Origin: a virus
Virus record (IMG/VR): IMGVR_UViG_3300046777_002415
Coordinates: 15,499 to 79,498 of that record
Strand: one strand, 5' to 3'
Length of the DNA: 64,000 nucleotides
Of the stretch, positions 1 through 64,000 are shown one piece after another. Below the pieces are notes generated by a model. The model did not search any database. It was not told the DNA's origin and saw only the letters and a list, made by a program, of their open reading frames with translations. Position numbers and translations under genes: made by a program. Within the stretch, counting starts at the first letter, position 1, and each line of letters begins with the position of its first letter.

Positions 1-2037
1 GAGTACAAGAACAGCCAGTCCCCCGTGACCATCATCTGCAGGACACACGGTCCATTTCAGATGCGGCCAGCAGCGCATCTGCATAAACAAGGGTGCCCGA
101 CATGCGGTCGGGAAAGATCAGCCAGTTTGCGGAGGACTAGCGTAGCTTCCTTTGTAGAGAGGGCGAGCACGATACACAAAGGGGAGTATGACTACAGCCA
201 GGTAATCCAACCACCGGACAACAAGACCAAGGTCACTATCATCTGCAAAAAACACGGTGCTTTCGCACAGAGCTTTAACGCTCACTTGGGAGGCACAGGG
301 TGCCCGGGTTGCGGTGCGGAGAGGGCGGCAGGGAGCAGGAGATCCAACTTCGTTGAATTTTTGGAGAAGGCCAGAAAGGTTCACGGAGACAAGTATGATT
401 ACTCTCTGACCGAATACAAAGGTTCGGAGACCAAGGTAAAAATCCGCTGTAAGGCATGTGACTCCTTATTTGAGCAAGCCCCGCATAATCACATCAACCA
501 AAAACAAGGATGCCCAGATTGTGGCAGGCGCAGTAGTGAACGTAGTCGTCGCAAGGACCAGGATAAGTTTATTTCCGAGGCCGTGGCCATCCACGGAGAT
601 ACGTACATCTACGACTTAGTTCAGTACGAGGGGGCCAACAACAATGTAACCATCATTTGTAGGGAGCATGGTGAGTTTCTACAGCGCCCTGCCCAACACC
701 TGAAAGGGCAAGGCTGCCGGAAATGCGGGATCACCCGTAGGACCCAAGCGAGCCGCAACACTACCGAGTGGTTTACTGCAGAGGCCAGAAAGGTTCATGG
801 AGATAGGTTTGACTACACAAACACCACATACACCACCTCCGCGGACAAGGTTACGTATATCTGCGAGGACCACGGGGAGGTAACCGTGCTGCCATACGAC
901 CACCTCAAAGGGATAGGCTGCCCTACGTGCTCTCATACCTTGGCAGGGGAAAGGAGGCGCACGAGTTTCCGGGAATTCATGGTCAAGGCATTTGCCATTC
1001 ACGAAGGTAGGTACAGCTATATCGAAGATGGCTTCATCGACAGCAAGACGCCCGCCAACATCCTTTGTCACGTACACGGGGTGTTTCAGCAGCAACCCAA
1101 TAGCCATCTAGGTGGCCACGGCTGCAAAGCATGCAGCGGGTCTAATGGCGAGAACTCAATGGCGGAGTTTCTATGGCACCTCGGCGTCAACGTCGTGCGA
1201 TGGGACAGAACCATCCTTGATGGGTTCGAACTCGATTTCTACCTACCAGACCAGAATCTGGCGATCGAGTACAACGGTCTGCGATATCACAGTTCTTGGG
1301 CAGATGAACACCGTGGCAGGGACTGGGTTCGGAATCACCAGAAATGGAAGCAGGAACAATGCGCGAAGAAAGGTATTCGGCTACTCCACTATTACGAGGA
1401 TGAGTGGATCAACCGTAGAGCAGCGGTCACCAAACAGTTGTCCCTCGCGCTTGGCCGCTACGACGGGCCGAGGCACTACGCAAGGCAAACCAAGACCACA
1501 TGGCTGCCCTGGGCAGACGCCAAGGACTTCATGGACCTCCACCACTTGCAGGGTGCCCCCATGCAGGGTACGAGTTACGGGCTGGAAGTCGACGACAAGA
1601 TCGTGGCAGTGATGATCTTTGCGGCGATCACATCCAAGCGAGGGGAGAAGGCATGTCCATCCAAATGGGAACTGGTTCGGTACGCCAGCGATGGCCAAGT
1701 AGTTGGAGGGGCCTCCAAGCTGCTGGCCGCGTTCGTAAAGCACCACCCGGAAGCCAGGGAGGTCGTCAGCTACTCTGATAACCGCTGGGCCAGCGGAGAC
1801 GTATACCGCAGGCTGGGCTTTACCGAGGACTCTCAAGTCCCCGTGGATTACATGTATATCAAGACCAGCACGGTCGAGCGGTTCCACAAATCCAACTTCC
1901 GCCGATCCGCCCTCGCCAAGAAGTACCCGGACCAATTCGACCCCGCCCTTTCCGAGCGCGAGAACTGCCACAAGCTGGGCTTCTATCAGATCTTCAATTG
2001 CGGCCTCACCAAATGGGTTCGCCACTTCCAAAGCTGA
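1..2037 (+). CDS. Homing-endonuclease-like protein (Hef-like), 5'-truncated: >=6 DUF723-like Zn-ribbon repeats + PD-(D/E)XK nuclease + C-terminal GNAT/Mom-like domain
   Basis: Frame is open from base 1 (EYKNSQSPVTIIC...). Six HGxFxQxxxxHxxxxGCxxC-type repeats, nuclease motif ELDFYLP..LAIEYNG..YH, C-terminal ELVRY..VVGGASKLL..SYSDNRW..G.VY..LGF. Confidence 0.75.
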   Translation, partial: EYKNSQSPVTIICRTHGPFQMRPAAHLHKQGCPTCGRERSASLRRTSVASFVERASTIHKGEYDYSQVIQPPDNKTKVTIICKKHGAFAQSFNAHLGGTGCPGCGAERAAGSRRSNFVEFLEKARKVHGDKYDYSLTEYKGSETKVKIRCKACDSLFEQAPHNHINQKQGCPDCGRRSSERSRRKDQDKFISEAVAIHGDTYIYDLVQYEGANNNVTIICREHGEFLQRPAQHLKGQGCRKCGITRRTQASRNTTEWFTAEARKVHGDRFDYTNTTYTTSADKVTYICEDHGEVTVLPYDHLKGIGCPTCSHTLAGERRRTSFREFMVKAFAIHEGRYSYIEDGFIDSKTPANILCHVHGVFQQQPNSHLGGHGCKACSGSNGENSMAEFLWHLGVNVVRWDRTILDGFELDFYLPDQNLAIEYNGLRYHSSWADEHRGRDWVRNHQKWKQEQCAKKGIRLLHYYEDEWINRRAAVTKQLSLALGRYDGPRHYARQTKTTWLPWADAKDFMDLHHLQGAPMQGTSYGLEVDDKIVAVMIFAAITSKRGEKACPSKWELVRYASDGQVVGGASKLLAAFVKHHPEAREVVSYSDNRWASGDVYRRLGFTEDSQVPVDYMYIKTSTVERFHKSNFRRSALAKKYPDQFDPALSERENCHKLGFYQIFNCGLTKWVRHFQS

Positions 2038-2090
2038 ATCAATAGGGTTACACTTTGTAGCAGGAATTTATCAACACAAGGATCTGTGTT

Positions 2091-2378
2091 ATGGCCAGAA
2101 TGCGCCGACTCCCCGATTTTCAAGAACCTCAGGTCCCGTCCACTCCCGTGGTGGGCGAAGGCGACCGGCTATCCGTTAGCGGCCAAGTGCAAGTGACCGA
2201 GGCATCCGCTGCCCCCAAAGTGGAGGTCAGCAAACCCCTTCTCATCGAGGCCATCAAGTCCAGCCTCCTCGAGCCGCACGAGCTGATCTGGTTTCACCCC
2301 GGCAAACCCAAAGAGGTTGCCCGCATCACCAAGTGGATGCAGGCCCAGATCAATGCGGGATTGCTGAGGCAGGTCTAA
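2091..2378 (+). CDS. Hypothetical phage protein
   Basis: ATG with upstream AAGGA; abuts the next ORF. Confidence 0.6.
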   Translation: MARMRRLPDFQEPQVPSTPVVGEGDRLSVSGQVQVTEASAAPKVEVSKPLLIEAIKSSLLEPHELIWFHPGKPKEVARITKWMQAQINAGLLRQV

Positions 2379-2747
2379 ATGCAGACCCTGCCTCCCTTCA
2401 AGCGCGGCGACACCTTCAGCCTCGGCTGTCTGGCTAAGGATGCCGGAGGTGTTCCAGAGGATCTGTCCAACATCACCCTGAGAGCACAGATCCGCCGCCA
2501 AGGCACCCGCCTGGCGCCGGAGCCGGTGTTCGTCGCGGAGCTGACGGTCGACAAGGCCAACCAATCCACCCACAAGGGTGAGTTCTCACTGACGGCGCTG
2601 CCGGCGGTAACCAAGCTGTGGCAGAGCGGTCTGGAGGCTACCCCGGTTATGCACGTCGTGGATATCCAGAAAGACGTCGCAGGCGTCGTTATCAGCTCCG
2701 AGACCTTCGCGGTACCGGTGATCAAGGATGTCACCTATGACGATTGA
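2379..2747 (+). CDS. Virion structural protein, BppU-N-like Ig-type adaptor
   Basis: KRGDTF..DLS...RAQIR...DIQ...SETF.V.V..DVT pattern typical of small fibre-anchoring proteins. Confidence 0.5.
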   Translation: MQTLPPFKRGDTFSLGCLAKDAGGVPEDLSNITLRAQIRRQGTRLAPEPVFVAELTVDKANQSTHKGEFSLTALPAVTKLWQSGLEATPVMHVVDIQKDVAGVVISSETFAVPVIKDVTYDD

Positions 2748-4881
2748 AATCACATCTCTGTATGGCCCGGGCACTGCTCCCACCATAACCCTGCAATCTC
2801 AGGACGCTGGAGGAGCGATCGCCGCTCGTGCCGCGGCCGAGGCGGCAAAGACCAGCGCGGCTGCTGCACTGGCCAGCGAGGTGGCAGCAGAAGCAGATCG
2901 AATGCAGACCGGGCTCGACCGGGTACAGACCGGTCAGGACCGGCAGGTCACGAGTGCGGATGCCACCGCGACCTCTCAGGACCGGGTACAGACAGGGCAG
3001 GACCGCACCGCCACTGCCGCTGACCGGATACAGACCGGGCAGGACCGAAGCACTTCGACTTCGGCAGCTACTGTAGCCACAACCCAGGCAGGCATTGCTG
3101 TCAGCCAAGCCCAGGCAGCCGCGATTTCTGCCGGTGACGCTGCGGACAGCGCTGACTCCTCGATTGCTGCCGCCGAAGTGTCTGTCGCTAAAGCTGCGAT
3201 TGCCACGCAGAAGGCAGCGGATGCATCGAACTTCGCACAGTCAGCTGAAACATCCAAGAATACGGCCCAGTCTCACGCTCAGACTGCGACCACGCAGGCA
3301 GGGATCGCCACCACGAAAGCTGGGGAAGCGAGCACTTCGGCCACAACTGCCAGCACACAGGCAGGAGCTGCCACAACCAAAGCTAATCAAGCGGGTTCAT
3401 CCGCCGACGCTGCGTCAGCCAGCGCCACAGTGGCCACTGACCAAGCAGCCATAGCCACTGCCAAGGCCGCTGTAGCCACGACCAAAGCGAGCGAGGCCAG
3501 CGGCTCTGCATCCACAGCAACGACCAAGGCCGGGGAAGCTCTGTCTTCCGCCAATGCCGCCAGCGCTTCGGCAACTACCGCAACCACCGAGGCGGGGGAG
3601 GCATCAGCATCGGCTGTCACGGCCAGCACCCAAGCAGGGACTGCCACAACCAAAGCGTCGGAGGCCAGCGCATCCGCCCTCAGTGCCAGCAGTAGCGCCC
3701 AGACGGCAGTAACTCAAGCCAATACAGCGACAACCAAGGCGAGTGAAGCCGCCGCGTCTGCATCAGGTGCTGCTACCTCCGCATCCACCGCAACAACTCA
3801 GGCCGGTATCGCCACAACCAAGGCGAGCGAGGCTAGTGCCTCCGCATCCACCGCAACGACCCAGGCCGGCACCGCCACAACCAAAGCAGGGGAAGCATCT
3901 GCCAGCGCATCTGCTGCCAGTGGCAGTGCAGTGGCTGCTGCGGCTTCTGCAGACAGCGCGGCGGCAAGCGCCAGCACCGCCCAGGGCGTAATCAACGACC
4001 CTGATTTCGGGCTTGTCGTAGCGGGGCTGGAAGCCTTGGCCATCTCGGGCGAGATACAGACGGTCGCGGCCAATATAACGGACATACAGAACGCAGAAGA
4101 GAATGCTGCCACTGCAGTCCTGAACGCAAGCATATCCGGTGTGCAGGCCGGTAATGCCATTGTTTCGGCGCAGGCCGCGCAGGCCGCCGCTGCCAATGCT
4201 GTTGCGGTTGTCACCGGAGGAACAGCCTCACTGACTCCGAGCGCGGGGAAAATCCCGATCGCCGACGCCACAGGCAAGATCGACTATGGGTGGGTTGACC
4301 CCATCCCCGCTGTTGCCGCGAACCTCCACCGGTCCCCGAACGCCATCACGTCGATGTTCATTTATGACACCAGCAAAGCGTCAGACGGCGGGGCATTCAT
4401 CGACAAATTGGGTGCTACGTCCATCGTCAATGAAACGCTGAATGGCAAATGGTTGGGACAGCAAGCCAATGAATCGGCGGCTCGGGCAGTATCCGGTGCA
4501 GCCACGGGCGATTTTTATCAACTCACGTCAGACGGCAAGGTCTACAAGCTCAACGCAGGCTCTGGCGTCACCCAGGTTTACCGCGGCAACTCCGCCAAAT
4601 GGCCGCGATTGATGGCGTTCGTCGCGGAATCCCTTGGACTATTCATCTACGACTTGACCCAGGCGGGTCGCCCGTTGTTTCGACACTTCCCGGTCGGCGC
4701 CAATGAGATTGTGATCGCCACCCCCACCAGCGTTCAGGCGCTGGAATCCACTATCGCTATCGGCACGGCCAGCGGCTTGATCCTGATGGACTTTGCGCGG
4801 GACGTTGCGAAAAAACTGACTACCGGCACCGATCAGGCATACAAGGGCTTTCTGGCTAAAGCCACCGCTGGATGGGCGTGA
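2737..4881 (+). CDS. Fibre/spike protein, N-terminal part (Ala/Ser/Thr coiled-coil stalk + start of propeller-like domain)
   Basis: DRVQTGQ heptads and ATTQAGIATTKASEASAS repeats as in side-fibre stalks; MFIYDTSKASDGGA motif. Start chosen at ATG 2737 after AAGGA. Confidence 0.75.
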   Translation: MTIEITSLYGPGTAPTITLQSQDAGGAIAARAAAEAAKTSAAAALASEVAAEADRMQTGLDRVQTGQDRQVTSADATATSQDRVQTGQDRTATAADRIQTGQDRSTSTSAATVATTQAGIAVSQAQAAAISAGDAADSADSSIAAAEVSVAKAAIATQKAADASNFAQSAETSKNTAQSHAQTATTQAGIATTKAGEASTSATTASTQAGAATTKANQAGSSADAASASATVATDQAAIATAKAAVATTKASEASGSASTATTKAGEALSSANAASASATTATTEAGEASASAVTASTQAGTATTKASEASASALSASSSAQTAVTQANTATTKASEAAASASGAATSASTATTQAGIATTKASEASASASTATTQAGTATTKAGEASASASAASGSAVAAAASADSAAASASTAQGVINDPDFGLVVAGLEALAISGEIQTVAANITDIQNAEENAATAVLNASISGVQAGNAIVSAQAAQAAAANAVAVVTGGTASLTPSAGKIPIADATGKIDYGWVDPIPAVAANLHRSPNAITSMFIYDTSKASDGGAFIDKLGATSIVNETLNGKWLGQQANESAARAVSGAATGDFYQLTSDGKVYKLNAGSGVTQVYRGNSAKWPRLMAFVAESLGLFIYDLTQAGRPLFRHFPVGANEIVIATPTSVQALESTIAIGTASGLILMDFARDVAKKLTTGTDQAYKGFLAKATAGWA
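2890..3980 (+). repeat. Coding repeats: 7-aa DRVQTGQ and ~21-aa ASTATTQAG(I/T)ATTKA(S/G)EASAS units
   Basis: Directly visible in translation and DNA (gaccgggtacagac.. repeats). Confidence 0.8.
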
Positions 4882-5618
4882 TGGGAGTCTCTCTAAGCCA
4901 CGAAATCGTTGCCGCTTACCAAAGCGGTCTGTCGATGCACGAATGCGCTAGGCGCTTCGGAATGTCACGCACGTCATTGTCGTACCGGCTAAAGAAGGCG
5001 GGAATCCGCATCAAGCAGAAGGCAGAGGTTATTGCCGAGCAATATGCCGACGCACCGTGGCGCAACAAAGACCAGATGCTTGATCTGTACGAGCGCCAAG
5101 GCAAATCAACGATTGAAATCGCCGAAATGTTTGGGTGCGACAGGTCAGTTGTGACTGACTGGCTGAATCGCTTTGGCGCAACCATGCGGACCACTGCCGA
5201 AACTCAAAAAGGCAAAGAGCCCGCCACAAAAGGCAAAGGCAAGCGGAACAGTACCGAGACCGTGCTGTGTGCTTGTGGCTGCGGCACATCCATTAAGCGG
5301 TACAGCTTCAGTAGCAGCGAGGTGCGGTTTGCCAGCGGTCATCGGATACATGGTGCCGATCACCCACGGTACAAGCCGAATGGCGGCAGACGGACGGACA
5401 GGCATGACAGGGCCGATTACCGAGTTTGGCGCAGAGAGGTTCTTGCCGCAAACAGCTATACCTGCGCCGTGTGCGGGGTTAAGGGTGGAAAACTGCATTC
5501 GCACCATGTGCTGCCGTTTTCAAAATTCCCACAATACAGGTACGAAGTCACCAATGGTCTGGCCATGTGTAAACCCTACCATATCGAAACACACAAAGTT
5601 GCCAGGGAGATCATGTAA
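4881..5618 (+). mobile_element. Free-standing HNH homing endonuclease gene (two HTH-like segments, CxCGCG, HNH)
   Basis: CAVCG..LHSHHV..NGLAMCKPYH. TGATG overlap at 4879-4883 and TAATG overlap at 5616-5620. Confidence 0.8.
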
Positions 5619-8600
5619 TGCCTATAGTAAACAACACCGTCAACGCCGTCGCCATGACCATCCTCCCCGACGCGCCGGTTGATCCTGTTACCGGATTGAA
5701 GGTGCCGACGATTGCGGTGGCTACGGGCGGGGGAATTTCGGTTATCAAGCATAATGGGACGGTAGTTAATAGCAGTAGCACACTACAATACAATGCTGTT
5801 TTGTTTGCGGATAAACAGTATTTGTGCTCTGCCTACCAGCAATACGTTTACTTAACGCCTCGGTCAGTGTGGGAGCAGTCTGGATTCACGATCTCCAGTG
5901 GTGGGTATTACGACTCTAGCTTCCAATCACCACTAAGTATTCTTAGTGCAACCGGATCAACTACTGTTAGGCGTTTTGCGCGTGGCGATTCTCAATTTAT
6001 TGTGCAAAGAGACAAGGGGGCGCAGATTCTAAAACGCCATAACACTACCACCAAGGCGACGGCAGCAGAAATTACCAACACCCACAACACCGGCCACCTC
6101 GTCGGTGACATCCGCCGCTGCTTTTTGGCCGACATCGGATCGGGGAGTGTGACGGGACCGGAGTTGGTGACGAACGGGGATTTCTCGAATGAGACGACGG
6201 GGTGGACTGCTGGGTCCGCGACTATGGCTGTTGTCGGTGGGCGACTGCAAATCACCAATACGGGCACAGTGTTTGGCAAAGCGTATCAATCGTTTGCGAC
6301 AACAATCGGCGGTTCCTATCGCTTGTCATTCAGCGCAGGGCCGGTGACAGCATCTGCGGCGGCTGTATATGCGTCTGTAGATACGACATCCAGCGGAAGT
6401 ATAGGGGTTATAAGTAGCATAACGACTTACGGAAACCGTGAATTTATTTTTAGAGCGACAACCACAACCACTTATGTCCTGCTGATCAATACCAATACTA
6501 ACAACGGCATTGGCGAATACGACAACATCTCCGTCCGCGAAGTCATCCCCGACCGCTCCTACAAGGCCCAAAGCGCGAACATTGTTGGCACCCTGACCAA
6601 AACCGCTGCTGCTGTTAATGCTCAGATGGCAGCGTACTCCGGGTTCTCGGCGGCGAACTACGCAAGGGAGCCGTACAGTGCCGATCTCGATTTCGGCACG
6701 GGCGAGTGGACCGCGAGTGCGTGGGTGAATGTGCTTGTTGGGAACTTCCCGGTGGTTGGGGGTGAGCTTCTTACCGGCACATTCACCAACGGTTCACCGG
6801 GATTCGATACGTTTTCACCGAGCGGCACGACGGAATTTACCGGCACAACAACAACGGCAAAATCCGCTCGTTGCTACATAGGTAATTTGTCTGCATTTGT
6901 CGGTAAAATAATTACAATATCAGGAACAGTATCATCAAGCGGGATATCAGCCGTGTCAATGAATTTCTCATCGGCTGGCTCGCAAAGCTCAGGATTAACT
7001 AGCGGATGGGTTATTACAGCAAACGGGAATTTCACCACTACCGTATATGTTCCGGTCAACGCTTCTAATCTGTTGATTCTAGGAACGTCAACTGGCGTTT
7101 CGACCATGACGCTATCCAATCTATCCGTCAAAGAGCTTGCCCCCGCCCTCATCGCTGACCGTGCCTTCTCCACTGGCCCCAAGATCAGTCTCGGTGTTAG
7201 CGCCTTGGGCAATCTCACCGCCACTGCTTTCGACGGCACCACCACCCGCACGGTTACGACAAGCGCCGCTTACAACACCGGGACTTGGAACAAAGCTCGG
7301 GTCAACTACACCACGGACGGCACCCTGGCGCTGTTGGTGAATGGCGTGGAAGTAGCGGCGACTCGGGGTAATCCGCTGTTGAGTTTGAGTAGTAGGTATA
7401 ACTTACTGAATTACTCAGAGCAGTTCGATAACGGCGCATGGACAAAAGGAACTAATGTCACAGTCATTCCCAATTCAGCGACAGACCCTCTTGGTGGTAG
7501 TACGGCTGACAAAATTTCCGTTTCATCGAGTTTAGACTCAAGTGCTACTCGCATTTCTCAGGCTGTAAATGTAGGCGGCGATCTTGTATTTTCGGTATGG
7601 CTTCGGGCTGCGACAGCCCAGACCGTAAGACTAAAAATCTTTGGGACAACAGGAACCGTCGTCATTAGCTCACTTGATGTTTCAGTTACGTCAAGCTGGA
7701 CTAGGTTTTCTATAACAGGGGTGGGCGCTGTTCCCAACAGTACCGTGACCATAGGACCAGCGATTTCCGTGCTAACAGATATAGAGGTCTGGGGCGCTCA
7801 AGTTGAGGTTGGTTCCACTGCCAAAACCTACCAGCACACCACCACGGTAGCCGAAACAGAGGTTGCCCCTCTCACTATCGGCAACAGCTACGCCCTCGAT
7901 GCGCCGTTCCCCGGTTCGCTGGCCTTGCTGAAGTTCTCCGCGACCGTTCCCACCACCGAGCAATCGGTCTGGATGTACGAGCAGGAGAAGCAACTTTTCC
8001 GCGAGGGTGCTCAGTGTGTTCTCCCCGACTCCGGGAATATCCTCGACCTGACCTACGACGACGCGACCGACAAGTGGATCGCGGTGTCTGCGACCAATGA
8101 GAGCGAATGGTCGGGTCTGGTTCGCACCTCGACGGCTACGCCAAGCGCGGGTTCGTTCAGCAAGACCGTAGCCAAGTCAGGTGTGCAGTTGCTGGCTCGG
8201 ACCACGACCAACCCCGGTGTCGATGTGATGATCCCTGCCTATGGTCTGCGGTCGGAACTGGTGAGACGGGCCGAGGCTGCGGCATTGCTGAATGCCCAAC
8301 TGGCGACCTTCGATTTCGTTGGCGGGTTCACGGCGACCACGGTAGCTGGCAACACAGCGATCACCAGTGTGGCGGGCCTGACTTATCCGACCTCCTACAT
8401 CGGCGCAGTCGTCACGGGTTCAGGTATTCCGGCCAACACCGTCATCGTCGCGGTATCGGGCACGACCATCTACCTGAGTGCGGCGGCGACCGCCAGTGCA
8501 TCCGGCGTACAGGTGAGCTTCACTGACTTCATTCTGCCAGTGGGTTATGAGGCTAGTACGGTCGCCGCCGCAGGCACCAGAAGACGTGAAGGGTCCACCG

Positions 8601-8704
8601 CCGATTTTGTCCGCCGATTCGACGGCTTCAAGGAGACGATCCGCTTTGCAGTCGCCCCCGGCCATACCGCATGGGTATCCATTCAAGCAGCCAGGAGCGC
8701 GTAA
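5618..8704 (+). CDS. Fibre/spike protein, C-terminal part (LamG/concanavalin-like with inserted carbohydrate-binding-like modules)
   Basis: IVNNTVNAVAMTILPDAPVDPVTGLKVPTIAVAT; YSADLDFGTGEWTASAW...PLTIG..FPGSLALLKFS; ELVTNGDFS...DNISVRE; NLLNYSEQFDN...WGAQVE. Confidence 0.75.
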   Translation: MPIVNNTVNAVAMTILPDAPVDPVTGLKVPTIAVATGGGISVIKHNGTVVNSSSTLQYNAVLFADKQYLCSAYQQYVYLTPRSVWEQSGFTISSGGYYDSSFQSPLSILSATGSTTVRRFARGDSQFIVQRDKGAQILKRHNTTTKATAAEITNTHNTGHLVGDIRRCFLADIGSGSVTGPELVTNGDFSNETTGWTAGSATMAVVGGRLQITNTGTVFGKAYQSFATTIGGSYRLSFSAGPVTASAAAVYASVDTTSSGSIGVISSITTYGNREFIFRATTTTTYVLLINTNTNNGIGEYDNISVREVIPDRSYKAQSANIVGTLTKTAAAVNAQMAAYSGFSAANYAREPYSADLDFGTGEWTASAWVNVLVGNFPVVGGELLTGTFTNGSPGFDTFSPSGTTEFTGTTTTAKSARCYIGNLSAFVGKIITISGTVSSSGISAVSMNFSSAGSQSSGLTSGWVITANGNFTTTVYVPVNASNLLILGTSTGVSTMTLSNLSVKELAPALIADRAFSTGPKISLGVSALGNLTATAFDGTTTRTVTTSAAYNTGTWNKARVNYTTDGTLALLVNGVEVAATRGNPLLSLSSRYNLLNYSEQFDNGAWTKGTNVTVIPNSATDPLGGSTADKISVSSSLDSSATRISQAVNVGGDLVFSVWLRAATAQTVRLKIFGTTGTVVISSLDVSVTSSWTRFSITGVGAVPNSTVTIGPAISVLTDIEVWGAQVEVGSTAKTYQHTTTVAETEVAPLTIGNSYALDAPFPGSLALLKFSATVPTTEQSVWMYEQEKQLFREGAQCVLPDSGNILDLTYDDATDKWIAVSATNESEWSGLVRTSTATPSAGSFSKTVAKSGVQLLARTTTNPGVDVMIPAYGLRSELVRRAEAAALLNAQLATFDFVGGFTATTVAGNTAITSVAGLTYPTSYIGAVVTGSGIPANTVIVAVSGTTIYLSAAATASASGVQVSFTDFILPVGYEASTVAAAGTRRREGSTADFVRRFDGFKETIRFAVAPGHTAWVSIQAARSA

Positions 8705-9201
8705 TGAGTTCCTTCATCGACATGATGGGCAGTGATGTTTGGTCCGACGCCGACATCACTCGCCGCACCGAAGCGATGGTTCGATCTGTCATGTCGTTGC
8801 AGGATGAGATGGTCCTGAATCGCAAGGTTCAGGGCGCGGCCTTGGGCGAATACACACTGACTGAGCAAGATCAGGCTGACATGGCGCGGCTGGCGCAAGC
8901 CGGGTTTGAGGCCCAGCAAATGGGTATCGCTGCGCGGGCGGATATGGCCCTGCTGCTGGAAGTATTCGATGTGGAAGCCGCTGAGGCGTGGCTGGCGCAA
9001 TCGACTGTCGAGCCAGAACTGGATGAGGGCGGCAACGTCACCAACCAAGAGGCGGTTGACGCTGATGTTGAAGAACGCGCTGCCGCTCAGGCTGTGGTGG
9101 ATGCCGCTTCGCCTGAAGTCCTGGAGTGGGTGGAGAAACGTCGTCAACCCATTGTTGAAGAACCTGCTGTTGAACCTGAAACCCCGGAGATACCCGAATG
9201 A
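8704..9201 (+). CDS. Hypothetical acidic protein, possible fibre chaperone
   Basis: TAATG coupling with the fibre gene, AGGAG RBS, helical acidic sequence. Confidence 0.6.
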   Translation: MSSFIDMMGSDVWSDADITRRTEAMVRSVMSLQDEMVLNRKVQGAALGEYTLTEQDQADMARLAQAGFEAQQMGIAARADMALLLEVFDVEAAEAWLAQSTVEPELDEGGNVTNQEAVDADVEERAAAQAVVDAASPEVLEWVEKRRQPIVEEPAVEPETPEIPE

Positions 9202-9566
9202 AATTCTTGCTGCTGTTGCTGCTGTCGCTCCCCGCGTGGGCCAATCAAGCCCCGGAAATCTCGCAGGTCATCGTCAACGAAAACACGATGGTCGTGCGCG
9301 GGGCCAACCTCTGGAAAGTCCAGAGAGCGACCTTAGGTGGAAAAATAGTCAATACGATGCTGGGCGGGGTTGATCTGGTTGTCTCTTGTCGCAAGCTGGA
9401 TAAGGTTCCTTGCGCGAACGGTCGTTGGATACCAGGCGTCTACACATTGCGGTTGTTCAAGGCGGGAAAAGCCCTGGTGGCGTATCCCGTGACGATTACC
9501 GGTTTGGAAAAGCAGGACCGCCCGACCCCACCCGAAACCATCATGCCCCGTCCAGCTTGGCAGTAA
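9198..9566 (+). CDS. Secreted/periplasmic protein with signal peptide, Ig/TIG-like
   Basis: MKFLLLLLLSLPAWA signal peptide; PEI..V..N...VRGANL pattern; ATGA overlap. Confidence 0.6.
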   Translation: MKFLLLLLLSLPAWANQAPEISQVIVNENTMVVRGANLWKVQRATLGGKIVNTMLGGVDLVVSCRKLDKVPCANGRWIPGVYTLRLFKAGKALVAYPVTITGLEKQDRPTPPETIMPRPAWQ

Positions 9567-9569
9567 CCT

Positions 9570-10022
9570 ATGACCTCCCTCGCATTCCCTCAATTCCCCC
9601 AGCTCGACGAGACTTACACGCTCGGCGACCGCTCGTGGAAATGGAACGGGCTGGGTTGGGAGAAGCTGACCGAGGCGGTCTCTAAGCCTTACGGCATCGT
9701 GGCCTATTCCCCAGGAATACCAGAACCAAACGATGTACTGCTCCCGCACATAGCCGCATGGGCAGCCGAATTCCCACCAGACTTGGTGGGGAGCTACGCC
9801 ATCGCCGTGGTAGCCGCGACCTCACAGACTGATATCGCGATCAATGTCAGCGGCACCCAGGTCGGCACGATGCGGTTCGCCGCAGGATCTGCGGTTGGTA
9901 CTTTCCTACCTGGGGCTGCATTCTCTTTGGCCCAAGGGGATGTGCTCACTGTAGTGGCACCTGCTCTCGCAGATGCCACGCTCAGTGATATTTCATTTAC
10001 ATTAACGGGCAGTCGAGTATGA
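9570..10022 (+). CDS. Virion structural protein with FPxxP..TY..G.RxWxWxGxxW N-terminal module
   Basis: N-terminus is paralogous to 11211..11744; beta-rich C-terminus. Confidence 0.6.
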   Translation: MTSLAFPQFPQLDETYTLGDRSWKWNGLGWEKLTEAVSKPYGIVAYSPGIPEPNDVLLPHIAAWAAEFPPDLVGSYAIAVVAATSQTDIAINVSGTQVGTMRFAAGSAVGTFLPGAAFSLAQGDVLTVVAPALADATLSDISFTLTGSRV

Positions 10023-11017
10023 GTTACGAGCTTTTCATTGATGGGTTTGATCACTATGCGACTGCGAACATTACAAAGAAGTGGCAGGAGACAACATCCA
10101 CCATTTACACGATAGCCCCGACATCTGGTCGGAGGGGCGGAGGGGCATTGAGCGTTGGCTCTTTCCCTAATACCAACGGCACCATCAAGTCAAAAACATT
10201 TACAGCATCAAGTAAAGTTGTCGTCGGCTTCGCTTTGAAGATCACTACCGGGAGCCTTGGTGTTACGACCCGCTTTTATGCCGGCGGTGTACTGCAGTTC
10301 AGCATCGGCATGAACGGGTCTGGGCAGTTCTTCGCACAGCGCTCGGGGGTTGCGGTACACGCCACATCTATTAATTCATTTCCGATGGACTCTTACAATT
10401 ACGTGGAGATCGGTGTGCATCTGGCAGATGCAGGATCGTACGAGGTCCGCGTTAATGGTCAGTCGGCAGGATGGCTACCAGCTACAAGTTATGACACATT
10501 AGTCACTACCGGGGCTAGCATAAATCAAATCTGGTTTGAGCGCGTACCGACAGTAACTAGTGGGGCTTTCCTAGATGACTTATATATCGCGTATGGTAAC
10601 GAATTGAGGTGGCTAGGAGACTCCCGTGTTGATACCCTGGCGCTGACGGGAAACTCAACGCCGCAAGGCTGGATACCCAATACCGGCAATGCATGGGAGC
10701 AACTCAATCAGGACGTAGGCTACATCTCTGCTAGTGCTGTGGGTGAGTCGTCGCTATTTGTGGTAGGCAACCTCACACATAACCCACAAATTATTCATGG
10801 TGTGCAACTAAACGGTCTTGCCAGCAAATCCGATACAGGGACACGAGCAGCAGCGCTGCTATTGAACTCCGGAGCGACGATCGAAGGCAGTTCTGTACCT
10901 TTGTCCGTAGACACGCTGTTAATCAGGGAGTCGTATATTCTGAATCCGGTAACTGCCTCAGCGTGGTCTAAATCAGATGTGGATGCCATGGAAGTTGGCG
11001 TGAAGGTAACTGCATGA
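10019..11017 (+). CDS. Virion structural protein, lectin/jelly-roll-like
   Basis: LFIDGFDHY N-terminus, FLDDLYI, GDSRV.TL, NP.T..AW..SDVDAMEVG; beta-rich. Confidence 0.6.
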   Translation: MSYELFIDGFDHYATANITKKWQETTSTIYTIAPTSGRRGGGALSVGSFPNTNGTIKSKTFTASSKVVVGFALKITTGSLGVTTRFYAGGVLQFSIGMNGSGQFFAQRSGVAVHATSINSFPMDSYNYVEIGVHLADAGSYEVRVNGQSAGWLPATSYDTLVTTGASINQIWFERVPTVTSGAFLDDLYIAYGNELRWLGDSRVDTLALTGNSTPQGWIPNTGNAWEQLNQDVGYISASAVGESSLFVVGNLTHNPQIIHGVQLNGLASKSDTGTRAAALLLNSGATIEGSSVPLSVDTLLIRESYILNPVTASAWSKSDVDAMEVGVKVTA

Positions 11018-11214
11018 CGACGGAAGCACGACTTCATAGATTAACAGCCGAAACCTTATCGACAGCGGATGCATCCGTTAGGCTGCAGCGTCTAGTGAGC
11101 GAAGTATTATCGCCCAATGCGCTAACCGCGGACCTGTCTAGGTTGTCAGTAGAGGTGCTCGGCTCCTGTACCGTAGTGGTCAAAAAGCGTCCCATCACTT
11201 TCCTGATCCTTTGA
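11014..11214 (+). CDS. Small hypothetical protein with three RLxxEVL repeats
   Basis: ATGA overlap; RLTAETL / RLVSEVL / RLSVEVL. Confidence 0.5.
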
Positions 11215-11744
11215 CCATGCCAGACTTCCCCGAAAACCCCGTCCTCAACCAGACCTACTTCAACGGCAACCGCTGGTACCGCTGGGACGGTTCCGCGTGG
11301 AACCTGCAGTGGAAGATCCCAACGGCCAGCACGACTGAACTTGGCGGCATCATCGTCGGCGACAATCTGGAGGTCGATGAGAACGGCGTTCTCAGTGCCC
11401 CTCCCGGCGTCGAAGGCCCTCAAGGTATCGTCGGCCCCGCCGGCCCCGCCGGCCCCATAGGGCCACAAGGTCTCCAAGGGGTGCAGGGCCTGACTGGCCC
11501 CGCGGGCCCTGCGGGCCCGCCCGGGCCGGCCGGCCCGCAGGGCGAGCAGGGTCTCCAAGGCATCATGGGCCCGGCTGGCCCCATCGGGCCCCGCGGCCCG
11601 GGCATTCGCTGCTTCGTCGGCGGGATGCCTCCGGACATCACGGAAGAGAACATCCAGGAGGGTGAGTTCTGGATCAATGACGAGACCGGGGTGACCTACC
11701 AGTGGCACGTCTCAGCCTTCTCGTCGCAGTGGGTCGAGTTCTGA
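11211..11744 (+). CDS. Collagen-like fibre protein
   Basis: About 22 consecutive Gly-X-Y triplets; [17 protein letters not shown] fibre motif. Confidence 0.85.
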
Positions 11745-11781
11745 TGTAGACTGTCGCAATACCGCTACACGGACGTAAGCG

Positions 11782-12216
11782 ATGGACATCCTCTATACCG
11801 ACACGGACCAGATCCGCAGTTGCCTCCTCCTCGCCGAGGAAGACCTGCCCGACACCCTCTTCAATCAGGACCTGTACGAGCGCGAGCTGACGCTCCATCT
11901 TGGCGTATGGCTGCCCGACCACGCCACTCTGGTCTCAGGCACCAACCAGAACATCTCCTTTGCTCTGCAGAATTACTGCGCCTACTGGGCAGCCTACAAA
12001 GTCGCCAGTACTCTGGCCATCAGCGTCCCGCAGCAGGTCAGTGATGGCAAGAACATGCTGCAGCGCAGTCCCGACTTTGTCGCACTGATGACGGCGATGA
12101 TGGCCGGCATGGGTGACGCCCGGGCGACGATCACCGCGGAACTGGGCGGAGCCACCACCTCGACGGTCACCCAGTTCTCGGTCGCGGGCCTGGCGGTGGA
12201 TCCGGTCACCGGCTGA
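11782..12216 (+). CDS. Probable head-tail adaptor
   Basis: Size, YTDTDQIR N-terminus, and position at the start of a coupled run of neck genes before the tail tube. Confidence 0.55.
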   Translation: MDILYTDTDQIRSCLLLAEEDLPDTLFNQDLYERELTLHLGVWLPDHATLVSGTNQNISFALQNYCAYWAAYKVASTLAISVPQQVSDGKNMLQRSPDFVALMTAMMAGMGDARATITAELGGATTSTVTQFSVAGLAVDPVTG

Positions 12217-12806
12217 TGGGCCTCAAGACCGCCGCCAATTATTTCGTGCGGACACCCATCTACGGGTGGAACGGCACGACCTTCGTGCCGACCGGCGCCA
12301 AGGGCGCACTGGATCCTTACGACCGGTTTGTCTCTGAACGTGAGTTCGGCCTCAAGCGGCGGATGCTGCTGGTCAACCCGGACAGTCCGATACCGGCCCA
12401 GTACTCCACGATTCGCATCGGCGCTGCCGGCCCGATCTATCTATTGGGCTGGATGAACCAGGACATCTACGCCGACCACCCCTACAGCCTCGTTTACCTG
12501 ATGTGCGTGGCCACCGAGGTCTGTCAGGTCGTCAGCCTAACCAAAACAGCCAAGGCCTCCGGCATGGCCTTCAGCACGACTGACACGCCGGTCGGTAACT
12601 ATCACTGCGTCACCGAGCGCGTCACGTTCTCCAACTCGCCTGAGTTCACGCAGATGCGTGTCACTGACGCCACGGTCACCTTGCCGATCGACTGCCCGGT
12701 CCACGCGGATCACGAGATCATTGTCGGCGGGCACCGGTACGCCGTCCAGGAAGAATACAAAACCGCCGGCTTCCGGCAGGTCAGGTGTCAGGTGAAAAAT
12801 GCCTAG
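12216..12806 (+). CDS. Probable head closure/stopper protein
   Basis: Position, TGATG coupling, beta-rich C-terminus (DHEIIVGGHRYAV). Confidence 0.5.
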   Translation: MGLKTAANYFVRTPIYGWNGTTFVPTGAKGALDPYDRFVSEREFGLKRRMLLVNPDSPIPAQYSTIRIGAAGPIYLLGWMNQDIYADHPYSLVYLMCVATEVCQVVSLTKTAKASGMAFSTTDTPVGNYHCVTERVTFSNSPEFTQMRVTDATVTLPIDCPVHADHEIIVGGHRYAVQEEYKTAGFRQVRCQVKNA

Positions 12807-13245
12807 CAAATTCCCTCTCTGCGTGAAGTCGACGCTCGACTACACCGCTATGCAGATTGCTCAGACCCTGAGTCTGCCGGTTGTCGACATGGATTCGGCC
12901 GGCCTCTTCGCTGAGCTGCTCGATTCCGACGCCACCGCAATCGTCTGGGCCATCGGCAGCCTGTCCGAGGCTCCGACCGACCCGCTCTGGTTCGTCGACT
13001 TCGACATCGGCGCCAAGACATCCTTGGACCCCGCCCAGTACAAATCACTGGACGTTGTCGGCACCCTGACCGCGACCTTCAAGGTCGGCAAGGAGATCAC
13101 CGTCAAGGACTACTCTGGGAACACCGCAGGGCCAGCGGTGGGGTCGCTGTTTATCACCAACGTGATCGCTTCCCCGTCGCAGCCGGATCGGCTGTCTGGA
13201 GTGCGGCTGATCAACGTGCAGGCGCGGGCGATGAGGACGGGCTGA
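12799..13245 (+). CDS. Probable tail completion/terminator protein
   Basis: Size and position upstream of the tail tube. Confidence 0.4.
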   Translation: MPSKFPLCVKSTLDYTAMQIAQTLSLPVVDMDSAGLFAELLDSDATAIVWAIGSLSEAPTDPLWFVDFDIGAKTSLDPAQYKSLDVVGTLTATFKVGKEITVKDYSGNTAGPAVGSLFITNVIASPSQPDRLSGVRLINVQARAMRTG

Positions 13246-14264
13246 TGGCTTCTCCCCGTCGCCTCAAGATCAAGTCAGCTACTGTCAAAAAGCTAACCAA
13301 TGATCTGGGCAACGCCGTCGCTAGGCGAGTCCGTCTGGACATCGCGGACCTCAACCCGCGCAGCCCGCTCAATAGCCGAATCGAGCAGGTCGTTGCGAGA
13401 AGGCAGGAGAACGTGGCGAAGGTGATGGCAGGGTATTACTCGTCCATGGTCCGAGAAGTGGCGAACATACTCCGGGACCCTCCTGTAAAAGCGTACGTGT
13501 ATCCCAGCGAATTCGGCACGATGGGGTTCCCGGCAGCTGATAAGGTCAACTTCAGCAAGTCGGTATCTCTTTCAGTGGGGAAAGGCGTAACAGGTGCGCC
13601 AACTTCAGAGACTGTGAAGATCGAGCCAGGTGTCTCAACTCGAAAGGCATGGAGACCACTTTCCATAGGATATGCGGCATCTCTCAAAGGAACCCGATGG
13701 GAAGGTATGCCGCGCTCAATCAACTTCTGGCGGAAGACCAGCAAGCTGAATGCATTGATGGCTGCCTGGTACGCGCAGAACTACAAGACGGTTTTCCACG
13801 CCAAGAACTACAAGGTTGGGAAAATCACGAGAACCAAAAGACTTGGCAAGAACGTACCTTACGCACCGGGCAAGGTCATCAGCGGCTATACCGCCCTACC
13901 TCGCGAAGGCGTCATGGTCTCATCTAACACCAAGCAACTGGTTGCGACATACACGTTCGCTGTTCAGCCCCCGCGGTTAGGACACCCTGCGTTGGATCAG
14001 GTTCTGAGAAGATCCTATATCTCCGGCAAGCCGCAGAAGTACTGGCCGACTAGACCCAAGGACATATCAGTCTCCTACAAGGCCGGGAAACTGGCAGGCA
14101 GGACCATCGAGCAGACAAGGCAGGTATCCCGGCTGGCGGAAGACCCTCGTGACTTCTACAGGCTGCTGCTGCCAGAGCATTCCCGCCCCATGCTCGCCCG
14201 CTTCGCCGCCGCCGTTGGCCGCAAAGAGATGGCAGCATTGCGCAAACTCTTGCAACGCAAATGA
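13245..14264 (+). CDS. Basic (K/R-rich) hypothetical protein, possible neck/tail-completion component
   Basis: 339-aa ORF, TGATG coupling, strongly basic. Confidence 0.5.
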   Translation: MASPRRLKIKSATVKKLTNDLGNAVARRVRLDIADLNPRSPLNSRIEQVVARRQENVAKVMAGYYSSMVREVANILRDPPVKAYVYPSEFGTMGFPAADKVNFSKSVSLSVGKGVTGAPTSETVKIEPGVSTRKAWRPLSIGYAASLKGTRWEGMPRSINFWRKTSKLNALMAAWYAQNYKTVFHAKNYKVGKITRTKRLGKNVPYAPGKVISGYTALPREGVMVSSNTKQLVATYTFAVQPPRLGHPALDQVLRRSYISGKPQKYWPTRPKDISVSYKAGKLAGRTIEQTRQVSRLAEDPRDFYRLLLPEHSRPMLARFAAAVGRKEMAALRKLLQRK

Positions 14265-14322
14265 GACAGTTGTAACATCAGAACTGGAAATTTCCTTCAA
14301 CCACCATGGATAGGTACTAACT

Positions 14323-15177
14323 ATGGCATCACTAGGCGCCGCAAAAACCGGCAAGTTCGCGATCGGCACTGCAGAATTGCGTGTCGGACCCCTCACCCTG
14401 GCTGGCAAGCTGAACCGTAAGCACGGTGTCGGTCTTATCGATTCCGCCACCCTCAACGTCGAGCAGACATCTGTCGACCTGAAGGGCGGCTTCCCCCAGG
14501 TCATCATGGACACCCAGGTCACCGACCAGTCTGCCCAGATCACTGCAACCCTCCGCGAGTTCTCTCGCCGGAACTTGGGTATCTTATTGGGTCAAGGTCT
14601 CGTCTACGACGATTCCAACGATACCAATGATGCCGTCACGGCCACTACCGCTTCATATACCGCAGGCGGAGCCAGCCTGGCTGTACCCGCAGGTGCCATC
14701 GGTGCTGGGGACACCCAGTTTGCAGGTGCTCCCTGGATTTCAGTGTGGAATCCGGCTGACGCAGCCGAGTCCGTCATCTCCAAAGTCTCCTCCTGCGCTG
14801 GAACCACTCTGACTCTCGACTCGGAATTTCTCATTCCCGTTGACATGCCGTCAGGGGCTAAGGTCAGCAAGCTGGTACCTATCTCCGTCGGTAACGTCAG
14901 CCAGGTGCAGTATTTCTCCGCTCAGCTGATTACCATCGACCGCCAATCCGGACGTCCGAAGATTTCGAACTTCTGGAAGTTGGCTATCGGTTCCGGCATG
15001 TCTCTGGCCAACAATGCCACTGACTTCGCCTCGACCGAAATGGTGTTGAAGGTCTTGCAGCCGTCGCTGGCGGACTACGAAAAGGTAGGGTCCCCGCTGT
15101 ACCACCTGCGCAACATCATCGGCGCCTACCCGATGGGCATGATGGGCGAAGTCTCCGACGAGTCCATCGCCGCGTAA
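14323..15177 (+). CDS. Major tail tube protein
   Basis: Position before chaperone and tape measure, AQITATLRE motif, followed by a strong terminator. Confidence 0.7.
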   Translation: MASLGAAKTGKFAIGTAELRVGPLTLAGKLNRKHGVGLIDSATLNVEQTSVDLKGGFPQVIMDTQVTDQSAQITATLREFSRRNLGILLGQGLVYDDSNDTNDAVTATTASYTAGGASLAVPAGAIGAGDTQFAGAPWISVWNPADAAESVISKVSSCAGTTLTLDSEFLIPVDMPSGAKVSKLVPISVGNVSQVQYFSAQLITIDRQSGRPKISNFWKLAIGSGMSLANNATDFASTEMVLKVLQPSLADYEKVGSPLYHLRNIIGAYPMGMMGEVSDESIAA

Positions 15178-15198
15178 ACCAGTACATCTGGTCCTCCC

Positions 15199-15226
15199 AA
15201 AAGGCCCGCCTCGTGCGGGCCTTTTT
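15199..15226 (+). terminator. Rho-independent terminator (potentially bidirectional)
   Basis: AAAAGGCCCGC-ctcgt-GCGGGCCTTTTT. Confidence 0.85.
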
Positions 15227-15242
15227 ATTACTGGAGCATGGA

Positions 15243-15806
15243 ATGCTCGAAAAATTCATCGAACTCCCCGCTGACCTCCCGGCCCTCCCGCTGTCCTTCG
15301 GCCTTGAGGCTCTGATCGCCGAGAGGATCGGCCAAGACGGCCATATCTCGGCCCAGACCATTGCCGAATGTGCCCTTCGACTTTGGCCGGAAAAGGTGGT
15401 ACAACAGCATCTCGAAGACCTGTCTGCCCGATTCATCCAGCGCGTCGAGCGCATGGCGAAATCCCGGGAAGAGCCCGACAAGGGTAAAGGGTCCGAGAAC
15501 CCCAAACGGAACTTGGGCGCCAACCTTCAAGAATGGACGCAATCTCTCGATCATACGGGCCTCTGCCTGTATCTGGCCGATTACGACCCCGAGCGGGCAC
15601 ACCGCTTGTACTGGCGGGTCGAAGCGGATCTCCTCGAGCTGACGCTCCACGCGAAGCTGCGATTCGAGTCCACCAAACATCTCAATGCCCATGAGGCCGC
15701 GCTCTACGGTTTCGGGGGCAGCTATGCCGACGACGGCGAAGAAGGAACTTCTGTATCCGGGGAACTGGATGCGGGCGCTTTGAAAGATTTCGGTATCAAC
15801 TTCTGA
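15243..15806 (+). CDS. Probable tail assembly chaperone
   Basis: Between tube and tape measure; GGAG RBS before ATG 15243. Confidence 0.55.
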   Translation: MLEKFIELPADLPALPLSFGLEALIAERIGQDGHISAQTIAECALRLWPEKVVQQHLEDLSARFIQRVERMAKSREEPDKGKGSENPKRNLGANLQEWTQSLDHTGLCLYLADYDPERAHRLYWRVEADLLELTLHAKLRFESTKHLNAHEAALYGFGGSYADDGEEGTSVSGELDAGALKDFGINF

Positions 15807-15818
15807 CGGAGGCCAAGG

Positions 15819-18800
15819 ATGGCTACTTCTCTACCCAATGAACAGATTGAGATTGGTATTGACCTGCTGCTTGGTAAGGTCAACGACAAGCAACTCGCCA
15901 AAGGCCTCAGTGATCTTGCCAACCGGGTCAGCGAAATTGCGGCCAAGACGTCGTATGACCCTACCGTCAAGGTCGACATAAAACTGGGGGACGAGAAGAA
16001 GATCAACCAGAGTGTCGCCAAGGCGACTAAGACGATCAATGACGCCCTCAAGGACCTAGCCCCAGATAGCGAGGACGCCGGAAAGACGGTTGATGCTTAC
16101 CGAGAATACTTTCACAAGTTAGAGCGAGCCCTCTCGGTCAACACGGCGGAGTACAGCAAGACCGTCCAGGCTAATTACGAGGCGCTAGCGTCAGGTAATG
16201 ACCGAGTGCTGCGTAAACTTGGTGATAAGGAATTGGCCGCCGCTGTTCGCTACGGTAACGCCTCGAATCTTCGTAATAAGTTGCTCAAGCAGGCACTGGA
16301 TTCCTCCGCGTCAATCTTCAACCGGGTAGGCAAGGAAGGTATCCCAGTAAAGCCGGTAGCTGTCGATGCTCTCGATACCGAGCTCAAGAAGCAAGCCGAC
16401 AAGTACAGGAACTTCAACAGGTTCATCAAGGACTCGAATGTAGAGGCTCGTGTTCAAGCTGTTGAAAATCGCAGGTACCGCCAAGACCTAATCAAGAAAA
16501 CCCAGAAACGCAATATCGAGAGGCTGGGGGAGGACTTCAACTTCTCAGGTGTCCAGCGAGCATACCGTAAAGAGATCGGTGACCTGCTCCGAGATCAGGA
16601 ATCTGCTCCCCTGAAGGGAAAAAGAGGGCTACTGAGCAAGGACCAGATCGGCAAGCAGGTTCAGACCCTGGAAGGCGAGCTTAAAGCTGTCCAGGGGCGA
16701 TACAAAATCCTGTTCGGCAGCACCCTTCAGGATAGTGCCAGAGCCGCCGAGGCTGGGTCTACTCAGGCTGAAATCAGATACAACAAGGCGAAGGAGCAGA
16801 TCGGCAAGGCAGGGCTGCAGACTACGGAGAGGAAAGTCGCTGAAACCCTTGCCCAGAAGGAGCTGACCACGGCCCTGAACGGGGCGTATCAAGTTCTGAA
16901 GAAGCTGGCCCCACTTGGCGAAAAGGAAAGCAAGGACGCACAGGATCGGGTCGAACGTCTACTGAGTGAGAAAGAGGCCCTTGGCAAGCTGGTCTCTGCT
17001 CGCAGGGATGATGCCCGGCTTCGCAACCAACGAAACACCCTCGAGGTCAACGCCGCCAAGTCGGATGAGCGTGAGCAAAAGCGTGTCCGTAACCAACGAA
17101 ACACCCTCGAGGTCAACGCCGCCAAGTCGGATGAGCGTGAGCAAAAGCGTGTCCGTAACCAACGAAACACCCTCGAGGTACAGGCTGCCAAACGGGAAGA
17201 ACAAGAGAAGATTCGGACCAGAAGGGGCACCAATCAGCTCGAGGTACAGGCTGCCAAACGGGAAGAACAAAGTAGGCAAAGAGGCCTCAACCAGCGGAAC
17301 GCGATTGACGTCCGCATGGACAAGGCCGGCTTCTCCCCCGACAACATCGCCAGCCTCAGAGAGCGGGTAGGCGCCCTTGGGTACCGCAAAGGCACCATCT
17401 CCGAGACCTTGAAGGGCATGGTCGCCTCCAACGCTCTCGGCGTTGATGGTGCCGTCGCGGACCTGCAGATACTAAAGACGAAGCTCCTCGACGTGTCCCG
17501 GGCTGCCAAGGATTCTGGCATCCCGAAACTCGAATCTGAGTTCAAGGGGCTGGCCAATGCCGTTGGCAAGGCTGTCGGGCAGGTCAACAAATTCGACAAG
17601 CGCCCGCCGGCCGAAGACTTCGACGCCCAAGTACGCGCCTACCGGACGCGCCAGGCCCGCATCGAGGCCCTCGGCACCGCCAGGGACGCCCTGTTCACCC
17701 AGGTGTCTTCCCTCCGGTCCATGATGAGTAACGCCCAGACCGAGGGCGACATCAAGACGCTGCGGATCCTGCTGGCGGAAGCGCTTACCGATGTTCGCCG
17801 CCTGGGAACAGAGTCCAAAAAGCTGGGCTTCGAAGAAGGCATTGATTCAGCCCGTCGCCTGAAGAAGGAGATCTCCGAGGTTGGGGATGCCTCCAAAACC
17901 ACGCTCAAGGAGATCAAAGGCCCAACTGCTGCTGAACTCCGCCGCGCTGAGAAGGAGCGCATACGCGCAGCCCTGATCGCTCAAGGCGAAGAGGCCTTTG
18001 CGGCCGTCGGTGGCATACGCAACTATGCCAAAATCGGCGAAGGGGATTACCACGCGGCCCAAGCGTACGCTGCCTATACCCGTGACACGATCGACAAGAG
18101 AAGGCCAGATATTGTCAACGATCCTAACCTCACGGAGGTTCAGCGATCGAAGGCGCTCAAGGACCTGAGCAAGGAGTTCAACACCGCCAGCAAGGCTGCC
18201 AACTATCTGCAGGCTGAGATCAACGGCAACGTCGGCGCCCTCCGTCAAATTCAGCTCGCCGCCCGCAATTTCGCCCGTTACTTCATCGTCTACGGTGGGC
18301 TGTATCAGGTCGTCGGTTACTTTCAGCAGCTCGCCCGCACCCTAGTCGACTTCCAGGACTCCCTGAAATCCACGCAGGTTATCGCCCAGGCCACCGGCCG
18401 GGATATGGCCGGTATTGGGGAGGCGATTCGCAGTGTGGCCTCGGAGTCTGGTGACTCCCTGCGAAATGTGGCAGCCGCGGCTGAAACGCTCGCGCAGGCC
18501 GGCACCTCAGTCAAGGATATTCCTGCCGCCCTCAAGGCCGTCTCCGACTTTGCATTGGCGACCGGCAGCAGCATGCAGGTGGCTGCTGACATTATCACCT
18601 CGGCCAAGGAGATATTCGGAGAGGATCTGACCTTCGCCGGGGCGGCTGACCAGCTGACCCGCGCAGTCAATATCTCCAAGCTGCGGGCTGAGGATCTCAG
18701 AACCATCTTCAACCTTGGCGCCCAGACGGCCCAGTCCTCTGGTCTGTCCTCGGCTCAGTTCCTCGGTGCGTCCGCGACCTTGTCGAATCTGGGTATCAAG

Positions 18801-21800
18801 AGCTCGACGGTCGCCACCGGTCTGCGGCAATTGCTGCTGGAGCTCTTCAACCCCGACGAAAAGACCATCGCCTTCCTACGCAAGCGCTACAACGAGATCG
18901 GTGAGCGCCTGTCGGACGGGGAGATTCGCACCCGCTTCCAGGGCTTCCAAAGCTCCAACAACCCGCTGCTCGAAGCGCTCGGGGAATTGCGCAGACTCGG
19001 CGCGGCCGGCTCCGGCCGGGATGACTTCCGCCGGGTGCTCGATATCCGGGCCGAGAACGTCGGGCTACCGCTTATGCAGCGGCTGGACGAACTGGCGAAG
19101 AGCATCGCTCAGGTCAGCGAGACCGGAGCGGCTGCCGCAGGCGCTGCCGATCGCGTCAATACCCTGAAGAAAGCTATCGAGCAGCTCGGGGTTAAGGTCC
19201 AGCTTCTGGCCGAGGACTTGGTCGGCGATCTGCCCAAGTCGCTGGAGACACTAGCCAAGTCCATTGGCGACTTCATCGATCGCATTCGCGGCAAACAGCT
19301 TGACTTGTCCCTGTCAGGGCAAGAGTCCTCAATCGATAAAGGCACTGCGCTCGAAGGCGGCTATGTCGGCTACGCGCTGGCTCGTACCCGGCTGGGACGT
19401 ATCGGCTCTGCTGCTGTAGGCATGCTGACTGGCGCGACTTCGTACCTTGGCGGCAAGGCCGCAGAGGCAGGCGACGGTGCCAAAGGCGAGGTCGTATCAC
19501 AGGCTGTGCAAGGTGCCGCAGGCATAGCCGCCGCGATCGAGATCGTCAGGAAACTGGGCCAGTATGACTGGATCAGAAAACTGATAGGGCTCGGCGGAAA
19601 AGTCGCCGCTGTCGCCAAGACAGCAGAAACGGCCGTCGAGGGCGTGGTAGCCGCCGCAGAAGCCGCTCCCGCTGCTGTCGGGATTCTCGGCCGTCTCGGG
19701 GCACTCCTTGCCCGGTTCAACCCGTTCATCGCGGTCGCGTCTTTCGCTTTCGCCGCTTATGAATTGTTCGATCTACTCCGGGAGAAGTTCAAGGGACCCG
19801 GCCAGGGCGCCAATTCCGAGGCAGTAGCCAGAGCGCTGGCCCAGCAACAGCAGCAGGTAGGCGAAGCCGAGGCAGCTCTCAAGCAGATCACTGCTGATAA
19901 CAAGAGCAGCATCAAGGCGCAGGCCGATGAGGTCAACAAGCAGGTCTTGTCGTACAGCAGCACCCTGCAGGACATTTTTGGCAAGAATGCTGATGAAGCA
20001 GCCAAGATGTTGGAAGAGCTGGGTAGCGTACCGCTGGAGGCAGGCACCAAGCGCACCAATGATCTGCGGGCGCGGCTGGAAGCCAAGGCTCCGAAGGGCC
20101 TAGACGAGCGAAAGTTTGCGGAGCTCTCCAAGGCCCGGGCCGACTTCACTGCGGCCCAGAGCACCTTGCAGACGCTGGCCAGTCAGCAACTGGACAAGGC
20201 TGCCAAGATCGTCCGCGAAGGTCAGGAAAACATGGATGAATCCGAGAAGAAATTCTTGGAGGCCATCGACACCCTGAAAGACAGCCCGCTGTTCAAGCCA
20301 GGGGCATTCACTCCGGAAAACTTGGTCCAGGGCCTGAAGGATCTCTTCACTCTGCTGAACATCGAGATCAAGAAAGGCGAGAAGGTTCTCGAAGACGCCA
20401 AGGCCAAAGTGGCCACGACCGAGAACCAGCAGACCGGCCTTGATCTACGTAGAGCTTTTGGCGAGGGCAGCACTCCAGACACTCGCCAGCAGTTCGATAT
20501 CTTCATCCGGAAGGCGACCCAAAACCCGACCCCGGAGAATCTCGCGGAGCTTCAGCGCATCAAAGCCGAGACCGCGAAGTACCTGCAGGAGCAGATCGCC
20601 GCTGCCCCGAAGGATGCGCCTATCCCGCAGGATATGGCCGACCGAATCACCAACCTGGAGGATGTCCAGAAGAAGGTCGATGAGGCCATCAAGACGTCGT
20701 CCGAAGCCTTGATGACGGCCGAGGAGAAGAAGAAGAAAGCGGACGCGGACGCCGCCGAGCAGAAGAAGATCGACGAGGCCAAGCAAAAGCGCCGGGCTGC
20801 CGAAGAGGATGCCGCCAATCTATCCGAAGAAGAGCTGGCCATCCTGCGTAACCGACTCGAGACCGAGAAGGACGAATGGGAAGAGAAGGTCAAGCTCGCC
20901 AACAAAGAGAAGCGGTGGAATGACCTACTCAAGGACGGCGGTCTCATCGACAAGCAGTACGAGGCTCGCGTCAAGCTGGCAGAGGCCGAGCAGGGGCTTG
21001 CTATCCGCGCAGTGCGACGGGCTGCTGACGATGCCGGCATCGCTCTGCCAAAGAACGTCACTGACCTCAGCGCCAAGGACCGGGTTCTCGTAAAGCGGGC
21101 TGAGAAGGGTCCGGAGGCGCTCGCCCGTCTGGATCAGGCCAATACCGCACTAGCCACCATCAAGAAGACTCGGGACGAGGCCAAAGCCTCGATACTCGAG
21201 TCCTCGAAGCAGGTCATCCCGTTCACGGAATCTGTCGCCTACAACGACCGCCAGATCGAGATCCGCAAGCTCAAGGAGAGGATCAACGACAGCGAGAAGG
21301 AGAGCCTCTCCGAAATGCTGAGCATGATCGACCAGCTGTACGCGCTGGAGATCGCCAACATTCAGGAGGAGATTGATCACGTCAAGAGCCAGAAGAGCAA
21401 CTACGGCACCGACGAGGAAGGCCAAGCCAAGTACAAGATCGCGCTGGCCAAAGCCGAGGATCGCAAAGCTGACGCCATCAGCCAACTAAAGCGCCAGCGG
21501 CAGGCTGTCATCGACCGTGCTGAGGTTGAGTCCCTCAAGGCTGAAGAGAAGTCGGTCATCGCGCAGCAAAAGCTGATCGTCGCCCGCAACAAACAGAAGG
21601 CCCAGGCGCCGGAGACCACCCGCCGCGGGGTGCAGGTCCTGACCGGGGTACCGCCGCAGATGGGAGGGGTGCAGACTTCTGGCATCAGCCCGAACGCAAA
21701 AACAGCATACGACTATTTCATTCGCAAAGGCCTGAAACCGTATCAGGCGGCTGGCATCGTCGGCAACCTGATGCAGGAGTCGTACGCCCAGGTTGAGCCG

Positions 21801-24800
21801 ACGACCACGAATAGCCGGGGTGCCGTAGGCATAGCCCAATGGCTGTACCCGTCCAGAAAAGCCGGACTGCTAAGCAAGAGCAAACCCTACGATTTGCAAA
21901 CCCAGCTCGACTATATCTGGGAGGAGTACAACACCACCCAGAAGACCGCGCTGCGGAATATGCGCTCCTCTGGGGACCTTACCGGCGCAGTGGACTCCTT
22001 CCTTTGGGATTTTGAGAACCCTGGTAAGGACGAAGCACATCGCGACAAGCGACTGAAACACGCGCAACGGGTTCTGGCAGCAATGCAAGGATCCGGCGCT
22101 GCTTATGGCTCTAGGCCCATCCCTGCCGCCACCCCTGTGTCAGGCGGCCTGCGCCCCCGCGCATGGGAGGAGTTCAAGTTCATCGACCGTGACGGCAACG
22201 GCGGCGGCGATGTCTTCGGTGTAGAGAAATTCAAGCAGAAGGCCCCGCAGGTCTATCAGGCCATCATCGGCGGGGCCATGAAGTGGGTGGAGGAGCAAGG
22301 CGGCAAATCCTACGTCAAGATCCGTGACATCGGTAGAGGCAGGGACAAAGGCAACCACAGTATGGGGTATGCCGGCGACGTCGAGCTTTACGACGCTCAA
22401 GGCCGGAAGATCCCGAATCTGCGCAACACGGGCAAGCAGTTCCGCGCTTACGAACAGTTCTGGCAGGACGGCCTCGCCTATGCCATGCAACTGGAAGGCC
22501 CTGATGGCAAGAAGCTCTGGGGCCCCGAGCTTGAGAAGTATTTCCGCCACGGAGGGTATTTCACTGACACCTCCAGGGACGGCATGCACGGCGATGTCAG
22601 CATGTTGTACCCGGAGGAGCGCAAAGCTGCGGGCTACAAACCTGCTGTCCCTGCTGCGGGTGGCAACCTACGCGAGGGTGCCTACCCCTGGTTCAAGAAG
22701 CAGTTCCGCCTCGAATCCCAAGGTATCCCGAACGGGGACTGGAACCAGTACTTCGCGGATCGCTTCCCGGGGCTGGCCAGCCAGATGGGTGCAGTATCTT
22801 CGGCCGGCCCTGATTACACTGGCGTCCTCAGCGGTATCCAATTCCCTGGCGGCATGGCTGCCGACGAGATCAGCCGGTCCCAGAAAGAACTTCGCGACCT
22901 CGACCTTCAGCGTATCGAGATTCTGGCCAGACGCTCGCGTCTGGATCCCAATATCGATGTCGGTGCCGAGTCCAAGGACATTTCTGCCCGGGCCTACGAG
23001 CGGGACACCAAGGACCAGCAACGGGCGATCGATTCCCTGCGCTCCGGGCTAGAGGCGCAGCAGACATACCTGACCCGCCGGCAGACAGAAATGCTGCCGT
23101 ATGGCCCAGCGGAGGCTGCGGCCAGAAGCGCGGCAGGCCTGCCTTTCGCCCCGAAGGATGAGTTGACCCGCCTCCAATCAGTCAGGGAGGAGCTCGACAA
23201 TGTCCAGATAGCTGCCGAGGAAGCCCTTCGCGCCTTGGGCCCCCTCAAATCAAGGATGGAGGATAACCGAGACCAGGCACAGGCTGACCTCAGCGCCGTC
23301 AACAAGCAACTGGAAGACGCAAAGACCCGCGGAGACGAACAGGCAGTCAAGGCGTTGGAGGCCAAGGCCGGCTACTTCGACGATTACCTGACCGCCCTGA
23401 ACGACAACCTGAAGGGCTGGGACACGCTGACCGCGGAATTCCAGACCCGGGTCAATGAGTCCAGGGCAGCCGTTGCGGCCAACATTCAGGAGCAGCAGAA
23501 CTTCGACCCGAGCCTGCTGAACCGGGAGATACCGGTCAAGGTCGTCGGCCCGGACGGTAAAGTCAGGGATGAGACCTTCACCCAATACGGACAATTGGCG
23601 CAAGGCTTCGACGCGAAAGCCATTGCCGCTGACCTGAATGAGCTCTCCTACTCCCTCAAGAACCTCGGACGGAATATCCGTGGCTTCTTCGTCAACGTCA
23701 TCGACACCTTCGTCAGCACCGTCGCTGACCGCATCGTCAAAGGCGCGGCCGAGGTCGACACGACGGCGCTGAACGAGGCGAGAGCGAATCTGTACGCGGC
23801 TCAGGCTGATGGAGGTGCAGAAACAGCCAGGCTGCAGGCGGAATTGCGCCAGTACGAAGACTCCACCAAAGGTATGGACACGCCCGGCATTCGGGCGCGT
23901 CGTGCCGAACTGCAGAGCACGTATGCGCAGAGCGCACAGGCACGTTCTGCCGAGGTCAACGCCAGGCAGGCTCAGGTCAAGGAATTGGAGAAGCAGGCCG
24001 AAGGGCCGACCCTTGGAGATGCATTCACAGGGCTGATGCAGGAATTCAGCAGCCAGATGCTGAAGACCGTTCTGCTCATGCCGTTCCAGGGCATCATGGA
24101 TAAGTTGGGTCTAGGCCAGAGAGGTTCCCAGGCCAACCCCATGTACGTCAAAGATGTCGACGCGCCCGCCAAGACTGCTGGAGCCGGGGGGTCCGCCGGA
24201 GGGGCATCGACAGGCGGGGTCATGGATTCCGTTCTGGGCCCGCTCAAGGATGTCTTCTACGGCATTGGAGACATGTTCGGGGGGATATTCAGCACCATTA
24301 CAGGACTGTTCAGTAGCCTAGGTGGAGGCGGGGGCGGTGGCTGGGGCAATGCCATCGGCTCCATAGTCGGGGCCTTCTTCGCAGAAGGTGGGCCAGTCGG
24401 TCGGCAGCGCGTCACTGGCAAAGTCAAAGGGCCTGGCACCGGCACCTCCGACTCCATCCCCGCCTGGCTGTCCAACGGCGAATACGTCCTGACGGCTGCC
24501 GAGGTCCAGAAGATCGGGGTGCAGAACATCGAGAAGTGGAAATCGGCCATGGCCAGCCCGGCCAAGTTCGCCGCCGGCGGATTGGTTCAAACCTTTGACA
24601 CCGCGACCCGCAATCCGGCAAACTACAGTAACGCTGGTGCTACAGGTGGTAGTACCGATGTGACAATCATCGACCAGCGCAGCCAGGCCTCTTCAGAGCC
24701 GGTATCAGTCAACCGCACCCGCGGACCCGACAACAAGGAAGTCATTCAGATCATGGTCAGGGACGCTGTCAAGAACGCCATCAATTCCGGCTATATGGAT

Positions 24801-24851
24801 CGCACCATGGCCGCGAACTTTGGTGCCCGTAGGCCCGGAGCCCGCCGATGA
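15819..24851 (+). CDS. Tape measure protein with phage-tail lysozyme and M15-like peptidase domains
   Basis: 3010 aa, helical and Ala-rich, TP901-type core (~18300-18900), AAGIVGNLMQES..GIAQW, H-x6-D..HxD, C-terminal FAEGG..GPGTGTSDSIPAWLSNGEYV. Confidence 0.92.
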   Translation: MATSLPNEQIEIGIDLLLGKVNDKQLAKGLSDLANRVSEIAAKTSYDPTVKVDIKLGDEKKINQSVAKATKTINDALKDLAPDSEDAGKTVDAYREYFHKLERALSVNTAEYSKTVQANYEALASGNDRVLRKLGDKELAAAVRYGNASNLRNKLLKQALDSSASIFNRVGKEGIPVKPVAVDALDTELKKQADKYRNFNRFIKDSNVEARVQAVENRRYRQDLIKKTQKRNIERLGEDFNFSGVQRAYRKEIGDLLRDQESAPLKGKRGLLSKDQIGKQVQTLEGELKAVQGRYKILFGSTLQDSARAAEAGSTQAEIRYNKAKEQIGKAGLQTTERKVAETLAQKELTTALNGAYQVLKKLAPLGEKESKDAQDRVERLLSEKEALGKLVSARRDDARLRNQRNTLEVNAAKSDEREQKRVRNQRNTLEVNAAKSDEREQKRVRNQRNTLEVQAAKREEQEKIRTRRGTNQLEVQAAKREEQSRQRGLNQRNAIDVRMDKAGFSPDNIASLRERVGALGYRKGTISETLKGMVASNALGVDGAVADLQILKTKLLDVSRAAKDSGIPKLESEFKGLANAVGKAVGQVNKFDKRPPAEDFDAQVRAYRTRQARIEALGTARDALFTQVSSLRSMMSNAQTEGDIKTLRILLAEALTDVRRLGTESKKLGFEEGIDSARRLKKEISEVGDASKTTLKEIKGPTAAELRRAEKERIRAALIAQGEEAFAAVGGIRNYAKIGEGDYHAAQAYAAYTRDTIDKRRPDIVNDPNLTEVQRSKALKDLSKEFNTASKAANYLQAEINGNVGALRQIQLAARNFARYFIVYGGLYQVVGYFQQLARTLVDFQDSLKSTQVIAQATGRDMAGIGEAIRSVASESGDSLRNVAAAAETLAQAGTSVKDIPAALKAVSDFALATGSSMQVAADIITSAKEIFGEDLTFAGAADQLTRAVNISKLRAEDLRTIFNLGAQTAQSSGLSSAQFLGASATLSNLGIKSSTVATGLRQLLLELFNPDEKTIAFLRKRYNEIGERLSDGEIRTRFQGFQSSNNPLLEALGELRRLGAAGSGRDDFRRVLDIRAENVGLPLMQRLDELAKSIAQVSETGAAAAGAADRVNTLKKAIEQLGVKVQLLAEDLVGDLPKSLETLAKSIGDFIDRIRGKQLDLSLSGQESSIDKGTALEGGYVGYALARTRLGRIGSAAVGMLTGATSYLGGKAAEAGDGAKGEVVSQAVQGAAGIAAAIEIVRKLGQYDWIRKLIGLGGKVAAVAKTAETAVEGVVAAAEAAPAAVGILGRLGALLARFNPFIAVASFAFAAYELFDLLREKFKGPGQGANSEAVARALAQQQQQVGEAEAALKQITADNKSSIKAQADEVNKQVLSYSSTLQDIFGKNADEAAKMLEELGSVPLEAGTKRTNDLRARLEAKAPKGLDERKFAELSKARADFTAAQSTLQTLASQQLDKAAKIVREGQENMDESEKKFLEAIDTLKDSPLFKPGAFTPENLVQGLKDLFTLLNIEIKKGEKVLEDAKAKVATTENQQTGLDLRRAFGEGSTPDTRQQFDIFIRKATQNPTPENLAELQRIKAETAKYLQEQIAAAPKDAPIPQDMADRITNLEDVQKKVDEAIKTSSEALMTAEEKKKKADADAAEQKKIDEAKQKRRAAEEDAANLSEEELAILRNRLETEKDEWEEKVKLANKEKRWNDLLKDGGLIDKQYEARVKLAEAEQGLAIRAVRRAADDAGIALPKNVTDLSAKDRVLVKRAEKGPEALARLDQANTALATIKKTRDEAKASILESSKQVIPFTESVAYNDRQIEIRKLKERINDSEKESLSEMLSMIDQLYALEIANIQEEIDHVKSQKSNYGTDEEGQAKYKIALAKAEDRKADAISQLKRQRQAVIDRAEVESLKAEEKSVIAQQKLIVARNKQKAQAPETTRRGVQVLTGVPPQMGGVQTSGISPNAKTAYDYFIRKGLKPYQAAGIVGNLMQESYAQVEPTTTNSRGAVGIAQWLYPSRKAGLLSKSKPYDLQTQLDYIWEEYNTTQKTALRNMRSSGDLTGAVDSFLWDFENPGKDEAHRDKRLKHAQRVLAAMQGSGAAYGSRPIPAATPVSGGLRPRAWEEFKFIDRDGNGGGDVFGVEKFKQKAPQVYQAIIGGAMKWVEEQGGKSYVKIRDIGRGRDKGNHSMGYAGDVELYDAQGRKIPNLRNTGKQFRAYEQFWQDGLAYAMQLEGPDGKKLWGPELEKYFRHGGYFTDTSRDGMHGDVSMLYPEERKAAGYKPAVPAAGGNLREGAYPWFKKQFRLESQGIPNGDWNQYFADRFPGLASQMGAVSSAGPDYTGVLSGIQFPGGMAADEISRSQKELRDLDLQRIEILARRSRLDPNIDVGAESKDISARAYERDTKDQQRAIDSLRSGLEAQQTYLTRRQTEMLPYGPAEAAARSAAGLPFAPKDELTRLQSVREELDNVQIAAEEALRALGPLKSRMEDNRDQAQADLSAVNKQLEDAKTRGDEQAVKALEAKAGYFDDYLTALNDNLKGWDTLTAEFQTRVNESRAAVAANIQEQQNFDPSLLNREIPVKVVGPDGKVRDETFTQYGQLAQGFDAKAIAADLNELSYSLKNLGRNIRGFFVNVIDTFVSTVADRIVKGAAEVDTTALNEARANLYAAQADGGAETARLQAELRQYEDSTKGMDTPGIRARRAELQSTYAQSAQARSAEVNARQAQVKELEKQAEGPTLGDAFTGLMQEFSSQMLKTVLLMPFQGIMDKLGLGQRGSQANPMYVKDVDAPAKTAGAGGSAGGASTGGVMDSVLGPLKDVFYGIGDMFGGIFSTITGLFSSLGGGGGGGWGNAIGSIVGAFFAEGGPVGRQRVTGKVKGPGTGTSDSIPAWLSNGEYVLTAAEVQKIGVQNIEKWKSAMASPAKFAAGGLVQTFDTATRNPANYSNAGATGGSTDVTIIDQRSQASSEPVSVNRTRGPDNKEVIQIMVRDAVKNAINSGYMDRTMAANFGARRPGARR
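17025..17271 (+). repeat. 66-bp tandem repeat inside the tape measure gene
   Basis: Identical units start at 17025 and 17091, a third partial unit at 17157, and a related segment recurs 66 bp later. Confidence 0.9.
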
Positions 24852-25267
24852 GTGGCGCTATCGTCGACTGGCCGACCTATATGAATCCGGCTACCAACCA
24901 AGAAGAGCCCGTCCCACCACCGCAGTGGGATGGGCAGCAAATCGATGTGCAGGACATCTTGCTGCGGTCGCAGATGGACTCAGGCCCACCCAAGATTCGC
25001 CGCCGCTTCACCGGGGCGTCGAGGTACCTGACCTGCTCGTTCGTGTTCACGGTCGAGCAGGCCTATGCCTTCAATGTTTGGTACGAGGGCGAGCTTGGTT
25101 ACGGCGCCAATCGGTTCAACTGGATTACGCCCTACAGTAATACGCCTTGTGTGGCCAGCCTCCGCAAGCCTCCGACCGTCGTCCCTGCGTCATCCATCAT
25201 TCGCCGAACAGACGGCGGTTACCACACGCTGTGGAAGTACACCTGCGAAGTTGAGATTCACCCATGA
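24848..25267 (+). CDS. Distal tail protein
   Basis: RSQMDSGPPKIRRRFT..F..WY...L..G...F.W motif, directly after the tape measure. Confidence 0.75.
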   Translation: MSGAIVDWPTYMNPATNQEEPVPPPQWDGQQIDVQDILLRSQMDSGPPKIRRRFTGASRYLTCSFVFTVEQAYAFNVWYEGELGYGANRFNWITPYSNTPCVASLRKPPTVVPASSIIRRTDGGYHTLWKYTCEVEIHP

Positions 25268-25782
25268 GAAACGTCTCCCTTGATGGCCTTCGGTCAATGA
25301 TCGCCCAGCAGACCGATTCGATATGGGTGTTCGGTGTGACATTCATTCCCGGAGAAGGGGACTCCTACCCCGTCACCCGGTACTGCAACAATACGGAGAA
25401 CTTCAGGTTCCCTTATCCGAGCGGCGATGAGTACGTCGCCTTACCTTTCGAGGTGACCCTAGCCTCTGAGAATGAGGAGTCCGTGCCGCAGGCCCGAATC
25501 CGGATTGACAACGTGTCCTTGGTGTTCTCGAACGTCATTCGGAGAACGGATATACCGCCGGAAGTTGAGCTTCGAATCTTCCGCCTTGAAGAGGAAGTGG
25601 TCGACGGTGAGAAGACATGGGTCCCGTATCTGGAGCTAGGGCCATCCGCCTTCACCTTGCTCGGGGCCACCGTCAATTCGGTAACGGTCGAGGGCACCAT
25701 CGGCTACGAACATGACATTCTCAACGAGCCGGCAGTGCAACACCGGTTCACTCCGACACAAGCTCCGGCCATGTTCAGCTAA
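25264..25782 (+). CDS. Minor tail protein (DUF1833-like)
   Basis: NNTE...YVALPFEVTL..E....PQARIRIDNVS...FTP..PAMF. Confidence 0.8.
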   Translation: MRNVSLDGLRSMIAQQTDSIWVFGVTFIPGEGDSYPVTRYCNNTENFRFPYPSGDEYVALPFEVTLASENEESVPQARIRIDNVSLVFSNVIRRTDIPPEVELRIFRLEEEVVDGEKTWVPYLELGPSAFTLLGATVNSVTVEGTIGYEHDILNEPAVQHRFTPTQAPAMFS

Positions 25783-26180
25783 TGTGGTTCGTAAAGTATC
25801 TCGGCATCCCGTTCGTCGAGCTCGGCAGAGACCGTAGCGGCTGGGATTGCTGGGGACTGGTACGGACTGTCTACGCCGAGGAGCTTGGCATTCTGTTGCC
25901 GGAGTGGTCCTCGCACAAGAGCTCGTTCGACAATGCTGAGATAGAGCGTGAAATCCAAGACGCCCATGCGTACTTCTCGAAGATACCCCAGCCAGAACCC
26001 ATGTCAATCGCATGGTTCAGCAGCCGAAGCATATACGCCCATGTCGGCATAGTTATCGACGCGCAGCGCATGCTGCATTGCACCGCAGGCAAGGATACCT
26101 GCGTCGAATCGTGGCAGCCCCGCCTTCACCAATTGAAAGGATTCTACGTACCCAATGATCAGAATCATCGCCCGGCCTAA
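25782..26180 (+). CDS. NlpC/P60 (C40) tail peptidase
   Basis: YLGIPF...GRD..GWDCWGLV...HVGI....MLH. Confidence 0.9.
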   Translation: MWFVKYLGIPFVELGRDRSGWDCWGLVRTVYAEELGILLPEWSSHKSSFDNAEIEREIQDAHAYFSKIPQPEPMSIAWFSSRSIYAHVGIVIDAQRMLHCTAGKDTCVESWQPRLHQLKGFYVPNDQNHRPA

Positions 26181-29100
26181 TCCGTTTGAATCGGAAATCG
26201 TCTACTGCGACATAAAGCCCGGGCTCAACCTGACCGAGATCGTCGGCCGGAACAACAACAAAGTTCACATTCAGGTCGAGGGTGTCCCGGTACCCAACGA
26301 AGCATGGGACAGTACCTACCCAAAAAGCGGGGAGGTTGTCACTATAACAGTGGTGCCAGGGCTGTTTGGCCTCGAAGGGGTCATAGCGGGTATTGTCGGC
26401 GCAGCCGTCAACGCAGGGGCAACAGCAGGCCTCACCGTTGCTGGAGCTGTAGGGTTGACCGGTACGACCGCCACTACAGTGGCAGCTACCGTGGGTGGTG
26501 TGATCGGCGGTGCCATAGGTATCGGAGCCATGATCGCTCCGATGATCTTGCCCTTTCTGGTAAAACCCCAGCTGCCATCGATATCCGGCAGTGGCTACAC
26601 CGGGCAGACGGGCAGCCGTTTCAGTGTGCTGAACTCCAACAGCAACCCGAACATGCAGTACGGTGTCATCCCGAAGCTGTATGGCGAGTTCAGGATCACG
26701 CCCCCGGTAGCTGGCAATGCCTACACCAGACTCAAGAAGGCAGTCATCGTCGGGCAGCCGGGCACCTATGGCTACGCTGGAACGGAACCCACGCAGACGT
26801 ACCACCTTCTGCTGTGCCTAGGCTACGGGCCTTTAAAGATCGGCGGAGTCTGCATAGGCCCCCAAGGCTTACAAGTAACAGATCCCAGCACAGGTAACGT
26901 GCTCACTTGTCAATCGAAAGCAGGCACGAAAAGCCCTACTCAGCCGATCGACTGTCTGGACCAGGATGCTTTGGCGATTCTTGTAGGGGACACCCCATTC
27001 AGGCAGATACCGGGGTCGCTGTACACGGTCGGAACGGCCAAGGAAATCGTAGGCCTGCTGAACCGAGAGGGATGGGCATCATACCCGGCAGATATCGAAG
27101 AGGATTCCTTATCCCTCACGCTGCCTACCCCCAATACACCTCCGGACGTAGACAGCTCGTGGACTTCCGTGGACGGGGTGTATCAGGTCTGGACAGCTGC
27201 TCCAGATGCGTTGAAGGTTGAGGTCGACATCGTATTCGACGCGCTTTACGCCTCCAGAATGAAGGACGACCCGAATAATCCGGGCCTAGAGGACATGAAT
27301 GTCGATGTCGTCTTTCGTGTGCTCTTCAAAAAGTCGAGTGCTGCAGGCACGATCACACGCGAGAAGATTGGAGTAGACCAGTGGGGCGCGGAACAATGGG
27401 TCGTAATAGCGGCTGGTAGTTGGCAGCAATTCACTTCTTTCACCGCGACTGCTCGCTCGAAAGGAGCATGTGCTTGGACGGTCAAAATAGACCTGCCCTC
27501 GGATGCTGATCCCCCAGCCACTACCTATGACATCCTCGTCATCCGGCAGTCCACTAAATACCCTCGGCCGAACGTCTCCACATCTGCAGCCAATGCTACA
27601 TGGATGGCTCTACGCTCGCTCAAGGCAGGCACTGTGTGGGACACCAGCGAAGATACGGGGCTCGACGAGGCCATCCTCATGGCGGTGGAGTTTCAAGCGT
27701 CCAGAGGCTTCAACGGCGGCGTAGATCCGATATCCATTCGGGCTAAGTCCATTGTGCGGCGTCCCGTAGCGGATACATTAGCTGCATGGGGCAGCAACAA
27801 GAACCTAAAGTGGGTGGTCTCCTCGAGTCCTGCATGGGCTTTTGCCGACGCTTTCATAGGGCCACAACTGCAGGAACCCTTCAAGAAGGACCGCATCGAT
27901 TGGCCCGCGCTTATCGAATGGGCCAACTGGTGCGACGGCACTACGAATACATTTATCGACCCAGATACTGGTGAAGTAACCAGAAAGATCACTGACTACA
28001 ACTGGTATCACGTCGAAGAAGAGACCATTCTCGACAGAATTCGCACGATTACCTCTTGCGGTAGAGCAGCATGGAATATCACCGGAGGTCTGTTTTCGGT
28101 CACACAGGACGCGAATTTTTACCCGGTGCAGCTCCTGTCTCCGAGAAATAGCCGCAATCTGGAGATCACCAAGAGCTACCCAAAGATCCCTAATGCCCTG
28201 CGTGTCAGGTATGTGCATCCGAAGACTTGGCAGCAAGATGAAGTTATCGTTCTCGATGATTACTATCTAAGGAGAGTTAACAACCAATGGGTCGATAACT
28301 GGGGCGACCCACACACCCCCGGCCAAGACGGCTACAAAAAGGCGAAGACCTATGAGGTCCTTGAAACTCAAGGTGTAACCAGCAAGGCGCAAGCCAAACG
28401 CGAGGGCAGGTACCACTTGGCGAACCTGCGAATGCGTCCAGAATTCTTCACCTGCGAAGTCGATTTTGAGCATCTTGTCGCTCAGCGTGGTGACTGTGTC
28501 CTGCTGTCCCATGATGTGTTGTTGCGGGGGTGGGCTTTCGGCCGGGTACTCAAAATCACAGCGCCTACCCAGCAAAGCGCCGAGTACCGAATTGACGTCG
28601 ACACTGATATCGAGATCAGCGATGACGCCAATTTCGCTGTGCAGGTCAGGTCGATGAACACCGATCCGACTTCCGCGGTCCCTCTGGCGTTTATCGAATT
28701 GCCTTTGAGCAACCCGCCCGGCACCTACCAGCAGCTCTGGGTGTCCAGCAGTCATGCTGCTGAAATCGCCAAGATTGCCGAAGGTGACCTGTTTGTTTTC
28801 GGCCCCCTCGACGAAGACGGGGACCCGACTGGCAGTCTGTTGGCCAAAATCACCCAGATAGACTATCAAGCCGACATGTCGGCAAAGATCACCATGACCT
28901 ACGCTGCCCCGGGTATCCCTGCGGCTGACGACGGCATCATGGATGACGACGGTGACGGCCCGGCACCGAAGGAAATACCCCCGCCGCCACCCTCGTCATT
29001 CCGCCTCCTGATCTCACAGTCGATACCGGATATGACCGTCGACGGGGCCCGCTACACCGTGGACGCAACATGGGAATTGCCGACGACAGGGGTACGGGAC

Positions 29101-32100
29101 AAGATCGAGATCGTGGAGGTCACCTACAGGGTGGGTGAGGAAGCGTGGCAGGTTGTCCAGGTCAACCCGACAGCTGGTAATACTTACCCGATCAAGGGCG
29201 TCCCACCAGAGACTCAGGTCACTGGTAAGGCGCGGTGCCTCAATTCTATGGGGGCCTCGGACTACACCGCCGAGTCGACTCTGATTACCCCGTCGCTTAA
29301 CGATCTTCTACCTCAGATGCCCACCAACCTGGACCTTGTCCAGGACGATTATCGGGAGGCCAACGGCCGCATCCGCTATTTCATCAAGGTCAACTGGGTC
29401 GTCAACGGCCTGACAGCAGGCACCGAGATTCAGTGGATACGGTTCGGGGACATCGAAGATCCCGCCAACTGGCCAGATGACAACCGGCTGGGCAAGACCT
29501 TCATCGATGGCAGTGGTCAGTTCTTCCAGATCGAGAACGTGGACGTCACCATGTACAAGGTGCGGCTGCGGTCGAAGAGCATCATCCCGATCAATGGCGC
29601 CTACCAGTACTCCGCTTGGGCAGAAGGCTCAATAGACATTCTGGTCTACGACTACCCTCCGGGACCGCCCACCAATCTGCAAGCCAAGTCGACCCCATCG
29701 GGCATCATGCTGACGTGGGACAACCCACTGGACAGCGACTTCGCCGGCATCCAGATTTTCCACAGCACGACCAACAACCGAGAGGGGGATCTCACCAATA
29801 TCCCGGTGATCCCGGAAGCTAAACCACTGGCATCGGTAGGGAACCCTGTCAACAGCTACTTCCACGTCCCGGACGACCGCCTCTGGCATTACTATTGGAT
29901 CTACGCCTACGACAGCGAGGACGGGATCCACCAGACCAACAAGTCCTCCTGGGAACGCCCAGGCAACAATGACGGTGTCCGCGGCCGGCAAGGCATATTC
30001 GGCGACGGCCTACCTCCGCCCCCGCCAATCAATCTGGTCCTGTACCCGGACACATGGCAGGTCAGTCTGCAATGGGAGCAGAGTCAGGAGATACCCGACC
30101 TGTACGGTACCCAGATTTACTGGTCCAAGACCAACGACCGGGGTCCCGACGACGCTCTCCTTGCTACCTACCTGTTCGTCACGGATGAGAACTTCGCTAC
30201 TCACCTCGGACTTGAGACCGGAGAAACCTATTACTATTGGATCCGGAACATGGACGTCGAGGACCCACCCCAGTTTTCGACGTGGCTACCAGAGGACCGC
30301 TACGGCGGTGCGGCGGCGACGGTCCCGCCCGACCCCCGCAAATATCTTGAGCTGCTCAATGGCGCCATCACCGAAACACAGCTGGCGCAGTCACTGCTGG
30401 GTCTGATCAACAGCGACGGGCTGACCGAGAACGCGACCTTCCTGCAGCTGCAGAAGCTGGTCTCGGACATCGAGGCTCGAGTTGTTCTGAAGTTGCAGCA
30501 AAACTACGAGGGTCTCTCTGAGGTCGCTGCCATTGGCTTCGGTACCGAGGTACAGAACGGCCAAATCGTCAGCCAGTTCTTGGTGCAGGCCGACCGGCTG
30601 GCCATGGGCGCCCCGCAGGTCTTCAACTCGGACGGCATTGAGCTGGTGCCGATCCAGTACGGCTGGGACGACGGCAACTTGCCGGTGGTCTACGATATCG
30701 CCGGCAATGTCATCACCCCTTGCGACCGCTATGGCCAGCCGCTGCCGGCCCATGACGAGACGGCGAAGGGCGCCATCCGGTTGGTCTATGATGAGAATGG
30801 CGAGCGGATGCCGATCTACGGTGCCGATCACGAACTGTTCCCGACACCGCGCTGGGACGGGTTCGTTATCACCACTGAGGAGTACTGGGACGAGAACGGC
30901 GTACTGATCCCACCCGGGGTCTACATCCGCAATGCCAACATCGCGGAAGCCTCGATCGACGGGGCCAAGATTCAGGCGCATACCATCAAGGCCGACCGGA
31001 TCGATGCCAATGGGCTGGTGTTGTTCGACAGTGAAGGTAAGCCTATCTTCGCAGGGGGCGGCGTCGGTGTTGATCTGGAAGCCATGTTCGGCCTTGAACT
31101 CGGCCAGGCCCTGAGAGACCTGAAGGCCAAGGACATCCATCTCTGGATGAAGAACGCGGTCATCGGGGACCTCTACATCGCCGACACGCTGTCATCGGTC
31201 GACTATTCGCCGAGCTATATCAATGAACAAGGTGAATATGTGCCTGGCACAGGATGGCGCATTCACCGCGGCTCAAATCTAGGGGACCCCTCGACCATTG
31301 AGACTGACAACCTCGTGGCGAGAGGGACGCTCAGCTCGGACATCTATGTAGCTGGCGCCCAGGGTTGGAAGTTGTTCAAGGACGGCAGCGTCGAGGTCAA
31401 CAACGGGGTGTTCCGTGGCACACTGGGCGCAGAGACGCTGCTGGTCGGGACTGACTTCACGCTGAAACAGCTCAGCGAACAGGTGCTGCTGGCCTCCTTG
31501 AACATCAGCGCATCTGATCAGTATTTCTCGTTCAACTCCTCAGGGGTCTGCACGAGCGACCTGAATCTGACGATGTTCATCAACAACATCGACAACATCC
31601 TGTGGTCAGCTACCGGGTATCCAGGTGGGGTGCAATTGCAGTTGACAGAGGACGAGGCTAGACCGCGCTATCGGTTCCTGAACAATGAACAGATCAAGAA
31701 GGCCGGTGGGGGCTATTACGACTATATTGAGGTCAAGGCGCAGTTCCAGGACCGCTACGACATCGTCCGCATCTACCCGCTGATCTTCGAAAGCGGCATC
31801 GTCACCGCCGAGCTCTCGAACGCTCGTATCAACTTGGCAGCCGACAGCTCAGGCTACGTCGGCAACTACTCGCTCGGCACTGGGCGCTTTCGAGTCCACC
31901 ACGGTACGACAGAGGTGGCCAAGGCCTCCCTGGCCTTCTCGGTGGTCGGTAGCACCGGTTGTGCCGTCTCGATTGTCAGCGACCCCACCAAGCCCAACCA
32001 CGGGGTCTACAAGGTCACGGACCTGACGTCTGCCGCAGCTACCGCAACCCTTCGGGCTACCTACAACGGGGTCAATTACGATAGGACGCTGGATGTTCTG

Positions 32101-32979
32101 AAGTATCAGGCGATCTTGAGCGGAGCCCCGGGCGAGCCCGGAGAAGATGGCACGGACGGCAAGCGCGGGTCCAAGTTCTTTGTCTTCTACACCTACAACC
32201 CTGATGGGTATTCGGATGCGACATGGTCGGTAACTCAGCCGCCCGTGGACCCGAACAAGGTCTTACCGCCAAGTACGAACACAGCCGAGCTACTGGTCGA
32301 CGCTATGGTGAGGACTGACCCTGGGTCAGAAGGTATCGTGGTCTACTGGGACGTGGTGACCTTGATCAACTACGCCACCGGCTGGAGCGAGACCCGGATG
32401 CGCAGGGATACGGGCTGGGAAGTGGTTGCCGCGTTCTTCAATGGCGACATCATCGTCAAGGGAACGATCTACGCTGACAAGATCGTCAGCAATAGCATCA
32501 TTCGCTTGACCTCAACATCCCTCTACGCCTCCACCGTTTTCGCCGGGGGTAACCAATGGCAACCGCAAATAGGGTGGATATCCCCCAACCCGAAGTATGT
32601 CGTAGACGCTCACCCAGAAAAGACGGGGATAAAGCTGGTGGTCACTGTCACCATGGACTGCCCGACTGATTTGACAGGTGTCCGCATCGCTTACGAGCAA
32701 TATGTAAAGGACTACTGGAACCAAGATGATCCACCCGCCTGGAGAACTCAGTACCGGGAGATATTCAATAGAGGATCCGCGTACTACTCTGCCCGGGTGT
32801 TCACAGCCAGTATCGTACTGGAACTGCAGGTACCTCCGGGTAAGGCCTTCAACCTCTACGTCGAGGCTAAGCAGTTGGGGGCAGAGTGGGTCAACGCGGA
32901 TGCCAACCTGCCCTCGCTCTCGGTAATCGAAACATTCTCTTACTACTTCCCCGATGATGATTGGCGCTATGCCTTCTAA
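26155..32979 (+). CDS. Tail tip / host specificity protein (gpI-gpJ-like fusion, FN3-like repeats)
   Basis: Ubiquitin-like N-terminus + Gly/Ala hydrophobic stretch, YGVIPKLYGEFRITP, SSPAW, RGDCV, FN3-like PPT.L...L.W repeats, SQFLVQADR. Confidence 0.88.
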   Translation: MIRIIARPNPFESEIVYCDIKPGLNLTEIVGRNNNKVHIQVEGVPVPNEAWDSTYPKSGEVVTITVVPGLFGLEGVIAGIVGAAVNAGATAGLTVAGAVGLTGTTATTVAATVGGVIGGAIGIGAMIAPMILPFLVKPQLPSISGSGYTGQTGSRFSVLNSNSNPNMQYGVIPKLYGEFRITPPVAGNAYTRLKKAVIVGQPGTYGYAGTEPTQTYHLLLCLGYGPLKIGGVCIGPQGLQVTDPSTGNVLTCQSKAGTKSPTQPIDCLDQDALAILVGDTPFRQIPGSLYTVGTAKEIVGLLNREGWASYPADIEEDSLSLTLPTPNTPPDVDSSWTSVDGVYQVWTAAPDALKVEVDIVFDALYASRMKDDPNNPGLEDMNVDVVFRVLFKKSSAAGTITREKIGVDQWGAEQWVVIAAGSWQQFTSFTATARSKGACAWTVKIDLPSDADPPATTYDILVIRQSTKYPRPNVSTSAANATWMALRSLKAGTVWDTSEDTGLDEAILMAVEFQASRGFNGGVDPISIRAKSIVRRPVADTLAAWGSNKNLKWVVSSSPAWAFADAFIGPQLQEPFKKDRIDWPALIEWANWCDGTTNTFIDPDTGEVTRKITDYNWYHVEEETILDRIRTITSCGRAAWNITGGLFSVTQDANFYPVQLLSPRNSRNLEITKSYPKIPNALRVRYVHPKTWQQDEVIVLDDYYLRRVNNQWVDNWGDPHTPGQDGYKKAKTYEVLETQGVTSKAQAKREGRYHLANLRMRPEFFTCEVDFEHLVAQRGDCVLLSHDVLLRGWAFGRVLKITAPTQQSAEYRIDVDTDIEISDDANFAVQVRSMNTDPTSAVPLAFIELPLSNPPGTYQQLWVSSSHAAEIAKIAEGDLFVFGPLDEDGDPTGSLLAKITQIDYQADMSAKITMTYAAPGIPAADDGIMDDDGDGPAPKEIPPPPPSSFRLLISQSIPDMTVDGARYTVDATWELPTTGVRDKIEIVEVTYRVGEEAWQVVQVNPTAGNTYPIKGVPPETQVTGKARCLNSMGASDYTAESTLITPSLNDLLPQMPTNLDLVQDDYREANGRIRYFIKVNWVVNGLTAGTEIQWIRFGDIEDPANWPDDNRLGKTFIDGSGQFFQIENVDVTMYKVRLRSKSIIPINGAYQYSAWAEGSIDILVYDYPPGPPTNLQAKSTPSGIMLTWDNPLDSDFAGIQIFHSTTNNREGDLTNIPVIPEAKPLASVGNPVNSYFHVPDDRLWHYYWIYAYDSEDGIHQTNKSSWERPGNNDGVRGRQGIFGDGLPPPPPINLVLYPDTWQVSLQWEQSQEIPDLYGTQIYWSKTNDRGPDDALLATYLFVTDENFATHLGLETGETYYYWIRNMDVEDPPQFSTWLPEDRYGGAAATVPPDPRKYLELLNGAITETQLAQSLLGLINSDGLTENATFLQLQKLVSDIEARVVLKLQQNYEGLSEVAAIGFGTEVQNGQIVSQFLVQADRLAMGAPQVFNSDGIELVPIQYGWDDGNLPVVYDIAGNVITPCDRYGQPLPAHDETAKGAIRLVYDENGERMPIYGADHELFPTPRWDGFVITTEEYWDENGVLIPPGVYIRNANIAEASIDGAKIQAHTIKADRIDANGLVLFDSEGKPIFAGGGVGVDLEAMFGLELGQALRDLKAKDIHLWMKNAVIGDLYIADTLSSVDYSPSYINEQGEYVPGTGWRIHRGSNLGDPSTIETDNLVARGTLSSDIYVAGAQGWKLFKDGSVEVNNGVFRGTLGAETLLVGTDFTLKQLSEQVLLASLNISASDQYFSFNSSGVCTSDLNLTMFINNIDNILWSATGYPGGVQLQLTEDEARPRYRFLNNEQIKKAGGGYYDYIEVKAQFQDRYDIVRIYPLIFESGIVTAELSNARINLAADSSGYVGNYSLGTGRFRVHHGTTEVAKASLAFSVVGSTGCAVSIVSDPTKPNHGVYKVTDLTSAAATATLRATYNGVNYDRTLDVLKYQAILSGAPGEPGEDGTDGKRGSKFFVFYTYNPDGYSDATWSVTQPPVDPNKVLPPSTNTAELLVDAMVRTDPGSEGIVVYWDVVTLINYATGWSETRMRRDTGWEVVAAFFNGDIIVKGTIYADKIVSNSIIRLTSTSLYASTVFAGGNQWQPQIGWISPNPKYVVDAHPEKTGIKLVVTVTMDCPTDLTGVRIAYEQYVKDYWNQDDPPAWRTQYREIFNRGSAYYSARVFTASIVLELQVPPGKAFNLYVEAKQLGAEWVNADANLPSLSVIETFSYYFPDDDWRYAF

Positions 32980-33388
32980 CTTCATAACCTACGAAGCGGC
33001 CACCGGCCGCATTCTGTCCCTGGTTAAGAACCAGGATTTCGCCATCAGCGTGTCGACGATGCCCCCTGGGTATTTGGCTTTGCCTGTCGAGGATTCGATA
33101 CCTGATTCGGTAGGCTGGAACTACTGGGTCGATGCCGGCAAAATAGTACCCAGAGAGGAACTACCTTTGACCGTCTCCGGCACTGAGATCGCCGCCGATG
33201 GTCAGACAGTCCTGTCAGTGGCCGGCATTCCTGCGGGCGCATCGCTGCGTCTGGTCGGGCCGGTTGCCGACGAATGGGTGGAGCAGGACGGGGAGACCGA
33301 GATCACCACGACCGAGCCCGGGGAGTACCAACTGGTGATCGACCTCTGGCCTTACAAGACAGCGAGGGTGGACTTCAATGCGACGTAA
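32969..33388 (+). CDS. Hypothetical tail-associated protein
   Basis: YEAATGRI..., PGEYQLVIDLWPY; follows the tail tip gene. Start uncertain. Confidence 0.6.
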   Translation: MPSNFITYEAATGRILSLVKNQDFAISVSTMPPGYLALPVEDSIPDSVGWNYWVDAGKIVPREELPLTVSGTEIAADGQTVLSVAGIPAGASLRLVGPVADEWVEQDGETEITTTEPGEYQLVIDLWPYKTARVDFNAT

Positions 33389-33599
33389 CCTGACCGGCAG
33401 CTCAGAACAGCAGAAGGCCAAGCGCAACAAGCTGCTGGCCGACACCGACTGGATCGTCACCCGGCACCGAGACGAGAAGGACGAGGGCACCGGGACGACC
33501 CTGACCGCGAAGCAGTTCAAGGCTGTGCTGGCCTACCGGAAGGCGCTCCGGGACTGGGACAAGGTGTCGCCGCTGCCGGCGGCACCTGAACTCCCGTGA
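33378..33599 (+). CDS. Tail fibre assembly chaperone-like protein
   Basis: RNKLLADTDW...YRKALRDW....P..P motif. Confidence 0.8.
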   Translation: MRRNLTGSSEQQKAKRNKLLADTDWIVTRHRDEKDEGTGTTLTAKQFKAVLAYRKALRDWDKVSPLPAAPELP

Positions 33600-33784
33600 T
33601 CACAATTTTGATCACAGGCCCTTTGAATGGCGCCCCGAACACGATTCGAACGTGTGGCCTTTCCCTTAGGAGAACTATGTATTCCTCTGTAGGCCGCGCC
33701 GTTACTGGGTTCCCTTAAAAATGTGATTGCCGTTTGGCACGGCTGGAGCGCGTAGTTCCGCTGTGATCGTGTGCGGCAATCACA
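33597..33784. repeat. Candidate integrase arm-type sites (RATCACA)
   Basis: TGATCACA at 33597 and 33609, TGTGATT 33722, TGTGATC 33762, AATCACA 33778, flanking the core. Confidence 0.5.
33628..33672 (-). mobile_element. attP: attP core: 3' half of tRNA-Arg(CCT)
   Basis: Minus strand CTCCTAA-GGGAA-AGGCC-ACACG-TTCGAAT-CGTGT-TCGGGGC-G-CCA: anticodon loop, T-arm, acceptor strand and CCA. The 5' half is absent; located 42 bp from the integrase stop. Confidence 0.88.
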
Positions 33785-34725
33785 GAATCAAGCACACCCA
33801 CTGCACCCCGCAAATTGCCCGGGGCCAGATGGGCGTAGCGCTCCGTTACCTTGATGGTCGAGTGCCCCAGTATCTCCTTGACCTCGTACAGGGGCACCCC
33901 TGCGCTGACCATCCACGACGCAGTGGTATGGCGGAGCGTGTGCGGGGTAACGTCCGTGAAGCCCGCATTTCTGCAGGCAGTCTCGAATGACCGGCGGAAG
34001 TTCTGGATGCCGTGGAACACCAGCGGGTGGCCTCGCTGTGATTCCAGCGTCTCCACCGCGACATCGGTCAGAGGGATCGTGCGGGATTTCTTGGCCTTGG
34101 TCGTCTCGGCCCGGAGTGTGATCAATCTGCGGGGCATGTCCACATCAGACCATCGAAGTGCCATCAGCTCCCCACGCCGCATGCCAGTGCTGACTGCCAG
34201 AATCACGAAGGCCCTCAGATGCCCGTCACAGAGCGATATGAGCCGGGCGTACTCGTCACCCGTCAGCCACCGCAGTTTCCCTTCTGGCTCACGCAGCTTC
34301 AGCCCTGACACAGGGTTCGGGATGTGGGTGCCGTGATCAATGTTGTAGCAGTTGATGGCTGCCGAGATCATGACCAACTCTTTGTTAATCGTGCCTGGCG
34401 CGGCCCCCTCGGCCTGCCGGCGCTTGACGTGTGAGCGGAGTAGAGAGGGTGACAGGTCCCGGCCCCAGGTAGGGGCGAGACCTGTCAGATGGCGGGCAGT
34501 GGATTTGTTCTGTGGGGTCAGCCGGGTAGACAAGTACTCGGTCAGGACCGTATCAAGCGTAACGTCGCCCCGGTGCTGGGTTTTGTTGCGGTGGGATTCG
34601 CTGCGGAGCTTCTGCTCGAGCGCCTTGGCTTCTTTGAAGTCGGTCCCAGCAGATCGCCTAACTTGCTTGCCGGTGCGGGGATCGTAATAGCTGATCCACC
34701 AGATGTTGTTTCGTTGGTAGGGCAT
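33715..34725 (-). CDS. int: Tyrosine integrase
   Basis: TGMRRGEL, K, HTLRHT, LGH, Y catalytic residues; N-terminal arm-binding segment WWISYY. Confidence 0.95.
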   Translation of the reverse strand: MPYQRNNIWWISYYDPRTGKQVRRSAGTDFKEAKALEQKLRSESHRNKTQHRGDVTLDTVLTEYLSTRLTPQNKSTARHLTGLAPTWGRDLSPSLLRSHVKRRQAEGAAPGTINKELVMISAAINCYNIDHGTHIPNPVSGLKLREPEGKLRWLTGDEYARLISLCDGHLRAFVILAVSTGMRRGELMALRWSDVDMPRRLITLRAETTKAKKSRTIPLTDVAVETLESQRGHPLVFHGIQNFRRSFETACRNAGFTDVTPHTLRHTTASWMVSAGVPLYEVKEILGHSTIKVTERYAHLAPGNLRGAVGVLDSVIAAHDHSGTTRSSRAKRQSHF

Positions 34726-34874
34726 CCATTGATGATAAAGGCCTCAAGGTCGGATTCGCAAACCCGGATCACCTTGCCCTCCACAAAGGCTCTGAGCCGG
34801 CCCTGTCGGACCCACAGCCTGACCGTGGTCCTGCCGACGTTGAGGCGCTCGGCGACCTGTTTGACGGTCATCAT
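34542..34874 (-). CDS. xis: Excisionase-like HTH protein
   Basis: MTVKQVAERLNVGRTTVRLWVRQGRLRA...IRV..SDLEAFI, immediately upstream of int. Confidence 0.75.
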   Translation of the reverse strand: MMTVKQVAERLNVGRTTVRLWVRQGRLRAFVEGKVIRVCESDLEAFIINGCPTNETTSGGSAITIPAPASKLGDLLGPTSKKPRRSSRSSAANPTATKPSTGATLRLIRS

Positions 34875-35083
34875 ACCCCAGCCCTCGCTGCCTGCAGCGC
34901 CACCAGCAGCACATCAATCTGCTCGTGTCGCAGGGCGAAGGCGCTCATGAGGGCGTGGGTCTCCTTGTCGTGGACCATGACACTGACGCCCTCGTGGTTG
35001 CCCCAAGTGGTGGCAATGACCACGACCCCGTGGCCCTCGATCTCAGCCTCGGTGACCGGGGTCTGCAGCACTTCGAGCTTCAT
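34871..35083 (-). CDS. Hypothetical protein
   Basis: ATGA coupling on both sides. Confidence 0.6.
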   Translation of the reverse strand: MKLEVLQTPVTEAEIEGHGVVVIATTWGNHEGVSVMVHDKETHALMSAFALRHEQIDVLLVALQAARAGV

Positions 35084-35238
35084 TTCAGCACCTTCTCATA
35101 CTTGACACACTCCGCATGCCCTTGTATCACCGCCGCCTCAATACAGGTGATCGCATGGGAATCGAAGAAGTCGGTAATCATGCGTTTAGTCGTTACTGCT
35201 GAGATCACGAAGATCAGTAACCAGGGTAGATACTTCAT
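35080..35238 (-). CDS. Small membrane-anchored protein (52 aa, not in the ORF track)
   Basis: MKYLPWLLIFVISAV...; GGAGG RBS; ATGA overlaps on both sides. Confidence 0.6.
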   Translation of the reverse strand: MKYLPWLLIFVISAVTTKRMITDFFDSHAITCIEAAVIQGHAECVKYEKVLK

Positions 35239-35576
35239 TTCGCCTCCCACCGTTCCGCCTGTCTATCCTTCGAATTCCACAGGACCTGAGTGACGACCGC
35301 GGAAGCGCAGATGCCTTCCTCGATCTCCCGCTTGGCTTGATTTTGGGACCGGATCAGTCCGCTCTCATCAGCCAGCACGGTAGCAACCTTGGCGCCGAAC
35401 TCGTCGAACCGGAGGATCAGGTAATTCCCGGTCTTGTATTTCCGGCCAATGTCCAGCTCGCGCTGCAGATCAGCCAGCAGGGTCTCGATCGGCCCGCCTT
35501 CCTGGGTGACGATGTGGCATTCCCTGACCAGCTCCTCTATGCAGTCCTTGGCTTGCTCAATCAGATGCCTGCTCAT
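35235..35576 (-). CDS. Hypothetical protein
   Basis: Coupled ORF with GGAG RBS. Confidence 0.6.
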   Translation of the reverse strand: MSRHLIEQAKDCIEELVRECHIVTQEGGPIETLLADLQRELDIGRKYKTGNYLILRFDEFGAKVATVLADESGLIRSQNQAKREIEEGICASAVVTQVLWNSKDRQAERWEAK

Positions 35577-35950
35577 AGCTCAATCTCCGGGGTGAATTTC
35601 TCATTGAACTCTGGCAGTGGTCTGATCCAGATGCGCTGGTCCTCCGTGCTTTGGTAGACGACCATCTCATGCTGGGTCGACTCCATCTGGCCCACATGAA
35701 GCACCCGGTAAATGTTTCCAGTCTTCTTGTGGACATGGAGGTCGCCCCGGGGCTCAGGGCTTTCAGGCTTGGCCTTCTCAGACTTTTCGACGAAGTCGGC
35801 CATCATCAGAATCTGCGTGGCAACATACTTGGCCATGGCCGGCCGGAGGCCGGCGTAGGCCGAGGGGCCTACGTGGAGCGTGACGTAGCTCGACTTATTC
35901 CCCTCATTGAAGTCGTGACCGACTGCGACGGGATAGGTGGTTTTGATCAT
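35573..35950 (-). CDS. DUF1653-like domain protein
   Basis: H.KTGNIYRV....EST.HEMVVY.....IWIRPL.EF.EKF. Confidence 0.75.
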   Translation of the reverse strand: MIKTTYPVAVGHDFNEGNKSSYVTLHVGPSAYAGLRPAMAKYVATQILMMADFVEKSEKAKPESPEPRGDLHVHKKTGNIYRVLHVGQMESTQHEMVVYQSTEDQRIWIRPLPEFNEKFTPEIEL

Positions 35951-36483
35951 ACCCTTCCCTCCCCTCTCAGCACTCTCTGCACTCGCTCGACCTGCTCCTT
36001 GTCCTCCCTCTGCCCTTCTTCCCGTCTTGCCTTCAGCTCCAGCACGGCCAAGCAGTTCCAGGCGATGTGGGCTAAATGATCGAGGTTAGAGTCAGGATCA
36101 ATAGGCTGCCTCTGCATCTTCAGCAGATGCCGCATGAAGGCATCCAGGTATCTCTCTTCAGCGTTGGGCACAGACTGCCACCCGCCGCGGCAATACTTGT
36201 TGGCGCCAAACGTACCGACGTCGGCCACAGCTCCCAGAGCCCGGCTGAAGTCGAGCAGGACGCCGGCAAGCTGCTTTCCGGCATCCATCTTGGCGCCAGA
36301 GGCGTGGGGATCGGTGCCGTGGGGGTCGGACTCTGCCGGGGGTTTGCGGTAGGGCAGAGCTACGGCCTCATAACTCGGCCGTGCTATGGCTACCATATCC
36401 CCGTCGGCATCTCGAATAGTGCGCGGCTTCGGGGGGGCCGGGGGTATTTGTGTGCCAGGTACAGGTTGAACCATTACCGCCAC
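35947..36483 (-). CDS. dATP/dGTP diphosphohydrolase-domain protein (DUF5664-like)
   Basis: GAK.DAGK...V.TFGANKY..GGW...RY.DA..RH...D.DS.L.HLAH.AWN. Start uncertain. Confidence 0.8.
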   Translation of the reverse strand: MAVMVQPVPGTQIPPAPPKPRTIRDADGDMVAIARPSYEAVALPYRKPPAESDPHGTDPHASGAKMDAGKQLAGVLLDFSRALGAVADVGTFGANKYCRGGWQSVPNAEERYLDAFMRHLLKMQRQPIDPDSNLDHLAHIAWNCLAVLELKARREEGQREDKEQVERVQRVLRGEGRV

Positions 36484-36668
36484 CCTCCCACATCCTTCAG
36501 GTGTCGAACCTGATTCTCAGTGATCTCGGCCTCCATGCCATAGGCGACATAGAGCGCGGCAATATCGTCGACCAGTCGAAGGTCCTGGATGCGCTGCGCG
36601 AAGAAGCGGGCGTCGACCAGGAGCTCTTCGATGGTGTCCGGGTCCTGGAAAAAGTCAGAAAGTTTCAT
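36474..36668 (-). CDS. Small hypothetical protein, paralogue-like of the upstream ORF
   Basis: YGMEAEITENQVRHLKDV resembles YGSEMFISEKQLEILERI. Confidence 0.55.
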   Translation of the reverse strand: MKLSDFFQDPDTIEELLVDARFFAQRIQDLRLVDDIAALYVAYGMEAEITENQVRHLKDVGGWR

Positions 36669-36856
36669 CACCACCCCGCAATCCTTTCAAGGATCTCGAG
36701 CTGCTTCTCCGAGATAAACATCTCGCTGCCGTATTCTGCGAACTTGACCTCCATGTCGGATACAAAGCCCATTTCCCAGTCAGTCTCCGCGTTGAAGCTG
36801 GCGTCTGCCAAAATGTCGGCGAAGTCAAAATTAAGATCAGCAACCGTGTTGCTCAT
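36668..36856 (-). CDS. Small hypothetical protein
   Basis: GGAG RBS; DWEMGFVSDM...SEKQLEILERI. Confidence 0.6.
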   Translation of the reverse strand: MSNTVADLNFDFADILADASFNAETDWEMGFVSDMEVKFAEYGSEMFISEKQLEILERIAGW

Positions 36857-36875
36857 TGGTATCTCCATAGTCAAA

Positions 36876-36896
36876 GGGCCGGTGTGCTGCCGGCCC
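36876..36896 (-). promoter_or_regulatory. CAGCA-loop hairpin copy 1
   Basis: GGGCCGG-cagcaca-CCGGCCC. Confidence 0.7.
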
Positions 36897-36906
36897 AGGT
36901 AGGTTA

Positions 36907-39078
36907 TCAGAGGGCGATTACGACATCAGCGTTGACGGCATCACCTTCACGATGGGTGACGTAGATCACTTGGCTGCCCAGGCTCTGCAGCATCCCAGCG
37001 ATCCGGGCCGCATTCTCGGAGCTGGCATCGGCGGTCGGTTCGTCCAACAGCAACATGTGTTCGTCACCGTAGAACACCCTGCTCATGGCGATCCGGAGTG
37101 CCAGCCCGACCAGCGAACGCTGGTAGCCAGACAGCTCGGTGACTGCCACGCTGTCGCCTTGCTCGTCGACCATCAGCTCGCCGTCCTCGCGGTAGACCCG
37201 AGACAGTTCTCCCGACGTCGTGGTCGAGATCAGGTGGGAGGCGTAGGCCAGCATGTTGTCCCAGAGCTCGATCATCAGGTCGGCCCGGGACTTCCGCAGC
37301 CAGACCTGCAGACGCTTGCGGAGATCGATCTCGGTGATGAGGCACTTCCGGGACTCCTGCGCCTTCTCTGCTCTTTCCAAGGCATCCTCCGATGCTAACA
37401 GCCGGATTTGGTTGCCGGCGACTTGCGTCTGCAGTAGAGATTGCCGGTCCTGTATGGCCCGGACTTGCTGCACCGACTGGTCCAGCAGCAGCCTGAGCTT
37501 GACGATGTCCTCCACCGGCGGCAAAGCCAGTAGATCAGCTTCATGCTGCTGCAGGGCCATTAACTCTTCAGTTACTCTTTGCTGAAGGTCAGCCAACTTG
37601 GCTTGCAGAGAAGTCTGAGTGTTGACCCGGCTGGTCATGTCAGCCCAAGTGGCGCGGGCCCGGTCCATTGCGACCTTGGACTCCATCGTCGCCGAAGCCA
37701 GGTCCTCGATCGAATGGAAGCCCTGCAGGGCTGCGACGAAGTCGGCCTGAGCGTCTTCGAGCTGCTGGGTGATCTCCGCAAGTAGGTCGGCGGCGCCAGG
37801 GTTGTAAGCCTTCCGTAATTCCGCGACCTCTGACAGCTTGGTGCGGAGCGGGGTCTGGGCATCGGACCATTGCTGGTAGAGGGCCTCATAGGCGTCAACG
37901 GCCTCCTCTTGGCGCTTGATGGCAGCCAGGCGCTCTTCCTCATTGAAGGGGCGTTGGCACTCGTGGCAGACGCTCTTGTCTACCGCATCACGGGCAGATG
38001 CCAGCATGGCTTTCGCGGCGTCACAGGCGAGGTCCAGCCGGGTGCTCACCTCGCTCAGTTGCGCCAACTCTTCCTGCGCCTGCTGCAACTTGCCAGCCAC
38101 GATACTCGAAGCCCCTACCACTTGGTTTAGGTGCTCCTGCTTCTGAGCTAGTGTGTTGATGCGGGCGGACAAGGTCTGGGCCTGATCCAGCCGCTGTTTC
38201 CGGTGAGACCATGTCTGTTGCATGGCCTCGATATTGGCGGCTCCGATGTTGGCCCGCTCGGCCAGATCCGGTTCGAAGCCTTCCAAGGTGATGGAGGTTT
38301 CCTGAATACTGGCGTTCAGCGCCTTGACCCGGTCCTTCCGGGAGGTGATGGCGAAGTTCATCTGCTCCAGCTTGTTCGAGAGCGACTGGGCCTGCTCGTA
38401 CCGCTGGCGCAGGTTGGTCTCTGCATCCTGCATGTTCCGCAGCTCGTTGGTGGTTTCCTTGAGAGACAGGTTGTCATCCTTGATCAAGGTCTGGTACATG
38501 TCGACCTCCTCACGCAGCTTGCCAAGGTCCGCGACCTCACCAAGGCCAGTCAACTGCCCTTCCATGCTGGTGACGTCCTTCCCGACCATGTCGAGGATCT
38601 TGTCGACCAGATCGCTCTTGGCCAGCCGCTCGATGGTCTTCTGCAGCGCCGTGGCGCCGAACTCCAGCAAGGCCTGGGACTGCCCCTGCTTGCTATACAT
38701 CAGCAGTTGTAAGTCTGCAGCCGACATGCCGTAGGCTTCCTCGATCAGCTTGATGACCGGGGTTGTGCCGTTGGCCAGCAGGGTGCCGTCCTTGGCCCAG
38801 ACCTTGGCGCCCTTCAAAGTGCGCTCGATCTTGACGTCCCCGTGGACCGGCAGGCTGATTTCGAGGGTTGCGGTGGTGCTGCCCTCTGCGCCTCGGGTCG
38901 GGATGCGCTCTACCTTGTGGCCGGTAGCGGTCGGCCCCAGCAGAGCGAAAAGGATCCCCTTCAAGATGGTTGACTTGCCTTGGGCGTTCTCACCCGTGAC
39001 GGCTGCCAGACCGTCGGAGAAATCCGCCCGAAAGTCGTGGTGCTTCTTGAAATTCTCGAGATGAATTGAGCGGATCAT
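36907..39078 (-). CDS. sbcC: SbcC/Rad50-like SMC ATPase
   Basis: ENFKKH, GENAQGKS, Q-loop, CHEC hook, LSGYQ signature, LLDEPT, VTH. Confidence 0.92.
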   Translation of the reverse strand: MIRSIHLENFKKHHDFRADFSDGLAAVTGENAQGKSTILKGILFALLGPTATGHKVERIPTRGAEGSTTATLEISLPVHGDVKIERTLKGAKVWAKDGTLLANGTTPVIKLIEEAYGMSAADLQLLMYSKQGQSQALLEFGATALQKTIERLAKSDLVDKILDMVGKDVTSMEGQLTGLGEVADLGKLREEVDMYQTLIKDDNLSLKETTNELRNMQDAETNLRQRYEQAQSLSNKLEQMNFAITSRKDRVKALNASIQETSITLEGFEPDLAERANIGAANIEAMQQTWSHRKQRLDQAQTLSARINTLAQKQEHLNQVVGASSIVAGKLQQAQEELAQLSEVSTRLDLACDAAKAMLASARDAVDKSVCHECQRPFNEEERLAAIKRQEEAVDAYEALYQQWSDAQTPLRTKLSEVAELRKAYNPGAADLLAEITQQLEDAQADFVAALQGFHSIEDLASATMESKVAMDRARATWADMTSRVNTQTSLQAKLADLQQRVTEELMALQQHEADLLALPPVEDIVKLRLLLDQSVQQVRAIQDRQSLLQTQVAGNQIRLLASEDALERAEKAQESRKCLITEIDLRKRLQVWLRKSRADLMIELWDNMLAYASHLISTTTSGELSRVYREDGELMVDEQGDSVAVTELSGYQRSLVGLALRIAMSRVFYGDEHMLLLDEPTADASSENAARIAGMLQSLGSQVIYVTHREGDAVNADVVIAL

Positions 39079-40118
39079 TGTGCTGCCTCTCTGTAGTGCT
39101 GCCAGATTGAATGAAGGTCAGTGCTTTCCAGTGCGGCGGAAATGCGTGAAGGAAGATCGAGGGATCGGCACACGGCATGATCCACTTCAGGAACGATAGA
39201 ATCAGACTGGACATTGTTTCTCACCATCAACAAGTTCGGCCACTCCTTCCAGAGTTTGGTTATGGCCTGGGCGATGTTTGGAAGTTGTTCGCTCGGCACC
39301 GTGCCAGTCACTTCGATGAACTGGACCAGCTCATCCATGCGTACCGAATCTCCATATCGCAACTCCCGGTACCCATCAGCCTTGCTCCAGATCGGATGCT
39401 GGATGAACTGCTTCCCGTCGAACTCCCACAAAAACTTGTCTCCCACATCGCTGAAACTGGTCGGGTGGGTGTTGCCGAGGATGATCAGCCGACCGTTGTG
39501 CAGCGTCCGCGGCATGTGCTCGTGGCCCAGCAGGACGTAATCGAAGGTCTCCAGCAGCTTCTCGGCCCTTTCTGCTGTGAGGTTGAGGCTGGCGTCGTTG
39601 TGGATCAGGCCGGAGTTGTAGTTGCAGTGGAGGCAAAGGATGCTCGTCTCATCTCGACCAACGAAATCAGTAACCTCATCGAGCGAAATATCAAACAACT
39701 CCTGTGTTGCCATGTGGGGTACAAGATATACGTAGGCGCCACAGTCCCCTACGAAATCGAACCCGGGCTGGCTAACGCTGCCCAGAACGATCGGGCTACG
39801 TTCATCACAGTCGCCTGGGAGCATATCGGCAAGTAGTTGCAACGATCCGAGCTTCCCCTCCCTATTTGGCAAGTCATGGTTACCTGCCATGACTCGACAG
39901 CACTCCGCAGCAATCCTGTAACCCTGCAGGATGCCTGCTTCGTCATTGGATTCTGTATCGAATAGATCACCTAAGCAGTAAGGCGAGGTGCTGCAGAGGC
40001 TAAGGGCTTTGGTTGCTTGCCTGTATAGGGCCTCCCTCAACCTCAACCGCGAGGCCTGCGTCGTGTGTGATGTCCGCATCAATCCGAGATGCGGATCGCT
40101 GAAAAACCAGATGCTCAT
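39075..40118 (-). CDS. sbcD: SbcD/Mre11-like metallophosphoesterase nuclease
   Basis: SDPHLG, GDLFD, GNHD, LGHEH; start MSIWFF at 40118. Confidence 0.9.
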   Translation of the reverse strand: MSIWFFSDPHLGLMRTSHTTQASRLRLREALYRQATKALSLCSTSPYCLGDLFDTESNDEAGILQGYRIAAECCRVMAGNHDLPNREGKLGSLQLLADMLPGDCDERSPIVLGSVSQPGFDFVGDCGAYVYLVPHMATQELFDISLDEVTDFVGRDETSILCLHCNYNSGLIHNDASLNLTAERAEKLLETFDYVLLGHEHMPRTLHNGRLIILGNTHPTSFSDVGDKFLWEFDGKQFIQHPIWSKADGYRELRYGDSVRMDELVQFIEVTGTVPSEQLPNIAQAITKLWKEWPNLLMVRNNVQSDSIVPEVDHAVCRSLDLPSRISAALESTDLHSIWQHYREAAQ

Positions 40119-40702
40119 TGTTGTGCTCCCAAGGTCTTGAGTAGAACCCCGTTTCCACGGAGTTCGATGTGGCCCTCGTCCTTGAGTTTGGTGATCATCC
40201 GTGACACGTACTCCTTGCCAAGCCCCGCTCTCTGGGCCAGCTTGGTACGGCTCAGCGCCGGGATGAATATCCCGCCACTCTCTTTCTTCCCGCGGTTCTC
40301 CGCGATCTCCCTGATCAACATGCTGATGCGCTTGTCGCCCGGCAGCGCGGACATCATGGACTGCTGCAGGACTCGGTTCTGCTGCTGCGAAGCAGAACGC
40401 AGCACCTGACGGAGTGTTTCGGGGTCCGATAGACCTGCTGCCGAAAGGAACCCCACCACGCAAATGTCCTCAGCCCGCCAGGTAATCGAGGCAGAGGGCG
40501 GGCACTTGCAGTCGAGTGTCTCAACGCCAAGCCACTCGCCGTCGTAGACGAGGTGGGTGGAGTAAGCGTCGGGGTGATGCTTGTCCAGATAGGTCACGGC
40601 GACGATACCGCGTGACAGAAACCCGACCGTCGGTGCTGCGGTCGGGCAGTGAAGGATGACGTCCCCTGGGACGAAGGTTCTGTAGTCGGCGTCGTTCAAC
40701 AT
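40115..40702 (-). CDS. Crp/Fnr-family transcriptional regulator
   Basis: cNMP-barrel-like GDVI..FLSRGIV..GEWLGVE..RAEDIC, and Crp-type HTH LSRTKLAQRAGLGKEYVSRMITKLKDEGHI. Confidence 0.75.
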   Translation of the reverse strand: MLNDADYRTFVPGDVILHCPTAAPTVGFLSRGIVAVTYLDKHHPDAYSTHLVYDGEWLGVETLDCKCPPSASITWRAEDICVVGFLSAAGLSDPETLRQVLRSASQQQNRVLQQSMMSALPGDKRISMLIREIAENRGKKESGGIFIPALSRTKLAQRAGLGKEYVSRMITKLKDEGHIELRGNGVLLKTLGAQQ

Positions 40703-41121
40703 GACTGTGCTGCGAAAGTGAACATGGAATCGAAATCGTCGGTGGTGCCCTGCCAAACTGGCTTCTTTTTCCCCTCAGCCCTCACCACCTCCTCCCCTCG
40801 GTACCAAGCCAGCAGGTTCTTGGCCCGGTCGGCGTAGATGAAGGCGGTGACATGGCCGGCCCGCTGCCAGAGGCGGTGCTTGCCGCACTGCCCGGAGTCC
40901 AGCAGGGACTTGAGAGACGCTGATTTCTCGGTGCTCTTGGCCTCAATCAGGATCGCCGGCTTCTCTGGCAGCAGCCAGAGGAAGTCCCCGGGCTGGGCCG
41001 GCATGTAACCGCCGGCCGACTTCGAGTCGTAGAAGCGGTGGAAGAACGACTTATGCTCGCACTGCCACCGGTACAAAGCCTCCTGGATGTGCTTCTCCAG
41101 CCATTTGCCGTCATTGGCCAT
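40696..41121 (-). CDS. Holliday junction resolvase (RecU/PD-(D/E)XK-like)
   Basis: G..LE...PGDF.....LIEAKST. Confidence 0.75.
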   Translation of the reverse strand: MANDGKWLEKHIQEALYRWQCEHKSFFHRFYDSKSAGGYMPAQPGDFLWLLPEKPAILIEAKSTEKSASLKSLLDSGQCGKHRLWQRAGHVTAFIYADRAKNLLAWYRGEEVVRAEGKKKPVWQGTTDDFDSMFTFAAQSC

Positions 41122-41848
41122 GGTGGCCTCCGAGGATGCTCAAGGCAGTGAAGCGGACGTCCGGATCCATGTCAGGCTGCGTGAACCACTTCAGGCTGGA
41201 CGGCCTGAGTGAGGAGAACGGCATGCCCTTGTGCTTGCCGAACGGCACCAGACGCAGTTGCTGCGGGGCTCCAAGCCATGTCGCCATGCCTTCCAGAGTC
41301 TTCTGGGTCTGCTTCATGTAATGGTTGAGCAGCAGCCCAACCATCCAGCAATCGGCAAGTCCATCGTGAGCCTGCTTCGGCAACTCGGTGTCCAGCACGT
41401 ACCGCTCACCGACCAGATGGCTCAGGCGGTGATTGGATGCGATCGGATCCAGGCGCCGAGCTGCCCACAGGGTGTCGATCATCCGGTTGTGCGGCCATCC
41501 CGGCAGATGCCGGGCCACGATCGGCACGTCGAATTTCACGATGTTGTGGCCGACGAGGAAGACATTGGCGTCGTGCAGCATGGCGAACTCGTTGACGGTT
41601 TGCCGCCACCTCTGTGCCACCGTGCTGGACGGCTGCTTGCCTGCAACCCTCTCCTCGCTGATCCCGTGCGTGTCGAACGCCCCTTGCGCGATCGGCCGGT
41701 TCGGCTTGGCCAGCTCGTCGAAGACGACCGCCGTGCTGGGGTCACCCTCGACGAACATGACCGAGCTGAGCTGGACGAAATCGTCCTGCTTGGGGTCGGC
41801 GCCAGTTGTTTCTGTGTCGAAGCAGACTGCGATGGACTTCCTTGTCAT
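41111..41848 (-). CDS. DEDDh 3'-5' exonuclease (ExoX-like)
   Basis: DTETTG, GHNI..FD, IDTL, AHDGLAD, C-terminal PFGKHKG. Confidence 0.88.
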   Translation of the reverse strand: MTRKSIAVCFDTETTGADPKQDDFVQLSSVMFVEGDPSTAVVFDELAKPNRPIAQGAFDTHGISEERVAGKQPSSTVAQRWRQTVNEFAMLHDANVFLVGHNIVKFDVPIVARHLPGWPHNRMIDTLWAARRLDPIASNHRLSHLVGERYVLDTELPKQAHDGLADCWMVGLLLNHYMKQTQKTLEGMATWLGAPQQLRLVPFGKHKGMPFSSLRPSSLKWFTQPDMDPDVRFTALSILGGHHGQ

Positions 41849-41852
41849 AGTG

Positions 41853-42299
41853 TCAAACCCTCCCAGTTGAACCGAAGCCACCTTCTCGGTTGCTGGCACT
41901 CAGCTCCTCAGCTTCTGCCAGATCGACGCGGTAGAACGGTAGGAACATTGCCTGACAGATGCGCTCACCAGGGTTGATGTAGTAGGTATCGTCGCCGCGA
42001 TTCCAGACCGAGACCTTTACCTCGTCCCGATAGTCTGGGTCGATCACCCCGATCAGGTTACCGAGGACGACGCCGTGCTTGTGCCCAAGGCCGGAGCGCG
42101 GGGTCAGCAGCATGACGATCGATTCCGGCACCTCGAAGATCAACCCGGTCGGCAGCAGAATGGTCTGCCCAGGGGCGAGGGTGGTTCTGGCGAAGGTCGC
42201 TGCCCTCAGATCGATGGCGGCGGCACCGGCAGTAGATCCGGAGGGGAGGGGGTGGTGTTCGTAGAACGCTGGGTCGATGACTTTGACGTTGATCTTCAT
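41853..42299 (-). CDS. dut: dUTPase (trimeric)
   Basis: AAIDL, PRSGLG, GVIDPDYR, GERICQ, REGGFGSTG. Confidence 0.96.
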   Translation of the reverse strand: MKINVKVIDPAFYEHHPLPSGSTAGAAAIDLRAATFARTTLAPGQTILLPTGLIFEVPESIVMLLTPRSGLGHKHGVVLGNLIGVIDPDYRDEVKVSVWNRGDDTYYINPGERICQAMFLPFYRVDLAEAEELSASNREGGFGSTGRV

Positions 42300-42736
42300 G
42301 CCCTGGCACCCTCCGGTACCACCAAAAGCAGGTAGGTTGTATCCTCTGTTTGTATTACCTCGTGTTCGACCTTAGTCGTACGGAGATTGCCCAAGGAGAT
42401 ACCCATTCCTTCCTTTAATGTCATGTGCAAGATTGGTTTGCTCTTTAGCTGTCCTATCTTTACGCCCTTGGCTAAGTCTGAGTCCGTCTTCTTCCGGTAA
42501 GCGAAAGTATTCGAGCTTGGGTCCACAAGAGGCGTAATTTTGTCTCCCAATTTCCAACCGAGTTCTTCGAGTACTTTTTCGCCTATTTCTACACGCAGAA
42601 AATCCCCTTGCTTTCCCCGCCTTGTGATAGCGATTCTGACGTCTATTGACCTATCCACAGTCGCGGGATAGCCGCCCCTTGTTAGATAAAAGGACGAGGC
42701 AGGCGGAAACCTTGAAACATCAAATTCTTGAGTCAT
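42296..42736 (-). CDS. Hypothetical protein, possible AbrB-like DNA-binding fold
   Basis: RVEIGEKVLEELGWKLGDKI; visibly AT-richer than flanks; AAGGAG RBS. Confidence 0.5.
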   Translation of the reverse strand: MTQEFDVSRFPPASSFYLTRGGYPATVDRSIDVRIAITRRGKQGDFLRVEIGEKVLEELGWKLGDKITPLVDPSSNTFAYRKKTDSDLAKGVKIGQLKSKPILHMTLKEGMGISLGNLRTTKVEHEVIQTEDTTYLLLVVPEGARA

Positions 42737-42753
42737 AACTGCTCCTTAGTTTC

Positions 42754-43026
42754 CTAGTTCACCAGATCCTTCAGCGCCTTCGCCGGCTTGAACACCACCG
42801 CCTTGCTGGCCGGTATCTGGATCGTCTGGCCGGTGGCGGGGTTGCGGCCGGTGCGGGCTTCACGGTCCTTGACGTGGAAAGCGCCGAAGCCGTGGATGGT
42901 TACGTCTTCTCCGACTGCCAGGTAGTCTGCGATCCTGCCGAATACAGCATCGAGCACCCGGCCGGCACTGGCTTTGCTGACATCAATTTCAGTGGTGATT
43001 GCGTTTACCAGTTCTGCTTTGTTCAT
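42754..43026 (-). CDS. hup: HU histone-like DNA-binding protein
   Basis: MNKAELV..GFGAF...R.ARTGRNPATG..I.IPA....FKPAKALK. Confidence 0.95.
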   Translation of the reverse strand: MNKAELVNAITTEIDVSKASAGRVLDAVFGRIADYLAVGEDVTIHGFGAFHVKDREARTGRNPATGQTIQIPASKAVVFKPAKALKDLVN

Positions 43027-43068
43027 CTCAGTTCTCTCATTGATTGCCGGGGACCGCCCGGCGCGGGT

Positions 43069-46000
43069 TCATGCTGCCTCGGCGTGGCCCAAGGCCTTGT
43101 CGATGGCGTAATTGATCAGCTCCGGCGTCGGGTGCGGCCCGATCTCGACCTGCGTCCCGAAGTTCGGGCCCAGTGAAGGCTCTGCCCAGAGAGGGCAGGG
43201 CAGACCCGGGATGCCTTGGGTCATGATGGAGTGGACCTCCATGATCAGGCTTGGCGCCTTGCTGCTGTGGCAGGAAAACACCAGCTCGTCATGGATCGGA
43301 GCAAGGAACTGAGCCCCGTGACGCTGGAAGGTTTTGCGCTGGTAGAGGGCGGTCAGGACGACCTTCAAATAGTCGGCGCACACGCCTTGGATCAGGGAGT
43401 TCAAGGCCGACCGCTCAAGGTAGCCGCGCATGCCTTCATCGTTGGTCAGCAGCTTGCTGAACAGATGGCGCCGGGAACCGTAGAGCGTCGTCAGGTAACC
43501 CTGGCTGTGCAGCTGCTCGATGGACTTCTCGCGCCAGTCCTCGTACCCGGAGTACAGCTTCTTCTTGGCAGAGAGGTAGTCCTTGGCTATCTCCGGGTCA
43601 CAGATCAGCTTCCGGGCCAGCTTGGTTGGGCCTCCACCGTATTGGCTGAGGAAGTTGACGCCCTTGGCATCGCCGCGGATCTTCTTGTAGCTCTTGGCGT
43701 CGGGGTGGGTATCGTCGTGGCGGGCTTCCTCGAACTGCTCGTAAGGCACCCCGGCAATCCCGGCAGCCGTCAGGCTGTGGATGTCCCGCAGTTCTGATGT
43801 CCGGAAACGCTCGACGAACTTGGGGCCCAGCTGTTCGATCATCCAGTCGGGCAGCGTCTTGAGGACGTTGCCGTCGATGTAGCAGCTCAGCATCTCAATG
43901 TCCCGGGATAGCCCGGCGCCGACCCGCAGTTCCTCGCCAGCCCAATCGATTGAGCAGATCAGGTCGTGGCCCTTGAGCGGGATCACAGCGTTCCGGAACT
44001 TGATGCCGTCGCCGCGCTTCGGCATCTGCATCAGATTCGGCGAGCTGCCCGACATGCGCCGGGTTTCCGTGCCGCAGCTGTTGAGCTGGGGGTGGACCAG
44101 ACCGGTCTTGGGGTGCTGCCACAGCGGGTACTTGCTGTAGAAGTTGCTGTTGCGGGTCTGCGCCTTCTTGGCCTTCAGCAGGCACTCCAGTGCCTCACGC
44201 TTCCACGAACCTTCCGGTGCGTCCGTGGCCATCGCTGTCAAGATCGCGTCCTCGTTAGCCTGTGCTCCGCCTTCCAGCCCCAAGTCAGCGCGTTCCTCGG
44301 TGACATCGAAGCTGCGTATCCGGAGCGGTAAGGCCAGCATGCCGTACAGCAACGCCTTCATCTGCAGAGGGGAGCTCAGCGACAGTTCGCTGCCGACCGT
44401 TTCGTACCGCTTGTCATCGGGCGTGGCCTCGACTTTAACCTCGCGGCAGAGCTCCATTAGTCTCTGGACTTTGGGCTTCTCGGTGCAGTTCTTCTGGTGC
44501 AGACAATCCACTAGGTCACGAATTAGCCCCAGGATACGCTCGGCTCGACTGTCTGGGTGGTCTAGGCCCAGTGTGGCTTCCTTCCATGCCACCCAGGCCT
44601 TATTGGTAGTCTTCTCCAGAGCAGGGAGCCCAAGGTACTCAAAAACCTCGCTGAACTGCACTGCCGTCATCTTGAAGTCGATCGGCTTCTCGACCCGTTC
44701 CATATCCCGGTACGTCACCCTCTCCTCGATCTTGAGGGTCAGGGCGGCGATGTCCTCAGCCATCCTGCTTTTGGCGTCGTTCTCTTCGAGTTGCTTGGCC
44801 TTGACCGCCGCGGCGTACTTGGCATCGATCATCTCGCGCTCGACTTCCAGCAGGTTGCGGATACCCTCCTGCAGGACCTCGTCCGTCTGGTTCTCCCGCA
44901 GCAATTCACGGAGGCGGGCCATGTTGGTATCGAACACCTCTTGGTCCTCGATCCGCAGTCGGTCGAGTTCCTGCCAGTCGATGTCGATGCCGGCGAGGTA
45001 GGCGTCGGACAGCAGATAGATCGGCGGGAATTCATTCTGTCTGACGAAGTCCCAGGTGCCTTCCAGCAGCAACTGGAGCTTGAGGAATTCATACAAGTGG
45101 GCCGTGACCAACGGATCATCGGCGCCGTACTGCAGGACGTGCTCAGCGCTGTAGTCGCGCATCGCTGTCCCCTTCTCGATGACGTCGTGGTAGTGCAGCT
45201 GCTTGTAGCCAAGGATCCGGAGGCTCATATCCTTCAGACCGCTGGACTCCTGCTCGTCGACATGCGATGACATCACTTTGGTGTCATGCGCCGGCGGCAG
45301 ATCACGACCGAACTGATTCTTGTAGATGGTCTGTTCGAAATACAGGTTCTGGATCACCAGCGGGGTGCCCGCCGGAATGCAATCGATCAGCTTGGGGATG
45401 AACTCGGCCGGCAGGTTGTTGTTGCCGGCGTGGTCGACCGTCGCGTAGAAGGTGTGCTCCAGGTTCTTGCCGAACGTGAAGCCGGCGCCGGTGATGGTCG
45501 AGGACAGCATGTCGACGTACTCACGACCATTAGCTGCTTCGATGAACGCATCGGTAACAGGTGCCGAGGTCTCCCAGTCGATCGAGATGAAGGGCGACTC
45601 GGCGAACAACTCGCGGGCCTGGGCCAGAGTGCCTTCCTCATCGTCCAGGGCCGAAGCGTCAAGGATGAAAGGCGGATTGGGCATGAACGGCGCCAGAGTC
45701 TGGCGCAGGTCCTGACAGCCGACGGCATCCAGCAAGGTGCCCAGTTTGTCAGCCCGGGGCAGGGCGGTGGACCACTTCGGAGTCAGGTAGATGCTCTTGC
45801 CACTGATCTCGGTCTTGCTATTGACGAGGCTGGGGTGGAGGATCGCTAGGTCCCAGCACATTATCCAGTTTTGCAGGTCTCGGAAGATCATCTCCAGTAG
45901 CGGATCGCTACCTGACTCAGCCAGCTTTTTCAGCAGGTTGTAGCCGGCACCGGTCAGCATGTCCTGCAGCTGCTGCAGTCCGTCGTCGCCGTAGGTCTCG

Positions 46001-46620
46001 ACCAGCTTGAGCCACTTGGCAGGACCGAAGCCGTTGACACCCTTGTACCCGTCCGACGAATCGCCGACGAGCGACTTGTAGAGGGCGACCCGGTTGAAGG
46101 GGACCTCGATGTCCTTGTCCTTGAAGCAGTCGATGAATTCGTGGCCGATGTTCAGGACGACGCTGTCCGATCCAAGCTGAGCCAAGTCGCGGTCGACGGT
46201 GTAGATCATGGAGGCCGGCAGATGCTTGGCCATCCAGGCGATCACGTCATCTGCCTCGACCGTGTCGACGACGACCTGGGTGATGCCCAAGTATTTCAGC
46301 AGCAGCTTGGTATGCTTGATGGTCTCGCTGATGGCGAACTTGAGCTCTGGCGATTGCTCGCGCTCCTTGCGGGCCTTCTTGTAATCAGGGAAGCGGGTTT
46401 CGCGGTAGAGGTTACCGCCGTCCCAGACAGCCACGACTTGCTTCACCCTGAAATCCTTCAGGATCGGGAGCAGGACGGAGTTGACGAGGTTGTCGATAGC
46501 GTGGCCGGCGGTGTTGACCGTCTTGCCAGTGATTGAGTCACGGTCACCGTCTCTGTCGGTGCCGGAGTGCAGGCTGCGAAGCGCAAGCCCACGAATATCC
46601 AGTAGGACGTAGCTGTCCAT
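43069..46620 (-). CDS. polA: Family A DNA polymerase with 5'-3' and 3'-5' exonuclease domains
   Basis: EADDVI, DRDL.Q, GDSSDG; DWET; motif A DWAGEELR, motif B KGVNFLSQYG, motif C IHDEL. Confidence 0.95.
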   Translation of the reverse strand: MDSYVLLDIRGLALRSLHSGTDRDGDRDSITGKTVNTAGHAIDNLVNSVLLPILKDFRVKQVVAVWDGGNLYRETRFPDYKKARKEREQSPELKFAISETIKHTKLLLKYLGITQVVVDTVEADDVIAWMAKHLPASMIYTVDRDLAQLGSDSVVLNIGHEFIDCFKDKDIEVPFNRVALYKSLVGDSSDGYKGVNGFGPAKWLKLVETYGDDGLQQLQDMLTGAGYNLLKKLAESGSDPLLEMIFRDLQNWIMCWDLAILHPSLVNSKTEISGKSIYLTPKWSTALPRADKLGTLLDAVGCQDLRQTLAPFMPNPPFILDASALDDEEGTLAQARELFAESPFISIDWETSAPVTDAFIEAANGREYVDMLSSTITGAGFTFGKNLEHTFYATVDHAGNNNLPAEFIPKLIDCIPAGTPLVIQNLYFEQTIYKNQFGRDLPPAHDTKVMSSHVDEQESSGLKDMSLRILGYKQLHYHDVIEKGTAMRDYSAEHVLQYGADDPLVTAHLYEFLKLQLLLEGTWDFVRQNEFPPIYLLSDAYLAGIDIDWQELDRLRIEDQEVFDTNMARLRELLRENQTDEVLQEGIRNLLEVEREMIDAKYAAAVKAKQLEENDAKSRMAEDIAALTLKIEERVTYRDMERVEKPIDFKMTAVQFSEVFEYLGLPALEKTTNKAWVAWKEATLGLDHPDSRAERILGLIRDLVDCLHQKNCTEKPKVQRLMELCREVKVEATPDDKRYETVGSELSLSSPLQMKALLYGMLALPLRIRSFDVTEERADLGLEGGAQANEDAILTAMATDAPEGSWKREALECLLKAKKAQTRNSNFYSKYPLWQHPKTGLVHPQLNSCGTETRRMSGSSPNLMQMPKRGDGIKFRNAVIPLKGHDLICSIDWAGEELRVGAGLSRDIEMLSCYIDGNVLKTLPDWMIEQLGPKFVERFRTSELRDIHSLTAAGIAGVPYEQFEEARHDDTHPDAKSYKKIRGDAKGVNFLSQYGGGPTKLARKLICDPEIAKDYLSAKKKLYSGYEDWREKSIEQLHSQGYLTTLYGSRRHLFSKLLTNDEGMRGYLERSALNSLIQGVCADYLKVVLTALYQRKTFQRHGAQFLAPIHDELVFSCHSSKAPSLIMEVHSIMTQGIPGLPCPLWAEPSLGPNFGTQVEIGPHPTPELINYAIDKALGHAEAA

Positions 46621-46641
46621 GATGCCTCCAAGGAAAGCCTT

Positions 46642-46668
46642 CCCGGTCTGGAGTGCTGCCAGACCGGG
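46642..46668 (-). promoter_or_regulatory. CAGCA-loop hairpin copy 2
   Basis: CCCGGTCTGG-cagcact-CCAGACCGGG upstream of the polA RBS. Confidence 0.75.
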
Positions 46669-46677
46669 TCGGTGGGT

Positions 46678-46749
46678 CTACTTATTCAGGTATCGCCAGG
46701 CGACGTATCCTGAAACTGCAATTGCCAGAACGTCGAGTAGCAGGCACAT
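46678..46749 (-). CDS. 23-aa single-pass membrane peptide (not in the ORF track)
   Basis: MCLLLDVLAIAVSGYVAWRYLNK; TGATG-coupled to terB. Confidence 0.5.
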   Translation of the reverse strand: MCLLLDVLAIAVSGYVAWRYLNK

Positions 46750-47168
46750 CAGGCCAGTCCGTACTCTTTCGGATCCAGACGCAAAGTGCGGCAGACCTCC
46801 ATGATGACGGTGTGCTCCTCCGGCTCGATCTCACCATCAGCCTTGGCGATCGCCAGCATGGTGAGCAGAACCTCCTGCGCGTGGTCGTCGTTGTCGGCGA
46901 TGTCACTGATCTCGTCCAGCATCTTCTTCTTGCCGATGCCGAAATCCGCGTCGAGGATGTTTTCGAAGCGGGTGATCGTCTTCGTGATCTCCCGGCCGCG
47001 GAAGGCTTCAAGCAGGTCATTGGCTTGCAGGAGCTTGGTCAGCTTGTCAGTCTCGGAACGCTCGATGGTTCCATCTGCTGCCGCCGTGAGCAAAGCCCCG
47101 GCGACAATGGCTTCCATCACGTTTTTGTTCTGGACTTTCTTGGCTTTGTTGAACAGGTTTCCAAACAT
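46749..47168 (-). CDS. terB: TerB-family protein
   Basis: AAADG.IE..E...IAKADGEIEPEE.....C..L.L.P. Confidence 0.88.
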   Translation of the reverse strand: MFGNLFNKAKKVQNKNVMEAIVAGALLTAAADGTIERSETDKLTKLLQANDLLEAFRGREITKTITRFENILDADFGIGKKKMLDEISDIADNDDHAQEVLLTMLAIAKADGEIEPEEHTVIMEVCRTLRLDPKEYGLA

Positions 47169-47190
47169 TTTGATACTCCAAAGGAAGATA

Positions 47191-47215
47191 CCAGCCCGGG
47201 GTGCTGCCGGGCTGG
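47191..47215 (-). promoter_or_regulatory. CAGCA-loop hairpin copy 3
   Basis: CCAGCCCGG-cagcacc-CCGGGCTGG. Confidence 0.75.
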
Positions 47216-47225
47216 CTTATTGATA

Positions 47226-47984
47226 TTACGCAGCCTGATTCTGGGGCTGGTAATCACCTACTGCTTCAAACGTCCAAGGCTGGAACGTCCGGGTGCCGGT
47301 CTTGATCGGACTACCCACTCCTACCTTGGTGACTACCTGCGGGACCCTGCGGCCCTTGGTGACACCCAGTACCTTGGAGTACCCAGCAAACTTCTTCGCA
47401 GAAGTCTGTGGAATTGCCAGCATCGCTACCGCGCCGTCGTGCTCCCCGCCGATGATCATCGCCGCGGCCTCCAACGTATTCCTCACCACCGGCGAATGAC
47501 CCTCTGCCTTCCACCGGGCGATGACCTGTGCAACAGGTTCACCGGCTGTGGTGACGGCGTTGGGGTTCTTGGTGATGTCCTCGTAGGACCAGACAGCCTG
47601 AGCGTCCGAACCTTCTTCCTTGGAGCGGTGGATGTACACCTTCTTCACCTGGAAAATGTTGCAGGTGAAATCGCTGCCCATCTTCTCTTCGTCGAACCAG
47701 AAGATGCCGCTGTCGAGCTTGACTCGGGAAAATGAGCCAAAGCCGATCTCGTCATCGAGGTCGTCGAAGCCGTCGTTGAACTGGGAGGCCTGGACAGGCA
47801 GAGGCTGTACCGCCGGAAGCGCATTGGCTGCCGGTTGCAGATAACCTGTGGTCTGGGGGACAGACTCCTCGTACGAGGCTACAGGAGGGAGAGGCTGCTC
47901 AACAGGTGCTGCCGGGGCGGCAACGGTCGGGTTGGTGAGCGGGTTGGTGAGCGGGTTGACGGGCTGGTTTCTTAACAGAGTCAT
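47226..47984 (-). CDS. Probable single-stranded DNA-binding protein
   Basis: Position near polA, low-complexity N-terminus, OB-like beta core ending F.PWTF, strong RBS. Confidence 0.5.
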   Translation of the reverse strand: MTLLRNQPVNPLTNPLTNPTVAAPAAPVEQPLPPVASYEESVPQTTGYLQPAANALPAVQPLPVQASQFNDGFDDLDDEIGFGSFSRVKLDSGIFWFDEEKMGSDFTCNIFQVKKVYIHRSKEEGSDAQAVWSYEDITKNPNAVTTAGEPVAQVIARWKAEGHSPVVRNTLEAAAMIIGGEHDGAVAMLAIPQTSAKKFAGYSKVLGVTKGRRVPQVVTKVGVGSPIKTGTRTFQPWTFEAVGDYQPQNQAA

Positions 47985-47990
47985 AATAGT

Positions 47991-48114
47991 CTCCTTGGTC
48001 GTTTACATGTGTCAGCTCTTCGACGTGCTGTCAGGCTGCTGACGTGGCCTACTTCTGGTGCTGCAGATTCGGCGTGAGTTGAATCTAACAGCACCGGAAT
48101 CGGTTGACAAGAGG
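47991..48114 (-). promoter_or_regulatory. Structured 5' leader with multiple CAGCA motifs
   Basis: Nested inverted repeats GGTGCTG/CAGCACC, AGATTC/GAATCT, GTCAGC/GCTGAC. Confidence 0.55.
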
Positions 48115-49314
48115 TCAATGCACAAAGCTGGCATGCACCATCACCAGGCGCTGCTTGGCGCGGGTGACGGCGGTGTACAAGAAGCGCTTGGCCTCCTCGA
48201 AATCGTTGGCTTGCTCGAACGCCGCCACTTCTTCCACGTAGATCTGGACGGAGTCCCATTCAGAGCCCTGTGCGGTGTGGGCGGTGATGGCGTAGCCGAG
48301 CTGGAATTGGCAGTCCCTAAGCTCTGGCTGCCGGTCATGGATGCCGTCGATATGCATGTGCTCGAGGTGAACCCTCTTGCCTGCGTCGTCGACGACGTGG
48401 TTGTTGCCGGCGTACCACCAGAGTGAGTTATTGACGAGGCCAAGGTGGGCCCATGTTTTCACCGTGGCCTTGCACACCAGAGGTTCACCCTCGACCAGTT
48501 CCTTGGCCGGCAGTCCCAGCCGGTTGCGCATCCCAGTGTTCAGGGATTTGCGAGTGGCATTGCGCCAGACGATGACGGGTCCGTTGGCGGGATCGAAAAT
48601 GCGAGCTGACTCGATGCCGGGCGGCGGGTCTATGGTCTGGTCCCGGGTAGCGTTGCGGATCGCATGAGCGAACTGGATGATCGGGGACCCTTCCGCCTGT
48701 CGGTGGATCTCCTGCAGCTCTACGCCGTCTTCCTCTTCGAGGACCATCCGGTCCTTGATCGGCGACAACTGACCCGGGTCCCCTACCAGGATGATCCGGT
48801 CGAACACCTTGAGAGCCTGGGAGAGCAGCCGGTCACCGACCATCGAGGCTTCGTCGATGACAAGGCAGGATTGAGGGTCCTGTTTTCGAGCTGTCCACCC
48901 CTCAACGTGCTTCATCTTGTCGATGCCGAACACAACCAGAGCTTCTTCCAGATTCTGGTGGGCTTGGTTCACTTTTATGATTGCCTCATCAGGAGGCACC
49001 TTATGGATCAAGGCTGGGATGCTCTTGCTGTTTGGGTTCTCCACCCAGTTGGCAAAGCTCTCGAACTCCTCCGTGTAGTGTGGTCGCAGGCAGGCCGCAT
49101 GCAGGGTGGTGGCATTGATGCCCTTCTTCTGCAGGACGATGGCTGCCCGGTTGGTCGGGGCGCAGATGACGGCCGCCGGGATTTCTTCGGCGATGTGCGG
49201 GATCATCGAGGTCTTGCCGGTACCGGCGAGGCCGCGGAGGGCGACGACCTGGCCGGGGAGGTCCAGCAGCTGGTCGAGGCAGTCTTCTTGATGGGGTGTG
49301 AGTTCCAAGGTCAT
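48115..49314 (-). CDS. SF1B RecD/Dda-like helicase
   Basis: GLAGTGKT, APTNRAA, IDEASMV, GDPGQL, HRQ, YAITAH.AQGSEW, YTAVTRA. Confidence 0.92.
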   Translation of the reverse strand: MTLELTPHQEDCLDQLLDLPGQVVALRGLAGTGKTSMIPHIAEEIPAAVICAPTNRAAIVLQKKGINATTLHAACLRPHYTEEFESFANWVENPNSKSIPALIHKVPPDEAIIKVNQAHQNLEEALVVFGIDKMKHVEGWTARKQDPQSCLVIDEASMVGDRLLSQALKVFDRIILVGDPGQLSPIKDRMVLEEEDGVELQEIHRQAEGSPIIQFAHAIRNATRDQTIDPPPGIESARIFDPANGPVIVWRNATRKSLNTGMRNRLGLPAKELVEGEPLVCKATVKTWAHLGLVNNSLWWYAGNNHVVDDAGKRVHLEHMHIDGIHDRQPELRDCQFQLGYAITAHTAQGSEWDSVQIYVEEVAAFEQANDFEEAKRFLYTAVTRAKQRLVMVHASFVH

Positions 49315-49373
49315 GGTAGGTCCACTGTTGCTGTTGAAAGGATGAGGACGAAGACGAGGATGACTAGCTCCAT
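49311..49373 (-). CDS. 20-aa hydrophobic peptide (not in the ORF track)
   Basis: MELVILVFVLILSTATVDLP; AAGG RBS; ATGA-coupled to the helicase. Confidence 0.4.
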   Translation of the reverse strand: MELVILVFVLILSTATVDLP

Positions 49374-49374
49374 G

Positions 49375-49917
49375 TCACCTTTCCTTCGCATAGGCGCGAA
49401 GGACTGCCTCGAGCCCGGGCTTGCATTCCCGTAGCTCAGGGCAGATTCCATTGCGGTACACACAGACCGGGACCATGTGATCGGAGAGCGCCGGGTCGAC
49501 TTTTCGCATAGCTTTCTTGAGCTTCATCCAAGTAGCGACGGTCTCATCCGCCGAGGCGTAGCACAGGCGCTTCAGGCTCATGTTGACCAGGGCTTGAGCA
49601 TTGGCGAACAGGCCGTGATTGACTGGTGTGTATCGGTCCTCGTCACCCTTCCCACCACGGTCTTTGCGGTTGGACTCAACGAAATGCTCGACCCCGTACT
49701 TATGCCTGACGATATGCACCGACACGAAGGTGAAGATGTTCCGCAGTTCGATCCAGAAGGTCTGGGTACGCATCGGGGAGTGCTCGCAGCGGTAGATCTT
49801 TTCGAGTGTCATTTCGCTGGGTTTCATGCCCGGTTTGCGGGTCATGTCACAAGCTCGGCGCATGATGCGGTCGTCGACCAGCTTCTCGATGTGGATATCG
49901 ATGCGGCGATGGGTCAT
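49375..49917 (-). CDS. thyX: FAD-dependent thymidylate synthase-like protein
   Basis: EHSPMR, RHK-x8-SNR, NAQAL.N....RLC, P.C...G.CPE; start at ATG 49917 overlapping the HNH stop. Confidence 0.75.
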   Translation of the reverse strand: MTHRRIDIHIEKLVDDRIMRRACDMTRKPGMKPSEMTLEKIYRCEHSPMRTQTFWIELRNIFTFVSVHIVRHKYGVEHFVESNRKDRGGKGDEDRYTPVNHGLFANAQALVNMSLKRLCYASADETVATWMKLKKAMRKVDPALSDHMVPVCVYRNGICPELRECKPGLEAVLRAYAKER

Positions 49918-50708
49918 GCGGCCCTCCCGTATTTTTCGGCGACTTGGTCGGGGGTCATGCCGTACTTGAACAAGGCGTTCCAGACCGTGCCGCTCCACCC
50001 TCCGATCTTCTTGGCGAATGCATTGGCTGACATCTTTTGTCCTTGATACGTCACCCAGCACACCTTCTTGCTGGAAAGCATCTTGTCCAGGATGTCGTCT
50101 GTTATGGTCAACGGACCTCCATCATTTGCCGCCAGAAAAGGCTTCAATGTGGAGTAGGCTTTCTGTCTCGTAACCCCGGTCAGGGATGAGAATTCCAGCA
50201 GCTTCATGCTCTTTCCGTTGAAGGAAACGATCACGTTGTTGCCCCTGTTCCATACCTGCTCTGCTCGTGATGCCCACCTGCAGTTTTCGGGGTAGTACCC
50301 CTTGCTGGGGTCGATCCTGTCTAACGTGTACCCTTCTGGCCTATCGCCCATATCCTCGAGGAAGTTTTCAAACTTGTCCCACCTCTCGCATACCGTGATA
50401 CCTGCTCCACCGTAATAGGAGTAGTACGTGTAGTTGGGGTTATTACAGCGGGAGCGCATCATCGCCCAAGACTTGTAGGCAGGGTCCTTGGACTTCCCGT
50501 GTGTCTTGACGGTAGCTGGCATCCTTTCTTTCTGTTTGCACCCGCATGACATGCTGTATCCCGCCCGTAAAGAGAGGGATGCCACCTCTCTGACAGTCCC
50601 GCACACGCATTGAACAACCCAGTGTCTTTTTCGATTGCGGTATTCGCCCTTGCGCAGCACGGTCCAATGGTCAAGCACTTGCCCGGTCAAATCGATTAAA
50701 GCAGGCAT
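49914..50708 (-). mobile_element. HNH homing endonuclease gene
   Basis: W.V.C.CG, SCGC, YGG.GITVCERW..FENF..DMG.RP...TLDRID...GY.PENCRWA. Confidence 0.88.
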
Positions 50709-50710
50709 CC

Positions 50711-51691
50711 TTACCTCCAGTTCGCGATGTCGCTCATGCTGTCGTTCTCCTCGAACTTCAGCGCGGCGGCGCTAGAGTAGGCAGTCACAGCCCTCTCAAA
50801 AAAGTTTTCCTCGGCCTTGATGGATGACATCGCGTCCAGCCAAGGCATGGTCTCCTCCGCGTGGAAGAGCTTCGAGTAGCCCATCTGGCGCAAGCGCCGA
50901 TCGGCCAAGTAGCGGGTGTGCTGCTTGTGAGCTTCGGGGTTGTACCCGAGAATGGTTGAGGGGATGCAGTAGTCCGCCCACTCATCCATGCTTTCCATTG
51001 CCCTAGAGAACAGGGAATGCACATCATCCACATGAGGCTTGCTGCCTAGCTCCGCTGCACACTCCCCAAACAGCTTCATGCCAAAGGCAGTGTGCGTCGA
51101 TTCGTCCCTGTGAATCATTCTTATTTGCGTTGCCGCACCTATCATCAGGTTGCGTCGAAGCAGGGAGTAGATTGCGGCAAAGGCGGTTGGGAACCAGACG
51201 CCTTCCACCAGCCCGGAGAAGGATGCGATCTGCAGCAGCACATCCGGTGCTGATGTCATGCTGTTGATGCAGTCGAACCATTGCTTGATGTGCGGCTTGG
51301 TCCGGTACATGTTGTAGACCTCTTCTTGGTCCACACCCAGTACCTCCAGGCAGTGCTGATATGCATGCCGGTGTACCCCTTCCTCGGCGATCTGCCTCTC
51401 GAGGTAGTACCTGATCTCAGCCGCCTTGAACATTTCATAGAAGCGGATGCAGAGGTTCTCGGCGATGGCAGCGTCAGCCGTGGTCAGGCTGGCGAACACC
51501 ATCATGAACATGTGCCTCTCGTCGGCCGTAAGGCTGTGCTCATAACACGCCTTGTCCTGAGTCATGTTGATCTCAGGGGCAAACCAAGTGTTGTGGATGG
51601 ATTTCTCCACCATGGTCGCCGCCCAGGGGTATTTGTACGGCGCCAGATTGAAGCTCTCAGAGCCTTTCAGCAGGAATTTCTCTATCATCAT
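50711..51691 (-). CDS. nrdB: Ribonucleotide reductase class Ia beta subunit
   Basis: W...E, D, EExxH..Y, EG..F, RDExxH, NFFE....Y; start at 51691 after GGAG. Confidence 0.92.
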   Translation of the reverse strand: MMIEKFLLKGSESFNLAPYKYPWAATMVEKSIHNTWFAPEINMTQDKACYEHSLTADERHMFMMVFASLTTADAAIAENLCIRFYEMFKAAEIRYYLERQIAEEGVHRHAYQHCLEVLGVDQEEVYNMYRTKPHIKQWFDCINSMTSAPDVLLQIASFSGLVEGVWFPTAFAAIYSLLRRNLMIGAATQIRMIHRDESTHTAFGMKLFGECAAELGSKPHVDDVHSLFSRAMESMDEWADYCIPSTILGYNPEAHKQHTRYLADRRLRQMGYSKLFHAEETMPWLDAMSSIKAEENFFERAVTAYSSAAALKFEENDSMSDIANWR

Positions 51692-51848
51692 TTCTCTCCG
51701 TTGGTCGTAAAGGCCGTGCCGGGCCCAGATGTCTTCCGCATTCACATTTTGTTCGGGTTGTGATCCCGATCCATACCGCTGTCAGGCCGCAGCCGCAGCG
51801 GTGGAAGAAGGTTCTGACAGGGTTGTTGACTGGGTGATACCAATTCAC
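51657..51848 (-). CDS. Small Zn-ribbon protein
   Basis: CGCG...CECG; coupled to the helicase stop. Confidence 0.4.
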   Translation of the reverse strand: MNWYHPVNNPVRTFFHRCGCGLTAVWIGITTRTKCECGRHLGPARPLRPTERNDDREIPAERL

Positions 51849-53476
51849 TCCAAATTCCCCACGATCCCCTCCTCCCCCATCAGCTCCGCCAACAGCACCT
51901 TGCTGTCCCGGACTACCGAGTTTGCCGCCTGCTCCTTGGCGACCAAGTTGTTGCGCAGCTTCACCGCCACGGTCTTCATGGCCGTGAACAGGTAGATGTT
52001 GACGCTCTCGGACTGCTGCCCCGTCCGGTGCAGTCGGGACACCGCCTGCTCCAGCAGCCCGGGGACACTGATGGGTTCGATGAAGGCAACGTGACTGCAG
52101 ACGCCTTGGAGGCCATCGACACCGACCCCGCCTGACCGCGGGTTGGCGATCATCAGCCGGCAGCTGTTGTCAGCGATGAACTTCTGCTTCATCTGCTCCC
52201 GCTCCTTGCCCGTGACCTCGCCGTAGAGGGTGGCGGGGTTGAGGTGGCTGTAGCGCATGGCCAGCTTCCGGATCGAGTCGGTGAACCAGGCGAAGAGCAG
52301 CAGCTTCCTGCCACCCAAGCTGTGGATCAGCTCGTCGAGGGCAGTGATCAGGGTGTTCTCAGCCTTCCAGCCCTCCTCGACGAACAGCTCCGGGCAGACC
52401 AAGATCCGCTGTGACTTCACATAGAGCGAGGAGGCCGTGGTCGCGTCGATGACCTTGTCGCCGATCTCAAGGATGCGTTGCTTGACCAGCTTCTCGTAGA
52501 GCTTCTGGTGCTTCGGAGACAGCTCGACCCGCGTCTCTGAAATGAGGCGTGGGGGTAGGTCGAGGGCGTCTTTCTTGGTGGTGCGCCGGCCCTGCAGGTA
52601 CAGGGACTGGTAGGCATAGTCCTCGTTCTGGAAGCCGATCAGCTTCGGGAAGCGGCCCAGGGTATAGATGCAATGCAGCCGCTCGAACGCCCGGAAGCTG
52701 CCGTACCGGGTCGGGGTGATCAGCTTCACCAGCCCGTACATGTCGGAGATGTTGTTCTCGATGGGCGAGCCGGAGATCAGGACCAGGCCGTTGGTGGCGT
52801 GGAGGTCGCCGGCGAATTGCTTGACGGATTTGTGGAGGTCGGAGGAAGGCGACTTCACCGCGGTGGCCTCATCCAGCGTCAGGTGGTTGTAGCCTTTGGC
52901 CAACCAGGTGTTGACGTTGGCTTCGTCGGCCGGCGACAGCCGGCTGGCTTGTTCAACGCAGGCGCCTTTCTTCTCTGCCGACTTCCGGCGCCTGGTGACC
53001 AGACTATTGATCTCGGTCGCCGACTTGCCGGAGAACATGTCGTAGCTCATCACCAGCACATCGGGCCATCCATGCCGGTCCCATCCGGCCAACAGCGCGT
53101 CCCGCTCGGCGACATCGCCCTGGAACACCTCGATCCGGACATGCTTCTCGATGCCGGGGAAGTTGGCGTGGAAGGAGTCGCGGAACTGTTTGACCAAAAT
53201 CGGTGGCATGACTGCCACCGCTTTGTTGCCGAGTGACACTAGCCAAAGGATGTGGGCCTGAGCGATCAGGGTCTTGCCAAGGCCGGGGTCATCGTAGAGG
53301 CCGGCCCGGGGGTACAGGGCCAGCAGGTTGAGCCCTGTGATCTGATGCTGGAACGGGATGCGCGAGAGCCGAATCGAGTCGGCCCACGCGGGGCCATCCT
53401 TGATGTTGGCTGCCGCCCAGTAGTCCGACAGGGTTTCGATGCGAGGTGCGGATGTCATGGCCAGTACTGCAGACAT
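51845..53476 (-). CDS. SNF2-family helicase
   Basis: DDPGLGKT, LDEA(T), SGSP..N, G.G.D.LQ, QA.SR.HR.GQ. Confidence 0.88.
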   Translation of the reverse strand: MSAVLAMTSAPRIETLSDYWAAANIKDGPAWADSIRLSRIPFQHQITGLNLLALYPRAGLYDDPGLGKTLIAQAHILWLVSLGNKAVAVMPPILVKQFRDSFHANFPGIEKHVRIEVFQGDVAERDALLAGWDRHGWPDVLVMSYDMFSGKSATEINSLVTRRRKSAEKKGACVEQASRLSPADEANVNTWLAKGYNHLTLDEATAVKSPSSDLHKSVKQFAGDLHATNGLVLISGSPIENNISDMYGLVKLITPTRYGSFRAFERLHCIYTLGRFPKLIGFQNEDYAYQSLYLQGRRTTKKDALDLPPRLISETRVELSPKHQKLYEKLVKQRILEIGDKVIDATTASSLYVKSQRILVCPELFVEEGWKAENTLITALDELIHSLGGRKLLLFAWFTDSIRKLAMRYSHLNPATLYGEVTGKEREQMKQKFIADNSCRLMIANPRSGGVGVDGLQGVCSHVAFIEPISVPGLLEQAVSRLHRTGQQSESVNIYLFTAMKTVAVKLRNNLVAKEQAANSVVRDSKVLLAELMGEEGIVGNLE

Positions 53477-53498
53477 GGTTTTCTCCTGTGGTTAAGAC

Positions 53499-56330
53499 TT
53501 ACTCCTCTACGAATCCGCCAGTGGTAATGTGCTCGAGCTGCGACAGATCCAGCGCAATCCAGCCGCGGGCGTTCGCATTGCCGGGCGGGCCGATCTGGCC
53601 CAGGCAATAGTTCGCGGTGCGATAAAGTTCGATCAGGGCCTGCGGTGACCCCACTTCGTTGGGGATCTGCATGGAGCGGGTGTAGAGGTGGTACTGCTGG
53701 AAGCAGGTGACTGCGTTGAGGTAGAGCGTGTTGCCATCCCTGACGTAGTGGCCGGGGCTGAGACGGCCCGGGGTGTTGGTCTCGGGCAGTATTTCTGCCA
53801 TGTGATCCAGGTGCTCGAGTACGGTCTCCGGGGTGCCCATCTTCAGTCGCATCTCCTCGATCGACTTCTTCTCTGTGTGCCACGAGTCGACGACGATGCG
53901 ATCCAGCTCCGCCAGCCGGTCCAGCAAGGGCTGCGGGAACCCTTCCAGTACCGCTCGCAGGAAGCGGAGGCCAGTGCGGATCACGAACAGGTTCTGCACC
54001 CGGCGTGAGTGTTCGTTGTTGGGGAGGTCAGCCTGCGCCTCCTTATGCCATTGCCTGCATGTTTCCAGATCCATCTTTAGGGCGTAGTCGACCATGGCTT
54101 TGACCAGCCGCTCCGATGCGTTGCCATCGACCTTGGCTTTGTCCAGGGTCTCGCGGTAGACCCACTGGAAGTTCTCGCGGTTGTTGTCGGTCTCGTGTGC
54201 CTTCTCATCGATCTTGATCACGATCGACCGTTGCAGCAATTCCTCTGACGCGGTCGCCTCCTTGGACAGGTAGATACAGGGCGCGGTCGCCGCTTGCCGG
54301 TCCACTGCCGTGTTGACCCCGCCGATGGACTTCTTGCCGATGTAGCCGGTGCTGATGCCCTGCCGAACGTACGCTGCCTTGAAACATTCGAGGATCTTGG
54401 TGTAGCGGTTGAACTCCATCTGGGGCTTATTAAATTCGTCGAACACCCGCGCAACGGTGGTCGATTCGGACAGCGCCTTCTTGATCGGGAGCGGTGTGGC
54501 CAGCCCGACAACCATCGGGCCGTTCACCAGCCGGGTGCCGGTCAATGCGGAGTAGACCGTAGCGGTGTGCGTCTTACCGGCGCCCTTCTGGCCGGCGATG
54601 TGCAGCAGTGGGAACTCAGGCATCTGGATGGCATTGAGATGTTCTTTGAGGTGGCAGGCGCTCGCCCATCCCAGCAGATGGCCCACCGACACATCCACGT
54701 TCGAATGCATCAGCCGGTCGAGGTACTCGACGACCTCTGTGTCCTCCGGCTTGGCCCGGGGGATCCCGCAGAGGGACACGCAGGTGTCGCCTGCATCGCC
54801 TTCGTACATTATCTTGCTGGTGATGCCGGCGTCATCGACGGACCAGCCGTTCTCGACCCAGACCTTGGGTTCTTTCCCGTCCGTGGAACGAGTGACGTGG
54901 ATGCCTATTTTGTCGCTTTTCATGATGACCTCTGGGTCCTGTGTTTGCTGTAGATAGAGGCGCAGTGCCGTGAGCATTGCGTCGTTGGAAGTGAGGAACA
55001 TGGCGCCCCGAACCGAGGCGACCTTCTTGGAGAGACTGGCCAGACTGACCCAGTCTTCGGCGGGTATGTGGACCTGGGTCGATTCGACCACGCCGCTCTT
55101 GTTCTTGACGTTGACGGAGACATGATCGGCATGCAGGTGAATGCCGCCGTCGCCGATGGAACAGATCTGCCGTTCCCGGGTAAGCGTGAAGGTGGCGATC
55201 CGCATGCCCTCACCCTTGTGGTTCTTGTAGAGATAGCCCTCCTCGTCATCGACGATCGAAGTGGACTGCTCGGCCGCGGCTCTCTGCTTCTCCTGCACCG
55301 GGCAGCCGGCGCAGGGGTTGTGCTCGAGGACTGACTTGCACCCGCCGCAGGAGAAATCCAGGTTGCCTTTCTCGGCGAGGCTGACATTGCCTCTGACGTG
55401 TTTTTCCCGAAGTTCAGGGGTGGGGTGATTGCCTGACTCGTAGGCATGGACGAGTTGCTTGATGTAATCGTCACGGCCTTTGCCAGTAATGTTCTGGGCG
55501 TGGCCGAGGAAGGCACCGACCTGCATGGAGACGGCATTGAACCGACCCTGCAGACCTGTCTTCTTGATCTTGTTCGGGTCGAGCATGGCTCGGATGCACT
55601 CCGGGAACCGGCCGTCGCCGAACTCATCCAGATCCTCGTCCGGGACCGGAGAGTGCTGGACTTTCTGCGCAGCCTTGACGGCATCCTTGGCCTTCTTCCA
55701 GAGCTTGCCGAGCTCAACGTTGTGCGCCTTGGTAGTGAAGCCGATGACGTTGATCGACCGCGGGCCGGTCACGTACTGCAAGTAGTCCTCGACGGTCATC
55801 CGGCGGACTTCGTCGGCGGAGACCTGCACCTTCCACCGGCCCTTCTTGCCCTCCTTTTGGTGATCGGTGTTGGCAATCCGCAGCATGGCGCGGGTCTTGT
55901 AGAGGTTGCGGTCGAGGACGATGCCGGCTTCGTTCTCGATCACCGCGGCCATGTATCCATGGAGCTTGTTCAGTGACTGAACCGGCTGGCCGTCCCCGAA
56001 TATCTTCTGCGGGACGACGACGTGGAAGCCTTTGGATCCTGAGCAGTAGATGCCAATCTGATTGAGATCGACCTCCCATTTCTCCAGAAGGTCGAGCAGC
56101 TTGTTGGCCCAACTGATAGCCAGATTCAGGTCCTTGGCGTCGATGTCCATGGCGAGGTCGCCCTGGAGTCGATAGGTCTCGTAGGGTTGGCCCTTGTCTC
56201 CAGCATAGGAGTAGACCGTGGAGTGCCGGTATTCCTTGCCCAGTTCCTCGGGTGTTACCTTGGCGGGGTCAATCTCCAGGGGTATCCATTGTTCTGTCGC
56301 GTTGTCGGTTTTCTGTACCCAGATGAGCAT
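53499..56330 (-). CDS. AEP primase-helicase fusion
   Basis: DID, SGSKGFH, Cys cluster PEC..SCGGC...CAGCP, P-loop GQKGAGKT, FDEF. Confidence 0.85.
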   Translation of the reverse strand: MLIWVQKTDNATEQWIPLEIDPAKVTPEELGKEYRHSTVYSYAGDKGQPYETYRLQGDLAMDIDAKDLNLAISWANKLLDLLEKWEVDLNQIGIYCSGSKGFHVVVPQKIFGDGQPVQSLNKLHGYMAAVIENEAGIVLDRNLYKTRAMLRIANTDHQKEGKKGRWKVQVSADEVRRMTVEDYLQYVTGPRSINVIGFTTKAHNVELGKLWKKAKDAVKAAQKVQHSPVPDEDLDEFGDGRFPECIRAMLDPNKIKKTGLQGRFNAVSMQVGAFLGHAQNITGKGRDDYIKQLVHAYESGNHPTPELREKHVRGNVSLAEKGNLDFSCGGCKSVLEHNPCAGCPVQEKQRAAAEQSTSIVDDEEGYLYKNHKGEGMRIATFTLTRERQICSIGDGGIHLHADHVSVNVKNKSGVVESTQVHIPAEDWVSLASLSKKVASVRGAMFLTSNDAMLTALRLYLQQTQDPEVIMKSDKIGIHVTRSTDGKEPKVWVENGWSVDDAGITSKIMYEGDAGDTCVSLCGIPRAKPEDTEVVEYLDRLMHSNVDVSVGHLLGWASACHLKEHLNAIQMPEFPLLHIAGQKGAGKTHTATVYSALTGTRLVNGPMVVGLATPLPIKKALSESTTVARVFDEFNKPQMEFNRYTKILECFKAAYVRQGISTGYIGKKSIGGVNTAVDRQAATAPCIYLSKEATASEELLQRSIVIKIDEKAHETDNNRENFQWVYRETLDKAKVDGNASERLVKAMVDYALKMDLETCRQWHKEAQADLPNNEHSRRVQNLFVIRTGLRFLRAVLEGFPQPLLDRLAELDRIVVDSWHTEKKSIEEMRLKMGTPETVLEHLDHMAEILPETNTPGRLSPGHYVRDGNTLYLNAVTCFQQYHLYTRSMQIPNEVGSPQALIELYRTANYCLGQIGPPGNANARGWIALDLSQLEHITTGGFVEE

Positions 56331-56343
56331 GGTTTGACTCCCT

Positions 56344-56793
56344 TCAGACCAAGTGAAGCTGCGCTACAGCAGACGGAAACCGCCGGCGCAGATAAGTGAG
56401 GTGATGGATGCGATACGTCCAAGGCAACTTGAACTTCATGACGGCCTGCAGGCCGTAGGGCCCGGTCTTGAACCGGGCTGGGAGGTCGGGGCAGATGATC
56501 AGTGAACCCTGGTACAGGTCCACTGGCTGATTCGATCCTTCGAACCAGCAACCGGTGTCGTCGACCAAGGTCCAGCGAACGGAGTCTTGGCCGAGGCCTT
56601 TGACGATCTTCAGGGACTGAACGTGGAATGTGCGGAGCACATTCGGGATCACATTCGGAGGAGAGTCGCAGAGGCAGATGATGCTGCCTTCAGCGAGGGA
56701 CAAGGCGGTTTCCTTGTCTGGACGGGGTGGTTTCTTCTGGACAACAGGCTCGAAAAAGCTCTCGAGCGGGCGAATTTTGGCCGCAGATAGCAT
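56344..56793 (-). CDS. Hypothetical protein
   Basis: ORF preceded by GACCTTGAGAG and a hairpin copy. Confidence 0.5.
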   Translation of the reverse strand: MLSAAKIRPLESFFEPVVQKKPPRPDKETALSLAEGSIICLCDSPPNVIPNVLRTFHVQSLKIVKGLGQDSVRWTLVDDTGCWFEGSNQPVDLYQGSLIICPDLPARFKTGPYGLQAVMKFKLPWTYRIHHLTYLRRRFPSAVAQLHLV

Positions 56794-56822
56794 GGTAGTT
56801 CTCTCAAGGTCACAGGACATCC

Positions 56823-56850
56823 CGCCACCCGGTTTGCTGTCCGGGTGGCG
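56823..56850 (-). promoter_or_regulatory. CAGCA-loop hairpin copy 4
   Basis: CGCCACCCGG-acagcaaa-CCGGGTGGCG. Confidence 0.7.
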
Positions 56851-56899
56851 AGTGGATTCAGTCTACTGCGGAAACGGGATCAGGGCAAACACGCCTCGA

Positions 56900-57196
56900 T
56901 CAGGCATACAGAAAGTCGATCCACTTGGTGACGTCCTCATCAGTCTGTGCCAAGTACCGGGCGCACTTCTGCCGCACCTCGAGAGGCAGGTAGTCATTGG
57001 ATATGCCCTCACGCAGGAGCCGATGGGCATGCAGCATGAGCATGTCGGATGCCTCCTGATCCTTGTAGAGGTAGGCGGCAATCTGCGCACTGTTCATGAT
57101 GGTGCCGATGAAGTAGCCAATGTCCTTGGCGATCTCGGTGGGTTCCTGTACGGGCGGGGCTACGGTCTTGGGTTTGAATGCGATGATGTTGGTCAT
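56900..57196 (-). CDS. Hypothetical protein
   Basis: AAGGAG RBS; MTNIIAFKPK start. Confidence 0.65.
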   Translation of the reverse strand: MTNIIAFKPKTVAPPVQEPTEIAKDIGYFIGTIMNSAQIAAYLYKDQEASDMLMLHAHRLLREGISNDYLPLEVRQKCARYLAQTDEDVTKWIDFLYA

Positions 57197-57198
57197 GT

Positions 57199-57540
57199 TT
57201 ACTCCTTGGGTTGGCTGTTGAGTGCTTCGTCTATTTGAGCTACGGCCGCCAGAAGGGCGGCCCTCACTGTGGTCAGTGCTTCTACTCCTTCTGAATCGTA
57301 TGACCCGTCCTTCTCTACGTAGAGGCCGAGCAGGTCGTCGACCATTTCCTTTAGGGTGGTCTGCCCAGCTATCCAGTACTGGTCGTCATCCTCTTCATCT
57401 CCTCTGTATATGAGGATTGTGCCTGGGTCTATGGAAAATAGATCACACTCCTGACCCCTCCTCTTGGCCAAATCGTGAACATGGGACCAGTAGTAAGGGA
57501 CTCCTGCGAAGTCTGCATACATATACGTCTCCTTGGTCAA
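57199..57540 (-). CDS. Hypothetical protein
   Basis: Open frame in the minus-strand gene run. Start uncertain. Confidence 0.5.
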   Translation of the reverse strand: MTKETYMYADFAGVPYYWSHVHDLAKRRGQECDLFSIDPGTILIYRGDEEDDDQYWIAGQTTLKEMVDDLLGLYVEKDGSYDSEGVEALTTVRAALLAAVAQIDEALNSQPKE

Positions 57541-57812
57541 TGAACAGTTGAAGTTACGGGTTCAGCTTCCTGCTTTTCCAGTGTCGCTGCCCGGCCCATG
57601 GCCTTGAACAGCAACATCGGATCGATTCCTATTTTGTGCTCGAGCATGTTCTCGTAGATGACGAGGGCTCGATTGATCTCACTGCAGGTGATCGGGATGC
57701 CGGCGGCATCCGCCGCCTCATGCATCTCGGAGTGGGTGATGAAGTGAAAGGCGATCGGTTCGTCCGGATCCATGTCTTCAAACATTTCGAGCAGATCGCC
57801 GACGGTATTCAT
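57537..57812 (-). CDS. Hypothetical protein
   Basis: GACCTTGGAGG RBS; ATGA coupling. Confidence 0.6.
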   Translation of the reverse strand: MNTVGDLLEMFEDMDPDEPIAFHFITHSEMHEAADAAGIPITCSEINRALVIYENMLEHKIGIDPMLLFKAMGRAATLEKQEAEPVTSTVH

Positions 57813-58534
57813 GATGGTGTTGCCTCCAAGGTCATGCGGAATTCACGGTACTTCTTGACTGCGCCGACAGGACCATGAGCATTGATGGTGAAGTCCCGGC
57901 GAGTGCCGTTGCAGCCGAGACAGTCGGAGCAGGTTACATCCGTGTCGGACTCATTGGAAGCAGGGCAGGGGCGCTCACCGCGCTGGCGTGACTCGTCCGG
58001 GAGCTTGACCCGGTAGGTGTACCAGCCGGCAGCCTTGGCCTCGTGATAGTCGCCGAGGTGGTCGCAAGATGCCTGAATGATCTGGCTGAAGCGTTGATCA
58101 CATGTGCGCCATTGGTGGGTGTAGCCGGTGTGGCCGTCGGATGCCGACAGCAGCTCTGCCCACATCTCGTAGGGCGCCATTGCCGGGTCGCCATAGGCGC
58201 CAACTCGAATCTTCCGGTGCCGGCCGAACTTCCTCAGGTTCTTGATTGGGATCCAAGCATCCTTGGCTTCCCATACCTGGTAGGTGCCGTGCATCAAGGT
58301 CACGTAGCAAGTGCGGCCCTTGCCTTTCTTGCCTCGGAACTTGCAGTCGCCACAGATGCTGACGTCCTGATCGGTGCTGACGGCGTCCTGCGGGTGCATG
58401 TCGTTGCGGATGATGTAGACCTGCAGCATCGGGCCGGTCTTTCGATTGGATGATCCCTCACCAGCAACAACCGCGATTGGCTGTCCGTCGAGCGCAGAGG
58501 GGCCTTCCCACAATAGGTAGTACTTCATTGCCAT
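57809..58534 (-). CDS. Conserved Cys-rich phage early protein
   Basis: SNRKTG, CGDC...CYV, R.GAYGDP, TGYTHQW, CPA....C..C..C. Confidence 0.65.
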   Translation of the reverse strand: MAMKYYLLWEGPSALDGQPIAVVAGEGSSNRKTGPMLQVYIIRNDMHPQDAVSTDQDVSICGDCKFRGKKGKGRTCYVTLMHGTYQVWEAKDAWIPIKNLRKFGRHRKIRVGAYGDPAMAPYEMWAELLSASDGHTGYTHQWRTCDQRFSQIIQASCDHLGDYHEAKAAGWYTYRVKLPDESRQRGERPCPASNESDTDVTCSDCLGCNGTRRDFTINAHGPVGAVKKYREFRMTLEATPS

Positions 58535-58562
58535 GTCGATCTCCAAGGTCAGTACGGAGCCC

Positions 58563-58578
58563 GCCGGTGCTGACCGGC
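58563..58578 (-). promoter_or_regulatory. CAGCA-loop hairpin copy 5
   Basis: GCCGG-tcagca-CCGGC, directly after a terminator. Confidence 0.65.
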
Positions 58579-58584
58579 AGGCAC

Positions 58585-58608
58585 AAAAAAGCCCGGACTT
58601 GCCGGGCT
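58585..58608 (-). terminator. Rho-independent terminator
   Basis: Minus strand AGCCCGG-caagt-CCGGGCT followed by a T run. Confidence 0.8.
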
Positions 58609-58651
58609 GTTGATTTCGGTATTTACCGAATGGGTGTTCGGTATCTACCGA

Positions 58652-58924
58652 TTAGTCGTCACTCTTTTCTCCTTGCCAGATTTCGAGCCATACCCCCACA
58701 TGGTCGGACAGTTTCTCTCTCGCGGTCCTGTAGGTCCCGGTGACGGCGTCCCCGATCGCCAAGTCGATCAGGTACCCCACGGGTATGAACGGGGTGAAAA
58801 GTAGGAGACCTATCCTCCTCCATACCAGCAAGGCGGTGGCTCGGTGTCCGATGATGAGTAAGGCGAACGGAGCCGCGCACCCTAAAAAGACGACCAGATC
58901 TAAATAATTCCTCACTTCAGTCAT
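58652..58924 (-). CDS. Small membrane protein
   Basis: Two hydrophobic segments; GGAG RBS. Confidence 0.55.
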   Translation of the reverse strand: MTEVRNYLDLVVFLGCAAPFALLIIGHRATALLVWRRIGLLLFTPFIPVGYLIDLAIGDAVTGTYRTAREKLSDHVGVWLEIWQGEKSDD

Positions 58925-59045
58925 GCTCCCCCTCCAGCGTGATTCGCCATTGGTTGTTGATGTAGATTGCCCGGTACGCCATGCCCTTGGTGTGCAGGTC
59001 GATGCAGATATTGACCATGTCGTAGATGGTTTCCGCGATGATCAT
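58917..59045 (-). CDS. 42-aa hypothetical protein (not in the ORF track)
   Basis: AGGAGG RBS, ATGA coupling, MIIAETIYDMVNICIDL... Confidence 0.5.
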   Translation of the reverse strand: MIIAETIYDMVNICIDLHTKGMAYRAIYINNQWRITLEGEHD

Positions 59046-59338
59046 GCGACCTCCTGCAGATAGCACTGCTTGACGTTGCTCTCGATGATTTCGTTGCCTT
59101 TCAGGTCGAGCACCTGGACCTCGTTCTCTGTCTCGATCCAGACCTTGGCGCCACAGGACAGGGGCTTGTCAGGGCGATAGACGATTCGCGCCACCTCGGC
59201 GCCGTCAGGGCCCAGGATGACCGCGGTGTGGCCGTAGCAGTTGCGCTTGCTGTCCTTCGTGGTGAGGACCGGGCGGTTGCCGCCGTCCTTGCTGTTGAGG
59301 CGGATGTTCGGTTGGGATACGTGGATGATCGTTTTCAT
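59042..59338 (-). CDS. Conserved hypothetical phage protein
   Basis: MKTIIHV.Q..IR.N....PVLT.K....VY.PDKPLSCGAKVWIET. Confidence 0.7.
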   Translation of the reverse strand: MKTIIHVSQPNIRLNSKDGGNRPVLTTKDSKRNCYGHTAVILGPDGAEVARIVYRPDKPLSCGAKVWIETENEVQVLDLKGNEIIESNVKQCYLQEVA

Positions 59339-59523
59339 GCTGGAACCTCCTGGGCTACCGCATGGCAGATGACGCACTCGGCATAGCCGTTGTTGTGGAT
59401 TCGGGCCTCATAGCAGCCCTTGTCATCCAGAAAGTTTCCGTGCTCGTCGACCAGCCAGTCGTGGTACTCCACGCCGGTAGTGATGAATTCCTTATGGTCG
59501 GGGTTGTTAGGGCAGACTTTCAT
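59335..59523 (-). CDS. Small Zn-ribbon-like protein
   Basis: CPNNPDH...CVIC; CCTTGGAGG RBS. Confidence 0.6.
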   Translation of the reverse strand: MKVCPNNPDHKEFITTGVEYHDWLVDEHGNFLDDKGCYEARIHNNGYAECVICHAVAQEVPA

Positions 59524-59545
59524 GTTTCCTCCAAGGTGATATGAG

Positions 59546-59569
59546 AAGGCCCGGTGCTGACCGGGCCTT
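59546..59569 (-). promoter_or_regulatory. CAGCA-loop hairpin copy 6
   Basis: AAGGCCCGG-tcagca-CCGGGCCTT. Confidence 0.75.
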
Positions 59570-59577
59570 GGGTTGGA

Positions 59578-59835
59578 CTAGCTGAAGCTGTATCCTTCCT
59601 TGATTGTGAAGTGCCTATTCATCTGGTCTGTATCCCAGCGGGAACCGGCCAGATCACGGATGGCGACATAGGCCTGTTGTATCTCATTGCCCGCCCGGCA
59701 AATCCGTCTGTATTCTTTTGAACCCACCGGCAGGCATTTCATGGCTATCTCCCACGCCGTGGCAGCAGAGAGCAGCTGGGTTTCGAGAATGTACGCGAGG
59801 CTGACGAGCTCGCTATCGGTCATGATCTTGGCCAT
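59578..59835 (-). CDS. Hypothetical protein
   Basis: AGGAG RBS. Confidence 0.6.
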   Translation of the reverse strand: MAKIMTDSELVSLAYILETQLLSAATAWEIAMKCLPVGSKEYRRICRAGNEIQQAYVAIRDLAGSRWDTDQMNRHFTIKEGYSFS

Positions 59836-59847
59836 GTTTGCTCCTGG

Positions 59848-60006
59848 CTACTTCACGTCTTTGCGGGATAAGCCCCTGACGATCGTCGAGATGGTGTTCT
59901 TGTGGACCCCGTAGAGGGCCGCAAGGGTTGCGATCTTCGCGCCGGCCTCGCGCCGGCCTCGGATCTCGCGGACGTCGTCGTCTGACAATTTCACTTTCCC
60001 TCTCAT
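59848..60006 (-). CDS. 52-aa stand-alone HTH protein (not in the ORF track)
   Basis: KLSDDDVREIR.....IATLAALYGVHKNTISTIVRG; GGAGG RBS; ATGA-coupled to the ligase. Confidence 0.65.
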   Translation of the reverse strand: MRGKVKLSDDDVREIRGRREAGAKIATLAALYGVHKNTISTIVRGLSRKDVK

Positions 60007-60899
60007 GCTGCGATGTCCTCCCTAAAGCGTTGGAATACTGGGAACCTCGGCGCGTCGACCACCCCGATGGTCACCGACTTGTAAGTCACGATCCGCCCAA
60101 CCAGCGTCTCCTTTTGGGCCCAGAGCAAATCCCTGTCGGCAGCCGTGAATCCGCCACCGATCGAGAACTCCTGACCGCTGGTCAGGTCTCGGACCTGGAT
60201 GGCGCCCAATGTGCCGCCGGCCACCTTCCCCTCCTTGGATGTGCTGCGCTCGGTGCGACCCAAGGCATTCTTCTTGGCCTCGTTGTGATTCCGTTCGAGC
60301 TCGTCGTAGCCGATGATCACGGCATCCGAGTCGCGCCATGGCTTAATCTTCCCGAGCAGGCCCTCGCGAGTGGAGGACCTCCCGTGCTTGTAGTAGCCGA
60401 GCGGGTCTCGGGTCATGGCGCCTTCCCAGCCAGCGCGGAGATACGATTCGTAGACCTCGATGAGCTGAGATTGGCTATCGACTGGCCGGTGTTCGACAAG
60501 CCGTACCGGCAAGCCCTTTCGCTGTGCTTCTGCGACTCGGTAGGCAGCAGACTGCAGCCGCTGACTGAAAGGGTGGTGAGGATGAGTGGCATCGTCGAAA
60601 ACAAAGAAGAACGTCTCATCTGTACTCCCTTCGAATGACATGACCGATCTTGTTGTTGAGTTGAAGGCCGTTTCCGACGTCGGGTCGCCAGTCAGCAGTT
60701 CGCCATCCAGACCGTCAAGCAAGGGGTTGCTGAGGATGGCCCGGAGCTCTTTATTGGCGATCGGTTTGAGTGAGCGGGACAGTGCTTGCCCACCCTGGAT
60801 GACGCACCTGATCCCGTCTATCTTCGGCGAGACGAGCAGCGTCTTGTTGATCGGCTTCTGCAGGTCAAAGGCAGAAGCCAGCATAGGTTTGAAAGTCAT
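60003..60899 (-). CDS. lig: ATP-dependent DNA ligase
   Basis: KPMLA, KIDGIR, LDGEL, VFD, EGAM.R, KIK, GGGFT, RFPVF. Confidence 0.93.
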   Translation of the reverse strand: MTFKPMLASAFDLQKPINKTLLVSPKIDGIRCVIQGGQALSRSLKPIANKELRAILSNPLLDGLDGELLTGDPTSETAFNSTTRSVMSFEGSTDETFFFVFDDATHPHHPFSQRLQSAAYRVAEAQRKGLPVRLVEHRPVDSQSQLIEVYESYLRAGWEGAMTRDPLGYYKHGRSSTREGLLGKIKPWRDSDAVIIGYDELERNHNEAKKNALGRTERSTSKEGKVAGGTLGAIQVRDLTSGQEFSIGGGFTAADRDLLWAQKETLVGRIVTYKSVTIGVVDAPRFPVFQRFREDIAA

Positions 60900-61138
60900 G
60901 CTGCCTCCTTGAGAGTGTTCTCCCGGTACTTCTCGAACGCCGCGTCCAAGATGCGCTTGAACAGGGAATCCTCGCTGGCGTAGTCCCACAGGAGCTGGTT
61001 GATCACCTCTCCGTCGAGGATGTCGAGCAAATCGATGTCCTGCTCCCATTCCTCGCGCTCGGTACCGTCATCCTCGAGGCGGGGGTCGGATTGGTTGTCG
61101 TAGGCCCGCTGGGCCGAATCAAATATGGCTTGGTCCAT
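60896..61138 (-). CDS. Hypothetical acidic protein
   Basis: GACCTTGGAG RBS; AQRAYDNQSDP. Confidence 0.6.
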   Translation of the reverse strand: MDQAIFDSAQRAYDNQSDPRLEDDGTEREEWEQDIDLLDILDGEVINQLLWDYASEDSLFKRILDAAFEKYRENTLKEAA

Positions 61139-61310
61139 CAGTGTTCTCCAAGGTCGTGCAGAGCCGCTCGGCGAGGGAAACCATGTCGAGCGGTTGGTAA
61201 TCCGGCAGTGCTGTGCCGGTGAGGAGGGCCGACTCGAGTCGGCCGATCTTTCTGTTGAGGTCGGCGGCTTCCTTGTAGAGGTTGCCGATCTCACGGTGGA
61301 TGTCATACAT
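61119..61310 (-). CDS. Hypothetical protein
   Basis: AAGGAGG RBS before MYDIHREI. Confidence 0.55.
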   Translation of the reverse strand: MYDIHREIGNLYKEAADLNRKIGRLESALLTGTALPDYQPLDMVSLAERLCTTLENTDGPSHI

Positions 61311-61479
61311 TTGGTACCTCCTTGAAGTCTGTGTATTTGCTCTCCTCTCCGCAAGCCTGGCAGTAGAAGGCCTCGTAGGTCGAGTGGACTTCCCAGTCCC
61401 CGGTGACCTTGCTCCAGTAGGCCAGGGCATCCACAACGATTTCCTCACTTTCACAGTGCGGGCAGATAGGGATGTTCAT
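61303..61479 (-). CDS. Small Zn-ribbon protein
   Basis: CPHC...CQAC; CTTGGAGG RBS. Confidence 0.6.
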   Translation of the reverse strand: MNIPICPHCESEEIVVDALAYWSKVTGDWEVHSTYEAFYCQACGEESKYTDFKEVPNV

Positions 61480-61524
61480 GGTTACCTCCAAGTTGTGGAG
61501 GCCGTCCTTGGCCGGGTGGAATCC

Positions 61525-61905
61525 TTACGCCGCCATGTCTTCTGCGACGGCAGCCAGTGCGGTCTTCAGCAGCTTCGCGTCGACCTTGATGGACGGTGCC
61601 TTCTTCTCAAGCACCGCGAATTCGGGGCAGCCCATCTTCAGGAATGCCTCCTTCGCACAGGACAGCTTGAACAGCACTTGGTATTGCGGGTGGGACAGGA
61701 AGTACTCGGCGGCTTGGGCCTGATCCTGCACGACGACTTGGTCGGCGAGGGACACGGTGAAGTATTCGGGGGAAAAGCCCGAGGTGATCATTGGATACGC
61801 CTCGATCAGCTGGGCCTTCAAGGCTTTAATCTCCTTCTCGATGTCGTCTTTCTGCTTGCTGAGTTGAGCAAGGCGCAGGGCGGTTTCTAGGTTGTTCATG
61901 GTCAA
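61525..61905 (-). CDS. Hypothetical protein
   Basis: GACCTTGGAG RBS; N-terminal coiled coil. Confidence 0.6.
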   Translation of the reverse strand: MTMNNLETALRLAQLSKQKDDIEKEIKALKAQLIEAYPMITSGFSPEYFTVSLADQVVVQDQAQAAEYFLSHPQYQVLFKLSCAKEAFLKMGCPEFAVLEKKAPSIKVDAKLLKTALAAVAEDMAA

Positions 61906-61928
61906 TACACTCCAAGGTCAAGGGTGGG

Positions 61929-62129
61929 TTAAGCGTGGACGATGTCGATCATCCACATGTTCAGTCGGCCGAGCCATCGGCCATACCAAGGTAGGCTGTC
62001 GACGTCGGCTTTGTGCAGATTGCGCAGCACCTTCTCTGTGCCCTCCGCCTGCTCCCGGGTGCCGACCACGATCTGCTGATAAGGGCCATAGACGACGGTC
62101 CATTGGAACTTTGAGTCTCTAATGATCAT
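61929..62129 (-). CDS. Hypothetical protein
   Basis: GGAG RBS; ATGA coupling. Confidence 0.5.
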   Translation of the reverse strand: MIIRDSKFQWTVVYGPYQQIVVGTREQAEGTEKVLRNLHKADVDSLPWYGRWLGRLNMWMIDIVHA

Positions 62130-62332
62130 GCTTGCATCTCCGTAATGAATTGAGAGATTTTCGAAGGAAGATCCGGCAGCTTGGAAAAGCTGAGGAGCAT
62201 CCGCTGGGTTTCGCCGCGATGGCGTATCGCCTGCTTGCGCAGGGATTCGGACAACGGACGGCCGGCCAGGTAATAGGCGACCGCCGCGATGAAAAGCTCG
62301 TCGAAGAGCCGGGTGGCGACATGAGGATTCAT
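62126..62332 (-). CDS. Hypothetical protein
   Basis: GACCTAGGAG RBS. Confidence 0.55.
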   Translation of the reverse strand: MNPHVATRLFDELFIAAVAYYLAGRPLSESLRKQAIRHRGETQRMLLSFSKLPDLPSKISQFITEMQA

Positions 62333-62359
62333 GCCAATTCTCCTAGGTCAATACGTGGG

Positions 62360-62380
62360 CGCCCGGGTGCTGGCCGGGCG
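62360..62380 (-). promoter_or_regulatory. CAGCA-loop hairpin copy 7
   Basis: CGCCCGG-ccagcac-CCGGGCG. Confidence 0.7.
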
Positions 62381-62385
62381 TTGAT

Positions 62386-62874
62386 CTATTTGCAGAGGAA
62401 GGGTTGGGCTTCTCTCAGCAGTGCCATGGCGTCCTTGGGTTTGGCTCGGTGCCAGTTGTTGGTTTCAACCGTGCCGATCTCGGCGCCGGCATAAGTCGAG
62501 TAGGCAGACTGCCTGTCCTTGCTGACTACCACCAGATACCCTTCATCCGACCCGTCATTGACGGCGTAGATGGCTTGCTCCGAGCGCTGGTACAGCTTGC
62601 CTGTCCAGCCTTCCCTGTTGAAGCTGACGCAATCGGCCTGTGGCTTCTTGGCCAACGTCCAGGCCCGATACTCAGCCTGATATTTTCCTGTCCTCTTGAC
62701 CTCCATCCAGGAGACACCGGACATGCACCCGTATGGGTAGCAGTTGGTGACTGTTCCCACCCAGGTGCCTGCCATGTTGATTTCCGGCACAGGGCCGCTG
62801 AAAGCCAGCGCCTGCGCCGGCCCTGGAGCGCTGAGGAACAGCGCCAGTGCGGCAGCCGCTACTGTGTAAGCCAT
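62386..62874 (-). CDS. Exported protein with signal peptide, beta-barrel-like
   Basis: Hydrophobic N-terminus with AQA site, AGTWVG motif. Confidence 0.55.
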   Translation of the reverse strand: MAYTVAAAALALFLSAPGPAQALAFSGPVPEINMAGTWVGTVTNCYPYGCMSGVSWMEVKRTGKYQAEYRAWTLAKKPQADCVSFNREGWTGKLYQRSEQAIYAVNDGSDEGYLVVVSKDRQSAYSTYAGAEIGTVETNNWHRAKPKDAMALLREAQPFLCK

Positions 62875-62996
62875 TGGAAGGTCTCGTAGGCTGCCGCGGC
62901 GATGCCGCCGATGGCGCCGCCGGCCAGCAGGACAACAGATATGAGCATAGCGGCACTACCGATGACGCCTGCGATTGCTTTGAGGATGATTTGCAT
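62859..62996 (-). CDS. 45-aa membrane peptide (not in the ORF track)
   Basis: MQIILKAIAGVIGSAAMLISVVLLAGGAIGGIAAAAY...; ACCTTGGAG RBS. Confidence 0.6.
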   Translation of the reverse strand: MQIILKAIAGVIGSAAMLISVVLLAGGAIGGIAAAAYETFQWLTQ

Positions 62997-63016
62997 AAGT
63001 ATCTCCAAGGTTGTGG

Positions 63017-63178
63017 TCAGAGCTGGCTGCATTGCTGGCAGTAGTTCTGGTATTGCTCGAGAGCGAAGCTCTCGAAGTCATAGAGGTCAGATCCAAGCTC
63101 GTAGGCGCGGAGCCTGAGCTCTTCTTGGTGAGCGACAAGGTACTGCTCGAAGGTGAGCAGAGGAACAGGAATGGGCAT
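63017..63178 (-). CDS. Small hypothetical protein
   Basis: GACCACGGAG RBS before MPIPVPLLTFEQY. Confidence 0.55.
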   Translation of the reverse strand: MPIPVPLLTFEQYLVAHQEELRLRAYELGSDLYDFESFALEQYQNYCQQCSQL

Positions 63179-63198
63179 GGGGTTCTCCGTGGTCGGGG

Positions 63199-63223
63199 GT
63201 GTCCCGGAGTGCTGCCGGGACAC
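63199..63223 (-). promoter_or_regulatory. CAGCA-loop hairpin copy 8
   Basis: GTGTCCCGG-cagcact-CCGGGACAC. Confidence 0.75.
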
Positions 63224-63226
63224 AGT

Positions 63227-63256
63227 ATTGTAATGCTATGCGTCCGGGTCCGTCAG
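63227..63256 (-). promoter_or_regulatory. Candidate sigma70-type promoter
   Basis: Minus strand CTGACG-N18-TACAAT, placing +1 at the hairpin. Confidence 0.35.
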
Positions 63257-63649
63257 CAGTGCCATAACCTTAGCGGCTATCGTCCCTCTCACTAGACGGT
63301 TCACTTGCAGGTGAACCGCATCCGGGTGGCCAGCGATCGCGGTGATCGTCAGTTCCGGGGTCTCAAAGTCAATGGTGGTCGCGTCCGGGGTGAGATCCTT
63401 CTTGTCCACGCCTAGCGCATCCGCCAGCCTTTGCAGGTTCTTGGGGCTTGGGTACCCGGCCCCGCGAACCCACACGCTGATTCGATCCCTGCTCTTGGCA
63501 ACCGTGTGGCCCCGGGTATCGACCCTGTCACCCCAGAGCTTGCGGGCTATATCGCTCTGGTTGAATCCTCGCTCATCCATGATCCGCTGAAGATTTCTGG
63601 CGAAGGCTTGAAGGTCTCGCCTCCCCGCTTGGGTAACTCTGCAGGTCAT
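63236..63649 (-). CDS. XRE-family HTH transcriptional regulator
   Basis: FARNLQRIMDERGFNQSDIAR...ISVWVRG..YPS..NL.RLADALGV...DL. Confidence 0.85.
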   Translation of the reverse strand: MTCRVTQAGRRDLQAFARNLQRIMDERGFNQSDIARKLWGDRVDTRGHTVAKSRDRISVWVRGAGYPSPKNLQRLADALGVDKKDLTPDATTIDFETPELTITAIAGHPDAVHLQVNRLVRGTIAAKVMALLTDPDA

Positions 63650-63651
63650 GG

Positions 63652-64000
63652 TCAGTACTCCGATGGAACCAGCAACACCGCATGCTCCCCATCATCGATC
63701 AGATAGAACCGCCACGTCCCCTCCGGCAGGTCTGTGAACTCGATGAACTGGTGGAAGATCCGGTCGTTCAGGTCATAAGTCCCATCCTCCTGCGAGTCGG
63801 TGTAGACCTCGATCGCGCCCTGACCATTCTTGCTATGCAGCAGGACGATGCCGAAGCTATCCTTGCCCGGGATGATGTCTGGGACCACACCCTTCTTGCC
63901 ATAGACGCCCAGGGCGATGGCGTCAATGAACCAGTAGGCTTGGGCGTGTTCGGCGAAGAACTCCACACCGTCGGTGTGAAGGAGGCGGGGGTTGAGGGGG
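63652..64000 (-). CDS. DUF6876-like protein, truncated by the window end
   Basis: Frame open to the edge: LLHTDGVEFFAE...AYW.ID.I...Q.IEFTD.P...LL.PSEY. Confidence 0.7.
   Translation of the reverse strand, partial: PLNPRLLHTDGVEFFAEHAQAYWFIDAIALGVYGKKGVVPDIIPGKDSFGIVLLHSKNGQGAIEVYTDSQEDGTYDLNDRIFHQFIEFTDLPEGTWRFYLIDDGEHAVLLVPSEY

Follow-up and report, generated by a model that had tools for sequence, protein, structure and literature searches.

CAGCA-loop hairpins coupled to a private Shine-Dalgarno tag in the early/replication arm of a temperate siphophage

The early/replication arm of the phage studied here carries a real family of CAGCA-loop hairpins, and the eight copies reported by a first-pass annotation of the same DNA are all confirmed. 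The element is an undescribed signal, most likely of RNA. A comparison with Rfam, as the annotation had suggested, returned no matching family. Hairpin and a phage-private ribosome-binding site (RBS) tag constitute one composite unit that heads each early/replication gene block; the annotation had noted the extended RBS separately but had missed this unit. The analysed window is a stretch of 64 kb from the 79,498-bp genome of a temperate siphophage, whose hosts are probably methane-oxidising bacteria of the Methylococcales. Our leading, still tentative, explanation is that the hairpins are mRNA punctuation elements, the loop of which would be read by a putative factor controlling the downstream block through its stability, processing or translation.

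All eight hairpins are situated on the minus (coding) strand, to which every coordinate below refers. Their stems of 7-12 bp are closed by CCGG/CCGG in seven copies and by CTGG/CCAG in copy 2, as originally described, and the loops read CAGCACN (n=4), CCAGCAC (n=1), TCAGCA (n=2) and ACAGCAAA (n=1), with predicted folding energies of -12.8 to -24.9 kcal/mol. Seven of the eight have at least seven perfect pairs, whereas 200 first-order Markov sequences of 64 kb each, in which hairpins with at least seven perfect pairs were counted, yielded on average 0.11 and at most 2 CAGCA hairpins per strand. A scan of the whole 79,498-bp genome found no copy in the structural arm, where none had been noticed before, nor in the remaining 15.5 kb outside the window, and at the same threshold no intergenic copy was antisense.

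Hairpin 1 (36876-36896; GGGCCGG-cagcaca-CCGGCCC; -14.1 kcal/mol) lies 3' of an SbcC-like gene and is followed by the tag GACTATGGAG at 36863-36872. Hairpin 2 (46642-46668; CCCGGTCTGG-cagcact-CCAGACCGGG) is immediately upstream of polA (ATG at 46620) and hairpin 3 (47190-47216; GCCAGCCCGG-cagcacc-CCGGGCTGGT; -19.9 kcal/mol) is upstream of a TerB-domain gene; the sites that accompany them, CCTTGGAGG at 46625-46633 and TTCCTTTGGAG at 47176-47186, are tag-like. The top window match of the covariance model, at 24.8 bits, is hairpin 4 (56821-56852; CTCGCCACCCGG-acagcaaa-CCGGGTGGCGGG; -24.9 kcal/mol), which has the tag GACCTTGAGAG at 56801-56811 and, as probable start codon, the in-frame ATG at 56793. 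Hairpin 5 (58559-58582, previously placed at 58563; GCCTGCCGG-tcagca-CCGGCGGGC; one internal U-G pair; -19.3 kcal/mol) stands between a U-tract terminator, 7 nt away, and the gene of a phrog_2554 protein, with its tag GACCTTGGAG at 58541-58550. The tag of hairpin 6 (59546-59569; AAGGCCCGG-tcagca-CCGGGCCTT; -18.2 kcal/mol) is CACCTTGGAG at 59529-59538. Hairpin 7 (62360-62380; CGCCCGG-ccagcac-CCGGGCG; -12.8 kcal/mol) begins 5 nt past a stop codon and its tag (GACCTAGGAG, 62340-62349) comes 15 nt further on, while hairpin 8 (63199-63223; GTGTCCCGG-cagcact-CCGGGACAC; -15.7 kcal/mol), with the tag GACCACGGAG at 63185-63194, begins 12 nt past the stop of a Cro/CI-type HTH gene (63236-63649).

The composite unit has a constant order: stop codon, a G-poor spacer of 0-12 nt, the hairpin with a loop of 6-8 nt displaying CAGCA(C/A), a spacer of 1-21 nt, the tag and ATG. 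The stop codon precedes the hairpin start by 0-12 nt in seven of the eight window copies and is replaced by the terminator for copy 5. GGAG or GAGAG lies 9-15 nt 3' of the hairpin end in all eight, in agreement with the earlier statement that an RBS follows shortly; this was read by eye from the printed sequences, and for copy 2 the automatic Shine-Dalgarno distance had matched an earlier AGGC and was not used. The coupled tag is private to each phage, GACCNNGGAG in the window phage and AACCGGAGAC in a prophage carried by the cultured methanotroph Methylovulum miyakonense HT12. There, AACCGGAGAC and ATG come after each canonical hairpin, and about 16-17 of about 23 tags, read by eye from the listing, have a C(A/G)GCAC-loop hairpin. 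Since the prophage hairpins precede tag and ATG, since genes within a block overlap or sit 2-13 nt apart, and since copy 5 comes after a complete intrinsic terminator and before its tag, the hairpins are tied to the downstream translation start and not to the upstream gene end.

Among described systems, the unit resembles the start-associated sequences (SAS) and extended SAS (ESAS) of Cluster K mycobacteriophages (Pope et al. 2011, PMC3203893). In both cases an asymmetric, conserved tag containing the Shine-Dalgarno site occurs in one orientation before a subset of non-structural genes, and an inverted repeat precedes about half of the SAS tags and more than half of the tags here. Both are also lineage-variable. 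Nevertheless, the ESAS has conserved 17-bp repeat arms and a variable spacer, whereas the CAGCA family has free arms and a conserved loop, and the sequences, the phage groups and the hosts (Actinobacteria against probable Methylococcales) are unrelated.

The family is kept in distant relatives, with PolA identities of 41-46% and GC contents of 43-50%. Genomes have 8-17 copies each, the M. miyakonense prophage having 13-17, and in each genome with both arms seen the family is limited to the early/replication arm. Four genomes with GC contents of 43-58% together supply a combined set of 28 copies. All of these have CAGCA (28/28), the loops across relatives reading CAGCAC or CAGCAA, while the stems of 6-15 bp are unrelated in sequence; two double compensatory changes separate the orthologous hairpins at G002 24342 and L045 9191. 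Thus the earlier proposal of a recognised hairpin with conserved loop and covarying stem stands as regards the loop/stem pattern and its single-strand reading, but not as regards specific roles that it listed. The element is phage-private. The pattern CAGCAC-N8-38-CCGGAGA occurs 18 times in the 4.7-Mb Methylovulum genome; 14 of these matches fall within the 36 kb of the prophage arm, each of the 14 on the coding strand, and the four best matches of the covariance-model scan, a check proposed with the original description, are all in this arm as well; the remainder of the chromosome lacks the element, and no host REP family matches it.

These hairpins are not intrinsic terminators, even though they share with them a GC-rich hairpin directly past a stop codon and, in related phages, the same junction upstream of polA. 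At least five T in the 8 nt after the stem occur in 0/8 window copies, as the annotation had indicated, and in only 3/28 of the combined set (25/28 are without a U-tract), the loop is conserved, and phage and host use normal U-tract terminators elsewhere. One of them, AGCCCGG-caagt-CCGGGCT then TTTTTTGT at 58590-58608, belongs to a separate class and directly precedes copy 5, as had been seen before; therefore the phage employs ordinary U-tract terminators where needed. The junction upstream of polA is occupied by TerB in the window phage and by a different gene in G002, and is empty in L045 and the prophage; a CAGCA hairpin is at or adjoining it in hairpin-bearing relatives and a U-tract terminator takes its place in relatives outside the clade, which hints that the ancestral role of the hairpin there was transcriptional.

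The folded form is the sense strand, most likely mRNA, because the internal non-Watson-Crick pairs are 8 G-U against 0 A-C among 276 pairs (binomial p = 0.008; both kinds counted symmetrically), although G-T wobble is tolerated in single-stranded DNA too and this test alone leaves a DNA hairpin in play. According to the reading that we prefer, the hairpins would act in cis on the early/replication mRNA of the phage, and we infer a trans-acting reader that would recognise the single-stranded loop, the stem only presenting it. Such a reader could be a phage protein too divergent for sequence detection or a Methylococcales host factor, and its binding, or cleavage beside the hairpin, would set stability or translation of the downstream block, in a positive or negative sense. 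If this is true, a single means of control would reach all 8-17 translational units along a very long operon of the phage. A processing or stabilising site, one of the roles first listed, is possible; as with the RNase III sites of T7, dispersed same-strand intercistronic hairpins punctuate long phage transcripts. RNase III sites are roughly 20-bp irregular duplexes without a conserved loop, whereas the CAGCA stems are of 6-15 perfect pairs and the loop is conserved. Counting against the punctuation reading, the hairpin-to-Shine-Dalgarno spacing of 1-21 nt is loose for a steric translational operator, and a true U-tract terminator stands at the orthologous polA junction outside the clade. The search for a reader also drew a blank: Pfam and PHROG scans covering ~45 proteins of the window and 10 of the prophage turned up no family of RNA-binding proteins, nucleases or antiterminators, and BLAST detected no protein common only to hairpin-bearing genomes.

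The main rival to mRNA punctuation is control of transcription elongation, a possible but rather doubtful explanation, by which the copies would be nut-like antiterminator loading sites, or factor-dependent attenuators or pause sites, along a ~30-kb operon, with the loop as the site of the factor. As in lambda nut (boxA plus boxB, read by N), a small RNA hairpin in early operons has its recognition element in the loop and not in the stem, and the first window hairpin comes after an HTH gene of the Cro/CI type, just as nutR comes after cro. Three or four copies also stand ahead of the arm's only canonical terminator, and relatives devoid of the family have an intrinsic terminator right upstream of the polA RBS, which makes it plausible that phages of this group control read-through at such junctions. 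However, boxB combines a 5-bp stem with a GNRA-like pentaloop, is accompanied by boxA and occurs once per early operon, whereas the CAGCA loops are of 6-8 nt, no boxA-like element is beside any copy, no N-like protein was found, and 8-17 copies per genome contrast with lambdoid phages, in which nut sites number one or two and are promoter-proximal. Copy 5 is behind a terminator, not ahead of it, U-tracts are confined to the 3/28 copies, and in the Methylovulum prophage arm (40-60 kb) every strong sense-strand hairpin that resembles a terminator is a CAGCA copy with chance T-rich 3' sequence, leaving little there to antiterminate. The near-obligate pairing with the private RBS tag would also stay unexplained, and we do not retain the boxB-like antitermination site that had been suggested. 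It is unlikely that the hairpins are purely structural, that is, 3'-exonuclease barriers and RBS insulators without a specific reader, the loop being kept for folding or by descent. Their high stability (-12.8 to -24.9 kcal/mol), their location directly past stop codons, which is that of 3' stabilisers, and their G-poor flanks (8% G upstream), expected of an insulated ribosome-binding site, would suit this role. Yet descent fails to account for an invariant 5-nt loop core when all stem positions have turned over between and within genomes at 41-46% PolA identity, and to our knowledge CAGCA(C/A) is not among the unusually stable loop motifs; moreover, the motif shifts by one position and loops of 6-8 nt are tolerated, which fits sequence recognition and not a special loop fold.

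We regard as still less probable a DNA-level element, in which extruded or single-stranded hairpins would serve recombination (cassette shuffling), replication priming or a structure-specific nuclease. Copies at 47190 and 46642 lie on either side of the TerB cassette, gene content at the junction upstream of polA varies among relatives, and the phage has genes for SbcCD, a resolvase-like protein and a tyrosine integrase. Nonetheless, the common sequence (a loop of 5-6 nt and a tag of ~10 nt) offers too little length for homologous exchange, and the hairpins are perfect, with none of the extrahelical bases seen in integron attC sites. Their confinement to a single temporal gene class, and there to the sense strand, points together with the coupling to the RBS tag towards expression and not DNA metabolism, and the 8:0 bias of G-U over A-C favours RNA. 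The PeSL of T4-type phages, to which the hairpins had been likened, are ~100 bp long and defined by a strong sigma-70 promoter and a terminator stem-loop (Arbiol et al. 2010, PMC2839356). They are likewise repeated intergenic stem-loops with a Shine-Dalgarno site before early genes, sometimes at gene-content differences between relatives; the CAGCA units, however, conserve only ~15 nt and have no sigma-70 promoter at 7/8 window copies, and the analogy was abandoned. The annotation had noted one copy behind a possible -10 box. The remaining copy is hairpin 8, which has a sigma-70-like match (CTGACG-N18-TACAAT, 63227-63256), a consensus match only, that ends 4 nt upstream of the hairpin and would place the transcript start at its 5' foot; the number of promoter-like matches in the region is not above that of shuffles. 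A hairpin promoter was also among the initial suggestions; that the copies work as such, serving either a phage RNA polymerase or a modified host enzyme much as in N4 with its virion RNA polymerase, is very improbable. A hairpin does open each gene block, and the 50-70 nt gaps ahead of the blocks are too small for a sigma-70 promoter; yet no RNA polymerase or sigma gene was found among the window proteins scanned, the loops are of 6-8 nt instead of 3, and the distance to the sole other conserved element, a Shine-Dalgarno site by position and sequence, varies from 1 to 21 nt.

The 130-nt leader of a 252-aa gene (47985-48114) may or may not belong to the family: it has three CAGCA copies, a mini-hairpin UCUG-cagcac-CAGA, the tag GACCAAGGAGAC, a fold z of -2.05 and a promoter-like TTGTCA-N17-TAGATT at 48110-48082. 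A possible ninth copy, weaker than the others, is located at 61202-61219 (CCGGCA-cagcac-TGCCGG; 19.6 bits in the covariance model); its status is ambiguous, as it lies within a possible 63-aa ORF and yet has a GACCTTGGAG tag 37 nt downstream.

The early and replication gene blocks of this phage are each headed by a phage-private hairpin on the sense strand, which is defined by its loop, lacks a U-tract and is tied to a private ribosome-binding tag. The first-pass annotation had listed eight such hairpins and had seen none in the structural arm. All eight are in place on the minus (coding) strand, at 36876, 46642, 47190, 56821, 58559, 59546, 62360 and 63199 (copies 1 to 8), and across the whole genome no member of the family was found in the structural arm or the 15.5 kb beyond the window. 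The stems measure 7-12 bp and their closing pairs are CCGG/CCGG, or CTGG/CCAG in copy 2; the loops read CAGCACN (four copies), TCAGCA (two), CCAGCAC and ACAGCAAA, and the predicted stabilities range from -12.8 to -24.9 kcal/mol. At least 7 perfect pairs are present in seven copies; in first-order Markov sequences matched in length and composition, such hairpins averaged 0.11 per strand and never exceeded 2. A census of perfect hairpins of at least 7 bp over the whole genome yielded two separate classes: the CAGCA family and ordinary U-tract terminators, the latter at 58590-58608 (minus) and 15199-15225 (plus) of the window and at 15338 and 1137 of the genome. A stop codon lies 0-12 nt before the hairpin start in seven copies, copy 5 coming after a terminator instead, and by our reading of the printed sequences GGAG or GAGAG follows 9-15 nt past the hairpin end in all eight. 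A possible ninth copy (61202-61219) has a stem of only 6 bp and may fall within a 63-aa ORF.

These positions follow the layout of the genome (the window being bases 15499-79498 of a single 79,498-bp record; GC 58%), which we describe from our own rough ORF calls. The virion genes occupy the plus strand at 1-33 kb and include those for a 3010-aa tape measure protein and a 2274-aa central tail fibre; the sole integrase is a phage tyrosine integrase at attP (33715-34725); and the early/replication genes lie on the minus strand between about 64 kb and 34 kb. The early arm encodes a Cro/CI-type HTH protein, ATP-dependent DNA ligase, primase, SNF2 helicase, the RNR small subunit, SF1 helicase, a TerB-domain protein, PolA with a 5'-3' exonuclease domain, an HU-like protein, dUTPase, a DEDD exonuclease, a Crp-like regulator and SbcCD; the Crp-type HTH regulator and the HU-like protein (40115-40756 and 42754-43026, minus) lie inside the recombination/replication operon. 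Given this content of integrase, virion and early/replication genes, the phage is a temperate siphophage. A candidate for the lysogeny switch is an AT-rich divergent region beyond the window (genome 3164-4187), between a 202-aa minus-strand gene and small plus-strand genes, and the record may be circularly permuted, with the minus-strand arm running on across its ends.

Relatives were collected through PolA from IMG/VR, JGI metagenomes and GTDB genomes, and three of them carry the element, again on the coding strand. The richest, G003 (PolA 46% identical, GC 50%), is a prophage of Methylovulum miyakonense HT12, and locus L103 on NZ_KB913025.1 gave the same match; this provirus spans roughly 73 kb at about 0.92-1.0 Mb. 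It has 13 clear copies with the loop CAGCAC or CAGCACA and, by our reading, three or four variants (CGGCAC in a 12-nt loop, a 4-bp stem, a 13-nt loop, a CAGCAT copy). The loop is CAGCAA in the six copies of G002 (PolA 41%, GC 46%) and in the two of L045 (PolA 42%, GC 43%). Judged from these comparisons, the family is older than the window phage. It is absent from G004, G005, L047, L048, L050, L057, L062 and L102, which are relatives at similar PolA distance, and a further relative, G001, has a weak TCAGCA hairpin upstream of polA and nothing else of the family. PolA homologues at 55-74% identity exist in public assemblies; the relatives from our scans of IMG/VR, JGI metagenomes and GTDB all lie at or below 48% PolA identity, and the hairpins are thus compared within that range. 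Scanning IMG/VR with the pattern CCCGGCAGCACNCCGGG returned 72 single matches and no locus with a convincing further family. The PolA gene of the prophage has about 1520-1576 codons versus 1183 aa for the window protein, which suggests an insertion, possibly an intein or an extra domain.

The junction before polA differs outside the clade: in G004, L048, L050 and L057, a canonical U-tract terminator stands immediately before the polA ribosome-binding site, and in the hairpin-bearing genomes a CAGCA hairpin takes its place. The clade appears to have swapped ordinary terminators at gene-block junctions for a loop-defined hairpin with a private ribosome-binding tag. The content of this junction varies. 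The window phage has a TerB cassette between two hairpins (46642-47216), G002 has a different gene of roughly 160 aa after the hairpin (about 34250-34810), and L045 (40-110) and the prophage have no gene there; these differences may mark the hairpin junction as a hot spot of insertion, or intergenic insertions may merely be tolerated.

The tag is best seen in the prophage, where the unit consists of the hairpin, 6-18 nt, AACCGGAGAC, 5-9 nt and ATG. We read about 23 AACCGGAGAC tags before starts in its early arm, about 16-17 of them with a C(A/G)GCAC-loop hairpin. On a rough gene map, neighbouring genes of one block overlap or leave 2-13 nt between them, and nearly all the real gaps, of about 50-70 nt, consist of hairpin and tag; gaps of 50-70 nt filled in the same way are found in the window. 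The window tag, GACCNNGGAG, has 16 sense matches genome-wide, mostly before starts in the early/replication arm, and follows at least five of the eight hairpins, while G002 and L045 have an AGAGGCA-like tag. Beyond GGAG, the tag bases would add no complementarity to the 16S 3' end in its usual form. Since 10 of the 18 occurrences of AACCGGAGAC in the 4.7-Mb Methylovulum genome cluster in the interval 0.95-0.99 Mb, which belongs to the prophage record, the tag is not the normal ribosome-binding context of the host. An anti-RBS function of the hairpin was rejected: the loop lacks complementarity to the tags, and no sense-strand hairpin contains an anti-tag.

The hairpin itself is likewise concentrated in the prophage. 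The composite pattern CAGCAC-N8-38-CCGGAGA has 18 matches in the Methylovulum genome, 14 of them between 959,926 and 995,477, all on the coding strand, and the reversed control pattern has none. The four best covariance-model matches also fall in the prophage interval, with scores elsewhere of at most 18.6 bits among the 150 of 753 candidates scored. A host REP/BIME-type repeat, which would be dispersed in many copies over the chromosome and which the first-pass annotation had named as grounds for abandoning the idea, was therefore not found in the M. miyakonense genome, bare hairpins outside the prophage being covered to the extent of those 150 candidates.

Is the element a known one? The Rfam scan proposed earlier matched the CAGCA hairpins to no curated covariance model: nothing in the window reached a gathering score, and at E up to 1 the prophage arm gave nothing and the window gave only asX2, a chance-level match (23 bits against a gathering score of 70) that covers, on the opposite strand, hairpin 5 and the terminator before it. 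The boxB-like antitermination site suggested in the first-pass annotation does not agree with the data either. The boxB hairpin of lambda has a stem of about 5 bp and a GNRA-like pentaloop (GAAAA/GAAGA type), whereas the loops here are CAGCAC, CAGCAA, CAGCACN, TCAGCA or ACAGCAAA on stems of 6-15 bp. A lambda-type nut site also has a boxA (CGCTCTTA-like) a few nt before the hairpin, but YGCTCTTWA, with 1 mismatch allowed, was matched less often than in shuffles, and no match stood upstream of a hairpin. Beside the first site, an N-type arginine-rich antiterminator was sought and neither a Pfam/PHROG match nor an obviously arginine-rich small protein was seen; such proteins are short and variable enough to escape notice. 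Integron attC sites are imperfect hairpins of 57-141 bp with extrahelical bases and conserved R/L boxes beside an integron integrase, in contrast to the essentially perfect hairpins of 18-36 nt described here, in a genome whose only integrase is the phage enzyme at attP. Mimicry of a tRNA anticodon or T-loop, an IRE-like loop, an RNase P mini-helix, CRISPR solitary repeats and pairing to 16S helix 34 were considered and set aside, as they seem not to suit the loop or stem features. Strand bias of a type III restriction site was rejected as well, the CAGCA and CAGCAC totals being near-symmetric once the hairpin copies are removed. The T4-type cassette (PeSL) carries a strong sigma-70-type promoter within the repeated unit (PMC2839356), and this proposal of the first-pass annotation also fails, as only a promoter-like match near hairpin 8 was found. 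By analogy, the nearest described system is SAS/ESAS of Cluster K mycobacteriophages, in which a private SD-containing tag of unknown function precedes a subset of non-structural genes and is itself preceded by an inverted repeat in about half of the cases (PMC3203893). Our tags share the conserved, asymmetric, SD-containing character and the position just upstream of the start codons of a subset of non-structural genes, but the SAS sequence GGGATAGGAGCCC differs from them, so that this is analogy and not homology. The ESAS design is moreover reversed: its 17-bp inverted repeats are conserved around a variable spacer (PMC3203893), while here the arms vary and the loop is conserved.

In order to separate RNA from DNA, G-U and A-C pairs were treated symmetrically, and a non-Watson-Crick pair was counted only where Watson-Crick pairs stood on both sides of it. 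The covariance model (R1; 24 positions, little information, E-values of 1e-4 to 1) places 7-nt loops out of register, and base pairs were therefore counted by our own script. The 28 copies of the four genomes contain 267 Watson-Crick pairs, 8 G-U, 0 A-C and 1 other mismatch (two-sided binomial p = 0.008). The sense strand, in single-stranded form, is therefore where selection acts on the structure. Combined with the confinement to one class of transcription unit, the G-U bias points to mRNA as the folded form, with sense single-stranded DNA as a less likely one, and we consider an element acting on DNA improbable. A hairpin promoter, one of the roles proposed at first, is hardly credible: N4-type promoters have a 5-7 bp stem and a 3-nt loop and are read by a phage RNA polymerase, whereas the loops here have 6-8 nt and the proteins scanned showed no RNA polymerase domain. 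A hairpin serving structure only is unlikely. Two changes, each present on both sides of the stem, distinguish the members of the orthologous pair G002 24342 / L045 9191 (GGCAG/CTGCC versus GGGAA/TTCCC), and in an alignment of 27 copies the stem sequence is shared neither within nor between genomes, CAGCA being the sole invariant part.

Control of transcription elongation is a stronger contender, if still a doubtful one, and draws mainly on the terminators at orthologous junctions in relatives. With an intrinsic terminator the elements share the GC-rich hairpin but not the immediate U-tract; as first noted, none of the eight window copies has at least five T in the 8 nt after the stem, and only 3 of all 28 do. 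The reading we favour, tentatively and at somewhat less than even chances, is post-transcriptional: the loop would be read in trans, and loop-specific binding or cleavage would set the stability or translation of the downstream block. The hairpin unit would belong to the downstream translation start, because copy 5 stands behind a complete terminator, where a further 3' hairpin is redundant, and because every canonical prophage copy has the tag after the hairpin. At copy 5 the textbook U-tract terminator (58590-58608) is followed after 7 nt by the CAGCA hairpin (58559-58582, minus) and a tagged ribosome-binding site; this leaves no space for a sigma-70 promoter, thus the phrog_2554 gene downstream must rely on read-through.

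Long phage operons are known to be punctuated internally by terminators with antiterminators, RNase III sites or internal promoters. It is conceivable, though we would not presume it, that the CAGCA loop and tag form a phage-specific mRNA address, by which a dedicated reader would switch a whole regulon of 8-17 translational units on or off. Such an address would have its DNA counterpart in the stoperators of Cluster A mycobacteriophages or could, alternatively, be a natural version of the hairpin-plus-nuclease insulators of synthetic operons. A specific reader, if there is one, would be a new regulator, acting post-transcriptionally or on elongation, whose RNA address is very compact and portable; it would help to explain early-gene timing in methanotroph phages and could serve as a tool for gene insulation in synthetic operons. 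The 13-17 copies in the prophage of the cultured M. miyakonense HT12 make the question accessible at the bench.

Pfam and PHROG assigned none of about 45 window and 10 prophage proteins to an RNA-binding, nuclease, antiterminator, sigma or RNA polymerase family. A comparison of all window ORFs with G001-G005 (tblastn and blastp) detected no protein confined to hairpin-bearing genomes, except TerB and a 62-aa acidic protein that the prophage shares; neither looks RNA-binding. A Methylococcales isolate carries one relative as a prophage, and a second polA relative belongs to a metagenome bin of Methylococcales; therefore a reader from this host lineage is as possible as a fast-evolving phage protein. 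No convincing conserved UGCUG-loop kissing partner was found either; the hairpins seen were one with a CUGCUG loop inside a CDS at 40961-40982 and one with a GCAGCA loop in the prophage (42165-42196; L031 2165-2196). The latter has a 13-bp stem, lies on the strand opposite to the early genes and is the only strong antisense copy.

A CAGCA hairpin also precedes the gene of a basic 149-aa protein in both the window phage (56344-56793, minus) and G002 (40191-40625). This protein (pI 9.3; 25% identity between the two over 138 aa) is encoded directly upstream of the primase gene, has no Pfam or PHROG match and was not detected in the prophage or in the relatives lacking the family. Finally, a 130-nt leader at 47985-48114 (minus) contains three CAGCA copies. 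One CAGCAC can be hidden in a long hairpin or exposed by a mini-hairpin, UCUG-cagcac-CAGA. Because a promoter-like TTGTCA-N17-TAGATT falls within the 5' arm of the long hairpin, two transcript forms of this leader might fold differently.
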